The translations under genes were made by a program, and so were the position numbers. A stretch of DNA of 64,000 nucleotides from Eledone cirrhosa (Eukaryota), in NCBI GenBank assembly GCA_964016885.1, contig OZ024757.1, positions 27,218,001 to 27,282,000 on the forward strand. The letters are read 5' to 3'. Every line of letters starts with the position of its first letter. Position 1 is the stretch's first letter. Of this stretch, positions 1 through 64,000 are shown piece after piece. A model generated the notes under the pieces. That model worked only from the letters and a program-made list of their open reading frames with translations, did no database searches and had not been told where the DNA came from.

Positions 1-245
1 TGGCGTCTGACCCTCTACTGATACTGCCAATCCACTGCCCCATTAATAATTGTTTCTACTTTTGGCACAAGGCCAGCAATTATCCCAGTGCATTACTGGT
101 ACTTTATTTTATCGACCTCGAAAGGATGAAAGTCAAAGTTCACCTCGGCAGGATTTGAACTCAGAATGGCAAGGGCCGTAACTCCATGCGTCAAAGCATG
201 GCGTCCGACCCCCTACTGATACTGCCAATCCACTGCCCCATTAAT
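1..245 (-). mobile_element. Tandem tRNA-derived SINE copies (Nin/Deu-core-like family)
   Basis: Minus strand reads GGGGCAGTGGATTGGCAGTATCAGTAG (A box) ... TCTGAGTTCAAATCCTGCCGAGG (B box) ... TTTCATCCTTTCGAGGTCGATAAAATAAAGTACCAG. The same family recurs more than 10 times in the window. Confidence 0.8.
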
Positions 246-795
246 AATAGCAACAGCAATGCTAATAATAATAATTATGATCAACAGGATATGTAATAGC
301 AACAGGATATGTAAATGCGTATATATTGTAGGAACAGAGCCATTATGCAAGATATGTAAACAAACAAAATGAAAAAACAAAAACACACACACAAACACAC
401 AAATATAAAGACAATAAAAAAAACAGCTGAAGAAAAAAGTGAAGAAGTTAGAGATAATACTGAAGTAGGAGCTAGGGGGTGAGGAGAGGGGGAGAATTGG
501 TTTTTATGGTTTCATTTTTTTCACAAGAGAATAGGGAAGGAGGCAGTGAACAAGGAGGTGTCTTTAGACTTTTCTTCTTTCCTCCTCCTTTTCTTTTTCT
601 TCATGATAATAACTTTATGATGATATTTTACTGAAATAAGAAAAAAAGACGAAAAAAAAAGACGGAAAAAAAGAAAGTGGTTGTCTTCTGATAAGGGATT
701 GGTGGTAGAGGAGTGGGGACGGGGTCCATGGAATTGTGCCTTCTTAATCTTGATATTGGTTTTCTTTTACAGTTTCTTTAAACTTGACAGTGAAG

Positions 796-853
<58 letters not shown>

Positions 854-1268
854 TACATATAAACACCCAAATATACATATATAAGTAGATAAATACATTA
901 AATATATATATATATATATACATATGCGTGTGTGTGTGTGTATATATGGATGTTAAATGATGATGATATGTATCACCATAGACGTAAACAGTGATGATGT
1001 TAATATATATATATATATATATACATACATGCATAACTATCTATTTATATCTCTCTCTCACTATATATATATATATATATATATACAATACAAAAAACCA
1101 ACAAGCTCCATCATCAGAATTATTCTAGCAATGTTGGCACAAGGAATGAAAGAGGAAGGAAGACATTAGGATAGAAATAGAAAGAGAGAAAGATAGAGAG
1201 CTGGATGAAGAGAGTTGGAGAGATAGCTAGGTGGAAAGAGACAGAGGATGAAATATGTTTTATGTATG

Positions 1269-1301
<33 letters not shown>

Positions 1302-1357
1302 GAAAGGTATAGAAAACATTGTAGCGAAAAGCCAACAGTATTCCATAATATATATAT

Positions 1358-3380
1358 CATCATCATCATCATCAACGTTTAACGTCCGTGTTCCACGCTT
1401 GCATGGGTTTGGACGGGGGTAGTCCCACTTGAGGCAAGAGTGATTGTCTTGCTCGCATAGGACTGTCTGGCAGGTTTTCTACAGTTGGATGCCCTTCCTA
1501 ACACCAACATTTACAGTGTGGGTCTGGGAGGTTTTTACCGTGTTGCCTACACGGCCACATTACAGCGTGGACTGTGTGTTTTTTTGTCGTGACACCTACA
1601 CGATCTCATTTGTTTCGGCCTGGATGGCGCGACACCAACATAACTTTACATAGAACGGGGTGGTGTGGATGGGGTGGGGGTGGTGGTGGTGGGACGGTGT
1701 GTATTTTGTTAGAGATGCCTACTGGCTGGAGTAGGTTTTACTATATATTTAGGTAAGGCGGGTCTTCTCTGTTACTGAGTACCGCCAAAGGTCTCGGTCC
1801 AGTGACATTGTTTTGGAGAGGTGTAAGTGTGTGATGTCGGAGTTTATCAGCTCGTCCCAGGTTTTTCTAGGTCTGCCTATTTCGTGACTACCGTCTATCT
1901 TTATTGCCCTGCACTTTGTTATACAGCTATCGACTTTCATGCGCATCACGTGTCCATACCAACGTAGCCTTCTCTCGAGTAAACAACATCTGATCCCTCT
2001 TATCTCTAATTTTTTCCTTAGTTCGTTTATGCTTTGCCGTTCACGTATATTACTGTTACACATCCAGCGGAGCATGCAAGCTTCGTTCCTCTCTAGTCTG
2101 CGTATATCCTCTGCACACAATGCCCAGGTCTCACTGCCATGCAGCATTGCTGTTCGTATGCAGGCATCGTACAACCTGCCTTTCATTTTTAGGGAGAACC
2201 CTTTAGCAGCTAATAGTGGTATAAGCTCTCTGAACTTTTTCCACCCAGTTCTGACTCTAGCTACAGTACTTTCAGAGCACCCTCCCCCACTGCTGATTTT
2301 ATCGCCCAGGTAACGGAAGCTGTCCACTATTTCTATAGAACCCTCTGCGCAATTGAAAGAGCTAGTATTTTGTGGGCACTTGCTGCTACTTATTGCACCA
2401 GAACACCGGCCACATGTAAAATCTATGTTCTTAGTTAGCTTACCTGTGATCCCACTACATCTTTTATGCACCCATACTTTGCATTTAGGACATAAAATGG
2501 AGTTTCTACCTACGCCTTTCCTACACACCGAGCACGACCATTTCCCAGAAGGGATCGCCGCCTTGTTTTCTTTCCTACAAACTAGAACTTTGGTCTTAGC
2601 CAGGTTAATTTTAAGTCCTTTTGACTCTAGGCCGTGCTTCCATGTTTGGAATTTCTTCTCTAGCTCGGCCATTGATTCCGCTATGAGTGTCAGGTCGTCT
2701 GCGTATAGGAGTTCCCATGGGCAGCCTGTCTTGAACTCCTCTGTTATAGCCTGAAGGGCAATAATAAATAGTAGGGGGCTGAGAACAGAGCCCTGATGGA
2801 CGCCAACTTTTACGCTAAACTCTTCACTATATTCGTTGTTAATTCTAACCTTGCTGACTGTTTCTTTATACATGGCTTGTATAGCCCTCACAAGCCATTC
2901 GTCAACGCCTAGTTTTCTAAGAGCCCACCAGATAATGGAGCGGGGGACTCTGTCGAAGGCTTTCTCCAAGTCGACAAAAGCTAAGTAGAGGGGTTTACCT
3001 TTAGCTAGGTACTTCTCCTGTAGTTGTCGTACTATGAAAAGAGCGTCTGTGGTACTTTTGCCTGACACAAACCCGAACTGCATTTCATCTAGGTCAATTC
3101 TCTCTCTGATTAGTTGCGCTATTACTTTTTCCGTGACCTTCATGACCTGGTCGATTAATTTAATGCCTCTATAGTTACTCCTATCTAGGGCGTCTCCTTT
3201 ACCCTTATAACAGTTAACGATGATGCTGCTATGCCAGTCCTTCGGAACAGCCCCATTCTGTACGACTTGGTTAACTATGCGGGTGACCATGGTGTGTCCC
3301 ACCGTGCCAGATGCCTTCAGCATCTCAGCAACTATTTCCGAAGGCCCAGCCGCCTTACCCGTCTTCATATCCTTGATTGA
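1358..3380 (-). mobile_element. 5'-truncated RTE-clade LINE, subfamily A
   Basis: RT ORF 1749-3380, about 370-bp 3' UTR, (GAT)n tail; both ends abut (TA)n. Near-identical to 11158-13817. Confidence 0.95.
1749..3380 (-). CDS. RTE reverse transcriptase, N-terminally truncated, with internal PHD finger
   Basis: Motifs NYRGIKL, QFGF, AFVDLEKAFDRV, GVHQGSVLSP, LYADD, FRYLG, RRLRWYGHV. The ORF-track N-terminus (MCLCMYIY) is microsatellite read-through. Confidence 0.9.
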   Translation of the reverse strand, partial: SIKDMKTGKAAGPSEIVAEMLKASGTVGHTMVTRIVNQVVQNGAVPKDWHSSIIVNCYKGKGDALDRSNYRGIKLIDQVMKVTEKVIAQLIRERIDLDEMQFGFVSGKSTTDALFIVRQLQEKYLAKGKPLYLAFVDLEKAFDRVPRSIIWWALRKLGVDEWLVRAIQAMYKETVSKVRINNEYSEEFSVKVGVHQGSVLSPLLFIIALQAITEEFKTGCPWELLYADDLTLIAESMAELEKKFQTWKHGLESKGLKINLAKTKVLVCRKENKAAIPSGKWSCSVCRKGVGRNSILCPKCKVWVHKRCSGITGKLTKNIDFTCGRCSGAISSSKCPQNTSSFNCAEGSIEIVDSFRYLGDKISSGGGCSESTVARVRTGWKKFRELIPLLAAKGFSLKMKGRLYDACIRTAMLHGSETWALCAEDIRRLERNEACMLRWMCNSNIRERQSINELRKKLEIRGIRCCLLERRLRWYGHVMRMKVDSCITKCRAIKIDGSHEIGRPRKTWDELINSDITHLHLSKTMSLDRDLWRYSVTEKTRLT

Positions 3381-4012
3381 TATATGTATATATATATATA
3401 TATACATACATAAACACACACATCATGTATATATATATATACATACATAAACACACATCATATGTACATATATATATATATATTTAAAATAAAAAAAATA
3501 TATATATATCATCTTTAATATAGAAATGGCTTCTACAAGACTAAAACTGTTTCATTCAAAAGAAATCATATGTACTATACATATGTGTTAGGTATTAATT
3601 TAACAATGAAAATAATAACAAAGTCAAGTTATTTTACCTATTCATATCATCGTTTTACAATCGTTTCGGAGGTTTGATCATATTGACATATTGACTGATC
3701 TATACCAGTTATATAACTGTATACTATCAGACCTCATATATAGGTTCGATCAGACTGTCTTTTTCGGAAACAATATATATGTATAGTATATATATATATT
3801 GTTTATATGGTCCCACCCTTGCAAGCAGGGAAAAGCGGATGTAAAATGATGATGATGATGATGATGATGACACACACACAGCATGTCCCAAAAGAATGTA
3901 CACACACTTTGATTAGAAGTCTGTTGAAGTATGTATACATTTTTGGGGACACCCTGTATATGTATGTATATATATACACATATGTTGTTGAGGTTATATT
4001 ATATTCAATCTA

Positions 4013-4057
<45 letters not shown>

Positions 4058-4401
4058 CTATATCTATCTATCTATCTAAGAGAGAGACATGCTCAGATGA
4101 GGAAGATAAATATTTGGACACAGTGCAAAACTGTAAAAAAGATTGCAACAAAGCCTGGTTATCTAATACATCACCATCATCACCACCACCACCACCACCA
4201 CCATCATCCTCATCATCGAAAGGTGGTATAGTTGGGTTGTTCTAATGATGATAACTATAGTGATGTGTTGATATGTACACACACATACACACACACACAC
4301 ACACAAATGGTATTGCTCCTATTTTTGTTGCTGTTGTGATAATTAAAGTAAGCACCACTTGAGATGGACAGATATTTTACAAATGTGTATGTATGTGTAT
4401 G

Positions 4402-4440
<39 letters not shown>

Positions 4441-4579
4441 TCATCATCATTTTACGTCCGCTTTTCCCTGTGTTTGTATATATAGTCATGTATTGTGGAC
4501 AATATGTTGCCAACTTCATAAACTAAACTCTAAAAACACAGACACACACAAGCAGGCAGACACACACACAGACTGACAG

Positions 4580-4960
4580 ACATGTAGAAATTTAAATTGA
4601 CATATATAATTTTGTATAAGTTTCACATTTATCTAAATATATTTACAATGTACCATATATCTTGTCCTGAGGTTTTGTAGGGTCAGCATATAAGTTCCAT
4701 GATAGATTTTTCATGTATTTCCATGTGTACATAATAGTGTCTATTATTCACTACACTTCTCTATTTCATGATGCGCTTTTACTGTTGTAAAAAAAGACAC
4801 CGATCTCACATATTAATTATTTCGCTGGAATAGTGCCTAAGGTTTTCATGTTTACATAAAGTACATTTTTCTTCTATGTATTCAAATTTACTTTGTTTAG
4901 TTTAATGAGCTACATCGAAAGCTACTTGAACCGTCCAAAGGACGGGTAGTTTAGCTAGTA
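4580..4960 (+). mobile_element. Probable non-autonomous Helitron remnant (3' terminus)
   Basis: Ends with hairpin CCGTCC-AAA-GGACGG, a short spacer and CTAG|T, the canonical Helitron 3' end. The 5' boundary is uncertain. Confidence 0.5.
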
Positions 4961-4986
4961 TATATATATATGTGTGTATGTTAACT

Positions 4987-5058
4987 ATTTCAGCTGATGA
5001 ATGGGCTGGACGTTTCTGTGAGAATAGTCTTGTTTCTTGAAACCTTTAGTAATGGAAT
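4987..5058 (+). ncRNA. Hammerhead ribozyme-like motif (partly degenerate)
   Basis: ATTTCAg-CTGATGA(4994)-stem II-GAAA(5039)-CCTTTAG-TA-aTGGAAT. Same family as 25111-25178. Confidence 0.55.
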
Positions 5059-5213
5059 AATTATATTGTGTTGTTTATTATGTAAATATATATATATATA
5101 TATATAGGCCAGGAAAGGGATAGGCTCCACCAGGCGTAAAATGCCCAAGAGACACCGTTTGTGAATATGGCACCCTTATGACTCTATCAGGAGATACGGA
5201 ACCATACCATATA

Positions 5214-6970
5214 TATCATCATCATCGTTTAACGTCCGTGTTCCATGCTTGCATGGGTTTGGACGGAGGGTTTTCCCACTTGAGGCAAGAGTGGTTATCT
5301 TGCTCGCATAGGACTATCTGGCGGGTTTTCTACAGCTGGATGCCCTTCCTAACACCAACCACATTTACAGTGTGGGGCTGGGAGGTTTTTACCGTGTTGC
5401 CTACACGGCCACATTACAGCGTGAACTGTGTGTTTTTTGACGTGACACCTACACAATCTCATTTGTTTCGGCCTGGATGTTGTGGCACCAACATAACTTT
5501 ACATTGAAAGGGGCGGTGTGGATGGGGTGGGGGTGGTGGGACGGGGGTGTATTTTGTTAGAGATGCCTACTGACTGTAGTAGGTTTTACTTTGTATTTAG
5601 GTAAGGCGGGTCTTCTCTATTACTGAGTACCGCCAAAGGTCTCGGTCCAGTGACATTGTCTTGGTGAGGTGTAAGTGTGTGAGGTCGGAATTTATCAGCT
5701 CGTCCCAGGTTTTTCTGGGTCTGCCTATTCCGTGGCTACCGTCTATCTTTATTGCCCTGCACTTTGTTATACAGCTATCGTCCTTCATGCGCATCACGTG
5801 ACCATACCAACGTAGCCTTCTCTCGAGTAAACAACATCTGATCCCTCTTATTTCTAATTTTTTCCTTAGTTCGTTTATGCTTTGCCGTTCACGTATATTA
5901 CTATTACACATCCAGCGGAGCATGCAAGCTTCGTTTCTCTCTAGTCTGCGTATATCCTCTGCACACAATGCCCAGGTCTCACTGCCATGCAACATTGCTG
6001 TTCGTATGCAGGCATCGTACAACCTGCCTTTCATTTTTAGGGAGAACCCTTTAGCGGCTAATAGTGGTATGAGCTCTCTGAACTTTTTCCACCCAGTTCT
6101 GACTCTAGCTACTGTACTTTCAGAGCACCCTCCCCCACTGCTGATTTTGTCACCCAGGTAACAGAAGGTGTCCACTATTTCTATAGAACCATCTGTGCAA
6201 TGGAATGAGCTAGTATTTTATGGGCACTTGCTGCTACTTATTGCACCAGAGCACCGGCCACATGTAAAATCTATGTTCTTAGTTAGCTTACCTGTGATCC
6301 CACTACATCTTTTATGCACCCAAACTTTGCATTTGGGACACAAAATGGAGTTTCTACCTACGCCTTTCCTACACTCTGAGCATGGCCACTTCCCGGAGGG
6401 GACCGCCACCTTGTTTTCTTTCTTACAAACTAGAACTTTAGTCTTAGCCAGGTTAATTTTAAGGCCTTTTGATTCTAGGCCGTGCTTCCATGTTTGGAAT
6501 TTCTTCTCTAGCTCGGCCATTGTTTCAGCTATGAGCGTTAGATCATCTGCATATAGGAGTTCCCATGGGCAGCCGGTCTTGAACTCCACTGTTATAGCCT
6601 GGAGGGCAATAATAAATAGTAGGGGGCTAAGAACAGAGCCCTGATGAACACCAACTTTTACACTAAACTCTTCACTATATTCGTTGTTAATTCTAACCTT
6701 GCTGACTGTTTCTTTATACATGGCTTGTATAGCTCTCACTAACCATTCATCAACACCTAGTTTTCTAAGAGCCCACCAGATAATGGAACGGGGGACTCTG
6801 TCGAAGGCTTTCTCCAAGTCGACGAAAGCTAAGTATAGGGGTTTACTTTTAGCTAGGTACTTCTCCTGTAGTTGTCGTACAATGAAAAGAGCGTCTGTGG
6901 TACTTTTTCCTGACACAAACCCGAACTGCATTTCATCAAGATCAATTCGCTCTCTGATTAGTTGCGCTAT

Positions 6971-6975
<5 letters not shown>
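5214..6975 (-). mobile_element. 5'-truncated RTE LINE (subfamily A variant), ORF broken by a premature stop
   Basis: ORFs 6218-6975 and 5597-6175 are one RT frame split by TAA (CAA>TAA at about 6218). 3' UTR and (GAT)n tail present; flanked by (TA)n. Confidence 0.92.
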
Positions 6976-7000
<25 letters not shown>

Positions 7001-7004
<4 letters not shown>

Positions 7005-7107
7005 AGCAAGACAATCACTCTTGCCTCAAGTGGGAAAACCCTCATCCAAACCCATGCAAGCGTGGAACACGGACGTTAAACGTTGATGATGATGATGATG
7101 ATGATGA
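7001..7107 (+). mobile_element. Very short RTE-A 3' end
   Basis: TGCGAGCAAGACAATCACTC...GGACGTTAAACGTT(GAT)n inside (TA)n. Confidence 0.85.
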
Positions 7108-7945
7108 TATATATATATATATATCTATAGTAATATTTATGAGAGTAAATTTTACTCATTTAGATAAGTTATATATATTATCTGTTGCTCTTGAATGATT
7201 TGTATTGATATTGCATTAACCATTTTGGATTTTAATTAAACCCTGATGATTCCTACAGTTTGTGCTAACTATTAGCAAATTGTTAAATAAAATAACTTGC
7301 TGTCGGTGGTATATTACAATGGGAGGAAACAATTGGCAGTGATTAAATATCTTGAACTTTTAATTTTGGTTTATAAGCACATTGTAATAATATATATATA
7401 TATATTAAACGTTAAACGATGATGATGATGATGATGATGATGATATATATATATATATACATGTATCTACGTGGCGATGAGCACTCTTCTATTTAATAGT
7501 TTTTATTTTAACACAATACATATTTATACAAATACTTAAACACATACCTCTAAACAAACACATAAAATCATACACAAACACACACACATCACTAATTCAA
7601 TAGTCACAAACACGCAAACAGACACACACACACATCACTTATTACACACAAGCACATACACATCACTAATTACTCACAAACATACACATACACACACACG
7701 AATCCCTCCCAGTAAAAGCAGTCAGATACAACCACAATTCCCAATTCTGAACATTCACATAATCACTCACACATTCATCAGCCCATTCACATCTGACTAA
7801 TGACATAAGACAATTAGCAAGCTGTTATGGTATTTACAGGTGTGATACATATACATATATATATATATACACACACACACGCATTCAAACATATATACAT
7901 ATATATAATTATATATATACACATACAAACATATACACAAATATA

Positions 7946-7983
<38 letters not shown>

Positions 7984-8423
7984 CAAACATATATACATAT
8001 TTATAATTATATATATATATACACACACATACAAACATAATATATACATATATATAATTATATACATGTATGTAAGTGTGTATGTTTTACCATCGTTTAA
8101 CACCTATTTTCCATACATATATATATGTGTGTGTGTATTTATTGTTTGTGTGTGTATGTACAAAGAGGTGGGTGGGGGAGAGATAAAATATTTTCACCCA
8201 ATGAGCAATAATTAAGCTACAGGAGAATTAAGTAATCAATGATGATGATGATGATGCTAAACAACAACAACAACAACAACAACAACAGCCAATGGTGATG
8301 ACTATGATTAGTAGTAATATTATAATTGTCAACATGGACATCATCATCACTATCATCATAATGAATTAATCATTATGTCATCATAGACACTATTATTCTG
8401 GCAAAACAATTAGAACAACTGGC

Positions 8424-9308
8424 TTAACCCTTTAGCATTTAAGTCAGCCATATCCGCCCAGAATTTTCTCACCAATTTCTGTTCAAACTGGCTGTAATCG
8501 GCCACTCATATTGACGTTAAGGTATTGTTCTCAAAATAAATAATATCAAAATCTCATAGATTTGATATTATGTGAGATAATTATGAGAGGTAAAGGCTTT
8601 TACTATGAAAATATAATAGTATATATAGTGTAATGTAAATGCTGAAGTGTTAACCCTTTCACTATATTTCTAATGAGAGACACTGCCAATGGTTTTCAAA
8701 TAATTTTGAGAATAATCGTAAATTTGGATAGATTCAGTAATACAAGACAGTTTCGCATTATTAAGTTGGTATTTGGAACATAACTGATCAAAAGTTCCCA
8801 CATAGAAATTCAATGGAAAGTTTGTAGATAAATATAAGCACCTTAACCCTTTAGCATTTAAACCAGCTGTATCTGGACAAAATTCTCTCACCTCTTTCTT
8901 TTCAAACCAGCCGTAACTTGCTACTAATAATTATGTTAATCTATTTTTCTCAAAATAAATAACATCAAAATCTCATAGATTTGATATTATGTGAGATAAA
9001 GCCTTTACCACGAAAATGCAATAGTAAATATAGAGTAATGTAAATATTAAAGGGTTAATCCTTTTGTTACCATATTTCTAATTAAAGTCACAGCATATGG
9101 CTTTCGAAAAATTATGAAAACCAAAAGATTGGATGGGTATAGTAACATAAATATCTTTCTCATTACTAAGCTGGTGTTTGGAACATCACTTATCAAAGGT
9201 TCTAATATAAAATGATGACAGAATGTTTTTTTTAGATAAATATAAGCACTTTGGAACAAACAGTTTCGTATCAGAGAAACAGGGACAGTTTGTTATCAAA
9301 AGGGTGAA
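8424..9308 (+). mobile_element. Nested/tandem piggyBac-like MITEs (TTAA termini)
   Basis: TTAACCCTTTAGCATTT...AATGTAAATGCT(AAAGGG)TTAA units at about 8424-8653 and 8843-9058, interleaved with a second TTAACCCTTT family. Further copies at about 9493, 16479, 32566, 35071, 43112, 48368, 51641(-), 54044, 59900(-), 61340(-). Confidence 0.75.
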
Positions 9309-10054
9309 ATATCTCTCAGCAACTATTTCATTACAATGTCTTGTGTTATGAGTTCCAATCCTGTTGCCAAGATGAAACCTACTCAGTAACCTACCCTATA
9401 AAGTGGTTGTGGTGGTACCATTATAAAATGCACCCAGTATACTATGTAAAATGGTCATGTTGGTGGCATGATAAAATGCACCCAGTACACCATTAACTCT
9501 TTAGTATTTAAACCGGCTGTATCCGGCCAGAATTCTCTCACCTTTTCAGTTCAAACCAGCTGTAACTGGTCACTCACGCTGATGTTAAGGTATTTTTCTC
9601 AAAATAAATAATATCAAAATTTTATAGATTCGATATTATGTGAAGTGAAGCCTCTTTCCCAAAATACAATAGTAAATATAGAGTAATGCAAATGCTAAAT
9701 GGTTAAGGTGTTTGGCATTAGGAAGGGCATCCAACTGTGGAAACCATGCCAAATATGGAATGTATGAACAAAATGGTCACTCCAATCCATCTGCAGACTG
9801 ATAACCTGTCCAACGTAAGCTAATATGGTGGGTCCTTAACTTCTATGGGTGACCCCAGAACACATGCAATACGTCAATATACAATAAAAAGACTAATTGC
9901 ATGTAAATGAAACTTCATCGTGTGTTTGCGCGAAGCTGTGGAGGAGAATAAGAGCCTACAAGGGAACAAATGAAGGCTTCAAAAACATCATCTTTGTCCA
10001 TTCCCTTGTCTTTTTAATTTGGATTGCCTCGAGAATCTAACCTTATTATGTAAG

Positions 10055-10133
10055 AAGCTGTCTGATGAGATCATGGCACTGGTTAGGCGGAATCGTGTGT
10101 CCACTGTCGTCATTGAAATATGTATCACAGCCT
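10055..10133 (+). ncRNA. Type I minimal hammerhead ribozyme
   Basis: GCTGT-CTGATGA(10062)-stem II (GAT.ATGGCA.TGG / CCA.TGTCGT.ATT)-GAAA(10115)-TATGTA-TC^ACAGC. Stem I GCTGT/ACAGC, self-complementary stem III, AUC cleavage triplet. Confidence 0.8.
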
Positions 10134-10259
10134 TATCAATAAAGGACTTTAACATCTGAAACTACTTCGCATTTTCTTATTTTATATATATAAGTTTATC
10201 CCGAGTTCAATCGGAGGTAACCACAGTAAGTAAGGTACTCAAAACATAGCAGAGTATAA

Positions 10260-10389
10260 ATATTTAATATAGAAATGCCTTCTACAGGACTAGAACTGTT
10301 TCATTCAGGAGAAATCATCAGGGCTTCCTGATGATTTCTCCGGAATGAAACAGTTCTAGTCCTGTAGAAGCCATTTCTATATTAAATAT
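10260..10389. repeat. About 60-bp-arm inverted repeat carrying back-to-back hammerhead cores
   Basis: Arms 10260-10321 and 10328-10389. CTGATGA-TTTCTCCGGAAT-GAAAC...GTC on + with a mirror copy on -. Related partial copy at about 3515-3570. Confidence 0.8.
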
Positions 10390-10650
10390 ATATATAGTAA
10401 TAATAATAAATGTGAAGACTAAAATCCAAAGAGGGCTCGATAAGGGTAAATATATATCAAATATATAAGAACCCTAGAGCAAATATTTATTAATATATAT
10501 ATATTTTATCTGCTCCTATTATTCATATGTTTTCCACCTCAGTTACCTTATATAAATATTAATGCTTGTGCTTATCTAACCTCTCATAATATATATCCTC
10601 CAAATGTTCTTGAAGCAAAGTTTTGATCTTATATTTGTGTTTAACTTTTG

Positions 10651-10705
10651 TAATAAGTCCGATGATTCCTTCCTTGTGCTGGGATGAAACGATCGTTAGT
10701 TGTTA
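10651..10705 (+). ncRNA. Hammerhead ribozyme-like motif (core U>C)
   Basis: TAATAAGT-CCGATGA-TTCC...GGGAT-GAAA-CGATCG-TT-AGTTGTTA; palindromic stem III. Confidence 0.6.
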
Positions 10706-10767
10706 AATGTTTGAAAGATTAAACACCCTTGATTATTATTTGTGTGTATATATATATATATATATAT

Positions 10768-10970
10768 AAAGAGTCAGGACCCCGACGGCTGAGCTCCGGC
10801 CATTTCAACAGTTAGATCCAAACATTCGGTGTTCGGATCTAGCTGTTGAAATGGCTGGAGCTCAGCCGTTGGGGTCCTGACTCTTTTTCTATTACCCACT
10901 CTACTACTCCAAGTATCATGTGCTCTGGTGTGTTATGGTCCACCTGGTTTCTTACCACACTTTCTTTGTT
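10768..10970 (+). mobile_element. Fold-back (hairpin + shared tail) element in (TA)n, divergent member
   Basis: About 55-bp-arm inverted repeat followed by tail CCCACTCTACTAC...CTTACCAC...TTTGTT. Homologous to 19954, 20757 and 29381. Confidence 0.8.
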
Positions 10971-10981
10971 ATATATATATA

Positions 10982-11130
10982 TCATCATCATCATCGTTTA
11001 ATGTCTATCTCCCACGCTAGCATGGGTTAGACGGGAGTTGTCCCACTTGAGGCAAGATTGGTTGGGTGATCGTGTCTTGCTTGTATAGGACTATCTGGCA
11101 GGTTTTCTACGGCTGGATGCCCTTCCTAAA
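10982..11130 (-). mobile_element. RTE-related 3' end fragment
   Basis: (CAT)n, CCACGCTAGCATGGG, GGATGCCCTTCCTAA. Similar copies at 25257-25500, 25935-26190 and 54233-54440. Confidence 0.75.
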
Positions 11131-11157
11131 TATATATGTATAAATACAATATATATC

Positions 11158-13422
11158 CTCAGGAGGAAAATATGGAAGTTAAAGGACCCCACAGCCAGGA
11201 ATAAATTTCAAAGCATATTACTTGATGCTTTCGACAGTAAGGAAGAACATTTAGAGTCGGACAATATAGAGGGAGAGTGGGAATTTCTGAAAGCAAACCT
11301 GCTGTTGGCGACAGACGAGGTCTGTGGCTGGAGCAGGCCTGTAGGCAGGAGGAGAGTAACATGGTGGTGGAACAGTAAGGTGGAGGGGTCAATTAAGGCC
11401 AAAAAGCAGGCTTGGAAAGTATGGCGGGATGGGGGAAGTAGAGAGGACTATCAAGTGGCCAGGAGGGAAGCTAGGAGACAAGTGTACTTAGCAAGAAGGG
11501 AAGCTGAGGAAAGAAAGTTCAAGCATGTTCTACAACGCGATGACCAAAAACGTGAGGTGTTCAGGATTGCTAGGCAATGCGTCAAGGAAAACCGTGATAT
11601 TGTCGGGGAGAAGTGTGTACTAAACGACGATGGCACACTTGCCATCACCGACGCTGATAAGAAGGTAGCTTGGAAGTGTCACTATGAAAGGCTTCTAAAT
11701 GAGGAGAATAATTGGGAGAAAGGCAGTCTCCCCCATATCGACCCAATAGAGGGACCAGCAGTGTTAGTCGAGGGGAGTATAATAAGTAAGGCAATCAAGG
11801 ATATGAAGACTGGTAAGGCGGCTGGGCCTTCGGAAATAGTTGCTGAGATGCTGAAGGCATCTGGCACGGTGGGACACACCATGGTCACCCGCATAGTTAA
11901 CCAAGTCGTACAAAACGGGGTTGTTCCGAAGGACTGGCATAGCAGCATCATCGTTAACTGTTATAAGGGTAAAGGAGACGCCCTAGATAGGAGTAACTAT
12001 AGAGGCATTAAATTAATCGACCAGGTCATGAAGGTCACGGAAAGAGTAATAGCGCAACTAATCAGAGAGAGAATTGACCTAGATGAAATGCAGTTCGGGT
12101 TTGTGTCAGGCAAAAGTACCACAGACGCTCTTTTCATAGTACGACAACTACAAGAGAAGTACCTAGCTAAAGGTAAACCCCTCTACTTAGCTTTTGTCGA
12201 CTTGGAGAAAGCCTTCGACAGAGTCCCCCGCTCCATTATCTGGTGGGCTCTTAGAAAACTAGGCGTTGACGAATGGCTTGTGAGGGCTATACAAGCCATG
12301 TATAAAGAAACAGTCAGCAAGGTTAGAATTAACAACGAATATAGTGAAGAGTTTAGCGTAAAAGTCGGCGTCCATCAGGGCTCTGTTCTCAGTCCACTAC
12401 TATTTATTATTGCCCTTCAGGCCATAACAGAGGAGTTCAAGACAGGCTGCCCATGGGAACTCCTATACGCAGACGACCTGACACTCATAGCGGAATCAAT
12501 GGCCGAGCTAGAGAAGAAATTCCAAACATGGAAGCACGGCCTAGAGTCAAAAGGACTTAAAATTAACCTGGCTAAGACCAAAGTACTAGTTTGTAGGAAA
12601 GAAAACAAGGCGGCGGTCCCTTCTGGGAAATGGTCGTGCTCGGTGTGTAGGAAAGGCGTAGGTAGAAACTCCATTTTATGTCCTAAATGCAAAGTATGGG
12701 TGCATAAAAGATGTAGTGGGATCACAGGTAGGCTAACTAAGAACATAGATTTTACATGTGGCCGGTGCTCTGGTGCAATAAGTAGCAGCAAGTGCCCACA
12801 AACTACTAGCTCTTTCAATTGCGCAGAGGGTTCTATAGAAATAGTGGACAGCTTCCGTTACCTGGGCGATAAAATCAGCAGTGGGGGAGGGTGCTCTGAA
12901 AGTACTGTAGCTAGAGTCAGAACTGGTTGGAAAAAGTTCAGAGAGCTTATACCACTATTAGCTGCTAAAGGGTTCTCACTAAAAATGAAAGGCAGGTTGT
13001 ACGATGCCTGCATACGAACAGCAATGCTGCATGGCAGTGAGACCTGGGCATTGTGTGCAGAGGATATACGCAGACTAGAGAGGAACGAAGCTTGCATGCT
13101 CCGCTGGATGTGTAACAGTAATATACGTGAACGGCAAAGCATAAACGAACTAAGGAATAAATTAGAGATAAGAGGGATCAGATGTTGTTTACTCGAGAGA
13201 AGGCTACGTTGGTATGGACACGTGATGCGCATGAAAGTCGATAGCTGTATAACAAAGTGCAGGGCAATAAAGATAGACGGTAGTCACGGAATAGGCAGAC
13301 CTAGAAAAACCTGGGACGAGCTGATAAACTCCGGCATCACACACTTACACCTCTCCAAGACAATGTCACTGGACCGAGACCTTTGGCGGTACTCAGTAAC
13401 AGAGAAGACCCGCCTTACCTAA
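11158..13422 (+). CDS. RTE ORF: tether (WWN) + RT + PHD finger + C-terminal domain, uninterrupted
   Basis: TWWWN, KAAGPSEI, YRGIKL, DLEKAFD, QGSVLSP, YADD, CSVC-x10-CPKC-x4-H-x2-C-x14-CGRC, YLG, GRPRKTW, DRDLWR. Confidence 0.92.
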   Translation, partial: LRRKIWKLKDPTARNKFQSILLDAFDSKEEHLESDNIEGEWEFLKANLLLATDEVCGWSRPVGRRRVTWWWNSKVEGSIKAKKQAWKVWRDGGSREDYQVARREARRQVYLARREAEERKFKHVLQRDDQKREVFRIARQCVKENRDIVGEKCVLNDDGTLAITDADKKVAWKCHYERLLNEENNWEKGSLPHIDPIEGPAVLVEGSIISKAIKDMKTGKAAGPSEIVAEMLKASGTVGHTMVTRIVNQVVQNGVVPKDWHSSIIVNCYKGKGDALDRSNYRGIKLIDQVMKVTERVIAQLIRERIDLDEMQFGFVSGKSTTDALFIVRQLQEKYLAKGKPLYLAFVDLEKAFDRVPRSIIWWALRKLGVDEWLVRAIQAMYKETVSKVRINNEYSEEFSVKVGVHQGSVLSPLLFIIALQAITEEFKTGCPWELLYADDLTLIAESMAELEKKFQTWKHGLESKGLKINLAKTKVLVCRKENKAAVPSGKWSCSVCRKGVGRNSILCPKCKVWVHKRCSGITGRLTKNIDFTCGRCSGAISSSKCPQTTSSFNCAEGSIEIVDSFRYLGDKISSGGGCSESTVARVRTGWKKFRELIPLLAAKGFSLKMKGRLYDACIRTAMLHGSETWALCAEDIRRLERNEACMLRWMCNSNIRERQSINELRNKLEIRGIRCCLLERRLRWYGHVMRMKVDSCITKCRAIKIDGSHGIGRPRKTWDELINSGITHLHLSKTMSLDRDLWRYSVTEKTRLT

Positions 13423-13817
13423 ATATATAGTAAAACCTACTCCAGCCAGTAGGCATCTCTAACAAATACACCCCGTCCCACCACCCCCACCCGATCCACA
13501 CCACCCCGTTCTATGTAAAGTTATGTTGGTGCCGCGCCATCGAGGCCGAAACAAATGAGATCGTGTAGGTGTCACGACAAAAAAACACACAGTCCACGCT
13601 GTAATGTGGCCGTGTAGGCAACACGGTAAAAACCTCCCAGACCCACACTGTAAATGTGGTTGGTGTTAGGAAGGGCATCCAACTGTAGAAAACCTGCCAG
13701 ACAGTCCTATGCGAGCAAGACAATCACTCTTGCCTCAAGTGGGACTACCCCCGTCCAAACCCATGCAAGCGTGGAACACGGACGTTAAACGCTGATGATG
13801 ATGATGATGATGATGAT
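11158..13817 (+). mobile_element. Longest RTE-A LINE copy (5'-truncated, lacks APE endonuclease)
   Basis: Open frame from about 11158 (RRKIWKLKD...) through RT to stop at 13422, then 3' UTR and (GAT)n tail; embedded in (TA)n. Confidence 0.95.
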
Positions 13818-14069
13818 ATACAATATATATATATAGTAATAATAATAAATTTGAAGACTAAAATCCAAAGAGGGCTCGATAAGCGATTCTTTGCTTAAAC
13901 TTTAATCTGTTATTTTAATATATATATATACACACACACATATTCGACTTCTATATAGTTTCCACTGACAAAATATTGATTGGTAAACCCTAATCTATAG
14001 CAGCAGAGACAGTTACCTAATTTGACACAGTGTAGGGTTAAACCCAGGACCCCATGGGGCTGCTCAGCA

Positions 14070-15215
14070 AATGTCATCACCACCACATCACCACTACACC
14101 ACTACATCACCACCACACCACCACATCACCACTACATCATCACATCACCACTACACCACCACCACATCACCACCACTCCACCACCACATCATCACATCAC
14201 CACCACCACATCACCACTACACCACGACCACATCACCACTACACCTGCTACAAATAAACAGATGTGTTTAAAAAAAAAAAAATCAAACAGGGATGTGTTT
14301 CTGTCATGTTTTGTTTCCTATCATTAACCAACACTGACAATAATGTAGACATGTACACTCACACACACACATTATTAACAGCATACACAGACACACACAC
14401 GTATCCACACACTCACACACACACTCATTATCAACAACATACAGACACACACGTATCCACACACACACACACACACTCATTATCAACAACATACACAGAC
14501 ACACACGCATCCACATACACATTATCAACAACATACACAGACACACACGCATCCACATACATACACACACACGCATACACATTATCAACAACATACACAG
14601 ACACACACATCTCCACATACACACACACACACACATTATCAACAACATACACTGACACACACGCATCCACATAAACACACACACACACTCATACACATTA
14701 TCAACAACATACACAGACACACACGTATCCACACACACACATTATCAACAACATATACATTGACAGATATTAACAACACACAGACACACTCATACACAGA
14801 CACATTATCAACAGCATACACACATTATCAACAACATACACACACACACTATCAACAACATACACATACACCTGTGTTAGTAGTTACCAATACCAACAGG
14901 TATTGATTGGAGAGCCATCAGGTTTATATATTAACACCACCATGACCATCACTAACACCACCACCACCACCATGAACCCCCCACCCCCCATACAATCACA
15001 TACCTCTTCCACCACTACCATCAATACTACCACAGCCAACACCACCACACCACCACCACCACTATCACATACAATCACCCACTACTACCATCAACACCAT
15101 CACCACCACCACCACTATCACATACAATCACCCACTACTACCATCAACACCACCACCACCATCAACACCACCACCACCACCACCACCACCACCACCACTA
15201 TCACATACAATCACC
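14070..15215. repeat. (CAC/CAT)n low-complexity tracts and CA-rich minisatellite
   Basis: Unit about CACATTATCAACAACATACACAGACACACACGCATC repeated about 10 times at 14360-14870. Confidence 0.85.
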
Positions 15216-15599
15216 AAGTAACCATGGTTGGTTTTCATCGTTTCATCTTTGCCGCCATGCACGGAGGATGAATGTCTTTGATAATGATGATGTTGATGAT
15301 GAAGATGATGATGATGTGTGAGGGAGGTGTCATTATTGAAGTTATAGTGTAGAAAAGGGAGGGGCTCTGGCAGGTTGTAGACAGCAGGTTGAAAAAAAAA
15401 AGGGGGGGGGTTATGTATTCACAGAAAGTGATTGGAATTTGATGAGCTAATGATAATTATAAAGAGATTTTGTTTAACCCCAGGTCAGGCTTGATCAAGC
15501 AATTCAATGATCAAAGAGCTTCCCAGCTGATTTCAGCATGCCTTTTTCTTATTTGTTTTTATTGATTTATTTAACATCAACAACAATAATAATAATAAT

Positions 15600-16190
15600 A
15601 ATTGTTTCTACTTTAGGCACAAGGCCAGCAAATACCCAGTGCATTACTGGTACTTTTTATTTTATCGACCCCGTAAGGATGAAAGGCAAAGTCAACCTCG
15701 GCGGGACTTGAACTCAGATCGTAAAGGGACGTAACTATGCTGGAAAGCATGGCATCCGACCCTCTACCGATACTGCCATTAGGCACAAGGCCAGCAATTT
15801 GAAGGGGAGGGGAAAGTTGATTGAATCGACTCCAGTGTATAACTGGTACTTTATTTATCAACCCCGTAAGGATGAAAGGCAAAGCTAACCTCGGATTTGA
15901 ACTCAGAATGTAAACAGTCGTAACTCTATGCCACAAAGCGCGTTGTCCGATGCTCTACCGATTCTGCCAATCCACCGGCCATAGTAATTATTATTATTAT
16001 TGCAGTGGACTGGCAGTATCGATAGAGGGTCAGACGCCATACTTTGCAGCACAGAGTGACGCCCATTTACAGTCTGAGTTCAAATCCCGCCGAGGTTAAC
16101 TTTGCCTTTCATCCTAACAGGGTCGATAAAATAAAGTACCAGTAATGTACTGGGTTATTGCTGGCCTTGTGCCAAAAGTAGAAACAATTA
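15600..16190. mobile_element. Cluster of tRNA-SINE copies (two on -, one on +)
   Basis: Same A/B boxes and core as 1-245. Further clusters at 17395-17920, 44010-44205, 49500-49870, 51900-52245, 55607-55800 and 57860-58560. Confidence 0.8.
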
Positions 16191-16229
16191 TTTTTTTTAT
16201 CTCATATTTTGTTGGAACAACTGGATTCT

Positions 16230-17010
16230 TGCCTGAGTATCAGGCTTGCTACCTGCAGCCAATGGTACTATGCTATTTGTTCTCTTCAACTATCAGTTAC
16301 TTCCCTGATAATTCTGGCCATGTCAAGGAATCAAATGTTTTACATTAGCTCTACTGGACACTATATTCCTATTTTCTTTATGTTCCTCTCAATATCATTT
16401 GATACTGTCCCCAAGTCCCCAACAACAATCAGCAATATATTCACCTTTTTCATTTTCCACAGTGTGGGCTAACTTGTAATTAATCCTTTAGCATTTAAAC
16501 CGACCATATCCGACCAGAATTCTTTCACCTCTTTCTGTTTAAACTGGCTGTAACCGGCCACTTATATTTATGTTAAGGTATTGTTCTCAAAATAAATAAT
16601 AACAAAATCTCATAGATTTGATATTATGCAAGATAATTACGTGAGATAAAGCTTCTATTGTGAAAATACAATAGTATATATAAAGTAATAAAGGGTTAAG
16701 AGGATTGTACAAGTCTGCTTTCTCACCTAGAGTCAAATGGGCATGGCATGCAATGTTGTTTACAAGACACATGATTTACTTTGTCCATGACCACTAAATC
16801 TAGTTTGTTGTGCTGAAGTACCTGGTGGTTTGAATTGGGAAATCCCACAAGATGTTGCTAGTCTCTGACTCAGGTTGGTGGTTGTACCATGTCTAACTTC
16901 TCTTTAACCCCAACTTTTCACTTAGTTTTCAATGCAGAACTTTGATACGTCATTATGTCTAAAAAACTTTTACTGGTTTTGGGAAAGTCTAGGACATTCT
17001 ATTACGGCAA
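16230..17010 (-). pseudogene. Decayed R4/Dong/NeSL-like LINE 3' region (restriction-like endonuclease), split by a TTAA MITE at 16479-16698
   Basis: Minus-strand translation segments WYNHQPE...ILWDFPIQT, LWKMKKVNILLIVVGDLGTVS and MARIIREV match the RLE C-terminus pattern. Confidence 0.7.
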
Positions 17011-17029
17011 GTCTATATATTCTGTTACA

Positions 17030-17390
17030 TTATTAGTATTATTGGATGTGCAATGTTGATGTGCGTGAACGACCAAGCAAAGATGAGATGAGAGTGAAAC
17101 TGTATATAAGAGGGATAAACTGTATTGTGCGGGAGAGAAGACTGCGTTGGTATGGCCATGTGATTCGCATAGAAGATGACTGCTGGGTGAAAAAATGCCA
17201 AGAAATCTCGGTGGAAAGAAGATGCAGAAGGGGAAGGCCATGAAAAACATGGGTGGAGGTGGTGAGATCTGACGCTGAAGCTCACAGAGGAGATGATGAG
17301 GGACCATGATGAATGGAGAGATGCTCTGCTGAAGAAGACCCGTCCCACCCTTGCAAGCAGGGAAAAGCAGACATAAAATGATGATGATAA
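17030..17390 (+). mobile_element. RTE subfamily B 3' fragment (degenerate)
   Basis: WMCNVDVRERPS...RRLRWYGHV...GRP, then ACCCGTCCCACCCTTGCAAGCAGGGAAAAG and a (GAT)n tail. Confidence 0.85.
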
Positions 17391-18043
17391 ATGAGGGCAG
17401 TGGATTGGCAGTATCGGTAGTGTTGGACACCATGCTTTGCAGCATAGAGTTATGGCCCTTTATGGTCTAAGATCAAATCCGCCAAGCTTAACTTTGCCTT
17501 TCATCCTTACAAGGTCGATAAAATAAAGTACCAGTAATGCACTGGGATAATTGCTGGCCTTGTGCCAAAAGTAAACATATTATTATTAGAGCAGTGGATT
17601 GGCAGTATCGGTAGAGCATTGGACACTCTGCTTCTTGGCAAAGAGTTATGGCCCTTTCCAGGGCCAGTTAGCACTATTTTCTGCAACTTTTCCTTAGATG
17701 GTTTTCCAGGCATTTAGTTCAATTATTATTACGGTGAATTGGCAGTATTGGTAGAGAGTCGGACGCCATGCTTTGCAGCATAGTTACGTCCCTTTACGAT
17801 CTGAGTTCAAATCCCGCCGAGGTTAACTTTGCCTTTCATCCTTACAGGGTCGATAAAATAAAGTACCAGTAATGTACTGGGTAATTGCTGGCCTTGTGCC
17901 AAAAGTAGAAACAATTATTATTATGACCGTTTAAGTGAGAGACAGAGTGAGAGAAAGCATGTGATTTTAAGTGTGTGTGTGAGCTGTAAAGAGTGAAGAA
18001 CTGAATGTTTCCAGGAAACGTTTTTATATTTTGTCTGAATGAG

Positions 18044-18078
<35 letters not shown>

Positions 18079-18436
18079 AGAGAGAGAGGCATGGTGTGAA
18101 AGGGTGAGAAGTCTGTTGAGTGTGCAGTGAACAGAGGAAGGGGAAACTACAACTGCAATGATGGGAAAGGTAGAGAGCCAATACCTGAAGCCATTGGAAT
18201 GGGGCAGGGAATAAAAGAAACAAAAAAAAAAAAGGAACCGGGTGGTGTTAGAATAAACAATATGTAGAAGGGGCTATAGAAGACAAAGAGAGCAACCACA
18301 CCTAGAAAGTTATGTAAACAAAAGCCCCCCCAGCTAGAATAAGTAGTGAGGATTTAAGAATCAACTGTTCCCCTCTTCTTAAAAAGCAATTTCCAGTCAT
18401 TTGATTTATGTAACATAAATTATTATGTATTCTTAT

Positions 18437-18439
<3 letters not shown>

Positions 18440-18467
<28 letters not shown>

Positions 18468-18500
18468 CATATACACATACATATATATACATATATATAA

Positions 18501-18548
<48 letters not shown>

Positions 18549-18640
18549 ATATACATTATACATATACATATACATACATATATATATATATATACATATA
18601 TATATAGATATATATGTATATATATATATAAGTATATATA

Positions 18641-18679
<39 letters not shown>

Positions 18680-18787
18680 ATATATATATATGTGTGTATA
18701 TATATATATATATGTATATATGTGTGTGTATATATATACACACACACACACACATCTATATATATATATATATATACACATATATAG
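18440..18787. repeat. (TA)n/(CA)n compound microsatellite
   Basis: Direct inspection. Confidence 0.95.
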
Positions 18788-18902
18788 ACTCAGAGGTGGG
18801 AGGAGGAAGCAATGTGGCAGTATGCTACTACGTCTGTCTCTCGGTCAAAAACATAACATTCTTTAAAGCTTACCATCATTCTATTGCTATACATCACGCA
18901 AT

Positions 18903-18965
18903 GTACACCTGATGAGGTCACCGGGGTCTTACACAACCTGGCCACTGAAATGTGCATCGTTTTTG
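18903..18965 (+). ncRNA. Type I minimal hammerhead ribozyme motif
   Basis: AC-CTGATGA(18909)-GGTCA...TGGCC-act-GAAA(18947)-TGTGCA-TC^GT. Stem I is short or eroded. Confidence 0.65.
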
Positions 18966-19161
18966 CAGAATTAAAAAATTAAGGAAATTCAACTTATTTG
19001 GCCTCCTGTCATTTCACTTTATAATACATTTGCTCCGTTCCTGCACCACCAACATGATTCAACATTAAAGATGGATGAGTTGCATAACATTGAGTGCTTT
19101 TCTCATATTACGTCATGTTTAACATTGCAAAATGACCAATTCTAACCAAATTTAACCGTGA

Positions 19162-19205
<44 letters not shown>

Positions 19206-19238
19206 ATTCATTCTCTTGCATACTATATATTTATATAT

Positions 19239-19575
19239 AGGGAGGCACATGGCTTAGTGATTAGAGCATTGGCCTTGCAATCGAAAGGTTGAGTTCAAAT
19301 CTCAGACCGGGTGATGTGTTGTTTCCTTGAGCAAGACACTTTATTTCACATTGCTCCAGTTTACTCAGCTGTAGAAATGAGATGATAGAGACTGGGGTCT
19401 ACATCATTCCACTGCAAAGTGGTCGTGGAGGTGCCACGGCAAAAAAGCACCCAGCATTCACTGTAAATGAGGTTGGTGTTAGGAAGGGCATCCAGCTGTA
19501 GAAATCAAGCCAGAATCAGTTCCCGTCCCACCCTTGCAAGTAGGGAAAAAGCGGACGTAAAATGAAATGAAATGA
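19239..19575 (+). mobile_element. Full-length tRNA/CORE-like SINE with RTE-B-derived 3' tail
   Basis: TGGCTTAGTGATTAG (A box), GAGTTCAAATC (B box), TCCTTGAGCAAGACACT core, tail CCGTCCCACCCTTGCAAGTAGGGAAAAAGCGGACGTAAAATGA. Copies at 23510-23790 (+) and 55985-56193 (-). Confidence 0.8.
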
Positions 19576-19953
19576 TAGATAGATAGTCATACTCTTGTAC
19601 ACTGTATATGATATATACTTCATCATCATCAATTAACGTCTGTTTTTGTTGCTAGCAAGGGCTCAAAGGGTTAACAGTCCTCTTAGATGGGCCAAGGGCC
19701 TGCAAGTTGCTTATTTATGTTCCTGCATCTCACTTATATATGATAACCAATGTAACACCAACACTCATGAGGTTATCATGCAGATGTCACAACAAAAAGC
19801 ACCCAAAACACACTGTAAAGTGGTTGGTGTTAAAAAGAACATCCAGCCATAGAAACTGAGCCAGAATCATTTCTGTGAGCAAGACATGGTTACCTGATTT
19901 GACTTGCTTCAAATGGACGTTAAACGATGATATATATATATATATATATATAT

Positions 19954-20149
19954 GAAAAAGTATGACCCCGACGGCAGAGCTCAAGACGTTTCGACGGCTA
20001 TTTCTGGACTCAGTCCAGAAATAGCCGTCGAAACGGCTTGAGCTCTGCTGTCGGGGTCATACTTTTTCCTATTTCCCACTCTACTACCCTAAGTATTGAG
20101 TACTCTGGTGCGTTATGCTCCATCTGGTTCCTTACCATATTTCCTTTGT

Positions 20150-20152
<3 letters not shown>
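19954..20152 (+). mobile_element. Fold-back element (hairpin + tail) in (TA)n
   Basis: Near-perfect inverted repeat 19954-20068, then an about 85-bp shared tail. Confidence 0.85.
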
Positions 20153-20198
<46 letters not shown>

Positions 20199-20654
20199 TT
20201 CTTGAAGTTACAAACCTAGATAAGTTACATTTCTAGATCAAGCTGACATGCCACACACATACACATATAAAACACAAACTGACCCACCACACACACACAC
20301 ACACACATCCCATACATACGTCACACACAATGACTCACACCCACCCACCAAACCACTGACACACACACACACACACACACACACCACACCAATGGATGAT
20401 GGATACATGGTTTGATTGAGTAAAGACAAACTCAGTGAGTGAGGGTGGTGGTGAGGAAGTGAATGTGTGATGTTTATGTTGTGGTCATGTGATCAGAACA
20501 GCTGATGACAAGTTTGAGTTGAAAATGTTGCTGCTGGTGATGTTTGATGCTTGGCGAGGGTTATTGATTGGGCTGAAGTGTCTAGGTGTATATATATATA
20601 TATACACACACACACACATATATATATGTACACATATATATACACATATAAATT

Positions 20655-20695
<41 letters not shown>

Positions 20696-20723
20696 TTATA
20701 CATATATATATATACATTTATAT

Positions 20724-20756
<33 letters not shown>

Positions 20757-20758
<2 letters not shown>

Positions 20759-20952
20759 GGAAAATATATGACCCCAACGGCAGAGCTCAAGCCGTTTCGA
20801 CGGCTATTTCTGGAGTTCAGAAATAGCTGTCGAAACGGCTTGAGCTCTGCTGTTGGGGTCATATATTTTCCTACTTCCCACTCTACTACCCTAATTATTG
20901 AGTACCTTGGTGCGTTATGGTCCATCTGGTTCCTTACCACAATTCCTTTGTT
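20757..20952 (+). mobile_element. Fold-back element (hairpin + tail) in (TA)n
   Basis: Inverted repeat 20757-20873 plus shared tail. Confidence 0.85.
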
Positions 20953-21319
20953 ATATATATATATATATATCAGCATCATTGCACGAATTAGCCGAGTTGT
21001 CCTGTTGTGGGCAATGTTAGGTCAGGTGACCATGTCTAGCATATATATATATATATCATCATTTTTACATCCAGGTCCTTCTCAGCACAGCATCTCTCCA
21101 ATTGCTGTGTTCCTTTGTCATCTCCTCTATGAGTCTTAGCGATTTTATAGTTTTTAGGTATAAAGACAAAATCATAGAGAATTTCTAATGTGATGCACGC
21201 AAACTACTGTTTTATACTTTAAGAATACCTTGCCAATGTGGTTTCATATGGTACAGGACATTAAAAGTTAAAGCTTCTACAAATGGCAGGACACACAATA
21301 TCATATTTTCAAGGAACTG

Positions 21320-22770
21320 GAGGAGGTGATGGTGGTGGTGGTGGTATTGATGGTTGGTTGTGATGGTATTGATGGTGGTGGTGGTGATGGTATTGATGGT
21401 GGTGCTGGTGATGGTGATGGTATTGGTGGTGGTGGTGATGGTATTGGTGGTGGTGGTGGTGATGGTATTGATGGTGGTGCTGGTGATGGTGATGGTATTG
21501 GTGGTGGTGGTGATGGTATTGATGGTGGTGGTGATGGTATTGATGGTGGTGGTGGTATTGATGGATGGTGGTGGTGGTATTGATGGTGATGGTGATGGTA
21601 TTGCTGGTGGTGGTGATGGTATTGATGGTGGTGGTGGTGGTGATGGTATTGGTGATGGTATTGGTGGTGGTGGTGATGGTATTGATGGTGATGGTGGTGA
21701 TGGTATTGGTGATGGTATTGGTGGTGGTGGTGATGGTATTGATGGTGGTGGTGGTGATGGTATTGATGGTGGTGGTGGTGATGGTATTGATGATGGTGGT
21801 GGTGGTATTGATGGTGGTGGCGGTGGTTATGATGGTGGTGGTGATGGTATTGATGGTGGTGGTGATGGTGCTGGTGATGGTATTGATGGTGGTCGTGGTA
21901 TCTCTCCACTTGTCACGGTCCTTCGTCATGATGATGATAATGCATATGATGCTGCAGCTTATGATGATGATGATAATGGATATAATGATGATGATGATGA
22001 TGATAATAATGGATATAATGATGATGATGATGCTGATAAAAGCATTATGACTGATTCCAAACATCTGTTGATCTAAGATAGAATAATACAGTACATATGT
22101 TACAGCTATTAACAATGGTACAGAAGAAAGAGTTAACTTAAAGACTTAGTAGTAGTAGTAGTAGTAGTAGTAGCAGTAGTGGTGATGGTAGTAGTAGTAG
22201 TGGTTGTAGTGGGGGTATTGTTATTGTTGGTAGTAGAAGTAGTAGTGGTGGTTGTGGTGGTGAAAGTAGTAGTAGTAGTAGTTAGTGATGGTGGTATTGT
22301 TATTGGTAGAAGTAGTAGTTTAGTAGTTGTGGTGGTGACAGTAGTAGTAGTAGTAGTAAAAGTAGTAGTAATGGTGGTGGCGGTGCCAGTAGTGATGGTG
22401 GTATTGTTATTGGTAGAAGTAGTAGTTTAGTAGTTGTGGTGGTGACAGTAGTAGTAGTAGTAGTAAAAGTAGTAGTAATGGTGGTGGCGGTGCCAGTAGT
22501 GATGGTGGTATTGTTATTGGTAGAAGTAGTAGTTTAGTAGTTGTGGTGGTGACAGTAGTAGTAGTAGTAGTAAAAGTAGTAGTAATGGTGGTGGCGGTGC
22601 CAGTAGTGATGGTCGTATTGTTATTGGTAGAAGTAGTAGTTTAGTAGTTGTGGTGGTGACAGTAGTAGTAGTAGTAGTAAAAGTAGTAGTAATGGTGGTG
22701 GCGGTGCCAGTAGTGATGGTCGTATTGTTATTGTTGTTGGTAGAACTAGTAGTAGTAGCAGCAGCAGCAG
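21320..22770. repeat. (GGT/GAT)n and (GTA/GTG)n triplet repeats with higher-order duplication
   Basis: GATGGTATT(GGT)n units at 21320-21900; an about 105-110-bp block repeated about 4 times at 22290-22740. Confidence 0.9.
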
Positions 22771-23250
22771 CTGTGGTGACAGAGACAGGGAATATGCCTG
22801 AGTGTGGAGGAATTACAAGAGAACTAAAGCATGTGTGTGTATCAAGAGACACACACACAGATACACGCAGACAGACACACACATCCACAAGGGAGCCACA
22901 CAATGGCCATACATACACACATATATACATACACACATGTACATTCACACATAGACAGTTACATGTATACATACACATGCACATACACACACATACATAC
23001 ATACATACAAATATATTCACTCACACATACATACACACATAGATACATACACACATATATACACATGCACGCACACAGACATACATACATCTATACACAT
23101 GCACACACACATACACACATCCATACACATGCACACAAATACATACATACATGCTCACATACACAAATACAGCCGACAACCATCCAAATCCGTCCCACAT
23201 AATGACCACGCGCGCACACACACACACATATATATATGCATACATATCTA

Positions 23251-23282
<32 letters not shown>

Positions 23283-23313
23283 TTACATATATATATATAT
23301 GCATGCATATCTA

Positions 23314-23352
<39 letters not shown>

Positions 23353-25074
23353 TGTATATATTTACATATATATATATATGCATACATATCTATACATATA
23401 TATATTTAGTAGAAATAAAAGCTTTCGCTTTTTAGGATGCTAGTGGGCTTTTAAAATCCTCTAAAAATGGAAAAGGATGAGTATATATATATATATATAA
23501 CGGAACAAATATGACCGGGTGATGTGTTGTTTCCTTGAGCAAGACACTTTATTTCACATTGCTCCAGTTTACTCAGCTGTAGAAATGAGATGATAGGGAC
23601 TGGGGTCCATATCATTCCACTGCAAAGTGGTCGTGGAGGTGCCACAGCAAAAAAGCACCCAGCACTCACTGTAAATGAGGTTGGTGTTAGGAAGGGCATC
23701 CAGCTGTAGAAATCAAGCCAGAATCAGTTCCCGTCCTACCCTTGCAAGTAGGGAAAAAGCAGACGTAAAATGAAATGATGATGATGAATGATGATATATA
23801 TATATATATATATACATATATACACACTACACACACACAAGACAACCACTGAATCCTGTCTCATACATTGCTCATATTCAGATGTACGTGACAAAATTAC
23901 AAAAATTGTCAATATTTTTTGATGACTATTTGTTATTTTTTCCTGCTTGTTTTGTTTTATTTTTAGAAAAAATATTTTTAATTTGTAATTTACACAATAA
24001 TAATAATAATTATTGTGTGGATTGGCAGTATCGGTAGAGTGTCGGACAACATACTTTGTGGCACAGAGTTACAGCCTTTGCATTCTGAGTTAAAATCCTG
24101 CTGAAGTCATCTCTGCGTTATCTCTGCTCTATGGGGGTCGATAAATAAAATACCAGTAATGCACTGGGGTCAATTTAATCGATTTCCCCTCCCCAAAATT
24201 GTTGGCCTCGTGTCTAAATCAGAAACCATTATTAATTAATGTTAGAGTGTTGGACAAATTGTTGTATTCCGGTTCATTACATTATCAGTTCAAATACTGT
24301 TCAAGTTAACTTTGCTTTTCATTCCTTTGGGTTGATAAAATATAGTGTACTTGGGGTCAATTTAACCCTTTAGCATTTAAACCAGCTGTATCCGGCCAGA
24401 ATTCTTTCCCCTTTTTGAAACCGGCCATAACCAGCAGCTCAAACCTGCCAAACAAAGATCGGGAGGGTCCTTCAGCTGTATCAAAGTCATGACAACCTCC
24501 TGAGTGCTGGTGCTGTGATAAAATGAACTAGGTAGAGCATGGGAATGTAAATGAGATGCAGGCCCCTGGCTCATCTGTAAGGTCAGCAGCACTGCTTCAA
24601 TACTGATTTGGCCTATGACGACCCATCTTACCTTTGCTAGCAGGTAAAAAGGATGTATGAGGATGATCCGGCCAAATTTACAGTCCCCACAGGAGCAAAG
24701 TGTGACATAGCCAACCCTGGCCAGACTTGCTTCCTGGCATGGAGGACCCATCTAATCCACGCACGCATGGACGAATTGACACTAAACAGAAATGATGATG
24801 ATGATGATATATATATATGTGTGTGTGTGTGTAAAAGGTACATAGAAAAAATAAAACAAACAGTACAGAATATGGAAGGAATATATTAGTTTAATGCTTG
24901 AAATATCAGGAAGAGTGTCTTAACGTTTTGGATGCTAGTCCTTCATCAGAAGAAAGACTGAGAAATTAGAAAGATTGAGTGGTTGGGCAGGGTGGAAATA
25001 AATATATATATATATTAGGTAATTCCGAAGAAAAAGCAAAGGATAAAAGAGTGCTCTATGTATAGAACAGAGCT

Positions 25075-25255
25075 ATTTAATTAGGAAATGAACAACACAA
25101 TATATAATTACTCCATTACCAAAGGTTTCTGGATCCTAGACAATATTAATATATGCCTGGATCGTTCATCAGTCAGAGATGTTATAAATAGAAAATATCC
25201 TGAAACCTTTGGTAATGGAGTAGTTATATATTGTGTTGTTCACTTTCTAACTAAA
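25075..25255 (-). ncRNA. Inverted repeat with hammerhead motif on - strand (25111-25178)
   Basis: Minus: CTGATGA-acGATCC.AGGCA...TGTCT.aGGATCca-GAAA-CCTTTGG-TA^ATGGAG. Arms 25075-25130 and 25201-25255. Confidence 0.65.
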
Positions 25256-25504
25256 TCATCATCATCATCATCACCGTTTTACGTCCGTTCTTCCACGCTA
25301 GCATGGGTTAGATGGGCTGTCCTGTTGTGGGCAGTGTCCAGTCGGCTGACCTTGTCTTGCTCATACGGGAACCGATTGTAGCTTGCTTTCTACAGCTGGA
25401 TGCCCTTCCTAACACCAACGTCATTTACAGTAAGTGGTGGGTGCTTTTTTCCGTGGCACCTCCACGACCACTTTGCAGTGGGAGGGTGTGGTGGCATATT
25501 GTCT

Positions 25505-25550
<46 letters not shown>

Positions 25551-25801
25551 GTGAGGTTTTTTTTACAAAATGAAAAATAACCGAGGTGTCCTACGCGAGT
25601 GAAAGACCAACCAGATGTGAGAAAAACCACAGACCCTCCATCTCAACTCTACTTTTGAAAAGCAGAAGAACTGCGAAACCAAATAACCAAATAAATATAT
25701 ATATTTAAAAAAAAAAAGATACCAGTTGCATTTTCGATTTCATCTTTTTCCCTGATATATATATATATAAGAAATTAAAAGATGGTTAAAAAAGTTCCAT
25801 G

Positions 25802-25872
25802 TATTTTATTATGCGCATTTCAAAAACAAATATCATCCTGGGACGATATTTGCGTTCTCATCAGATAAAATA
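25802..25872 (-). ncRNA. Intact type I hammerhead ribozyme
   Basis: Minus: TATTTTAT-CTGATGA-GAACGCAAATATCGTCCCAGGATGATATTTGTTTTT-GAAA-TGCGCA-TA^ATAAAATA. 8-bp stem I, long stem II, palindromic stem III ATGCGCAT. Confidence 0.88.
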
Positions 25873-26854
25873 GGGAAACATAACATGATGCCTAAAAAAC
25901 ACTTGTGAACAAGGAAGTGTCCAGTTAACATATATCATCATCATCATCTTCGTTTAACGTCCATTTTCCACGCTAGCATGGGTTTGACGGGAGTTGTCCC
26001 ACTTGGGGCAAGGTTGGTCAGGTGACCACATCTCGCTCATATAGGACTATCTGGCAGGTTTTCTACGGCTGGATGCCCTTCCTAACACCAACCACATTTA
26101 CAGTGTGGAACTGGGAACTTTTTACCGTGTTACCTACACGGCCACATTACAGCGTGGACTGTCGTGTTTTTTTCTTGTGACAGCTACACGATTTCGATCT
26201 CGATCTCATTTATCTCATTTATTTATTATATATATATGTTGACGGGACTAGCATGTATTTCACTGCCAGTACCATTTGCATCTCAACGTACTCAATAGGT
26301 AATGTTATGTAAAATCCCAGAGTAGACACATAGTTAGTCACTTCAATACAACACACGTAAATGGGTACCATCAATATATACCCAGTTCATATATTGCACA
26401 CACTAATGCATGTTGTACATAACAACAATATTCATATATTGCACACGCTAATGCATGTATACAACAACAATAAAAACAACACAAGGTACCCAGCCAACAC
26501 CAAACTAGTTAGATATATAGAGAGCTATAGAACTTCATAAAACTTATATTTCAAACAGGAATATTGTTTTTCTTAGACTGAGTGGGGGGTGGGGTGGGGT
26601 AAGACAGTGGAGATGAAGAATGACGGTGATGGGGGGAGGGAGTTGTCTACATGTATATGTGTGTGAATGTGTATGTATGTGTATGTGTGTGTGAGAGAGA
26701 TAGAGAGAGAAGGAAAGGTGGAGAGAGCAGGAGAAGGGGAGAGGAGAGAAAGAGGAGAGAGAGTTAGAGAGAAACAGAGAGAATCAGAGAGAGAGGAGAG
26801 AGAGGGAAGCAGAGAGAGAGAGGGGGGAGAGAGGAGAGAGAGAGAGAGAGAGAA

Positions 26855-26907
<53 letters not shown>

Positions 26908-27189
26908 AACCATTCATATATTTACAGAATCTACAATGTAACATGATCTGTTTATTCAGAAAAGAACCATTTTTCTGAAGGGCAACAGCAACAACAACAA
27001 CGATGTTATTGGTGATGTTCATGTCCATGATGATGATGACAGCCATGATGATGATGAGGTGATGATGATGATGATGATAAGTAATAAAACTCTTAAAACT
27101 GAGGGACTTATGAATGTTATACAAAAGTAATAAAAGTGGAGCAGTGGCCTTATTGCTGTGAATGTATAATGTAATGTAGAAGAGGAAGA

Positions 27190-28320
27190 TTTCTGGGAAG
27201 TGGGGTTGTGGTGGTGGGGGAGTTAGGGTGGGGCAGTGGTAGGGGTGGTGTTGGGGGGGGGGTAGGATGGGGACAACGGGGGGCGGTGTGGTGGTGGTGG
27301 TGGAGGGGGGTTAGGATGGGGCAGTGGTAAGGGTGGTGTTGGGGTGTGGGGGGTAGGATTGGGGGTGTGTGGTGAGGGGGGGGGGGTTGGATGGGGCAGT
27401 GGTGGTGGTGGTGGGGGGAGAGAGTTAGGATGGGGCAGTGGTAGGGGGGGGGGGGTTTAGAGACTAGAGAGGTCTGGGGTGGTGGCAGTGGTGCTAGTGT
27501 TGGTGTAAGGGTGAGACAGTGGGTTGTGAGAAGAGAGAAGTTAGATGGGGGAGGAGGGGGGTACTATCAACTGACAGGAATCAAGCAACATGAGATAGTG
27601 GTGGTTGCAGTATTGGTTGTGGTTGTAGTGGTGGTTGCAGTATTGGTTGTGGTTGTGGTGTTAGTTGCGGTTGTAGTGGTGGTGTTAGTTGTGCTTTTGG
27701 TGGTGGTTGTGGTTTTAGTTGTGGTTGTAGTGGTGGTGTTAATTGTGGTGGTTGTGTTGGTTGTGGTGTTAGTTGTGGTTGTAGTGGTGGTGTTAGTTGT
27801 GCTTTTGGTGGTGGTTGTGGTTTTAGTTGTGGTTGTAGTGGTGGTGTTAATTGTGGTGGTTGTGTTGGTTGTGGTGTTAGTTGTGGTTGTAGTGGTGGTG
27901 TTAGTTGTGCTTTTGGTGGTGGTTGTGGTTTTAGTTGTGGTTGTAGTGGTGGTGTTAATTGTGGTGGTTGTGTTGGTTGTGGTGTTAGTTGTGGTTGTAG
28001 TGGTGGTGTTAGTTGTGCTTTTGGTGGTGGTTGTGGTTTTAGTTGTGGTTGTAGTGGTGGTGTTAGTTATGGTGGCTGTGTTGGTTGTGGTGTTAGTTGT
28101 GGTTGTAGTGGTGGTGTTAGTGGTGGTTGTGGTGTTGGTGGTGGTTGTGGAGGTGGTGCTGGGTTTGGTGTTAGCGTTAGTTGTGGTTGTAGTGGTGTAT
28201 TAGTTGTGGTTGTATGGTGGCGGTGGTGCTGGGTTTGGTGTGGTGGTATATTAGTGGTGGTAGTGTTGGTTGTGGAGTTAGTTGTGGTTGAAGAGGTGGC
28301 AGTGGTAGTTGTGATGATGG
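27190..28320. repeat. G-rich tracts and GT-rich minisatellite with higher-order repeat
   Basis: GGATGGGGCAGTGG units, then a GTTGTGGTTGTAGTGGTGGTGTTA-based block repeated about 4 times. Confidence 0.9.
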
Positions 28321-29019
28321 TGAAGGAGTTTGTGTTGTTGTTGGTTGGATTGTCTTAGTTAAGGGGGTAGAGGCAGAGGAGCAACACTTCCTACCACCCC
28401 TCTCCTACACACACACACACACCACAGAATCTGAGGAAACAGCATGTGATCACCACAATACCACTCAACATCTGTAGCAATGGAGGGAGTCTCTAAGTGA
28501 GCATTTGACATACTAGAAATAACAGCCAAACCTTCCTCAAACCATGCCCTATCATTGAATAATCTAATCTGGTCATAGACAGTCCCTAAAAAGATGAGTT
28601 GATCCTGGTTGGAATGCCTTTAATCACAGGTTTACCCCAAACAAGACTAACCCAGGGTGAAATAACTAACTCCATGCAATGTTGGATTTACCATTGTGCT
28701 TAGGTGTGCTTAAGCACAGGGCTCCGTTGGCCATCTTCCTACCCCAAAAAGTTATGAGGCCGCATTAGGGACCATGTAAGTGGCCTCATAACTTAACTAG
28801 CTTATGGCTTCATTCATCCTAAATCTGGCACCGACTGCACGTCACCCTTATTTTACTTCTATCATTTAAACAATATTGTTTTAACCCGTGTCTTTCCCAG
28901 GTATCTTCTGGTCACACACACTTTCCGATACTCTAGCCAACATACTTGTTGGTAGAAATAATTTACTGGTCAGTTACTGGAAAATTGGAAAAGTTGGACC
29001 ACTCTTCATATCTATATAA

Positions 29020-29260
29020 CCAAATAAAGAGATTATATGTATATACAGAGAGAAAAAGAGCCATATATCGCACAAGAAACCTGGTATATTGTATATATAC
29101 CAAATACATATTCTATAAAAGAATATGTACACAGGTGGAATCATTAGATATTCTTCTATAGAATATATATTTGGTATATATACAATATACAGTGTTTCTT
29201 GTGTGATATATCGCTCTTTCTCTCTATATATATACATATATCTCTTTATTTGGTTATTAT
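29020..29260. repeat. Degenerate long inverted repeat
   Basis: Arms about 29020-29127 and about 29147-29260; contains GAAACCTGGTA. Confidence 0.7.
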
Positions 29261-29380
29261 GGTTCTAGATAAAGTCTATTGAGCTTGCTTATTGCGAAAC
29301 ATAAAATTCTAAACTTATTTGTTATGTTTTGATTCATCATTTGTGTATGTGTGTGTGTGTGTATATATATATGTATATAT

Positions 29381-29572
29381 ATAGGAAAAAGTATGACCCC
29401 GCCGGCAGAGCTCAAGCCGTTTTGACAGTTATTTCTGGACTGAAATAGCCGTCGAAATGGCTTGAGCTCTGCCGTCGGGGTCATACTTTTTCCTATTTCC
29501 CACTCTACTACCCTAAGTATTGAGTACTCTGGTGCGTTATGGTCCATCTGGTTCCTTACCACAATTCCATTG

Positions 29573-29575
<3 letters not shown>
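29381..29575 (+). mobile_element. Fold-back element (hairpin + tail) in (TA)n
   Basis: Inverted repeat 29381-29495 plus shared tail. Confidence 0.85.
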
Positions 29576-29601
<26 letters not shown>

Positions 29602-29603
<2 letters not shown>

Positions 29604-29790
29604 ATAGCTTTCACCATATTTTTGACTAAAGAAATTTTAGCCTGATAATGGTGTTTAGAACCCTCAGATAAATGGAAAAAGATGAGTATTGATGTACATC
29701 AATACTCATCTTTTTCCATTTATCTGAGGGTTCTAAACCCCATTATCAGGCTAAAATGTCTTTAGTAAAAAATACGGTGAAAGCTATTCT
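29602..29790. repeat. About 93-bp-arm palindrome centred on GATGTACATC, adjoining (TA)n
   Basis: ATAGCTTTCACC...GAGTATTGATG|TA|CATCAATACTC...GGTGAAAGCTAT. Related half at 23410-23485. Confidence 0.85.
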
Positions 29791-29975
29791 ATTTTCTAAT
29801 TTCAAACCTGCTCACTGTTTCAAAACATACTTACTCATCATATATATATAAGTTGATAATACAATAGTAAGGTGTTCAGGTATTTAAAGCTGAAATGTGG
29901 ATTATTCTATATCCAGATTAGCGAAAGGTATTTCAGAGGTAAATCCAGTTGATATACTTCCGGTCATTTAAGATT

Positions 29976-30030
<55 letters not shown>

Positions 30031-30567
30031 GGAATATATATCGTTTTTCACAAAAATGCTATAAAAAGTTAAAACCATAGGTGGAGAAGTTAAACACAGC
30101 TCAAAATAGAGTAATTTATCATAATAAGCAAAACAAAAGGCTATGTATCAAACCTTCTGAAAGAATTGTCCAAAAAGGTCTGCATACAAATTCCTATTGT
30201 GCCAAAAATTACAAATATACTAGAAGCAAATTATATATATATAATATTATTAATAATAATAACAATATTGTTATTACTAAGTTGAAACTTTACCAGAAAG
30301 TTGTAAGCGTGATGCAATGGTGGTTCACGTAAAGAATCAATGCATTTTCACTGTATAAAACCATAAAGAATTAATTTTTTTTTCAAATTAGAAAAAAAAT
30401 TTCAATTTAAAAGTCTGTAACTACCTTGGAATGAAGTTCTATTGGCTAAAACATATGTTAGTTTGAAAATGCATTGATTCTTTGGTGCTTTTTTATAAAT
30501 AGTACATATATATATATATATAGTGACGAAACATAAGTCAATTGCATGAACTCATAACCCTTTATTT

Positions 30568-30625
30568 ACTGCTATATATATATTTCGATGATAGCCATTG
30601 AATGGCTATGACCTCATCAGGCAGT
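30568..30625 (-). ncRNA. Intact type I hammerhead ribozyme
   Basis: Minus: ACTGC-CTGATGA-GGTCATAGCCAT-TCA-ATGGCTATCATC-GAAA-TATATATA-TA^GCAGT. Confidence 0.85.
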
Positions 30626-30740
30626 TAGTCAGTTCTTAGATATGCCAGCTCTGTGTTTATGGTGTTGATGGTATCAGAGCCTTGGGACACACATATATAT
30701 ATATATATATAGGAATATATATATATATATATATATATAT

Positions 30741-32390
30741 AGGCCGGACCATCGGGAATAGTTGCTGAGATGCTGAAGGCATCAGGGGACGTAGGCACTA
30801 AACTGGTTGCACGCATAATCAATCAGGCTATATATGGTGGTGTCATACCCAAAGACTGGTGCAGCAGTATTCTCATAAATTGCTACAAAGGTAAAGGGGA
30901 TGCTTTGGAGAGGAGCAATTATAGGGGTATAAAACTGATAGATCAGGTTATGAAAGTGGCAGAAAGGATTTTAGCACAACTAATTAGAGAAAGGGTCAAA
31001 CTAGATGAGATGCAGTTTGGTTTTGTGCCTGGGAAGAGTACAACAGATGCCCTCTTCTTGGTGAGACAAATGCAAGAGAGGTTCTTAGAGAAGAATAAGC
31101 CACTATACTTGGCCTTTGTTGACCTAGAGAAGGCCTTTGATAGGGTACCCCGATCTGTCATCTGGTGGTCCCTAAGGAAGCTGGGTGTTGAGGAATGGCT
31201 TGTAAGGACAGTGCAAACTTTGTACAGAGGTACTCTCAGTAAAGTCAGGGTAGGAATGGAGTTTAGTGAGGAATTCCAGATACAAGTAGGAGTACATCAG
31301 GGTTCGGTCCTCAGCCCGCTCTTGTTCATTATAGTCCTCCAAGCCATAACAGAGGAGTTTAAGACTGGCTGTCCATGGGAACTTCTCTATGCTGACGATC
31401 TGGCTCTTATGGCAGAATCAGTAGAGGAGCTAGAGAATAAATTCCGGCTATGGAAACAGCAGTTGGAAGCAAGAGGACTGAGAGTAAATCTAGCTAAGAC
31501 AAAAGTGTTGATGAGTAGAAAAGAGGACAAAACCCTGATTCCGTCAGGGAAATGGCCATGTTCGATATGCAGAAAAGGAACTGGCATAAATTCTATAAAA
31601 TGCACACAATGTAGGTCCTGGGTACACAAGAGATGTAGCGGGATAGCAGGCAAACTAACAGGTAGGGAGAAATATGTATGCAGTAGATGTACAGGGAAAT
31701 TAGACAGTAGAAGTCGCACTGATAGACACATTTTTCAAATGCGAGAGGGCGCTATAGAAGTGGTGGATAACTTCCGGTACCTAGGAGATCAGATTAGCAT
31801 GGGAGGAGGGTGTTCCGAGGCCATAGTATCTAGAATAAGGACGGGTTGGAAGAAGTTTAGGGAGCTGCTTCCTCTGTTGACGAAGAAGGGTTTCTCCCTG
31901 CGTACGAAAGGCCGGTTGTATGATGCCTGTGTGAGGAGCGCGATGCTGCATGGTAGTGAGACATGGGCAGCTACCGCAGAAGATATGCGACGGCTGGAGA
32001 GAAATGAGGCAAGCATGCTCCGTTGGATGTGCAGTGTAAATGTGCGTGAACGACCCAGCATAAATGTGTTGAGAGAGAAACTGTGTCTGAGAGGGATAGA
32101 ATGTAGTGTACGGGAGAGGAGACTGAGGTGGTATGGACATGTGATGCGCATGGAGGATGACCGATGGGTGAAGAAGTGCCAGGAAATGCCAGTTGAAGGA
32201 AGACGTAGTAGAGGTAGACCACGAAAAACATGGGCGGAGGTGGTGAGAACAGACCTCAGATCATTGAAGCTCACGGTGGAGATGACGAGGGACCGTGACG
32301 AGTGGAGAGATGCTGTGCTGAATAAGACCCGTCCCACCCTTGCAAGCAGGGAAAAGCGGACGTAAAATGATGATGATGATGATGATGATG
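30741..32390 (+). mobile_element. 5'-truncated RTE LINE, subfamily B
   Basis: RT ORF runs to 32365, almost directly into the (GAT)n tail (no long UTR); 5' end in (TA)n. Confidence 0.95.
30743..32365 (+). CDS. RTE-B reverse transcriptase with PHD finger, truncated
   Basis: AGPSGIVAEMLK, YRGIKL, DLEKAFD, QGSVLSP, YADD, CSIC...CTQC...HKRC...CSRC, FRYLG. Confidence 0.9.
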   Translation, partial: AGPSGIVAEMLKASGDVGTKLVARIINQAIYGGVIPKDWCSSILINCYKGKGDALERSNYRGIKLIDQVMKVAERILAQLIRERVKLDEMQFGFVPGKSTTDALFLVRQMQERFLEKNKPLYLAFVDLEKAFDRVPRSVIWWSLRKLGVEEWLVRTVQTLYRGTLSKVRVGMEFSEEFQIQVGVHQGSVLSPLLFIIVLQAITEEFKTGCPWELLYADDLALMAESVEELENKFRLWKQQLEARGLRVNLAKTKVLMSRKEDKTLIPSGKWPCSICRKGTGINSIKCTQCRSWVHKRCSGIAGKLTGREKYVCSRCTGKLDSRSRTDRHIFQMREGAIEVVDNFRYLGDQISMGGGCSEAIVSRIRTGWKKFRELLPLLTKKGFSLRTKGRLYDACVRSAMLHGSETWAATAEDMRRLERNEASMLRWMCSVNVRERPSINVLREKLCLRGIECSVRERRLRWYGHVMRMEDDRWVKKCQEMPVEGRRSRGRPRKTWAEVVRTDLRSLKLTVEMTRDRDEWRDAVLNKTRPTLASREKRT

Positions 32391-34241
32391 ATAGAGAGAG
32401 AGAGAGAGAATTTATTAAATAGATAGAGAAAAACAAAAACTTTCTGTGAAATATTGTTTTATAAAGAGATCTAAGCCATGAAATCCTGTAAAATCTAAAA
32501 TTCAAGCTGGAAAATAGTTTGTTTTGTTTTCAGTCATGTAGTTTCATCTTTTCTGGATTTCTCCATTAACTCTTCAGCATTTAAACCGGCCATATCTGGA
32601 CAGAATTCACCTCTTTCTGTTCAAACCAGCTGTAACTGGCCACTCATACTGATGTTAAGATATTGTTCTCAAAATAAATAATTGTTTCTACTTTTGGCAC
32701 AAGGTCAGCAATTACTCAGTGCATTACTGGTACTTTATTTTATTAACCAGATTCAATATTATGTGAGGTAATTATGTAAGATAAAGTCTTTCCCATGAAA
32801 ATACAATAGTAAATATAGAGTAATGTAAATGCTAAAGGGTTAAATAATTGTGAGTCACATAAGGAAGCAATGTCTGTTGATATAAAGTGATTCGTGTTGA
32901 GCCAGGAAGGATAAGTATTGTGGGCTCAGATGTCACAATATTTCTTACAAATGACATATGTCTATGATTTTCCAAACATTCAAGAATTTAGAAGGATTTA
33001 GTAGAATATAATTTTTAAAAAAATTATTATTAACTCTCAACATCCTGGCTTGTTAATTCAAATGTGAGATAATTATGTGAGGTAGAGCCTTTTCCAAAAA
33101 CATACAATAGCATATGTAGAGTAATGTAAATGCTAAAGGGTTAATGTTGCAGTTGTGGCTGTTGTTCTTTAACCCTAGGTTCAACGCATTGACCAAGCAA
33201 GATCAAAAGACATTCCAGCCATGACGTCAATGTTAATGTTTGTTGTTATGTCTACTACAATGAATACATTAACAGAACCGTCCATTTCCTTCCCATAGAC
33301 AGCAGGGGGAAGGGGTTAGATTGAGGGAGATTTAGCTTCTATTTTTACTAGGACTTGGATCAGCCATAGAAGCAATGACACCACCAGCAGCAGCAGCAAG
33401 GATGTGTCTATGTCTATCTCTGCCTACTTGTACAAGATCATACAGTCTCTCTCTCTCAGCCTCTCTCCCTCTCTCTGAGTCACACACACACTCTCTCTTT
33501 CTCTTAGTCTCTCTCTCTCTCTCGGTCTTAGTCCCAGCCTATCTCTCTCTCTCTCAGCCTCCCTTTCTCTCTCTCTCTCAGACACCCTCTCTGCAGTACT
33601 GACTAGAGAGAGTGCACTCACTGCACTCTCCAGATTACAGATTTTTCAGATAATAAATAAACGACAAAACAAAAAAAGAAAGAAAAGGCAAATGCACAAA
33701 AACAAACCTTGATTATTTGAAATAGCAGGTAATCCAATATAGATATGTGCATGCACATACATGCATACATATATATACACACATACATACATATATACAT
33801 ACTTACATACACATATATATATATATACATACATACACACATATACATATATACACCATCATACATGTATACACATCCATACACATACATACACACATAT
33901 ACACCATCATACATATATACACATACATACACATATATACGCATACATACACACATATATACATACATACACACATATATATATATATATATATATACAT
34001 ACATACACACATATATATACATACATACATACACACATATATATACATACATACACACATATATATATATATGATGAATATGCATATATATATATATATC
34101 AGTGTGTGTGTGTATCATGTTTGCATGTGCACGTGATACAGAAGATATGTGTGGTCTTCAGAAGCCTGTCTGAAGATCATGTTATAGAAAATTAGGTGTG
34201 TGTGTGTATATATATACATACAACATACATCTATACATTTA

Positions 34242-34290
<49 letters not shown>

Positions 34291-35479
34291 CTGAGCAGAC
34301 AGATTTTGTCAATCTCTCTCTCTCTCCTTTTCTCTCTCAGAACACAGTCAAGCTACACTATAATAGACTTGGCTGACTTAATACCGGACTGAAGTGGTGG
34401 GGGTGGGGGCTGATGATGGATGGATGATGGGCAAGCTATATGGAGTTTGGAGTTTGTCCATTAGTTGTCTTGGTAACAAAAGAGCTGTGAACACACAATA
34501 ATAAGCTAGTATCTATCTGGTCAAAGAGATAAACTGCTGTTAGGCTACAAGACATTTTTGCTTGCTTTTATTTATTTTATTCTTGTTTTCTGGGTTGGGA
34601 AGCAGAGTAGTGGAAGATGTCCAAATAGCAGGACTTGACCGATGGCTACTTTTTTGTGCTGGTCACCAATAAGAGCTCTGGTGTCGTCGGTCACCCAATT
34701 ACTGTTTTCTTCTTCAAAATTGAAAGGAGTACATAATACCAGGACTTGACCTATGGCTTCTTTTTTGTGCTGGTCACCATCGAGACCTCTGGTGTCCTCG
34801 GTCACCCAACTATTGTTTTCCTCAGCAAAATTGAAAGGAGTGTATCCAACCTGAGGAAGGAGCTCCACAGGGTGGAGTGGCTGATGCAGTGGTGTCTCTG
34901 GCTGTTCCCAGCAGTATTGTTTCCGATATTATGTCTGCAGGATGCAACTGAGATATACCACCCAGACTGGAGTGTACAGTCAGCCACGACCATCCCACTT
35001 CCCTTTCCTTTACTTATATGATTTTTTCCTTATATTATTTTGTATTCTTGCAAATCTTATATAATTTGATTTAACCCTTTAGCTTTTAAACCGGCCATAT
35101 CCAGCCAGAAATCCATCACCTCTTTTTGTTCAAACCAGCTGTAACTGGCCACTCAACTGATGTAAAGGTATTGTTCTCAAAATAAATAATATACAAATCT
35201 CATAGATATTATATTATGTAAGATAAAGCCTTTACCATGAAAACACAATAGTATATATAGAGTAATGTAAATGCTAAAGGGTTAAGTAATTGTGAGTCAC
35301 ATAAGGAAGCAATGTCTGTTGATATCATAATTTGTATTGAGCCAGGGAGGATAAGGATCATGGTCTCAGATGTCACAATATTTCTTATAAAAGACATTGT
35401 CTATGATTTCCAAATAATCAAGAATTTGGAAGGAATTAGTAGAATAACCATTAAAAAAAAAATATTAACCCTCAACATC

Positions 35480-36070
35480 CTGGCTTGTTAATTCAAATGT
35501 TTAGAAGATCTTTAATAGTGGACAGATTGTTGTGAAAATTTGCAGTATTAAACTGAAGACTTTAATTTTTAATGTGATGCAGTCATAGCGCAGTTTTGTA
35601 ATTTTCAAGACATCCTGTAATGATTTAGCAGAAAATATCTAAAAACTAGTTTGTTGATTCAAATGTTTAGAACATCTTTACTGGTGGACAGATTGCTATG
35701 AAAATTTACAGTATTAAACTGAAGATTAATTTTCTTTCTCTTCTTGAAGAAGGAAAGAAAAGATAGGGATAGACACCGAGCAAGATGGTTGGTCACACTT
35801 GGGGATCCAGCCGGATCAGCTGGGGACAGTTGTTTCTGACAGGACCTGTTGGAAGGAGTGTTTGAGGACTCTGCTCCCGCGACTCTCTCAGGAATAATGT
35901 GGGTAAAGAAGAAGACTTTAATTTTTAATGTGTTGTAGTCATAGCGCTGTTTTGTAATTTTCAAGACATCCTGTAATGATTTAGCAGAAAATATCTAAAA
36001 ACTGATTTGTTAATTCAAATGTCTATAGTGCCTTTACTAGTGAACAGATCGTTGTCACATTTTGTAGTAT
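35480..36070 (+). repeat. About 167-bp tandem repeat (about 2.5 units) interrupted by a LINE 3' end
   Basis: TTGTTAATTCAAATGT...AAAATATCTAAAAACT recurs at about 35485, 35652 and 36007; relative at 60530-60670. Confidence 0.75.
35740..35915 (+). mobile_element. Short RTE/Expander-like 3' end with (GAA)n tail
   Basis: Translates ...VVSDRTCWKECLRTLLPRLSQE*. Inserted at GAAGA|CTTT of the 167-bp unit, compared with the uninterrupted unit at 35548. Confidence 0.6.
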
Positions 36071-36724
36071 TAGGGTAGACACCTGTATCTCCATACCACA
36101 CTTGTAACATACAAGAAGAAGAAAAGCAATACCAAAAAAAATGTAAAACCACCACTACCACCACCATTACTAACCACAAGTCTCCCAAGAATTAACAACA
36201 ACAACAACATACCAGACACTTCCTTAAAAAGATCTGTGGTGAGTGAGGAGAGGAGTAAAGTGAGATAACACAGCACCATTAAAACTGAACTGTACCAACT
36301 TGAACAAAGTAAATTACTAAATTATAGCCTTTACGCTCCACCATACTTTGTGTGTGTGTGTGCGCAAGTGTAGTGTGCGTGTGTGTCTCAGTATAATGTG
36401 TGCATATGTGCATAGAGTGTAATGTGTGTGTGTGCTACTTTCAGGTGTTCGAGGGAGTGTGTGGAGTGTTGGAAAGAGTGAGGGGTGGTCTGTCTTCCAT
36501 GATGATGGTGGTGGTGGTGTGGATGCTAGCGGGAGGGAGGGGTTATTTTTTTTCCAGTTTCTCTGTATTTTGTCTGTTAATTCAAACAGCACCCTCCACC
36601 CTCCCCATTCATGGTGGGGAGACCCTTCCCCCAATACCACCCCCACAACTGGCAATACTTCATCACCATTACAGTATTACACCACAGGATTGCCCTCCAC
36701 TCCGTTCATACCACCACCACCACC

Positions 36725-36755
<31 letters not shown>

Positions 36756-36999
36756 TTACTACTACTATAGATCAAAGGTAGGCATTTCATCTTGGAGAGC
36801 AAGACAGTGCACTTGACAAGTCATGTGTCTCTGTCGTCTTGTAGTAGTAGTAGTAGTATTATTAATAATAGCATTAGTGGTAATAGTAGTGTTAGTAGTA
36901 GTAGTGATAATAGTAGTGGTAGTAATAATGGTAGTAGTGGTGGTTGTAGTAGTCAGGTGGTGCACTAAGTTTCAATCAGTGCTGTACTACTGTCACCAT

Positions 37000-37031
<32 letters not shown>

Positions 37032-37119
37032 TTATGCAAGCTGCTAGGAGATGCGGCCAACACTGTTAGAAACAGCAGCCAAATAAAGAAGGACGCATTG
37101 AACAGCATAGTTAGTCCCT

Positions 37120-37266
37120 GATCATCATCATCATCATCATTTTACGTCCGCTTTTCCCTGCTTGCAAGGGTGGGACAGGTCCTATTCAGCATAGCATCTC
37201 TGCACTTGTCACGGTCCTTCGTCATCTCCACTGTGAGCTTCAGTGGAGATGACGAAGGACCGTGAC
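37120..37266 (-). mobile_element. RTE-B 3' end with fold-back at its 5' junction
   Basis: (CAT)n + RTE-B tail; 37208-37233 is inverted at 37241-37266. Confidence 0.8.
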
Positions 37267-37282
37267 TCCTCCTCTCTTGTAT

Positions 37283-38295
37283 ACAGTCCACGCTGTAAAT
37301 GTGGCCGTATAGGCAACACGGTAAAAACCTCCCAGCCCCACACTGTAAATGTGGTTGGTGTTAGGAAGGGCATCCAGCTGTAGAAAACCCGCCAGACAGT
37401 CCACGCTGTAATGTGGCCGTGTAGGCAACACGGTAAAAACCTCCCAGCCCCACACTGTAAATGTGGTTGGTGTTAGGAAGGGCATCCAGCTGTAGAAAAC
37501 CCGCCAGACAGTCCACGCTGTAATGTGGCCGTGTAGGCAACACGGTAAAAACCTCCCAGCCCCACACTGTAAATGTGGTTGGTGTTAGGAAGGGCATCCA
37601 GATGTAGAAAACCCGCCAGACAGTCCACGCTGTAATGTGGCCGTGTAGGCAACACGGTAAAAACCTCCCAGCCCCACACTGTAAATGTGGTTGGTGTTAG
37701 GAAGGGCATCCAGCTGTAGAAAACCCGCCAGACAGTCCACGCTGTAATGTGGCCGTGTAGGCAACACGGTAAAAACCTCCCAGCCCCACACTGTAAATGT
37801 GGTTGGTGTTAGGAAGGGCATCCAGATGTAGAAAACCCGCCAGACAGTCCACGCTGTAATGTGGCCGTGTAGGCAACACGGTAAAAACCTCCCAGCCCCA
37901 CACTGTAAATGTGGTTGGTGTTAGGAAGGGCATCCAGCTGTACAAAACCTGCCAGACAGTCCATGCTGTAATGTGGCCATGTAGGCAACATGGTAAAAAC
38001 CTCCCAGCCCCACACTGTAAATGTGGTTGGTGTTAGGAAGGGCATCCAGCTGTACAAAACCTGCCAGACAGTCCACGCTGTAATGTGGCCATGTAGGCAA
38101 CATGGTAAAAACCTCCCAGCCCCACACTGTAAATGTGGTTGGTGTTAGGAAGGGCATCCAACTGTAGAAAACCCGCCAGACAGTCCTATGCGAGCAAGAC
38201 AACCACTCTTGCCTCAAGTGGGAAAACCCCCGTCCAAACCCATGCAAGCGTGGAACACGGACGCTAAACCTGATGATGATGATGATGATGATGAT
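37283..38295 (+). repeat. 8 x 112-bp tandem array of RTE-A 3' UTR, ending in the normal RTE 3' terminus
   Basis: Units start ACAGTCC at 37283, 37396, 37508, 37620, 37732, 37844, 37956 and 38068; a final ACAGTCC at 38180 continues to (GAT)n. Confidence 0.95.
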
Positions 38296-38719
38296 GACAC
38301 CAGGTCCGAACACAAAAAAAAAACAAACCAAACAAACTCCCACTGTCACTGCCTCCGTCTCTCGCTCCCCCATCTCTCACTATTGTGAGCAAATGGGGGC
38401 CCACACGCTGCCTGTCCCGTGGCCCTGGTGGACAGAATAGAGAAGGCATTTCCCCTGGAGGATGGTGAGGGAGATGCACTGGGTTGAGGTGTGGTGAGAC
38501 TAAGCAACAACAACAACTACTACTACTACTTTATAGTTGTGCTACTTCACTTCCAAACTGAGAGAAACTGAGAGAAAGAAATAGAAAGTGAGGGAGAGAG
38601 AGAGAGAGGAGGGAGGGGGGGTTGAGTATCTATCAAATGTGCGACCGGATGAATGTATCATCATCATCATCATCATCATCATCTTCGTTTAACGTCCATT
38701 TTCCACGCTAGCATGGGTT

Positions 38720-39332
38720 ATGTTGAGAGTAACTCCACTACATAGTACTTCTCCCACTCCCATCCCTCAGCTCTAGATATTGAGTGTGTCTGTCTGTCAA
38801 GTGCAACTCTAGTAAGTACAAAGTAGTACTGCTCACATCCGCCCTCTACTTAGGATGTTGAGTGTATGTCAAGTGTAACTCCCACCATCCCACTGCCCGG
38901 GAGGGTGAGAGTGTCTGTCGAGTGTAACTCTAGTATGAAGTAATACCCCACTCATCCACCCACCCTCTGCTTTGGAGAATGAAAGTATGTTGAGTGTAAC
39001 TCCAGTACAAAGTAATGTTCTAACCTCCACTCAGCTCAGTTCAGGAGGGTGAGTGTATGTCAAGTGCAACTCCAGTAGAAAGCAATACTCTCACCTTCAT
39101 TCTGCTCAGAATGTTGAGTGTATGTCAAGTGTAACTCCAGTACAAAGTACTCAAAATACTAGTCCCCCCACCCCTCTGTACTAACCTCCTTCCTTAGCTC
39201 AAAAAGGAGAGTGTATGTTAAGTGTAACTCCAGTACAAAGTAATACCCTCACACCCTTCCTGGAAGGCGAGTGTAACTCCAGTACAAAGTACTCAAAATA
39301 CCAGTTTCTCCCTCCCCTCCTCTGTACTAACA
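38720..39332 (+). repeat. Degenerate array: about 34-bp conserved motif x about 9 with variable C-rich spacers
   Basis: Consensus GAGTGTATGTCAAGTGTAACTCCAGTACAAAGTA. Confidence 0.8.
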
Positions 39333-39948
39333 ACAGTCTATATTAGTGTTTATGGCAGCAGTTATTACTAGTTGTCAGCTCTTTTAACACAACAGACATA
39401 TCATTTGTCATCAATACACCAAAGACACACACATATCTACATATAGAAACACACACCTTTACATACGCACACACATTTACATATACACACAGTACATACA
39501 CAGACAAACATTACATTTCACAAACACACATACACACACACAAACACACACCTTTACATGTCTATATGCAAAAAGTAACTAAAAGGCTGTCATTGATGTG
39601 TTTAAGTTTACTTCTGATGTATATTACCGATGGAAACTGAAAACCGGTGTTATCAACAAAAAGTCCCTTTAGATATTTGTTAAACACCAGTTACTTGACA
39701 AGAGAAAATTCATTATCACATTACAATACATCACTAGAACACTACAACACACTACCAAAGTACAACACACAACCACAATACATTACCCCAATATTACACA
39801 ACACGTTACTACAATATTACACAACACATTACTACAATATTATACAACACACGACCACAATATTACACTACACGTAACTACAATATTACACAACACACTA
39901 CCACAACAATTACACAGCACACTACCACATAGACCTGTACTTCTATAC

Positions 39949-40261
39949 CAGGTATGGGCAAGCTTTTTTAATATAGGGCCACATTATCACATTACAATAC
40001 ACCACCACACTACCACAAAACACTACATCACATTACCACAAGACACTACCACAATATTACACAATACACTACCACATACACCTGTACATCTATACAAAGC
40101 ACGGGCAACCTTTTTTGAGCAATGAATCACATAGGATGTGGCTCATCATAAAGTCGACTGAACTACTAAAAAATTTCAAGGTAATTTTGAAATTAGGCAT
40201 GCCATTCAGAAAACCAAACGGGCCCACACGTGGTTCAGAGGCCACAGTTTGCCCATGACTG
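39949..40261 (+). mobile_element. hAT-like MITE remnants
   Basis: CAGGTATGGGCAA ... TTTGCCCATGACTG; same ends as 61696-61965. Confidence 0.55.
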
Positions 40262-42394
40262 GTTCATACTAAACCTTTGAAATAAACATTGATAAAACAA
40301 AAATAATGGTTTCTTATATAGGCACAAGGCCAGCAATTTTGAGGGAGGGGAAAATCAATTAAATCGACCCCAGTACCTTACTGGTGCTTTATTTTATCGA
40401 CTCCGTAAGGATGACAGGCAAAGCTAACCTTGGCGAGATTTAAACTCAGAACATAAAGTGCCATAACTCTATGCCGCTAAATATGTTGTCTGAAATAATT
40501 CCAAACAAAACTCAGGTGTGGTGATGAGGAGACTTGCATGCATGGGTGATTGCTGGTCTTCCAGCCAAAGAATATATGCAGGTTATTACATATATGAGCA
40601 GAAGTCGCTGTGTGGTTAAGGTGTCTATTTTGCAACCAGGTGGTCTTATGTTCATTCCTGCTGCATGACACCTTAGTTAAGTGTCTTCTACTATAGCCTT
40701 CTCAATGAAATTTGTCTTTCATCCTTTCAAAGTCGATAAAAAGAGTTGGGATTGATGTTTCCTCTCTCTCTCTTCTCTTGGAAAAATTCGCTGTGTTCAG
40801 ACATGGAGAAGAGATGGGCTCTGCCTGGTTTTAGAAATGCCCCCAAAATGCAGTATGTCAATACAAAGTCCCTACAACTCCATTAGGAGTTATGGGTCCA
40901 TATACAGACATACATAAACATATGGTATAGGCCTTCTGAGATACACCTCTGTTATGAATCACACTATGTTAGTGCCTATGATAAATATCTCACCTATGTA
41001 TACAATATATTTCTCTTCCCACATTTAGCTAACTACCAGACAGATTCGTGAGAACCCTGGTTGAATTTAACTTTTATATAATTTAAGTAAAAAACAAAAC
41101 AATATATAATAGCATGAGTGAAATTCTCTTAGGTTAGACGACAGCAACCCTGTTGTTCTGTGATGATGTACCAACACCATAACTAACACAATAACCAATA
41201 CCACCACTACAACCACAACTAACACCAACACCATAACAAATACCACCACTAACACTACAACCAACACTACACCAACACCACAACTAACACCAACACCATA
41301 ACCAATACCATCACTAACACTACACCACATCTAACACCAACACAATAACCAATACCACCACTAACACTACAACCAACACAACACCAACACCACACCACAA
41401 CTAACACCAACATCACAACTAACATCAACACTGCAACCAACACTACAATGAACACCACATCTACAACTAACACCAATACTACCAATAACACTTGCTGATT
41501 CATATACCTTTACTGTAACCAGAGTGTTGTGGATGCTTCTCTACATGGCACCAACTTAAATCTAGAAGTGGGAGGGATCTAGGGGGTAGGGGGGGTCAGT
41601 ATTAACATGTGGATTGGGGGGGGGGGGTAGTAGTAACTAACTTTGTCTGCAGGACACTAATCTGTTGAGAGGACAAACTATAACAATTACATATAGACAT
41701 AATGCATACACACATACATACAGGCAAATATACATGCATACATATATGCACACATACGTATGTAGAGAGAGAGGCATAGAAGCACATAGAGACACATAAA
41801 TACATAAATCCACATAAATATACATACATCCACAAACATACATACCTACAGCCACATAGATATACATACTTCCATATAGACATATATACATCTACATATA
41901 CATATATACATCCACACAGACATCTATATAGACCTACATACATACATATAGATATACATACATGCACATAGGCATATATTCTGGCACCTGCATCTGTGTG
42001 GTGGTGAGGGGAAGTATATTTCAACACTGACAAAAATTAATATCTTTACCTAAAACAGAACAGTTCCTGCCCCCACATCACCCTTCATCACACTCCCACT
42101 TGCCAATACAGCAATGAATGACAAGGTATTGAAATGTTTCTGAGTTGTGTGAGAGTCACACACACTACACACACACACACATTCATGCACACACAGACAC
42201 GTGCATGCATGCATACACACATTCACATGCTCACACACTCATGTAAAGCTGATCCACAGAAAGACCAGAACCAACAACATAAAGGTATTGAGTTCTATTT
42301 GCTAGCCGAGTAAAGAGGAGTGGATTGAAAAAGAGGCAGGGTGGTGGTGGTAATGGTGGCAGTGGTGAAAGAAACAGCCGCCATGCTGAATAGA

Positions 42395-42430
<36 letters not shown>

Positions 42431-42679
42431 ACCATAATTCCATATAATTCTATTGTAATATTTCAGGTGTTGTACTTGTCTGGCAAGTGACTTGAAGTGA
42501 GATCGTGTTGAATGTGTTGAAATTAAAACAATTACATATTAAATATATAACAAAAAAAAAAAAGACATAAAAAACAAATGATAAATATAAAGTAAAGTAA
42601 AGTTTTTTTGTGTTATTAAATGGTTAAAATGGCTGTAATTTCTATTATAATGTAATAATATATTATTATATATATAACA

Positions 42680-42922
42680 TTCTTTGTCTCTGTCTGTCTG
42701 TCTTTTCCTTATGTATTTCAAAACAGCTTGACCAAATCAAATCAAATTTTACAAGGTATTAGAACCCGAGAGTAACAACATATAATTTTTATTTTCATTT
42801 GGATGAAAGCAATATAACACTTTATCTAAAATAATCTACTATAGATAACTTATATATGACTGTACGTGTCTGTCTTCTCTTTTCATCTGTTTACCCGGGC
42901 AAAGTTGGGTACATCAGCTAGT
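42680..42922 (+). mobile_element. Non-autonomous Helitron-like element
   Basis: Internal (GTCT)n; 3' hairpin ACCCGG-GCAAAG-TTGGGT followed by CTAG|T. Confidence 0.55.
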
Positions 42923-43429
42923 ATATTATATAACTCTATTTTCTCTTCTCATTAACTCTTTCATTATCATATTTCTAATGAAAAATACTGCCAAATGATT
43001 TCGAAAATAATCAAGGAGGGATTTAGTAATATTTAATTGGTACTTAGGGCATAACTTAAAAAAGGTTCTTACAGAAAATTATGATGGAATTTAGATGAAT
43101 ATAAAATACTTTTAACTCTTTAGCATTTAAACCGGCAATAATTCTCTCACCTCTTTCTATTTAAACCGGCTGTAACTGGCCACTCATACCAACATTAAGG
43201 TATTATTCTCAAAATAAATAATATCAAAATCTCATAGATTCGATAGTATGTGTGATATTTATGTGAAGTAAAACCTTTACCAAGTAAATACAATAGTAAA
43301 TATAGGGTAATGTAAATGCTAAAGGGTTAAATAAACAACTTTATACCAGAGAACTAAGGGCAGTTTGGTATCAGATGGATCTATACTCTGCTGCTGTTGC
43401 TCGTTAGCTTGCCACTCTAGCTAACATGT

Positions 43430-43770
43430 CTCACTAAACCATCTCTCCAAAGACTCTTTGGAGGAACCCCATTTTGTCCGCTTGTATTCGCGATCATATT
43501 TTTTCAGTCATTACTCAAGATTCATGAAGGTTGGCATGAATATTGAATTGAAGATAGAGAGTTTGGTTTTTAAGCCTACATCCCTTCTTCTGATTACTGG
43601 ATGCTGAAGCTGGCGCATAACTGCACCAGCTCCTGCAATTCTGGCACTTAATTCAGCCTCATGCCTTCCATTACTCCTGAACATAGCTCCAAGATACTTG
43701 AACTTCTCTACCTGCTTCAGTGGAACTCTATTTACATGTAGAGTGCACTGCGCAGGCTTCCTTGAGAAGA
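43430..43770 (-). pseudogene. Old RTE (Expander-like) RT C-terminal fragment without PHD insert
   Basis: Minus: SRKPAQCTLHVNRVPLKQVEKFKYLGAMFRSNGRHEAELSARIAGAGAVMRQL...KTKLSIFNSIF. Confidence 0.75.
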
Positions 43771-44455
43771 GTTTATGTATTTCTCCTTAGATTGGAAAAA
43801 AATGAAATTAATATGCATTACAAATATAGCATTTGTAGTGATTTGAGAAAAAACAAACAAAAGTATGCTGTAATCCAGGAATTATATCAAATATTATTTT
43901 AATATAAATCCTATCATATTTGAGGGGTGCTACCTAGTATATGTGTATATATCATCATCATTTTAAGCCTGCTTTTCCATGCTTACACACACACACATAT
44001 ATATATATATATAATTGTTTATACTTTTGGCACAAGGCCAGCAATTATCCCAGTACATTACTGGTACTTTATTTTATCGACCCCGTAAGGATGAAAGGCA
44101 AAGTTAACCTCGGCGGGATTTGAACTCAGAATGGCAAGGTCCGTAACTCTATGCATCAAAGCATTGCGTCCGACCCTCTACCGATACTGCCAATCCACCG
44201 CCCCTAATATATATATATATATATATATATAATGAAATGTAGTTTGCTTGAAGCACTGTATATAATATATTATATAATGTGGAAAGTGATATATGCCTAA
44301 ACAAGGCAAAATGGATGGTAAGATGAAGGTAAGGAAACATTTAGTTACCTGGCAAAAAAACAAAGAGTACCAGGTAAGTAAACTTTTCGTTACCTTCATC
44401 TGATCGGCCATTTTGCCTTGTTTAGTCTTAAATCACTTTCCACATTATATAATAT

Positions 44456-44523
<68 letters not shown>

Positions 44524-44674
44524 GTATATACATACATATACATATGTGCATGTATGTGTGTGTGTGCATGCCTCAGTGTAAGTGCATGTACACAAACACA
44601 CAAACACAAATGTAAAAAAAAATTGAAAAGTCTGGCTTTTTAGTAAATGAGATATACCTTTAATGATATATAGA

Positions 44675-44846
44675 TATCATGTGATGCACATGGAGGATGA
44701 CCGCTGGGTAAAGAAGTGCCAAGAAATCCCAGTAGAAGGAAGACGCAGTAGAAGAAGACCGTGACAAGTGGAGAGATGGTGTGTTGAATAGAACCCGTCC
44801 CACCATGGCAAGCAGGGAAAAGCGGACGTAAAATGATGATGATGAT
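44675..44846 (+). mobile_element. RTE-B 3' fragment with internal deletion
   Basis: CATGTGATGCACATGGAGGATGAC...ACCCGTCCCACC...GGACGTAAAAT(GAT)n. Confidence 0.85.
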
Positions 44847-44997
44847 GCAACATCGTCAGTGGTGCTATTATGTTTCCTCCTGTTGTATTGTATGCCTACG
44901 CCATCTTTCGAAGATGCTGTAGGCATACAATACAACGGGAGGAAACATAATAGCACCACTGACGATGTTGCAGATGTGCAACGAAAGAACTTTGTTA
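44846..44997 (+). ncRNA. About 62-bp-arm palindrome running into a hammerhead motif (44953-44996)
   Basis: Arms 44846-44908 and 44910-44972. CACCA-CTGACGA-tGTTGCA-GATG-TGCAAC-GAAA-GAAC-TT-TGTT. Confidence 0.65.
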
Positions 44998-45191
44998 GAC
45001 TATATATATGTATTTGTGTCTATATTATATCTGTATTTTTGACCGTTGGTCAGTCAATGGTAACATTGAGGACCGAATAAATTAAATTAACCGATATAAA
45101 AGACAGAGAAGTGAAAACCAACCAAATAGTGAGTGTGTTCTGTTATTAATTCTGGCAATATTATTACACAAATATGACCCTCCCCAAGTAT

Positions 45192-45260
<69 letters not shown>

Positions 45261-48200
45261 TATATACATATATATATATATATACATATATATATACATA
45301 CATACATACACACACACACACATCTTAGTATCTGTATATTCTGAATTCTTCCTTCACTTGTCATTGCTTTCACACAGACTTTTGTCATAACACTAATTAA
45401 TTTTTAATTAGTTATAGTACACTCTCAGTGAAAAATACTTCATTGTGACAAATTAAGATGTGCCCTGTGAAGTACATGTGTCTATTTTATACAAATATCT
45501 ATATATACAGTATGTATTACACACATACATTATACATTACTTTCATAAGATACTTCTTCCATATAATGTATTCTATATAAAGTACACATATGCACACATA
45601 CACTTACAGACAAACACTCCTGAAACAAAATAAAAAATAAACTTGTATATTGTATGTGTGAGTGTGTGCATGCATATTTATGTCTATATGTTTAGTTACT
45701 TATATGTGTATGTATGATTGCGTTTTTGTGTGTGCATGAGCCTCTACATATGTGTGAATGTATGCTTATTAATCTATGTGTATATGTGTATGCATATGTG
45801 TTTGTGTTTCTTTGTTTATGTATATGTGTATGAGGTTTAATGCATGTATATGTTTTTATGTGTATGTATATGTATGTAAGTATATGTGTCTAGTGTGTCT
45901 GTACATGTTTATGTAAATGTGTATGTATAGATGTCTATATGTATGAAAGTGTGTATGGATGTATATGTGTATGCATAGGTGTCTATATGTATGAAAGTGT
46001 ATGTATGTGTATGGGTGTATATGTATCAATGTAAGCATATATATATATATCTATATATATATGCATGTATATATATCTATGTATATGTGTCTATGTATAA
46101 GTGTCTATATCCATCAAAGTGTATATATATATATATGGGTGTATATGTATTAATGTGTCTATGTATGTATTGTATATATATGTGTGTGAAACCTGAACAA
46201 AAATCAGAATAAACCAGCAACTAACAACCCTTTCTGAGTTCAAATCCTACTGAAGTCAACTTTGTCTGTCTTCTCTCTGAGATAAAATAAAGTACCAACC
46301 ATTACAGGACGGTTTAGGGGTGGAATTATATGAGCACTAGAATTCTTTTCAACATGTGTATGTGTATATGTGTGTTCGAGTGTATATGTGCATATACATA
46401 CATTTATATGAATGAGTGTATAAATATAAACACGCAAACATAGACACACTTACAGACAAATACACATACACATACATTGTGTGATGGGCAGAAGTCGCTC
46501 AAATTTATATATAAATTGGACAAGAACCCTTGTGTTATTTGTTCAGGCTCTTTGTATTTATTTTGAGCTCAAATCCTGCAGAGGTTTTCTTAGGTAGAAA
46601 GGCATAATCTGTCACCTGGTGTAATAAAACTCCTAAATAACCATTGGGTGCCTGAGCAGAGTCCACTCTGTTGCAAGCACTCAGTCAAGGTCTCACCTTT
46701 GAAGATAGTTTCCTCCTTTCCTATCTCTCTCATCGGCCTCAGAGGTCATAGAAAGGGCTATGAACACTGCCCTTCCCTCATTAAATAGTAAGCCAAAAAA
46801 ATTATAAACAAATAAATTAACACTAACCCAACCAACTCCCCTCCTATCCAACCATTTACCCAACCAGCCTATCACCCAACTAACCAGCCAACCACATACA
46901 TCAATCAATCAACCAACCAACCAGCTATTCACCTAACCAACCATCCAACCATTCACTCACCCAATCAACCACCTAACCAGCCAACCATCTAGCTATCCAA
47001 CCAACCAACCAACCACCCAACCAGCTACCCACCATCCAACCAACCACCCAACATGACAGTAGGTCTGTTATGTGATCTAACCATTGTTGATACACACCAT
47101 TCATATATGAAACTCTACTCACTACTGCCCTACTAACTTTACATCAGCCTTATGTTTCACACACACCCATACACACAGAGGCACAAACACATTCACACAC
47201 ACACACACAGACATGTATACACATTCAAACACACACAGGCACGTAAACACAGAAGCACAAACACATACACACAGACACGTACGCACAGAGGCATGTAAAC
47301 ATATTCACACACACTGAGACATGTACACACACTCAGAGGCACATACACAGAGAGACATATACACACACTCAAAAATACACAGAGGCATGTACACACAGAA
47401 GAGACATATACACACACTCAGAAACACACATAAGCACGTACACACACAGGCATATGCACACATCATCATCATCATCATCATCATTTCATTTTACGTCCGC
47501 TTTTTCCCTGCTTGCAAGGGTGGGATGGGAACTGATTCTGGCACACAGAGGCATGTAAACACTCACACACACACAAATACATCCTGATGCACACATACAC
47601 AGAAGTATAGACACATACACACACATGCAAACAGATACAAACCATATAGACACACACTCATACACATACATAGCCACATTCCCATACAGATACACACCTA
47701 TATGCTTCTATACATACACAACATGATTGTTTATTCAACTATTTTGTTTTTAGTGTTTTGGTTGTAGTTGTTGTTTATCACCTCCCTCCCTCTCTTCCCT
47801 CACTCCCATCACTTCTCCCTTGTTATTTTCGAGACATAGTCTTACAGCCAGATGCCCTTCCTGACACCAACCCTTTTAGTTACATCGCCTCACATACGGT
47901 ATACCCACCAGTCATAAAAAGCATGCCAAATATGGAACATATGAGCAATGTGGTTTGATCTGACCTGTCTGGAATTAGTCTTAAATCATGTCAATCTGTC
48001 CTACATCATCATGTCCACATTTCCATGTCAGCATGGGTTGGACTGGGACATTCTGAGCCAATGTTTTGCAGCCAGATGCCCATCCTAACAATAATCCCTT
48101 TTAGTTGCTTCCCACAATGTGCAGGGAGACAATGTACCTATTCTAAATTGGATACACCAAAGAAATCCTTACAGAGGATTTTGGTGATCCCTGGAAAATA

Positions 48201-50249
48201 TATAGTGCATGGTAAGCAGCAGAAATTTGTGTGGGATAAGGGTAGGGATGAGGATAGCACGACAAGTAATTAAAAAATGGAACTTGGTAAAGTTCTCCCT
48301 TTCGGTGTGTGTGAATGTGTCTGGCTTAGAAAAGGTACACTGTATTCCTGCATGTTGTAAGAATTAGTTAACCCTTTAGCATTTAAACCAGTCGTATCTG
48401 GCCAGAATTTTCTCACCACTTTCTGTTCAAACCGGCCATAGCTGGATGCTCATACTGACGTTAAGGTATTGTTTTCAAAATAAATAATAACAAAATCTCA
48501 TAGATTATGTGAGATATTATGTAAGATAAAGCATTTACTGGGAAAATACAATAGTATATATAGAGAAATGTAAATATTTAGAGTAATGTAAATGCTAAAG
48601 GGTTAAACGGAAAATGGTTGGATAAAGTAGTAGAGTTTTTGAAGTTAGGTTTTCAAACAATTTGTGTATTCAATAGAAAAACATTTACTTGGAGGAGTTA
48701 GGGATATGTGTGTGGTTAGAGAGAGAAAGGTGGTGTATGAGGAGTGGGTGGAACAGTAGCTTGGATTGGGATGGAGTAGAGGGTGGTGAGAAGACAATTT
48801 TAGCTCTTTGGGGGCTTCCACAAGTGGTTGCATGAAAGGTAGGGTGCAGGATGGTGGTTGGGCATGGTGGTGGGGTTCTTGGTTGTAACTGGTGTCTTAT
48901 GGAACTTAGCTTGCCTCATGTACTGCTAGGGTGGAGTGGGTATGCTGAAGTGTTGTTGTTGTCATTGTAGTTAAGTGGTGGTGGTGGGGAGTCAGGGATG
49001 GGGTGGATTAGGGTGTGTTCTATCAGCCCCAACTCACCATTCAAACACCACCACTACTACCACCCCAACTCAGCTATTGTATATGTAACAAGGGCAGGTT
49101 GGATTAAGGAGTCCTGGGAGAAGAGAGAAAGAAACACACACACAATATATATATATATATATAAAACATAAGCACATAGCTTGAGAAAGGGAAATGCTGT
49201 TGGGATCTGCAGGATGAGAGGGAGGAGGGGGTGATGGTTATAGGATGGGGGCGGGCAGGGCAAGTGTGTAGTGGAGGTGGCAGCAGTGGTGGTGGTGGTA
49301 GGTAGTATAAGGAGAAAATGATGTTTCACTTGCAAGCGGTTGTAAATTATAATAATAATAATAATAATAATAATAAGTGGTGTAGGTTTCATGTCTTGGC
49401 ACCATTCATTGGTGTCAACGTTAAATGGATTGGAAGTAACAGGACAAAAGCAAAACATCATATATATAGGAAAAATAAAAATAACAAGAACAATAATAAT
49501 AATGTTTCTACTTTTGGCACAAGGCCAGCAATTACCTCAGTGCATTACTGGTACTTTATTTTATCGACTTTCCCCTCCCACAAAGTTGTTGGCCTTGTGC
49601 CTCAATCAGAAACCATAATGATAATAATTGTTTCTACTTTAGGCACAAGGCCAGCAATTACCCAGTGCATTACTGGTACTTTATTTTATCGACCCCGTAT
49701 GGATGAAAGGCAAAGTCAACCTCGGCGGGATTTGAACTCAATAATGATTTCTAGTATAGGCACAAGGCCAGCAATTTGGGGGGGGGGGGGGAGTCGATTA
49801 AATCGACTCCAGTGCATTACTGGTACTTTATTTTATCAACCCTGTAAGAATGAAAGGCAAAGCTAACATGTATATATTGCCACGAAAAAAGGCCATAATA
49901 AAAATCGCAGAAAATATTTACAATCCTGCTAATATACGGTGGTTTCAATGAACAATTATTAGTTAGGTTGTATGGAAAATTTTGCGAATGCCATAGGGGT
50001 TACACTGTATATATGTGTGTGTACATATATAGTAATTTCAAACAGTGTCCAAAGGCTACAAATTTTAATGGTGAGAAGGAGTGATAGATATAGTCAATCA
50101 AATTAATTCTCTATTATTTGACTGGTATTATATATCACAGTCCCCTTCCCACAGAATGATTGAAAGTTAAAGTTGACCTCAGTTCACTACCTTAACATGT
50201 TAAGCCTAACACATTTCACATGTATGGGAATTGGTGAAGCTGAGGCTAA

Positions 50250-50615
50250 ACTAGAAGACAATTTGAGCCAGGTACCAGCTGTTAGACAACAATTTGACAC
50301 AGGTCTCAGCTGATAGAAGACAATTTAACTCATGTGTCAGCTGCTGGAAGACAATTTGACTCGAGTCTTAGCTGCTAGGAGATAATTTGACCCAGATGTC
50401 TCCTGCTAGAAGACAATTAACCTCAGGTGTCAGTGACTAGAAGACAATTTAAACTGGATCTCAGTTACTAGAAGACAATTTGATCCATGTGTCTTCTGCT
50501 AGAAGACAATATGACCCAGATCTCAGCTGTTAGAAGACAATTTGGCCCAGGTGTCTCCTGGTAGAAGAAAATTTATCCCAGGTGCCTGTTGCTCAGTGGG
50601 ATTGAACCTGGAATC
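50250..50615 (+). repeat. 31-bp minisatellite (about 11 units) ending in an antisense SINE B-box
   Basis: Unit about CTAGAAGACAATTTGACCCAGGTGTCAGCTG; terminal CAGTGGGATTGAACCTGG. Confidence 0.85.
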
Positions 50616-50825
50616 AAACTTCCTAAGTAAATATAGAGAGACAATATAATTTTATCTCTATATCCAACATAACTGTCTCATCAGTCAGTGACTTACATAT
50701 ATATAACCTACACTATCTCCCTCTTTCTCTCTAACCTACATACACTATCTCTCTCTCTCTCTCTCTCTAACCTACATACACTATCTCTCTCTCTCTCTCT
50801 CTCTCTCTCTAACCTACATACACTA

Positions 50826-50874
<49 letters not shown>

Positions 50875-50964
50875 GTTATATATATATATATATATACACA
50901 CATATATATAACCTACACTATCTCCCTCTTTCTCTCTAATCTACATACACTATCTCTCCATCCA

Positions 50965-50996
<32 letters not shown>

Positions 50997-52590
50997 CACA
51001 CATACGTACACGCACACACACATATATAACCTACACTATCTCTCTATCACTCTTTCCCCTGCTCTCTCTCTCTGTAATCTATAATATGTTAAATGATTGT
51101 GTTGCTTTGTTTGTTCAATATTTTCTATTTAACATATATTTAATACACACACACATGCACATATATATATATTGTCTTAGTCTCTATCTCAATAAATCAT
51201 CCATTAAACCTATAAATATTTCTTTTATCTCCAATATTTGATTAAAATGCAGTTAAGAGTTTGACTTGTTTTTTTGTGTGTGTGCGCACACACGTGTCTG
51301 TAGGGGTGGAGAAAAGGAGATTTTGTGGGAGATAGATAGATAGATCGAGAAAGATAGAGAGAGAGAAAGAGAGAGATGGTATGTCTCTATATAATCTATT
51401 TTAAGATATCTCACTCTATTTTTACCTGGTATAGGGTTCCTTTTTTTTTTTTATAACATATGTATTCTTATCAGTTCAAAATTTTACTTCTTATCAATAA
51501 AAATAATTTTTTTTTTTTTTTTTAGTCATATAAAATGCAGTAAACATTATAAATATAGGGTCTATAATATGTGTAAGGCTAAACAGACAAATTATATGAA
51601 ACCAAGAGTAGGGGCTATGAAGGTATATAATAAACATAGATTAACCCTTTACCATTTACATTACTCTATATTTACTATTGTATTTTCATTGTAAACACTT
51701 TATTTCACATAATTATCTCACATAATATCGAATCTATGAGAGTTTGATATTATATATTTTGAGAACAATACCTTAACATAAGTATGAGCAGCCAATTATG
51801 GCCAGTTTAAATACTGAAGTGTTAATGAAATATGAAATAAGTATAACATTATTATAAAATACACGATAATTAACAAAAGATATAAAACAAAAACATATTG
51901 ACCTCATAAGTATGAAAGGCAAAGCTAACCTCGGTAGGTTTTGAACTCAGAACATAAAGGGACGTAACTATATGCTGCAAAGCCTATTGTCCATATTCTA
52001 CTGATACTGCCAATCCACCATAAAGATAATGGTTTCAGATTTAGGCACAAAGCCAGTAATTTTGTGGGAGGGGAAAGTCGATTAAATTGACCATAGTGTG
52101 TTACTGGTACCTTATTTTATCGACCTTGTAAGGAGGAAAGGCGAAGCTAACCATGGCAGGATTTGAACTCAGAACACAAGGGGCCGTATCTCTATGCCAT
52201 GAAGCAGAGTATCCGACACTTTACCAATACTGCCAATCCACCAACAGTAGTTTCTTTATTAACTCCAAAGGACATTACAATACCAGTGTGGTGGTGGTGG
52301 TGGTCATCGCTGTTCTGAGAATAACAATGACACCAAAGACAAGAAGTAAAGAAGAGGATGTGAGATGTGTTTTATTGCATCATTCAAATATTAGATTGCC
52401 TTTTTTCCTTCTTTCTTTCCTTTGACCCAATTTGGTTTCCCTCCCACCCCTCTTACCATCTTCACTCCTCACCAATCACTTTCAATATTTATCTGCGATT
52501 CCCATCACCTTTCACTGCAGATTCCTTTCTTAATATGTGTAGATACATATATATATGTGCATGTGTATGTATGTATGTATATATATATAT

Positions 52591-53235
52591 ATCATCATCA
52601 TCAACGTTTAACGTCCGTGTTCCACGCTTGCATGGGTTTGGACGGGGGTATTCCCACTTGAGGCAAGAGTGATTGTCTTGCTCGCATAGGACTGTCTGGC
52701 AGGTTTTCTACAGTTGGATGCCCTTCCTAACACCAACCACATTTACAGTGTGGGTCTGGGAGGTTTTTACCGTGTTGCCTACACGGCCACATTACAGCGT
52801 GGACTGTGTGTTTTTTTGTCGTGACACCTACACGATCTCATTTGTTTCGGCCTGGATGTTGTGGCACCAACATAACTTTACATAGGAGGGGGTTGTGTGG
52901 ATGGGGTGTGGGTGGTGGGACGGGGGTGTATTTTGTTAGAGATGCCTACTGGCTGTAGTAGGTTTTACTATGTATTTAGGTAAGGCGGGTCTTCTCTATT
53001 ACTGAGTACCGCCAAAGGTCTCGGTCCAGTGACATTGTCTTGGAGAGGTGTAAGTGTGTGAGGTCGGAGTTTATCAGCTCGTCCCAGGTTTTTCTAGGTC
53101 TGCCTATTCCGTGGCTACCGTCTATCTTTATTGCCCTGCACTTTGTTATACAGCTATCGACTTTCATGCGCATCACGTGTCCGTACCAACGTAGCCTTCT
53201 CTCGAGTAAACAACATCTGATCCCTCTTATTTCTA

Positions 53236-53240
<5 letters not shown>
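52591..53240 (-). mobile_element. Short 5'-truncated RTE-A copy
   Basis: C-terminal ORF end + 3' UTR + (GAT)n; both ends in (TA)n. Confidence 0.92.
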
Positions 53241-53276
<36 letters not shown>

Positions 53277-53280
<4 letters not shown>

Positions 53281-53606
53281 AGTCCCTGGTATTCGTGGGG
53301 TTACACTCCTAGAGCAACCGCGAAAATTGGACGTAGTCCATAAAAATGCCTAGAAGCGTAAAAATATAATAAAAAATGAGGGACCGCCTTATGCAAAAGG
53401 GGTGTCCAATAGGCCAGCAAATATCATATTGTCATTAATAATTTAGCGTTAAAACATATATTTTGACACAAAAAGAGTCATTAAAAAATTGCAGAAGATA
53501 TTTACGATTCCGCGAAGATGCGGTGGTTTCCATGAACAATTATTAATTAGGTTCTTATGAAAATTTCGCGAATAACTGGGACCGCAAATGCCGAGGGTAC
53601 ACTCTA
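53277..53606. mobile_element. Tc1/mariner (Tigger-like) MITE
   Basis: Imperfect TIRs CAATAGTCCCT.GGTATTCGTGG / CCGCAAATGCCGAGGGTACACTC, TA flanks. Confidence 0.6.
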
Positions 53607-53682
53607 TATGTATGTGTGTATATATATATATATACACACAGCAGGGAAAAGCAGATGTAAAATGATGATGATGCTGATGATG

Positions 53683-53716
<34 letters not shown>

Positions 53717-54865
53717 GTATATGTATGTATATGTCTGTGATTGGAAAGGAAACCAATCACACACACACACACACACTACTTCAAGTATAGGTCATATTGT
53801 TTCTCAACAGTTTACCATTCTCTATAGTGGCACCTAAGATTAAGCATGATTATTAGATGCCATAGAAAGGCAAAGTTTTGAGGGTATTCTGTAGTTGTTA
53901 TATTAAATGTGGGATTTTGAAAGCTGAGGATAGCAAGACAAGTGATTCAAAAATGGAACTTTGTAAAGTTCTCGTTTTCGGTGTGTGTGAATGTGTCTGG
54001 CTTAGAAAAGGTACACTGTATCCCTGCATGTTGTAAAAATCAGTTAACCCTTTAACATTTAAACCAGTCGTATCTGGCCAGAATTCCCTCACCTCTTTCT
54101 GTTCAAACTGGCTGTAACCAGCTGCTCATACTGAGGTTAAGGTATTGTTCTCAACATACGTAATATGAAAATCTCATAGATTCATTATTATTTGAGATAA
54201 TTTTGTGAGTTATAACCTTTACTATAAAAATCATCATCACCGTTTTACGTCCATTCTTCCACACTAGCATGGGTTAGACGGGTTGTCCTGTTGTGGGCAA
54301 CGCCAGGTCAAGTGACTATGTCTTGCTCATAGAGAACTGATTTTGGCTTGATTTCTACAGCTGGATGCCCTTCCTAACACCAACCTCATTTACAGTGAGT
54401 ACTGGGTGCTTTTTTTTACCGTGGCGCCTACACAACTGAAAATATAACAGTATATATAGAGTAATGTAAATACCAAAGGGTTAAAAGAGTTGGTGCCAGG
54501 AAAGGCACCCAGCTGTTATACCAGTATGGAATGGTTCATGTAAAAATGATGATGATGGTAGTATAATTGTAAATCTGAGCACTCGTAACGAGGACAGATG
54601 TTGGAAAAATGGAGCCACACAGATGCACGCTCAAATCTTTATGTCATTGGCTCTGCTGGGTCTCACCACAATTTCTGTGCAATAAGAAGAGGATTATTCA
54701 TCCCAGTGCACCATGGAAGACAACACAAGATGAACATTCTGTCTACCACTGCCACATACATAACACTGTCAATCATTTTTGGGAAGAGGGGAAATCATTT
54801 AAAACGACCCCAGTGCATATGTTACTGGTACTTTATTCTATTGACACCGTAGAGGGAGGAGAAGG

Positions 54866-54896
<31 letters not shown>

Positions 54897-56238
54897 GGAG
54901 GAGGAGGAGGAGGAGGAGGAGGAGAAGAAGAAGAGTTAAAGAGAAACAGGTAAAGGAAGAGAGAAAAACGAAAGAAAACAAAGAAAGAAGGAAAGCAGGT
55001 AAGGAAAGAGAAGGAAAGAAGGATAGAAAGAAAGAAAAAGCATAGAAAAGGAAAGAGAGAAGGACATGGAGGAAGAATGAAAGGAAAAAAAGGAAGAAAG
55101 AACGGAAGAGAAAAAGAAAGAAAGATGGTAAGAAGAGAGAGAGAGAGAGAGAGAGCTGAGTCAGGTGTTCTGTGGTAGGTAATTTGTTGTATATAATAAA
55201 CTCTGTGGAAAAGTGGTTGTTTTCTGGTTAAAATTACTACAAATAGACATTCCATCACGTTGCCCTTCAGTGCAACTGTCTGTCTCTCTTCACCTCTACT
55301 TGTCACCCCCTCTCTCTCACTATCTATCTATGTATTTGTCTATCTATCTATTTTCTCACTTTTACTATTTATCTATCTCTGTGTCTGTCTATATATCTAT
55401 ATCTATCTATCTATCTATCTATCTATCACTAAATTTAAAGCAAACCTATTACTTATGGTGAGCTACACTGATTGAGTGCTGATTAAGAGGTCAATAAGAT
55501 CAGATGCCGTTCCAGATTGTAGGTCAGTAGGTTCAAATCCCATGGGGGTAACTAGCCTATTGTGTTGTTCATATTATTGGTGTCCATTATAATTATTACT
55601 ACTACTAGGGCGGTGGATTGGCAGTATCGGTAGAGGGTCGGACGCCATGCTTTGACGCATAGAGTTATGGCCCTTGCCATTCTGAGTTAAAATCCCGCTG
55701 AGGTTAACTTTGCCTTTCATCCTTATGGGGTCGATAAAATAAAGTACCAGTAATACACTGGGTAATTGCTGGCCTTGTGCTAAAAGTAGAAACAATTATA
55801 ATTATTACTACTACTTAGCCCAATGTTTAACACAGCGAATAAGTAATCTTCAATTATGCACACACACAAGTGTGTGTGTGTAATGCATGAAATTGCATGC
55901 TAGAAGGTGGCTGAATCGATAAAAATGCAGTTGTATGTTCAGCTTATGTAACTTTTTCTGCTAATACTATATATATCATGTATCATATCATCATCATCAT
56001 CATTTTACGTCCGCTTTTTCCTGCTTGCAAGGGTGGGACGGGAACTGATTCTGGCTTGATTTCTACAGCTGGATGCCCTTCCTAACACCAACCTCATTTT
56101 ACAGTGAGTGCTGGATGCTTTTTTGCCGTGGCACCTGCACGACCACTTTGCAGTGGTATGATAAGGACCCCAGTCCCTATCATCTCATTTCTAATATATA
56201 TATATATATTTATGTAATAAACAGCATAAGGCAATTAT

Positions 56239-56296
56239 TCCATTTACCAGTGGTTTCTTAAAAGCAAAAAATTTTGCTTTCAATCATCAGAATGAA
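56239..56296 (-). ncRNA. Intact type I hammerhead ribozyme (left arm)
   Basis: Minus: TTCATT-CTGATGA-TTGAAAGCAA...TTGCTTTTAA-GAAA-CCACTGG-TA^AATGGA. Confidence 0.85.
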
Positions 56297-56372
56297 AAAA
56301 TCCTGGTCTGTTTATTGAATTTGGATTCTAAAAACTTATTGAATCCAAATTCAATAAACAGACCAGGATTTT

Positions 56373-56430
56373 TTCATTCTGATGATTGAAAGCAACATTT
56401 TTTGCTTTTAAGAAACCACTGGTAAATGGA
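56373..56430 (+). ncRNA. Intact type I hammerhead ribozyme (right arm)
   Basis: TTCATT-CTGATGA(56379)-TTGAAAGCAACATTTTTTGCTTTTAA-GAAA(56412)-CCACTGG-TA^(56424)AATGGA. Confidence 0.87.
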
Positions 56431-56533
56431 ATAATTGCCTTATGTTGTTTATTACATAACTATTAAGCTCTGTTACCTACATAGAGCACTCTTTTTTCCT
56501 GGACTTTTCCGACGGAATTACTTCACATATATT

Positions 56534-56595
<62 letters not shown>

Positions 56596-59497
56596 TTGTA
56601 AATTGTGGATCCATTGAAAATAAGATTAGGTATATCTAATGTATAAGGCAGTGAATTGGCAGGGTCATTAGAATGTCGGGTAGAATGCTTTATGGTACTC
56701 GTTCTAGCTCTCTGAGTTCAAATAACGCCTCGAAAGGATGAAAGGCAAAGTACTGGGGTCGATTCTTCATTTATCTGGAAGAAATCTGCTGTACTTAGGC
56801 CTAGAGCGGGATGGGCCCCGCCAGGCTTAAAATGCTCAAGAAAAGCCGTATGTCAATACAGCGCCTCTACAACTCTATCAGGAGTTACGGGATCATACCA
56901 TACCATATCTAACATATATATATGAATGCATGTATTTAAGTGAATACATATGTCTTAGTGGTTAGGGTGTGGTGAAAGTTGATTAAATTGACTCCAGTAA
57001 TTGACTGGTACTTTAATTTATCAAACTTGAAAAGATAAAAAACCAAAGTAGGCTAGCAGTGCTGGCTCCGTGTCTAAAGCCACAATTGGTCACTTAAATT
57101 CTTGCAGATTAAGGGACTGATCTTAGCATCTGTCCACTCAGCAATTGTTCTCAAAATAAATAATATCAAAATGTCATAGATTTGATATTATGAGAGATAA
57201 TTATGTAAGATAAAGTGTTTATTACAAAAATACAATCGTATATATAGAGTAATGCAAATGCTTCAGGGTTAAATAGCCACTCCAACTCGCAGAGCTCACT
57301 CCGGCAGATGGCCAACTCCGACCTGATAACAGTCAGTAGGGAGGTTGTTTAGGGACCAAAGAATACCAGAACTATCCACTTCTACAAGCTTTCTATCGGA
57401 AAGTAGCCGATACTTCAACAGTTTGTGATCTTCAGGTTGTTGGGCAGGCAATGGGCAATGATGCCTGGGTTTGTCTATATACAGCTAAACAGACTGAGCC
57501 AATTGTCAGTTAAATGTCCTGGCTACTGACACAGCACTCTATCAACAAGAGGTCAACAACTGCTGACCTCTCTATACAATTTAGTTATGTCTCTGTACAT
57601 TCCAAGTGTCAAGTCCTTTGCTTTTCACACTGTGGGAGGAAGAGATACTGAGAGGTTGGGGGGGAGGGAGGGAGGAAGCCATACTGAGAGGCGGAGAGAG
57701 GAAGGAGGGGAGGTGGTGGGGGAGGTCAATAAACTAATTAACAGCAATATAAATGTTGTTGATTTAAACAACTGTAGTGTAAATTTGTGGCAGTGTGCCA
57801 GTGTAAGGAATTATTAGCTGGTTGGCCAGTCTTCTTGCAGTGTTTGTTTAGTAACAGCCCTTTACATTCCTAGTTCAAATCCCGCTGAAGACAGATTTTC
57901 TTCTCATTCTTCCAGTGGCCAATAAAATAAAGTACCAGTCAAATACTAGGGTTGATTAATTGACTTTATCCTGTCTTCCAAATCGCTGGTTTAGTGCCTA
58001 AAATAGACACTATTATCATCATCATCATCAGAGCGGTGGTTTGGCAGCATCGGAAGAACATCAGAAAACATGCTTTGTGGCATATAGTTATGTTTCTTTA
58101 TGTTCCAGGTTCAAATCTTGCCATGGTTAGCTTTTCCTTTCATCCTTATGAAGTAGATAAAATAAAGTACCAGAGATGTACTGGGATTGATTTAATCAAC
58201 TTTCCCATACTCCAAAATCATTGGCCTTGTGCCTAAATTAATTTTGGGGGGAAGGGGAAAGTCGATTAAATCAACCCTACTGCATGACTGGTACTTTATT
58301 TTATCAACCCTGTAAAGATGAAAGGCAAAGTTAACCTCAGCAGGATTTGAACTCAGAACGTAAAGGGCTGTAACTATATGCCACAAAGTACGACGTCCAA
58401 CGCTTTAGGCACAAGGCCAATAATTTTGGAGAGAGGGGAATGTTGTTTAAACTGACCCCAGTGCATTACTGGTACTCTATTTTATCGACCCCGTAAAGAT
58501 GAAAGGGAAAGCTCACCTCGGTGAGACCTGATCTCAGAATGTAAAGAGTAAAAAAAGATATGCTTTAACAATTCTGCTAACCGACTGGCTTGGACCTGGT
58601 GCTTTATTGTTTTTCAGAGCTCATAGGGATGAAATAAATGCAAAGTAGACTTTGGCGGGATTTGAAATCAGAGAGCAGAGTGGGAACAAACACTGCAAGG
58701 TATTTAATTAATGCTCTAATGACTCAGCTAATTTATTGCCGGTGTAATAGACGTTAAAACAAAACGAGAAAAAAATTTTGCAAAAAAATAAATATACGAG
58801 TATCAAAAAAATACAGGTTTCAATGAGAATGTGTCTGTCTGTGTGTCTTTAAGAGCTTTTTTTTATTTTTTATTTTACTCTTCTTTTCTTTTCTGTTCCG
58901 ACGGGCGAAAAACTTGCAGAGTTTCCCAGGGAATTGTTTGAATAAAACAAAAAATGAACTGTGTTCACCATTGACTGAAACTTTGTTTTGTCTTTCTGAC
59001 AAATTTCGGAAATAGCATAAAACAGGTTCCACACACATACATACACAATATTGTGTGTGTGTGTATTTGTGTGAGTGCATGTGTATGTGTATGAATGTGT
59101 GTATGTTTGCATGTGTCTGTATGTGTGTGAGTGTATGTATGTCTGTGTGTGCATGTGTCTGCGTGTGTATGTGCATGTGTGTGTGTGAGCATGTATGTGT
59201 ATGTGTGTGAGTGTATGTGTGTAAGCGTCTGTCTGTATGTGTGTGAGCATGTGTGTGTGCATGTGTCTGTATGTGTCTGCGTGTGTGTGTGTGTGAATGT
59301 ATGTGTGCATGTACATGCGTAACATGTGTACATTTGGTAAAAAACATAAGCAGAAATTAAAGAATGTTTTTGTGAATACCACACATTCACACACATCTAT
59401 GTGTGAAAGTGTGGTGAAAATATAAGTAGCAATTACATAAGGTTTCATGAACATCATACACACATTTATCCATACACATATATCTGTGTGTGTGTGA

Positions 59498-59539
<42 letters not shown>

Positions 59540-60850
59540 TCACATGCACATATATACACACATAAAGTGCCTCAGCATGGCCGCAGTCAAATGATTGAAG
59601 CAGATGACAGAATAACCCCTATCCACACACACAAGTGTGTGAGTGTGTGTATATATTATATATATATATAAAGACTACAATAAAGTCATTTTCCACCACC
59701 TCGACTTTTTTCTCTCATCGTTGTTATATATATATAATAAATAATAAAGAAACCATTATTGCTGTTATTGTTCATTGTGGGGTGTGACTGTGGTGGTGAA
59801 CATCTAGAAGGAAGGAGTGGAGAAGTAAACAGCTGTGGGGGCTAAATGGATATGGATAAAATATGTATAGGGGTCTATATGATGATATGATCCCTCATAC
59901 CCTTTAGCATTTACATTACTCTATATTTACTATTATATTTTCATAGTAAAGGCTTTATCTCACATAATATCGAATCTATGAGATTTTGATATTATTTATT
60001 TTGAGAACAATACTATAACATCAGTATGAGCAGCTGGTTACAGTCATTTTGAACAGAAGGGCGAGAGTTTAAAAGCTAAACGGTTAAATGGCTTTGAGGG
60101 TGTAACCCAGTATTGTCACAGTTTCATGACTGAAACCAGTAAAAAAAAGAATAATAGAAAAATGTATTTCATAAGAAATATGGTAAACAAAACTGTTAAA
60201 CCGAGTGAGAGAATACTTCAATCACCCAGTGTGTAGTTGGGTGGTCAATAACCTTTCCTAATGGAAAACAGTGTCATGCCCCTGCATGACCACAGTCAAA
60301 TAGCTGAATCTACTAAAAGAAAAAAACTTCTTCTATATCGGGGTTTGCCAAATATTTTCAAATGCGGAACCTTTTTTGGTTCAGAAACTTTTGTCTAATA
60401 CTGTTATATGGTTATAATATAAATATACTCCTCTCCCTTTTTTTACGGAGCCCCAGACACTGCTTTGCAGAACCCGCGGAACCCACTTTGGGAACCACTA
60501 TTCTATGCCTTGCTTCTTCAACTTAAACTCTAGACATCCAGTAAATGATCTGCAAAACATATCTAAAAGCAGATTTGTTAATTCAAATGTCTACAGAATC
60601 TTTACTGGTGGACAGATTGTTGTGAAAATTTGCAATCTTATGATTTTGATGTTATATAGTTATTGTGCTATGAATGTCTTGCCAATGTGGTTTCATGTGG
60701 TATAGGACATTAAGAGTTAAGTAATCCGATCCAGGTCCTATTTATTGAAACTTACTCAACTGCAAACATTCAGAGCCCCACCCACTATTCCACACTGAAG
60801 ATTCACAACACACGCTTATATATTTTTTTCTTTTTCTCTTTTACTTACAG

Positions 60851-61000
60851 GCGGGCATTGATCTGCAAATGTTCAGCCTGGGCCACAATCGCCCCATAGT
60901 TCTTAACAATCTGGGAGGGTTTACAAAGGCCATTGGCACACTACTTTCCACCACCACCACCACCACCACTTCAGTAAAAACGTCAACCTCAGCCTCGTGA
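60851..61000 (+). CDS. Candidate terminal coding exon of an unidentified host gene
   Basis: Strong polypyrimidine tract + TTACAG acceptor, then a phase-0 open frame AGIDLQMFSLGHNRPIVLNNLGGFTKAIGTLLSTTTTTTTSVKTSTSAS*. No homology recognised. Confidence 0.35.
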   Translation, partial: AGIDLQMFSLGHNRPIVLNNLGGFTKAIGTLLSTTTTTTTSVKTSTSAS

Positions 61001-61695
61001 AAAAATTAATTTAAAAAAAAAAAAGTAACTGATAAGACCTGACCCACCCAGATCACAACTTTATGATAAAACTATATTATTGATAGTCATAAAACTACCT
61101 GCATGCTAGTTGTTAGTACCTGTATATTACAAGCTGTGAATGCCTTGTGGTATTTATTCTGGCTATCTGTGCTCTGAGTTCAAATCCCGCCATGGTCGTT
61201 AAAATAAAAGCGTACAATTCAGATAAGAGGACTGGTGGAATTGTTTGCAGTATCTATTCAGGTTCTGTGTTTCCCGAGTTCAAATACTGCCTTCCACCAC
61301 CACAAAAATGATATAATAGAACTATATAACTGTAGGCCATTAGCATTTACATTACTCTATATTTACAATTGTATTTTCACGGTAATAAGCGGACGTAAAA
61401 TGAAATGAAATGAATGATCCCATATAATACTGAATCTATGAAATTTTTATATTTATTTTGAGAACAATACTTTAACATCAGTATGAGCAACCAGTTATGA
61501 CCAGTTTGAACAGAAAGAGGTGAGAGAATTCTGGCCGAATACAGCCAGGTTAAATGCTAAATGGTTAAAACACAGAAGAAACCTCCTATAAGATGTAATT
61601 TCATGAACAGTTAGCTAAACCTACAAAATATGAGCAATACCAACAGCAAAGAGCATGTATATCACTGAGCAAGATTAATGTAACAGTATTTAGAC

Positions 61696-61965
61696 CAGGC
61701 ATAGGCAAACTTTTTCGAGAAGCGAGCTGCATGAGATATGGCTCATCATCAGGCGGGCCGCAAGCACTAATTTACATTTGTGTCCACATTAAAAGAAAGG
61801 GTGGTAACTCAGATTGTTTTGATTTGTTTCTTCAGAATTCGTAAAAATGATAGAAAGATATATTACGACTGAAAAGTTGGGGTAAAAAAAATCAGAAAGA
61901 TTTCACTTGGGTGACTGAGGCGAACCATTCAGAAAGCTTGGCGGGCCGCAGGTTGCCCATGACTG
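61696..61965. mobile_element. hAT-superfamily MITE with perfect 8-bp TSD
   Basis: TIRs CAGGCATAGGCAA / TTGCCCATGACTG; TSD ATTTAGAC at 61688-61695 and 61966-61973. Confidence 0.85.
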
Positions 61966-62309
61966 ATTTAGACTAATGTATCTTTTTATGCAGTGAGTTA
62001 TAAATTTTGTCATTTTTCAAGATGTAGGGTATGATTGAGGGCAGAGACGTTCCACAGGTAAAAACAAGACTGGGCAGCAACACCAAGCTAAAAGGTTTGA
62101 CTAGATGGTGCTGTTATTTAAATTTAGTTGATAAAAAAAAAAAATGGGAATGAATAAATAAAAGAACATAAAATATCGTTTTTTCATCCAATCCTCCAAT
62201 CATCACTATCACCATCATTGTCATCATCTGTCTATACTAATAGCAAATGTGCAATCACCCACTCTCTCTCTCACACATGCACATTTATAGACACACGCAC
62301 ACCGGCATA

Positions 62310-62560
62310 TACACACATATAGAGCCAAATACACATACACACATATAGAGCCAAATACACATACACACATATAGAGCCAAATACACATACAGACATATAC
62401 AGCCAAATATATACACATACATACACATACTGACATATATAAATACACAGACATATACACACATATACAGCCAATATACACACATATACACACACACATA
62501 TATAGCCAAATATATACACACACACACACACACACATATATAGGCAAATATATATACACA
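62310..62560. repeat. About 26-bp minisatellite
   Basis: CACATATAGAGCCAAATACACATACA units. Confidence 0.85.
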
Positions 62561-63159
62561 GAAATACACACATAGACACAAACATACTTTCGCAGTAAAT
62601 TCAACCTCCTTTCTCTCTCAAGTGCTCCTCACATTACTACACATCATTAGACAGAGTGGTGGGGTTTCTTTTACTACTACCACCTCTATCCACACTCCAT
62701 TTGCTGTGACAGTCAGGGCAGGTTTCACCTGTCATCCAGTGGAAACTGAAATATGCCTTTTAAATAGCATGGTTGCAGGACAGATAAATATAGACTGTGT
62801 AGTAACAACAACAACAACAATAGGCTGCATGTAGTAACAAAAAAAAAAAAAACCAACAGCAACAACAACAGACTACATGTAGTAACAACAACAACAATAT
62901 AGATTGCATGTAGCAACAACAACAACAACATTGTGTGTGTGTAGTAGCAACAACATCAATACACATGAGCTTGGCTTCGGTTAATGGTGGTGGTGGTGGT
63001 GAAGATATTGATATTTTTTCATTCAGTAGCAAACAGGATAGACAGATACATGGGTGGATAGACATACAGACAGACAGACAGACAGGTTAGGTAGATGATA
63101 GATAGATAATATAGGTAGGTAGATAGAGAGGCAGACAGACATATAGATAGACAGATAGA

Positions 63160-64000
63160 TATGTTTCTTTATTAGCCACAGGGGCACAAATGAAGGGGAC
63201 AAATACAAAGGGGGAAGTTTACATACAATAAAAACGTGTAAAATGTTATCACAAATGCAATTTAAAAAATTAGTCGATTTTCCCCAATAGGGGGAGACAG
63301 TTCATATGGGTAACACATACCCCCGAAAAAATGTGCAACCCTCATCTCCAGGAGTACGAAGAGTTTGTACTCCTTTCTTCTCCTCCTCCTTTTCCTCAAC
63401 CTACAGGCGATAGACAGATTGATAGATAGACAGAGATAAACAGACAGACAGACATATAGATAGATAGATAGATAGATAATATAGGTAGGTAGGTAGATAG
63501 ACTGACAGACAGACAGACAAGTAAATAGAGAGATAGATAAATTTCTTTATTAGCCACAAGGGCACAAAAGAAGGGGACAAATACAAATGGGGAGTTTACA
63601 TACAGGTATATGAAAATAAAACTATTAATAAATTAACAAATAACAATTGAAATCCCCAATAGGAGGGAGGCGTTACACAGGGGTTGTACACACCCTGAAA
63701 AAATGTACAACCCTCATCTCCAGGAGCACCAAGAGTGAGTACTCCCTTCCTCTCTTCCTCTTTTTCCTCAACCTACAGGCTTATATAGAGAGAAGGCCCA
63801 ACCAGTCGGGCCATCTTTGCCACATTCACCCACCTTTTATAAAATTTGCTGGGGTACAGCACCTCTCTCTCCATCCTCATTCTTCTTCCAAAATGATATT
63901 TGAAAAAACGAATCAGTTGCTCGCCGGAGAGAAAGGTGTCTGATCTCAGCCCTTTTAACCTCGTCCACCATATAACCTCTTTCACCATAGCCATAACACA
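63160..64000 (-). mobile_element. L1/Tx1-like LINE 3' end with a duplicated 3' UTR in (GATA/GACA)n
   Basis: Minus ORF end ...KEVIWWTRLKG...RRMRMER...FYKRWVNVA (63773-64000). UTR ending GGCTAATAAAGAAA + (ATCT)n occurs twice (63540-63772 and 63160-63408). Confidence 0.6.

Follow-up and report, generated by a model that had tools for sequence, protein, structure and literature searches.

Minimal type I hammerhead motifs in a genomic window of Eledone cirrhosa and their probable place in Penelope-like element pseudo-LTRs

Hammerhead-bearing ends of Penelope-like elements (PLEs) are a known kind of element. Hydra-clade PLEs, as described by Craig et al. 2021 (PMC8557442), have an ORF of about 2.1 kb with RWK, DKT, CxCx5C, CxxC and CxH motifs and, in the features listed there, no CCHH; they carry a hammerhead ribozyme (HHR) in the pseudo-LTR (pLTR), use (TA)n targets, and show an inverted 5′ copy and a tail. 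The Anolis element PAc (Frangieh et al. 2024, PMC11167929) uses AT-rich targets and an uncleaved RNA template; according to the in vitro results given there, both strands are cut, two internal reverse transcription (RT) starts define the tail, the HHR is dispensable and the reaction is protein-assisted. Non-LTR retrozymes, as portrayed by Cervera and de la Pena 2020 (PMC7229834) and Li et al. (bioRxiv 10.64898/2026.07.22.740005), are ORF-less repeats with type I HHRs. Features of each of these three kinds of element recur in or around the insertions of our window, by which we mean the whole 64,000-nt stretch of DNA analysed. Relative to the Hydra-clade elements of PMC8557442 the insertions differ in that the parent of one family has a second HHR with G17, and relative to PAc in that the latter belongs to another clade, Poseidon. 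Hammerheads reported earlier, including those of X. tropicalis, resemble ours in core, long stem II and palindromic stem III, and likewise comprise many divergent families per genome, mostly as single motifs, with opposite-strand pairs 100–700 bp apart. Here, however, stem III is often a 6–10-nt palindrome, where in the earlier reports this stem is nearly absent, and G10.1-C11.1 is not kept in families F56 or F10328. The motifs are likely minimal type I hammerheads of PLE pLTRs, and the solo and head-to-head (TA)n insertions that hold them likely arose from RT that starts a short way 3′ of the ribozyme, within the RNA of the element. An initial annotation of this DNA is confirmed as an observation and, in part, as an interpretation.

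Searched with a strict type I descriptor that asks for CUGANGA, a paired stem II, GAAA, stem III, NUH and stem I but not for full palindromicity of stem III, the window gave five matches, on both strands as had been noted: 10057-10131(+), 25872-25802(-), 30625-30568(-), 56297-56238(-) and 56372-56431(+). The comparison with dinucleotide-shuffled sequence that the initial annotation had proposed places these motifs far above chance, with a mean of 0.04–0.06 and a maximum of 1 strict match over 100 shuffles at each of three block sizes; each locus that it had called intact passes the descriptor. A relaxed descriptor yielded one extra match, 10322-10372(+), with U.U at the stem II base (shuffle mean 0.07 in a similar scan), giving six window motifs with type I core, stems and NUH. 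That such motifs are chance products of AT-rich, microsatellite-rich DNA is hardly credible. CUGANGA by itself occurs about 24 times in shuffled window sequence, and two of the loci originally listed, 3655(-) and 7243, are unsupported; against this, a 600-kb sample of the genome gave 56 matches versus 0–1 in shuffles, the families recur and are tied to PLE ORFs, and for the insertions listed below the chance reading is already refuted. No hammerhead entry was present among the best 150 of 260 Rfam matches or in targeted scans; the Rfam output was dominated by microsatellite miRNA matches.

Since the two motifs at 56 kb belong to one palindromic insertion, the insertions in the window number 12 and belong to 11 families in 9 unrelated groups, with six intact motifs in five insertions:

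3503..3569, minus strand: piece of an F10328 family copy, truncated at the 5′ side and without the start of the core
4982..5085, plus strand: F4994 solo insertion, damaged HHR with core at 4994; related to F56 and F25172
9927..10190, plus strand: solo insertion of F10062 in which HHR 10057-10131 is intact; end of a partial-tandem element of about 1.3 kb that has no ORF
10200..10395, no single strand: F10328 palindromic insertion, complete HHR 10322-10372 in the plus arm
10638..10741, plus strand: remnant of F10651 with U4C in the core, its stem III still palindromic
18808..19148, plus strand: solo insertion of F18909; stem I of its HHR (about 18905-18962) is damaged here and pairs in family copies
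24870..24990, minus strand: F24949 insertion, HHR 24953-24918, GAAA changed to AAAA
25008..25256, minus strand: F25172 main copy with tail, core at 25172, short inverted tail-less arm 25198-25256; F56 relative
25755..25932, minus strand: F25864 solo insertion, intact HHR 25872-25802; 3′ end of a second Hydra-type family
30522..30688, minus strand: F30620 solo insertion without tail, intact HHR 30625-30568; pLTR of a third Hydra-type family
44850..45190, plus strand: F44959, short inverted arm 44850-44908, then the 3′ pLTR of a Neptune-type PLE
56206..56330, minus strand: F56 inverted arm without tail, intact HHR 56297-56238
56340..56525, plus strand: F56 forward arm, intact HHR 56372-56431 and tail of about 60 nt; pLTR of a Hydra-type PLE

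Contrary to the claim that stem sequences differ wholly between loci, 56239/56373 (95% alike) and 10321/10328 are each the two arms of one insertion, and 4994, 25172 and 56379 have stem III and 3′ flank in common (76–83%). The minus arm of F10328 has the tail and lacks the 5′ strand of stem I. Among the loci first described as partial, 10328 is complete under the relaxed descriptor and the others are damaged members of real families: in 4994 and 25172 the first stem I pair is mismatched and in their relatives it is paired, F10651 has two relatives among the fetched loci, and at the core at 44959 stem I has only two contiguous pairs, the same as in 13 family copies (read by eye). The ‘eroded’ locus 24918(-) is real, with 12 other copies found. 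A search through 387 of 394 fetched loci (seven window-overlapping or duplicate loci being excluded) found no relative of 3655(-) or of 7243, which is without GAAA, and 50684 was likewise rejected as a hammerhead after this search.

Four families that were traced through the genome are the pLTRs of ORF-bearing PLEs, three Hydra-type and one Neptune-type, these clade calls being made by motifs and not by an RT tree. Extension of the flanks toward RT and GIY-YIG ORFs, as had been suggested, placed F56, F30620, F25864 and F44959 in repeats before/after an ORF for RT with C-terminal GIY-YIG, so that the proposed link to Penelope-like pseudo-LTRs is borne out. In loci L151 and L153 the repeat ahead of the ORF matches F56 at 97.8% identity, and it recurs after the ORF. 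The parent ORF has RWK, DKT, YRDD, CxCx5C, CxxC and CxH motifs, which are Hydra features as listed in PMC8557442; that of L153 fits this list with RWK, DKT, a CxCx5C linker, CxxC and CxH, no CCHH and a length under 3 kb. The second, G17-bearing HHR of this parent lies about 1.7 kb upstream of the first. RT relatives carry PF26215, and the best match also GIY-YIG. F30620 continues into a 40%-identical RT, its pLTR running into RT in L373, L374 and L391, and in 7/30 loci the C-terminal part of a Hydra-like protein is found 0.9–1.5 kb upstream of F25864 on the same strand. F44959 sits after a CX4CxxC/CCHH-type ORF; the L159 translation has the CX2-5CxxC linker and CCHH endonuclease that are Neptune features, and by these motifs the parent would be Neptune-type, with Nematis as the alternative.

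Pfam gave no match for Hydra-type ORF pieces; PF01541 gave 10,596 first-look candidates in the genome. No colinear ORF was shared among the 30 loci of F10328 or among the 30 of F18909, and these two, F24949, F10651 and F25172/F4994 are the families without a traced parent. In tblastn searches with PLE proteins there was no match, and hence no PLE ORF, in the window; its long ORFs 1749-3422, 5597-7075, 11089-13422 and 30743-32365 were rejected as parents. The two of these that were scanned encode RVT_1 and PHD LINE proteins.

The insertions themselves carry the PLE hallmarks. (TA)n flanks were seen for the examined families, in keeping with the TA targeting originally claimed, as were an inverted 5′-truncated copy and an optional 3′ tail. 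The 3′ ends are discrete, with or without a tail of 60–90 nt; the tail end of F10062 was fixed in 20/20 copies, and at the tail of F56 all four public runs (contigs of unrecorded kind) had loose (TA)n ends. In 29 insertions picked only by a tail-arm pattern, 14 had an inverted partner, which ended at the no-tail site in 12 and had a tail in two. The 5′ ends of the paired arms lay within 32 nt of each other in 10 of these 14 pairs (range -400 to +67), and only one of the 29 insertions started at the cleavage site. The in vitro start site of PAc is given as the same on both strands (PMC11167929), whereas the genomic pairs here combine tail and no-tail ends in 12/14. Tail/no-tail pairing is thus not absolute, and it may partly reflect a commoner no-tail start, a point against the mechanism set out below. 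The two F56 arms agreed at a T/G subfamily site in 31/31 insertions (18 T/T, 13 G/G) and differed by 1.5% within versus 3.0% between insertions; for F10328 the values were barely apart (4.2% versus 4.7%), and for both families copies were taken in order of their similarity to a palindromic query, which favours its structure. At one loop site of F56 the two arms differ, always in the same direction (11 versus 0), for which a model of two cDNAs gives no account.

Since the arms share subfamily variants and truncation points, they suggest two cDNAs copied from one RNA. A PLE protein would nick (TA)n on both strands and prime cDNA at two start sites on uncleaved RNA. In most cases synthesis would end after 100–300 nt, frequently where a short palindrome or ATAT occurs, leaving solo ends; where both strands were primed, two cDNAs of one RNA would be joined head to head via 2–6-nt microhomology, giving tail/no-tail palindromes. 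We put the joining step itself at about an even chance. The ribozyme would be at work in the parent transcript alone, where it would dimerise via palindromic stem III and probably be aided by protein, and the scattered copies would be likely passengers that rarely cut host RNA. A wider reading, which we offer only tentatively, is that of all genomes described this one has hammerheads at the highest density, with about 60 intact motifs per Mb that come from more than 20 PLE families, that the insertions in it are a record of PLE transposition in its unsolved second half, in which a dimeric enzyme copies one RNA twice from two fixed starts and the cDNAs are joined head to head, and that the cleavage-dead (G17) hammerhead in the 3′ region of one Hydra family is a built-in dimer partner.

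The palindromes could instead stem from snap-back of a single cDNA, or from self-priming on an antisense template, which we hold to be possible, at somewhat under an even chance. Such an origin predicts the identical arms and matched truncation points that were observed; the inversion junctions lie on short palindromes, and PMC3846280 read such palindromes as self-priming. However, the tail-less arm reached further 5′ in 5/12 F30620 pairs (the tail arm in three, with four within 1 nt) and in 27/30 query-biased F10328 loci, which makes snap-back from the tail arm impossible without trimming, while snap-back starting from the tail-less arm cannot supply the tail. We consider it unlikely that the short copies are self-propagating non-autonomous retrozymes, transcribed, self-cleaved, circularised and reinserted in trans by PLE proteins. 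F10062 does fit the retrozymes of PMC7229834 and bioRxiv 10.64898/2026.07.22.740005, being an ORF-less unit (no frame over 99 aa in five units checked) with direct HHR pairs about 1.0–1.6 kb apart in 7/30 loci, and so does the 468-bp tandem array in L310, which holds 19 intact HHRs; the F10062 unit of about 1.3 kb is, however, longer than the 51–972 bp given in these sources. The preprint, moreover, is presented as deriving retrozymes from PLE pLTRs, and pLTR depth in public runs is far above ORF depth, a measure of depth and not of copy number. Against this, inversion junctions vary from copy to copy, so that palindromes were not copied as units. The copies in the window occur singly or inverted and not in tandem, and the head-to-tail ORF-less repeats of F10062 and L310 lie outside the window. 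F56, F25864, F30620 and F44959 show no such repeats and run on into coding elements, 30 F30620 loci contained no direct dimer (one match each among the matches listed), and copies beginning at the cleavage site are as rare as stated above. The description of the elements as mostly non-autonomous is accurate in that most copies are without an ORF, but four of the five traced families end ORF-bearing PLEs and one is an ORF-less unit. Because four families form the ends of coding PLEs and the insertions bear PLE hallmarks, most copies resemble truncated products of elements that carry an ORF, and not retrozymes.

It is doubtful that host transcripts receive working cleavage sites from these loci, as the initial annotation had proposed, because stem III needs a partner copy, the palindromes are predicted to be hairpin-locked, and published PLE minimal HHRs cleave weakly or require protein. 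It is improbable that dispersed copies are active sites shaping host transcripts. In favour of activity, core and NUH are intact in 75/83 F56, 30/34 F25864 and 25/29 F30620 copies, and solo copies are predicted to need only 2–3.5 kcal/mol to reach the stem I/II fold; the sampled copies are, however, young or query-like, so that their intactness needs no selection. For eight of nine stem III strings no stable hairpin is predicted alone and homoduplexes are (-1.7 to -12.8 kcal/mol, with 44959 at +1.4), and in whole palindromes the active fold is predicted to be disfavoured by 65–78 kcal/mol. In published work, minimal HHR monomers did not cleave, nor did 8/9 Xenopus dimers.

The 600-kb sample, drawn systematically from the genome, contained about 63 intact motifs per Mb, in line with the large radiation of ribozyme-bearing elements that had been claimed; extrapolation gives about 1.9e5 genome-wide, compared with thousands in earlier reports (about 9,000 in X. 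tropicalis). The density is about 14-fold that published for axolotl, though the descriptors differ. The genome probably carries about 100,000–300,000 intact-looking motifs, most of them probably silent. A literature search for hammerhead with octopus or cephalopod found no such report among the matches listed, and ribozyme and hammerhead are absent from the main text of a 2026 O. vulgaris repeat annotation (PMC13282606); the class is known, and the scale is large and seemingly unreported for this animal group. With thousands of young insertions, fixed 3′ ends and variable junctions, the origin of PLE inverted repeats and tails becomes testable by counting, and the many natural HHR variants can be used to test if the ribozyme is of any consequence for the element. 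In host transcripts, palindromic copies would in addition fold into dsRNA hairpins of 70–125 bp, which are likely substrates for A-to-I editing.

A strict type I hammerhead ribozyme (HHR) descriptor matched the window at exactly the five loci that the initial annotation had called intact (10055, 25802, 30568, 56239 and 56373), versus 0.04–0.06 strict matches in shuffles of the window that keep dinucleotides; the HHR observation is real. Relaxing the descriptor added one motif at 10322–10372 (+), and an Rfam search of the window motifs gave no hammerhead among the matches listed. Among the loci annotated as partial or eroded, six are damaged members of families of which other copies were found, but 3655 and 7243 have no relative among the 387 of 394 fetched loci compared. 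The stems had been described as unrelated between loci, which does not apply to 56239/56373 or to 10321/10328, each pair being the two arms of a single insertion. Since, in addition, stem III and the 3′ flank are common to 4994, 25172 and 56379, the window holds 12 HHR insertions from 11 families. A near-perfect hairpin element with ~70-bp arms and no hammerhead core lies in (TA)n at 10752–10890, with relatives in many fetched loci. A repeat with inverted arms (30060–30490) adjoins the 30620 insertion; its 30060–30234 portion shows a 76% match to fetched loci L361/L362, and a further HHR-like 3′ half is located there.

First-look candidates in the 3.0-Gb assembly, by insertion family (named after a window copy); 40 candidates were scored per family, and the totals are not copy numbers
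F56: 3,662
F25864: 1,632
F30620: 566
F10062: 2,644
F18909: 2,567
F10328: 4,061

Sixty evenly placed 10-kb stretches (600 kb) yielded 56 intact motifs, spread over 20 stretches; 12 shuffles of this sample gave 0–1 each. One tandem array, a retrozyme-like satellite, accounted for 19 of the 56:

L310:380–9400 (G000:C22, 12.0 Mb): repeat unit 468 bp; intact type I HHR in 19 units

Solo relatives occur at L293, L314 and L085. Counting the array once leaves 38 motifs per 600 kb, or 1.9 × 10^5 genome-wide (bootstrap 1.0–3.0 × 10^5), so the window density (6 in 64 kb) is ordinary for this genome. Axolotl has 126,247 HHR motifs (PMC7229834) in 28.21 Gb, ~4.5 per Mb; the density here is ~14-fold that figure, a provisional ratio because the axolotl count was made with a different descriptor. 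Over all fetched loci, many of them picked because they hold these families and some overlapping, 436 intact motifs form 43 clusters, 20 of which occur in at least two loci.

The proposed link to Penelope-like elements (PLEs) proved right. Some copies of F56 and F30620 run into PLE-type ORF sequence, and some of F25864 and F44959 lie downstream of it. F56 copies extending beyond the usual 3′ end run into an ORF, and colinear far-downstream sequence is common to 16 of 30 loci. The repeat that precedes this ORF in L151 and L153 shares 97.8% identity with the F56 copy of the window, and L151 is a tandem arrangement with a 4.6-kb period. This parent ORF contains RWK and DKT, the reverse transcriptase (RT) motifs DFYPSI and YRDD, a CxCx5C linker, CxxC and CxH, and an endonuclease with VVY...YVG that lacks the inner cysteines; it matches the features described for the Hydra clade in PMC8557442 (the RWK, DKT, CxCx5C, CxxC and CxH set). 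Related proteins are 700–750 aa long and carry PF26215, the best match being a bivalve protein with PF26215 and GIY-YIG. Hydra-like C-terminal sequence lies 0.9–1.5 kb upstream of F25864 in 7 of 30 loci. In L373, L374 and L391, F30620 has an 87-nt tail, and beyond it the sequence runs on into an RT that shares 40% identity with that of the F56 parent. The ORF upstream of F44959 has a CX4CxxC linker and a CCHH-type endonuclease, and its parent classifies, by motif, as Neptune-type. F10062 is a non-autonomous unit. In 7 of 30 loci its tail is followed, 1.0–1.6 kb on, by a further copy of the ribozyme, and none of the five units checked has a reading frame above 99 aa. No ORF was common to the copies of F10328 or F18909 (30 loci each).

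About 70 nt 5′ of its F56 hammerhead, L153 has a strong polypyrimidine tract that ends in CAG (L153:4255–4283) and resembles a 3′ splice site; in D. virilis Penelope an intron ends at the HHR (PMC4209133). Four families have HHR inserts nested within a 5.4-kb inverted repeat (93%; L265:51–5407), which suggests that ends of other families are taken along in PLE copying. A second hammerhead lies within the F56 Hydra element, in its 3′ region:

HHR-B: L151:5719–5820; L153:7092–7185; also L152, L154, L155 and L053

It is 91% like the copy in the end repeat (pseudo-LTR, pLTR), lies ~1.7 kb upstream of a predicted cleavable F56 copy and keeps a mostly intact core, with G at the cleavage position (position 17) in 10/10 copies; an eleventh sequence compared alongside them is an ordinary F56 copy and is left out of this count. 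HHR-B may have hitch-hiked as a nested insertion, or it may be a putative cleavage-dead dimer partner.

All families examined have discrete 3′ ends abutting (TA)n, at a short site and at a site 60–90 nt or more further on. Four public runs from one study likewise show the F56 tail as a loose end with TA after it; in these runs pLTR depth is far above ORF depth (609,602 versus 1,025–33,548 in run X1, a ratio that does not give copy number). For F30620 we selected 30 of 208 matches, representing 29 insertions, solely by the tail-arm pattern. Fourteen have an inverted partner, ending at the short site in 12. Measured from the core, the arm 5′ ends range from −400 to +67, yet in 10 pairs they lie at most 32 nt apart. 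Eleven of the 29 insertions have an arm whose end falls on a CATATG palindrome, between −59 and −73, and one of the 29 starts at the cleavage site.

At a T/G subfamily site the two arms agree in each of 31 F56 palindromes (T in 18, G in 13), and the central junction varies between copies; each palindrome is therefore newly made from a single template. We infer that two cDNAs would be joined through microhomology. A single snap-back fits less well, because either arm may reach further 5′ (among 12 F30620 pairs the tail-less arm in five, the tail arm in three, level in four). Three observations speak against the joining of two cDNAs or are unexplained by it: the tail on 2 of the 14 F30620 partners; the F10328 arms, whose likeness within insertions is hardly above that between insertions; and the F56 stem II loop (window 56397; L001–L051), where the tail arm has C and the tail-less arm A in 11 insertions and the reverse in none, a one-way difference partly produced, and thereby inflated, by ranking by query. 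A at this site perfects the stem II hairpin. For an Anolis PLE, PMC11167929 describes cutting and extension of both target strands in vitro, RT start at two internal sites, which bound the tail, and a protein-assisted ribozyme that is dispensable in vitro. Solo pLTRs, tails and junction palindromes are described in PMC3846280, which favours self-priming.

In predicted folds, stem III strings alone form no hairpin in 8/9 cases and pair with a second copy in 8/9. This agrees with the dimer model of PMC4209133, in which cleavage was absent for a monomer and weak for dimers. Solo copies are predicted to lie 2–3.5 kcal/mol, and whole palindromes 65–78 kcal/mol, from the stem I/II fold. F44959 is widespread (17 matches in the 600-kb sample) although all 13 copies read have just two contiguous pairs in stem I, which suggests that efficient cleavage is not required for spread.

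HHRs in PLEs are a kind in print since 2014; among the main-text literature matches listed, none described hammerheads from a cephalopod genome. The host group and the scale are new, as are the prominence of Hydra-type families and a usable record of how inversions form. Some families may already have a home in the supplementary HHR and family lists of PMC8557442 or the library of PMC13282606.

The window, at G000:C18:27218001–27282000, also abounds in TA, CA and triplet microsatellites and LINE fragments, a make-up that would fit an octopod-like genome. A small contig (L002; G000:C919:57274–60624) is a 97% copy of the part of the window near position 56 kb; it shows many T-to-C changes and may be a haplotig or a duplicate of low quality. 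Four young, 5′-truncated LINE copies, presumably RTE-like, have (ATG)n tails adjoining (TA)n, the first three listed being 94–99% alike:

1749–3422 (−): LINE, RVT_1 and PHD finger
5597–7075 (−): LINE, RVT_1 and PHD finger
11089–13422 (+): LINE, RVT_1 and PHD finger
30743–32365 (+): LINE, RVT_1 and PHD finger

Eight 112-bp tandem units, 98% alike, at 37283–38186 match the 3′ region of this LINE. Two dispersed short repeat families (SINE- or MITE-like) have 7–9 copies each in the window:

Family 1: 8424–9663, 16480, 43102, 48368, 54044
Family 2: 110, 15663, 40395, 44075, 49687, 51896, 52118, 58302

What the first reader, a model, noticed from the sequence alone, without database searches (positions are those of the whole stretch)
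56210..56459. Young 250-bp palindrome encoding two intact outward-facing hammerheads
Seen: near-identical arms, each with a complete ribozyme (6-bp stem I, 10-bp stem II, ACCA-C-TGGT stem III, GUA^). Either transcription direction yields one sense ribozyme plus its antisense, so folding competes between a 120-bp dsRNA and an active ribozyme. The right arm continues into a unique tail (to about 56530) before (CA)/(TA)n, the same hairpin + tail architecture as the other families. Established: inverted partial pseudo-LTRs typify Penelope-like insertions.
Basis: partly seen in the sequence, partly recalled or inferred. Interest (0 to 1): 0.7.

Follow-up and report, generated by a model that had tools for sequence, protein, structure and literature searches.

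The report
Two-armed Penelope retrotransposon end insertion
This mirror-image stretch with two self-cutting-RNA motifs is one of many short insertions in TA repeats, likely left when a Penelope-type jumping gene copied the end of its RNA onto both sides of a DNA break, and it is predicted to fold into plain double-stranded RNA rather than act as a ribozyme switch.

Summary
The palindrome is real: arms 56210-56328 and 56341-56459, 119 bp, 2 mismatches, each with a hammerhead facing outward. It is one copy of an abundant family. Other copies end at two fixed points, 56463 and about 56525, both into (TA)n, and turn at variable places. This is the published Penelope layout: inverted 5'-truncated copy plus one-sided tail. 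The hammerhead has the Hydra-clade form (stem III ACCA-N-TGGT, as in Hydra-1_Obim), and Penelope-13_HM already lists one hammerhead on each strand for the same reason. Each arm holds sequence the other lacks, so two cDNAs were likely joined head to head. The proposed folding competition is not supported: in both directions the antisense arm is made first, the duplex wins by about 80 kcal/mol, and the ribozyme is predicted to need a dimer. No coding parent was found, so clade membership is unproven. This scan reported the same two-armed layout before, on other DNA of this genome. An ordinary new member of a known kind.

The parts
55968..56193 (+). Older host repeat, cut off here; not part of the element
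   Evidence: 92% identical to copies at 23580-23808 and 19372-19584, which continue where this one stops; the continuation was found nowhere else in the window
56194..56209 (.). (AT)8 left flank, the likely target; no target duplication can be resolved
56210..56335 (-). Short arm: inverted, 5'-truncated copy ending at the family's first fixed 3' end (outer edge 56206-56210, blurred by the AT run)
   Evidence: family end after 56463 (mirror 56206)
56238..56297 (-). Type I hammerhead, left copy; predicted cut between 56245 and 56244
56329..56335 (-). 7 nt of family sequence carried only by the short arm
   Evidence: matches the end of the loose-end consensus upstream of 56341/56342 in other copies (3 and 31 contigs, run X1); an X6 contig lies on 56263-56335
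56336..56340 (.). 5-nt junction filler, likely a short snap-back extension of the long-arm cDNA
   Evidence: extends a 4-bp terminal hairpin of the minus strand to 9 bp, -1.1 to -5.7 kcal/mol; inference, seen once
56341..56463 (+). Long arm, part shared with the short arm
56372..56431 (+). Type I hammerhead, right copy, Hydra-clade form; predicted cut after A56424
   Evidence: family variation fits the fold
56464..56525 (+). One-sided tail of about 62 nt between the two fixed 3' ends
   Evidence: loose ends after 56463 and 56525 both run into (TA)n; related tail at 25008-25075
56467..56487 (+). 7-bp hairpin starting 4 nt past the short end
   Evidence: folds here and in the related 25-kb element; common variants at 56474-56477 fall in its loop
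56526..56596 (.). (TA)/(CA) microsatellite, right flank
25008..25256 (-). Related, older element with the same two 3' ends; one degenerate hammerhead, the short arm cut inside it
   Evidence: 76% over 124 nt
4990..5101 (+). Related single arm with a degenerate hammerhead, ending at the same short end
   Evidence: start approximate

Best explanation
This is a short head-to-head insertion between TA-type microsatellites, likely the 3' end of a Hydra-type Penelope-like retrotransposon that was likely copied twice from uncut RNA, once onto each side of a DNA break, and then joined. Shown: the anatomy, the high abundance of the family, two fixed 3' ends into (TA)n, variable turning points, and sequence private to each arm. 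Inferred: a GIY-YIG endonuclease cut both strands in (TA)n; one end primed reverse transcription at the inner start (56463), the other at the outer start (about 56525); both ran through the ribozyme, stopped 7 nt apart, and were joined with a 5-nt filler. The 62-nt tail is then the distance between the two starts. Two whole hammerheads result whenever both cDNAs pass position 56372. The copy is likely inert: a read-through RNA is predicted to be a 119-bp duplex. In the parent RNA the ribozyme likely acts as a dimer or with protein help.
For: Fixed ends: after 56463 into (AT)n in 21 contigs (X1) and 238 and 230 raw reads (X11, X12); after 56525 into a TA run in 33 contigs (X1). Variable turns: 7 of 9 listed joints change strand, at 7 different coordinate pairs; 8 cross-axis joints are listed. 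Private sequence: the tail is only on the long arm, 7 upstream nt only on the short arm. Same short end in relatives at 25 kb and 5 kb; same layout in 4 of 4 copies of a second family. Hydra form: Hydra-1_Obim has stem III acca-a-tggt, lies about 100 nt from the 3' end and prefers (TA)n; Penelope-13_HM lists a hammerhead on each strand from an inverted 5'-truncated copy. Inverted copy plus tail is standard. A purified Penelope-like enzyme cuts and extends both strands, starts at two sites that bound the tail, and uses uncut RNA. Family variants fit the fold: N7 T>G in 743 of 1649 reads; two G.U pairs become Watson-Crick (56409 T>C, 561 of 1600; 56429 G>A, 772 of 1692) in X11; none of the 40 listed variants hits a conserved core base.
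Against: No RT or GIY-YIG gene is linked to this family: 0 of 149 window frames hit such a Pfam family (23 of 172 candidate frames were not scanned), no genome is held, and 7 family motifs gave no match at a hammerhead or element end in the supplement of PMC8557442. The tail (62 nt) is longer than the published 30-40 bp. All 9 palindromes measured in the window have arms of 26-119 bp, short for fragments of a 2.5-kb element. Joining of two cDNAs has not been shown experimentally; PMC11167929 leaves the later steps unvalidated. hides 16 variant rows and keeps only reads at least 85% alike, so core invariance is partly built in. The 7-nt private piece rests on a loose-end consensus of 0.67-0.93 agreement.
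Confidence: 0.8

Rival explanations
1. Same insertion mechanism, but the template is a small protein-free RNA (a Penelope-dependent mini-element or retrozyme unit), not the end of a coding element. This differs from the best explanation only in the source RNA.
For: No coding parent found. Summed depth falls towards the 5' side and many joints sit at 56342-56371. One joint runs from 56462 back to 56343 in direct orientation (1 contig each in X1 and X2, one sample). Retrozymes are proposed non-autonomous derivatives of these elements.
Against: No tandem monomers at this locus or at the two relatives. The family continues at least 30 nt upstream of 56341. The hammerhead has a long stem II and the Hydra-type stem III, not the 4-bp helix II described for canonical metazoan hammerheads. 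The 5' fall in depth is confounded by subfamily divergence and edge effects.
Confidence: 0.3
2. One cDNA folded back and copied itself, giving the inverted arm.
For: The long-arm minus strand can snap back at its end, and the 5-nt filler fits such a step. Three copies of the second family turn at or next to one small hairpin.
Against: Self-copying would centre the palindrome near 56347, not 56334/5, and cannot supply the 7 nt that the long arm lacks. It also does not explain why the inverted arm stops at a fixed family end.
Confidence: 0.07
3. A selected RNA switch in which duplex and active ribozyme compete.
For: Both cores are intact.
Against: Antisense is made first in both directions; about 80 kcal/mol favours the duplex. 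Two whole ribozymes are a common outcome: 7 of 8 listed joints and 5 of 7 leave both intact. Intact cores are expected at 2 mismatches in 119 bp.
Confidence: 0.03
4. A MITE-like DNA transposon with long terminal inverted repeats.
For: Near-perfect inverted repeat in a TA context.
Against: Unequal ends, a one-sided tail, a variable centre, single-arm relatives and a conserved RNA fold.
Confidence: 0.02
5. Assembly or library artefact (chimeric fold-back read).
For: No listed piece spans the whole locus in the runs laid.
Against: The arms differ at 2 sites and by private ends, so one is not a copy of the other. Like joints occur in contigs and raw reads from 2 studies. The right unique flank is present in an X2 contig with 1 difference over 98 nt.
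Confidence: 0.02

Closest known systems
Hydra clade of Penelope-like elements, incl. Hydra-1_Obim and Penelope-13_HM (Craig et al. 2021, PMC8557442; passages, sections 11 and 15, supplement part 2 of 59 and term searches)
   Same: Hammerhead near the 3' end with an extra base after the first core box and a palindromic 4-bp stem III round one base (acca-a-tggt in Hydra-1_Obim); (TA)n target; inverted 5'-truncated copy giving a hammerhead on each strand (Penelope-13_HM).
   Different: Stems I and II and flanks differ from Hydra-1_Obim by eye, so this is another family. No reading frame is linked. Tail 62 nt against 30-40 bp. The whole insertion is about 320 bp.
Minimal hammerheads of metazoan Penelope-like elements (Cervera and de la Pena 2014, PMC4209133; parts 1-2 of 4)
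   Same: Long helix II, extra base after position 9, palindromic stem III, dimer-dependent. That paper already reports pairs 100-700 bp apart on opposite strands in Schistosoma.
   Different: Stem I (7 bp) and stem II (9-10 bp) are a little longer than the 4-5 and 7-8 bp given for Schistosoma.
Poseidon element of Anolis, PAc (Frangieh et al. 2024, PMC11167929; parts 1-2 of 4, passages)
   Same: Two RT start sites bounding the tail; both target strands cut and extended; uncut RNA as template; a stem-loop at the start region.
   Different: Other clade; its hammerhead overlaps the start codon; the paper does not address head-to-head joining in the parts read.
Animal non-LTR retrozymes (PMC7229834, passages; bioRxiv 10.64898/2026.07.22.740005, part 1 of 5)
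   Same: Non-coding as seen here; type I hammerhead; linked to Penelope-like elements.
   Different: Defined by head-to-tail tandem units; none here.

Membership tests
Type I hammerhead ribozyme | Core CUGANGA, GAAA, NUH with stems I-III | tested here: met
   0 in 40 shuffles; family variants fit
Type I hammerhead ribozyme | Stable active fold as a monomer | tested here: not met
   stem I probability 0.03-0.05; 1-nt loop 3. Dimer is the cofold minimum for 3 of 4 lengths tried
Type I hammerhead ribozyme | Match to an Rfam hammerhead model | tested here: not met
   no hammerhead family listed at gathering score or at E<=10; a library gap is likely
Type I hammerhead ribozyme | Self-cleavage | not testable with these tools
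   needs an assay
Endonuclease-bearing Penelope-like element insertion | 5' truncation with an adjacent inverted copy | tested here: met
Endonuclease-bearing Penelope-like element insertion | One-sided tail between two fixed 3' ends | tested here: met
   ends at 56463 and about 56525; 62 nt, longer than the published 30-40 bp
Endonuclease-bearing Penelope-like element insertion | Telomerase-like RT plus GIY-YIG reading frame in the parent | tested here: inconclusive
   none in 149 window frames; genome not held
Endonuclease-bearing Penelope-like element insertion | Partial tandem (direct pseudo-LTR) in some copies | tested here: inconclusive
   one direct joint 56462 to 56343 in one sample
Hydra clade | (TA)n target | tested here: met
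   shared with Naiads, so not diagnostic alone
Hydra clade | Canonical hammerhead near the 3' end, Hydra form | tested here: met
   compared by eye with the table
Hydra clade | Protein motifs (RWK, DKT, no CCHH, CxCX5C linker) | not testable with these tools
   no linked protein
Non-LTR retrozyme | Head-to-tail tandem units, each with a hammerhead | tested here: not met
   none at this locus or its 2 window relatives; rest of genome not seen
Non-LTR retrozyme | Circular RNA | not tested
   no RNA holder listed
MITE | Symmetric fixed terminal inverted repeats | tested here: not met
   unequal ends, variable centre

The most novel reading that the evidence does not exclude
The Penelope hammerhead works mainly as an RNA dimerisation device. 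Two template RNAs pair as a double hammerhead, a dimeric enzyme copies one onto each end of the break, and the cDNAs tend to be joined just upstream of stem I, where the two RNAs are held together. That would explain both the inverted copies and why a barely active ribozyme is kept. For: the cofold minimum of two single-arm RNAs is the double hammerhead, and 6 of about 12 distinct listed joints have both ends within 56360-56371. Against: Naiads make inverted copies without canonical hammerheads, one RNA read twice fits equally well, a CCWGG microhomology lies in the same stretch, and the joint lists are cut.
Probability: 0.08. Interest if true: 0.65.

Novelty: new member of a known kind. Interest (0 to 1): 0.22.

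Why it matters
By itself little: the layout and opposite-strand hammerhead pairs are published. The use is as data. A family with many short copies, two fixed starts and variable joints lets one test from genome sequence alone how Penelope-like elements make their inverted copies, a step the papers read here leave open. Such insertions may also be a source of perfect 50-120-bp RNA duplexes for editing or small-RNA pathways (untested), and are easy to mislabel as MITEs or microRNA precursors (one search lists such matches, all below threshold).

Tried and rejected
Own-genome search: no genome held. Rfam: no hammerhead match; hairpin look-alikes all below their gathering scores. Pattern scans for a longer copy: 0 in metagenome contigs, 0 in genome contigs, 8 in viral contigs, all rejected because stem I was 0-2 bp and BLAST found nothing. 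Pfam on 149 of 172 candidate frames (RTE-type reading frames left out beforehand): 3 weak unrelated hits below cut-off. Supplement of PMC8557442: 9 short motifs searched, 6 absent, the passages shown for the other 3 lay in unrelated sequence. Sequencing runs: no RNA holder listed. Places where many reads begin or end in X11/X12 (56348, 56433/56436, 56519) all sit on AATT and are taken as restriction cuts of the RAD library, not biology (the enzyme is my inference); they hide the outer end in those runs. Summed depth of about 2:1 for shared part against tail in X1 fits two arms per insertion, but X4 shows about 1:1 and the tool warns against this use, so it is not counted. A possible endonuclease C-terminus in the bases upstream of stem I was considered by eye and dropped. 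Empty-site test: no listed joint bridges the flanks, and repeats were skipped, so nothing follows. Cofold of the arm with its whole tail did not give the double hammerhead. Earlier-findings searches by place, sequence and words found nothing on this family. Six literature searches found no paper on this family; I did not search for the dimerisation idea as such.

Full report
Observation. The palindrome is real. Arms 56210-56328 and 56341-56459 are 119 bp with 2 mismatches and a 12-nt spacer. A hammerhead lies on + at 56372-56431 and its mirror on - at 56238-56297. Stem I is 7 bp, stem II 9-10 bp, and stem III is ACCA-C-TGGT. A scan asking for stem I >=5 and stem II >=4 finds these two motifs only, and none in 40 block shuffles. 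Rfam lists no hammerhead here. The window is microsatellite-rich animal DNA with LINE-type RT frames. Earlier notes call the genome octopus-type; I did not test this.

The family. Public runs hold the element in great depth: 4405 of 12.5 million RAD reads in X11 lie on the 202-bp arm plus tail, and 2885 contigs in X1. Thousands of copies is my rough inference; these figures are not copy numbers. Variation fits the ribozyme fold. In X11, N7 is G in 743 of 1649 reads, and two G.U pairs become Watson-Crick (56409, 561 of 1600; 56429, 772 of 1692). Loop 2 is variable. None of the 40 listed variants hits a conserved core base, but 16 rows are hidden and only reads at least 85% alike were laid. At the 56273/56396 mismatch the left arm has the common base (1215 of 1361 reads).

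Ends and turns. Copies end at two places: after 56463 into (AT)n (21 contigs in X1; 238 and 230 reads in X11 and X12) and after 56525 into a TA run (33 contigs in X1). The first is where this palindrome's left arm ends; the second is the end of its tail. Turning points vary: 7 of 9 listed joints change strand, each at its own coordinates, and one search lists 8 joints across the axis (18 more joints hidden). Both ribozymes stay whole in 7 of those 8 and 5 of those 7, so two intact hammerheads are a routine outcome. The two lists share run X1 and overlap. Relatives at 25008-25256 and near 5000-5101 stop at the same short end, and the first has the same tail. A second family shows the same layout in 4 of 4 window copies.

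The junction. Other copies read ...GTTTTTA-GAATCC upstream of 56341. So 56329-56335 is family sequence that only the short arm carries, while only the long arm carries the tail. Neither arm can be a plain copy of the other, which points to two cDNAs. The remaining 5 nt (56336-56340) extend a 4-bp end hairpin of the long-arm minus strand to 9 bp, as a brief snap-back would. That is one case, noticed after the fact.

Mechanism. Craig et al. (PMC8557442, passages) describe an inverted 5'-truncated copy, a one-sided 30-40-bp tail and microsatellite targets as standard. Frangieh et al. (PMC11167929, parts 1-2 of 4) show a purified enzyme that cuts and extends both strands, starts at two RNA sites bounding the tail, and prefers uncut RNA. 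Here both arms run through the predicted cut site, which fits an uncut or religated template. The most likely history is a double-strand cut in (TA)n, priming from both ends at the two start sites, short extension, and head-to-head joining. The joining step is inferred; I took this two-primer wording from earlier notes on this genome and tested it on this family. A 7-bp hairpin starts 4 nt past the short end and recurs in the 25-kb relative. This agrees with a lead in those notes; I could not see the region past the outer end.

Does the ribozyme work here? Probably not. The antisense arm comes first in both directions. All 5 prefixes of a + read-through fold with the ribozyme region paired, and forcing the hammerhead costs about 80 kcal/mol on either strand. 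A single arm hardly forms stem I (probability 0.03-0.05). Two 60-nt arm RNAs cofold into the double hammerhead as their minimum (-29.4 against -20.4 kcal/mol for two monomers). This held at two longer lengths but not with the whole tail. Cervera and de la Pena (PMC4209133, parts 1-2 of 4) found no cleavage for a single such motif and low cleavage for dimers.

Comparison. The published Hydra-clade table (supplement part 2 of 59) shows the same form: Hydra-1_Obim has stem III acca-a-tggt about 100 nt from its 3' end and prefers (TA)n. Penelope-13_HM is listed with a hammerhead on each strand and an inverted 5'-truncated copy. Cervera and de la Pena already report pairs 100-700 bp apart on opposite strands. 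So this works like a Hydra-type insertion. Membership is unproven because no protein is linked: 0 of 149 window frames hit an RT or GIY-YIG family, and pattern scans found no longer copy. A protein-free source RNA remains open (0.3). Most of that supplement, and the supplements of the other papers, were not read and could hold this family under another name.

Age. 2 of 119 mismatches gives about 2.3 Myr (0.3-8.4) using 0.0036 per Myr from a passage in PMC13282606. The clock is borrowed, the species is not established, and gene conversion between arms would shrink the figure. The host repeat on the left is 92% identical to its window relatives, so it is older. That paper counts 336 recently active Penelope-like insertions in Octopus vulgaris and does not contain the words hammerhead or ribozyme.

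Verdict. Observation confirmed; Penelope-type origin supported; folding switch not supported. A new member of a known kind, and a layout this scan has already reported elsewhere in this genome. Interest 0.22. The boldest reading left open is that the hammerhead dimerises two templates for the two-ended insertion (probability 0.08).

Noticed in passing
window 10768-10970, 19954-20150, 20757-20953, 29381-29577: Four copies of a second hairpin-plus-tail family between TA runs, with fixed short end and an 80-nt tail. Three turn at or beside the same small hairpin just before a GAAAC-like box; the CTGANGA half is missing from all four, so a hammerhead is only suspected. Annealing of two cDNAs at a self-complementary stem could explain the shared axis.
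   Followed up: partly
window 10190-10394, 3511-3569, 10057-10131: Third family: palindrome with a hammerhead core in each arm turning inside stem I, tail on the minus strand; a single-arm relative at 3.5 kb; a further loose hammerhead-like motif at 10057-10131.
   Followed up: partly
window 29603-29845, 23430-23484: 93-bp arms with no spacer, plus tail, directly beside the 29381 element (shared TA run); a diverged relative at 23.4 kb.
   Followed up: partly
window 44846-45010: 62-bp-arm palindrome whose hammerhead-like core lies at the outer end of one arm and runs into the tail, a different register from the other families.
   Followed up: no
window 29016-29257, 44207-44513, 37208-37266: Further palindromes: two diverged (84% and 76%), one perfect 26-bp hairpin just before the 112-bp tandem array.
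   Followed up: no
window 55968-56209: The host repeat is cut off where the (AT)8 begins and its remainder is not found beyond the insertion, so an earlier event or a deletion made this boundary.
   Followed up: partly
window 25802-25872 (-), 30568-30625 (-): Two more loose hammerhead-like motifs with weak stem II (5 loose hits in the window against a shuffle mean of 0.05).
   Followed up: no
window 1749-3422, 5597-7075, 11089-13422, 30743-32365: LINE-type RT frames (RTE-like by recall); the first and third are 99% identical over 1675 nt, so very recent.
   Followed up: no
window 37283-38186: 112-bp tandem array, 8.1 copies, 98% matches, built from part of a dispersed repeat.
   Followed up: no
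window 56343-56462 (family copy in runs X1, X2): One direct joint from the short end back to 56343; partial tandem or nested insertion.
   Followed up: no
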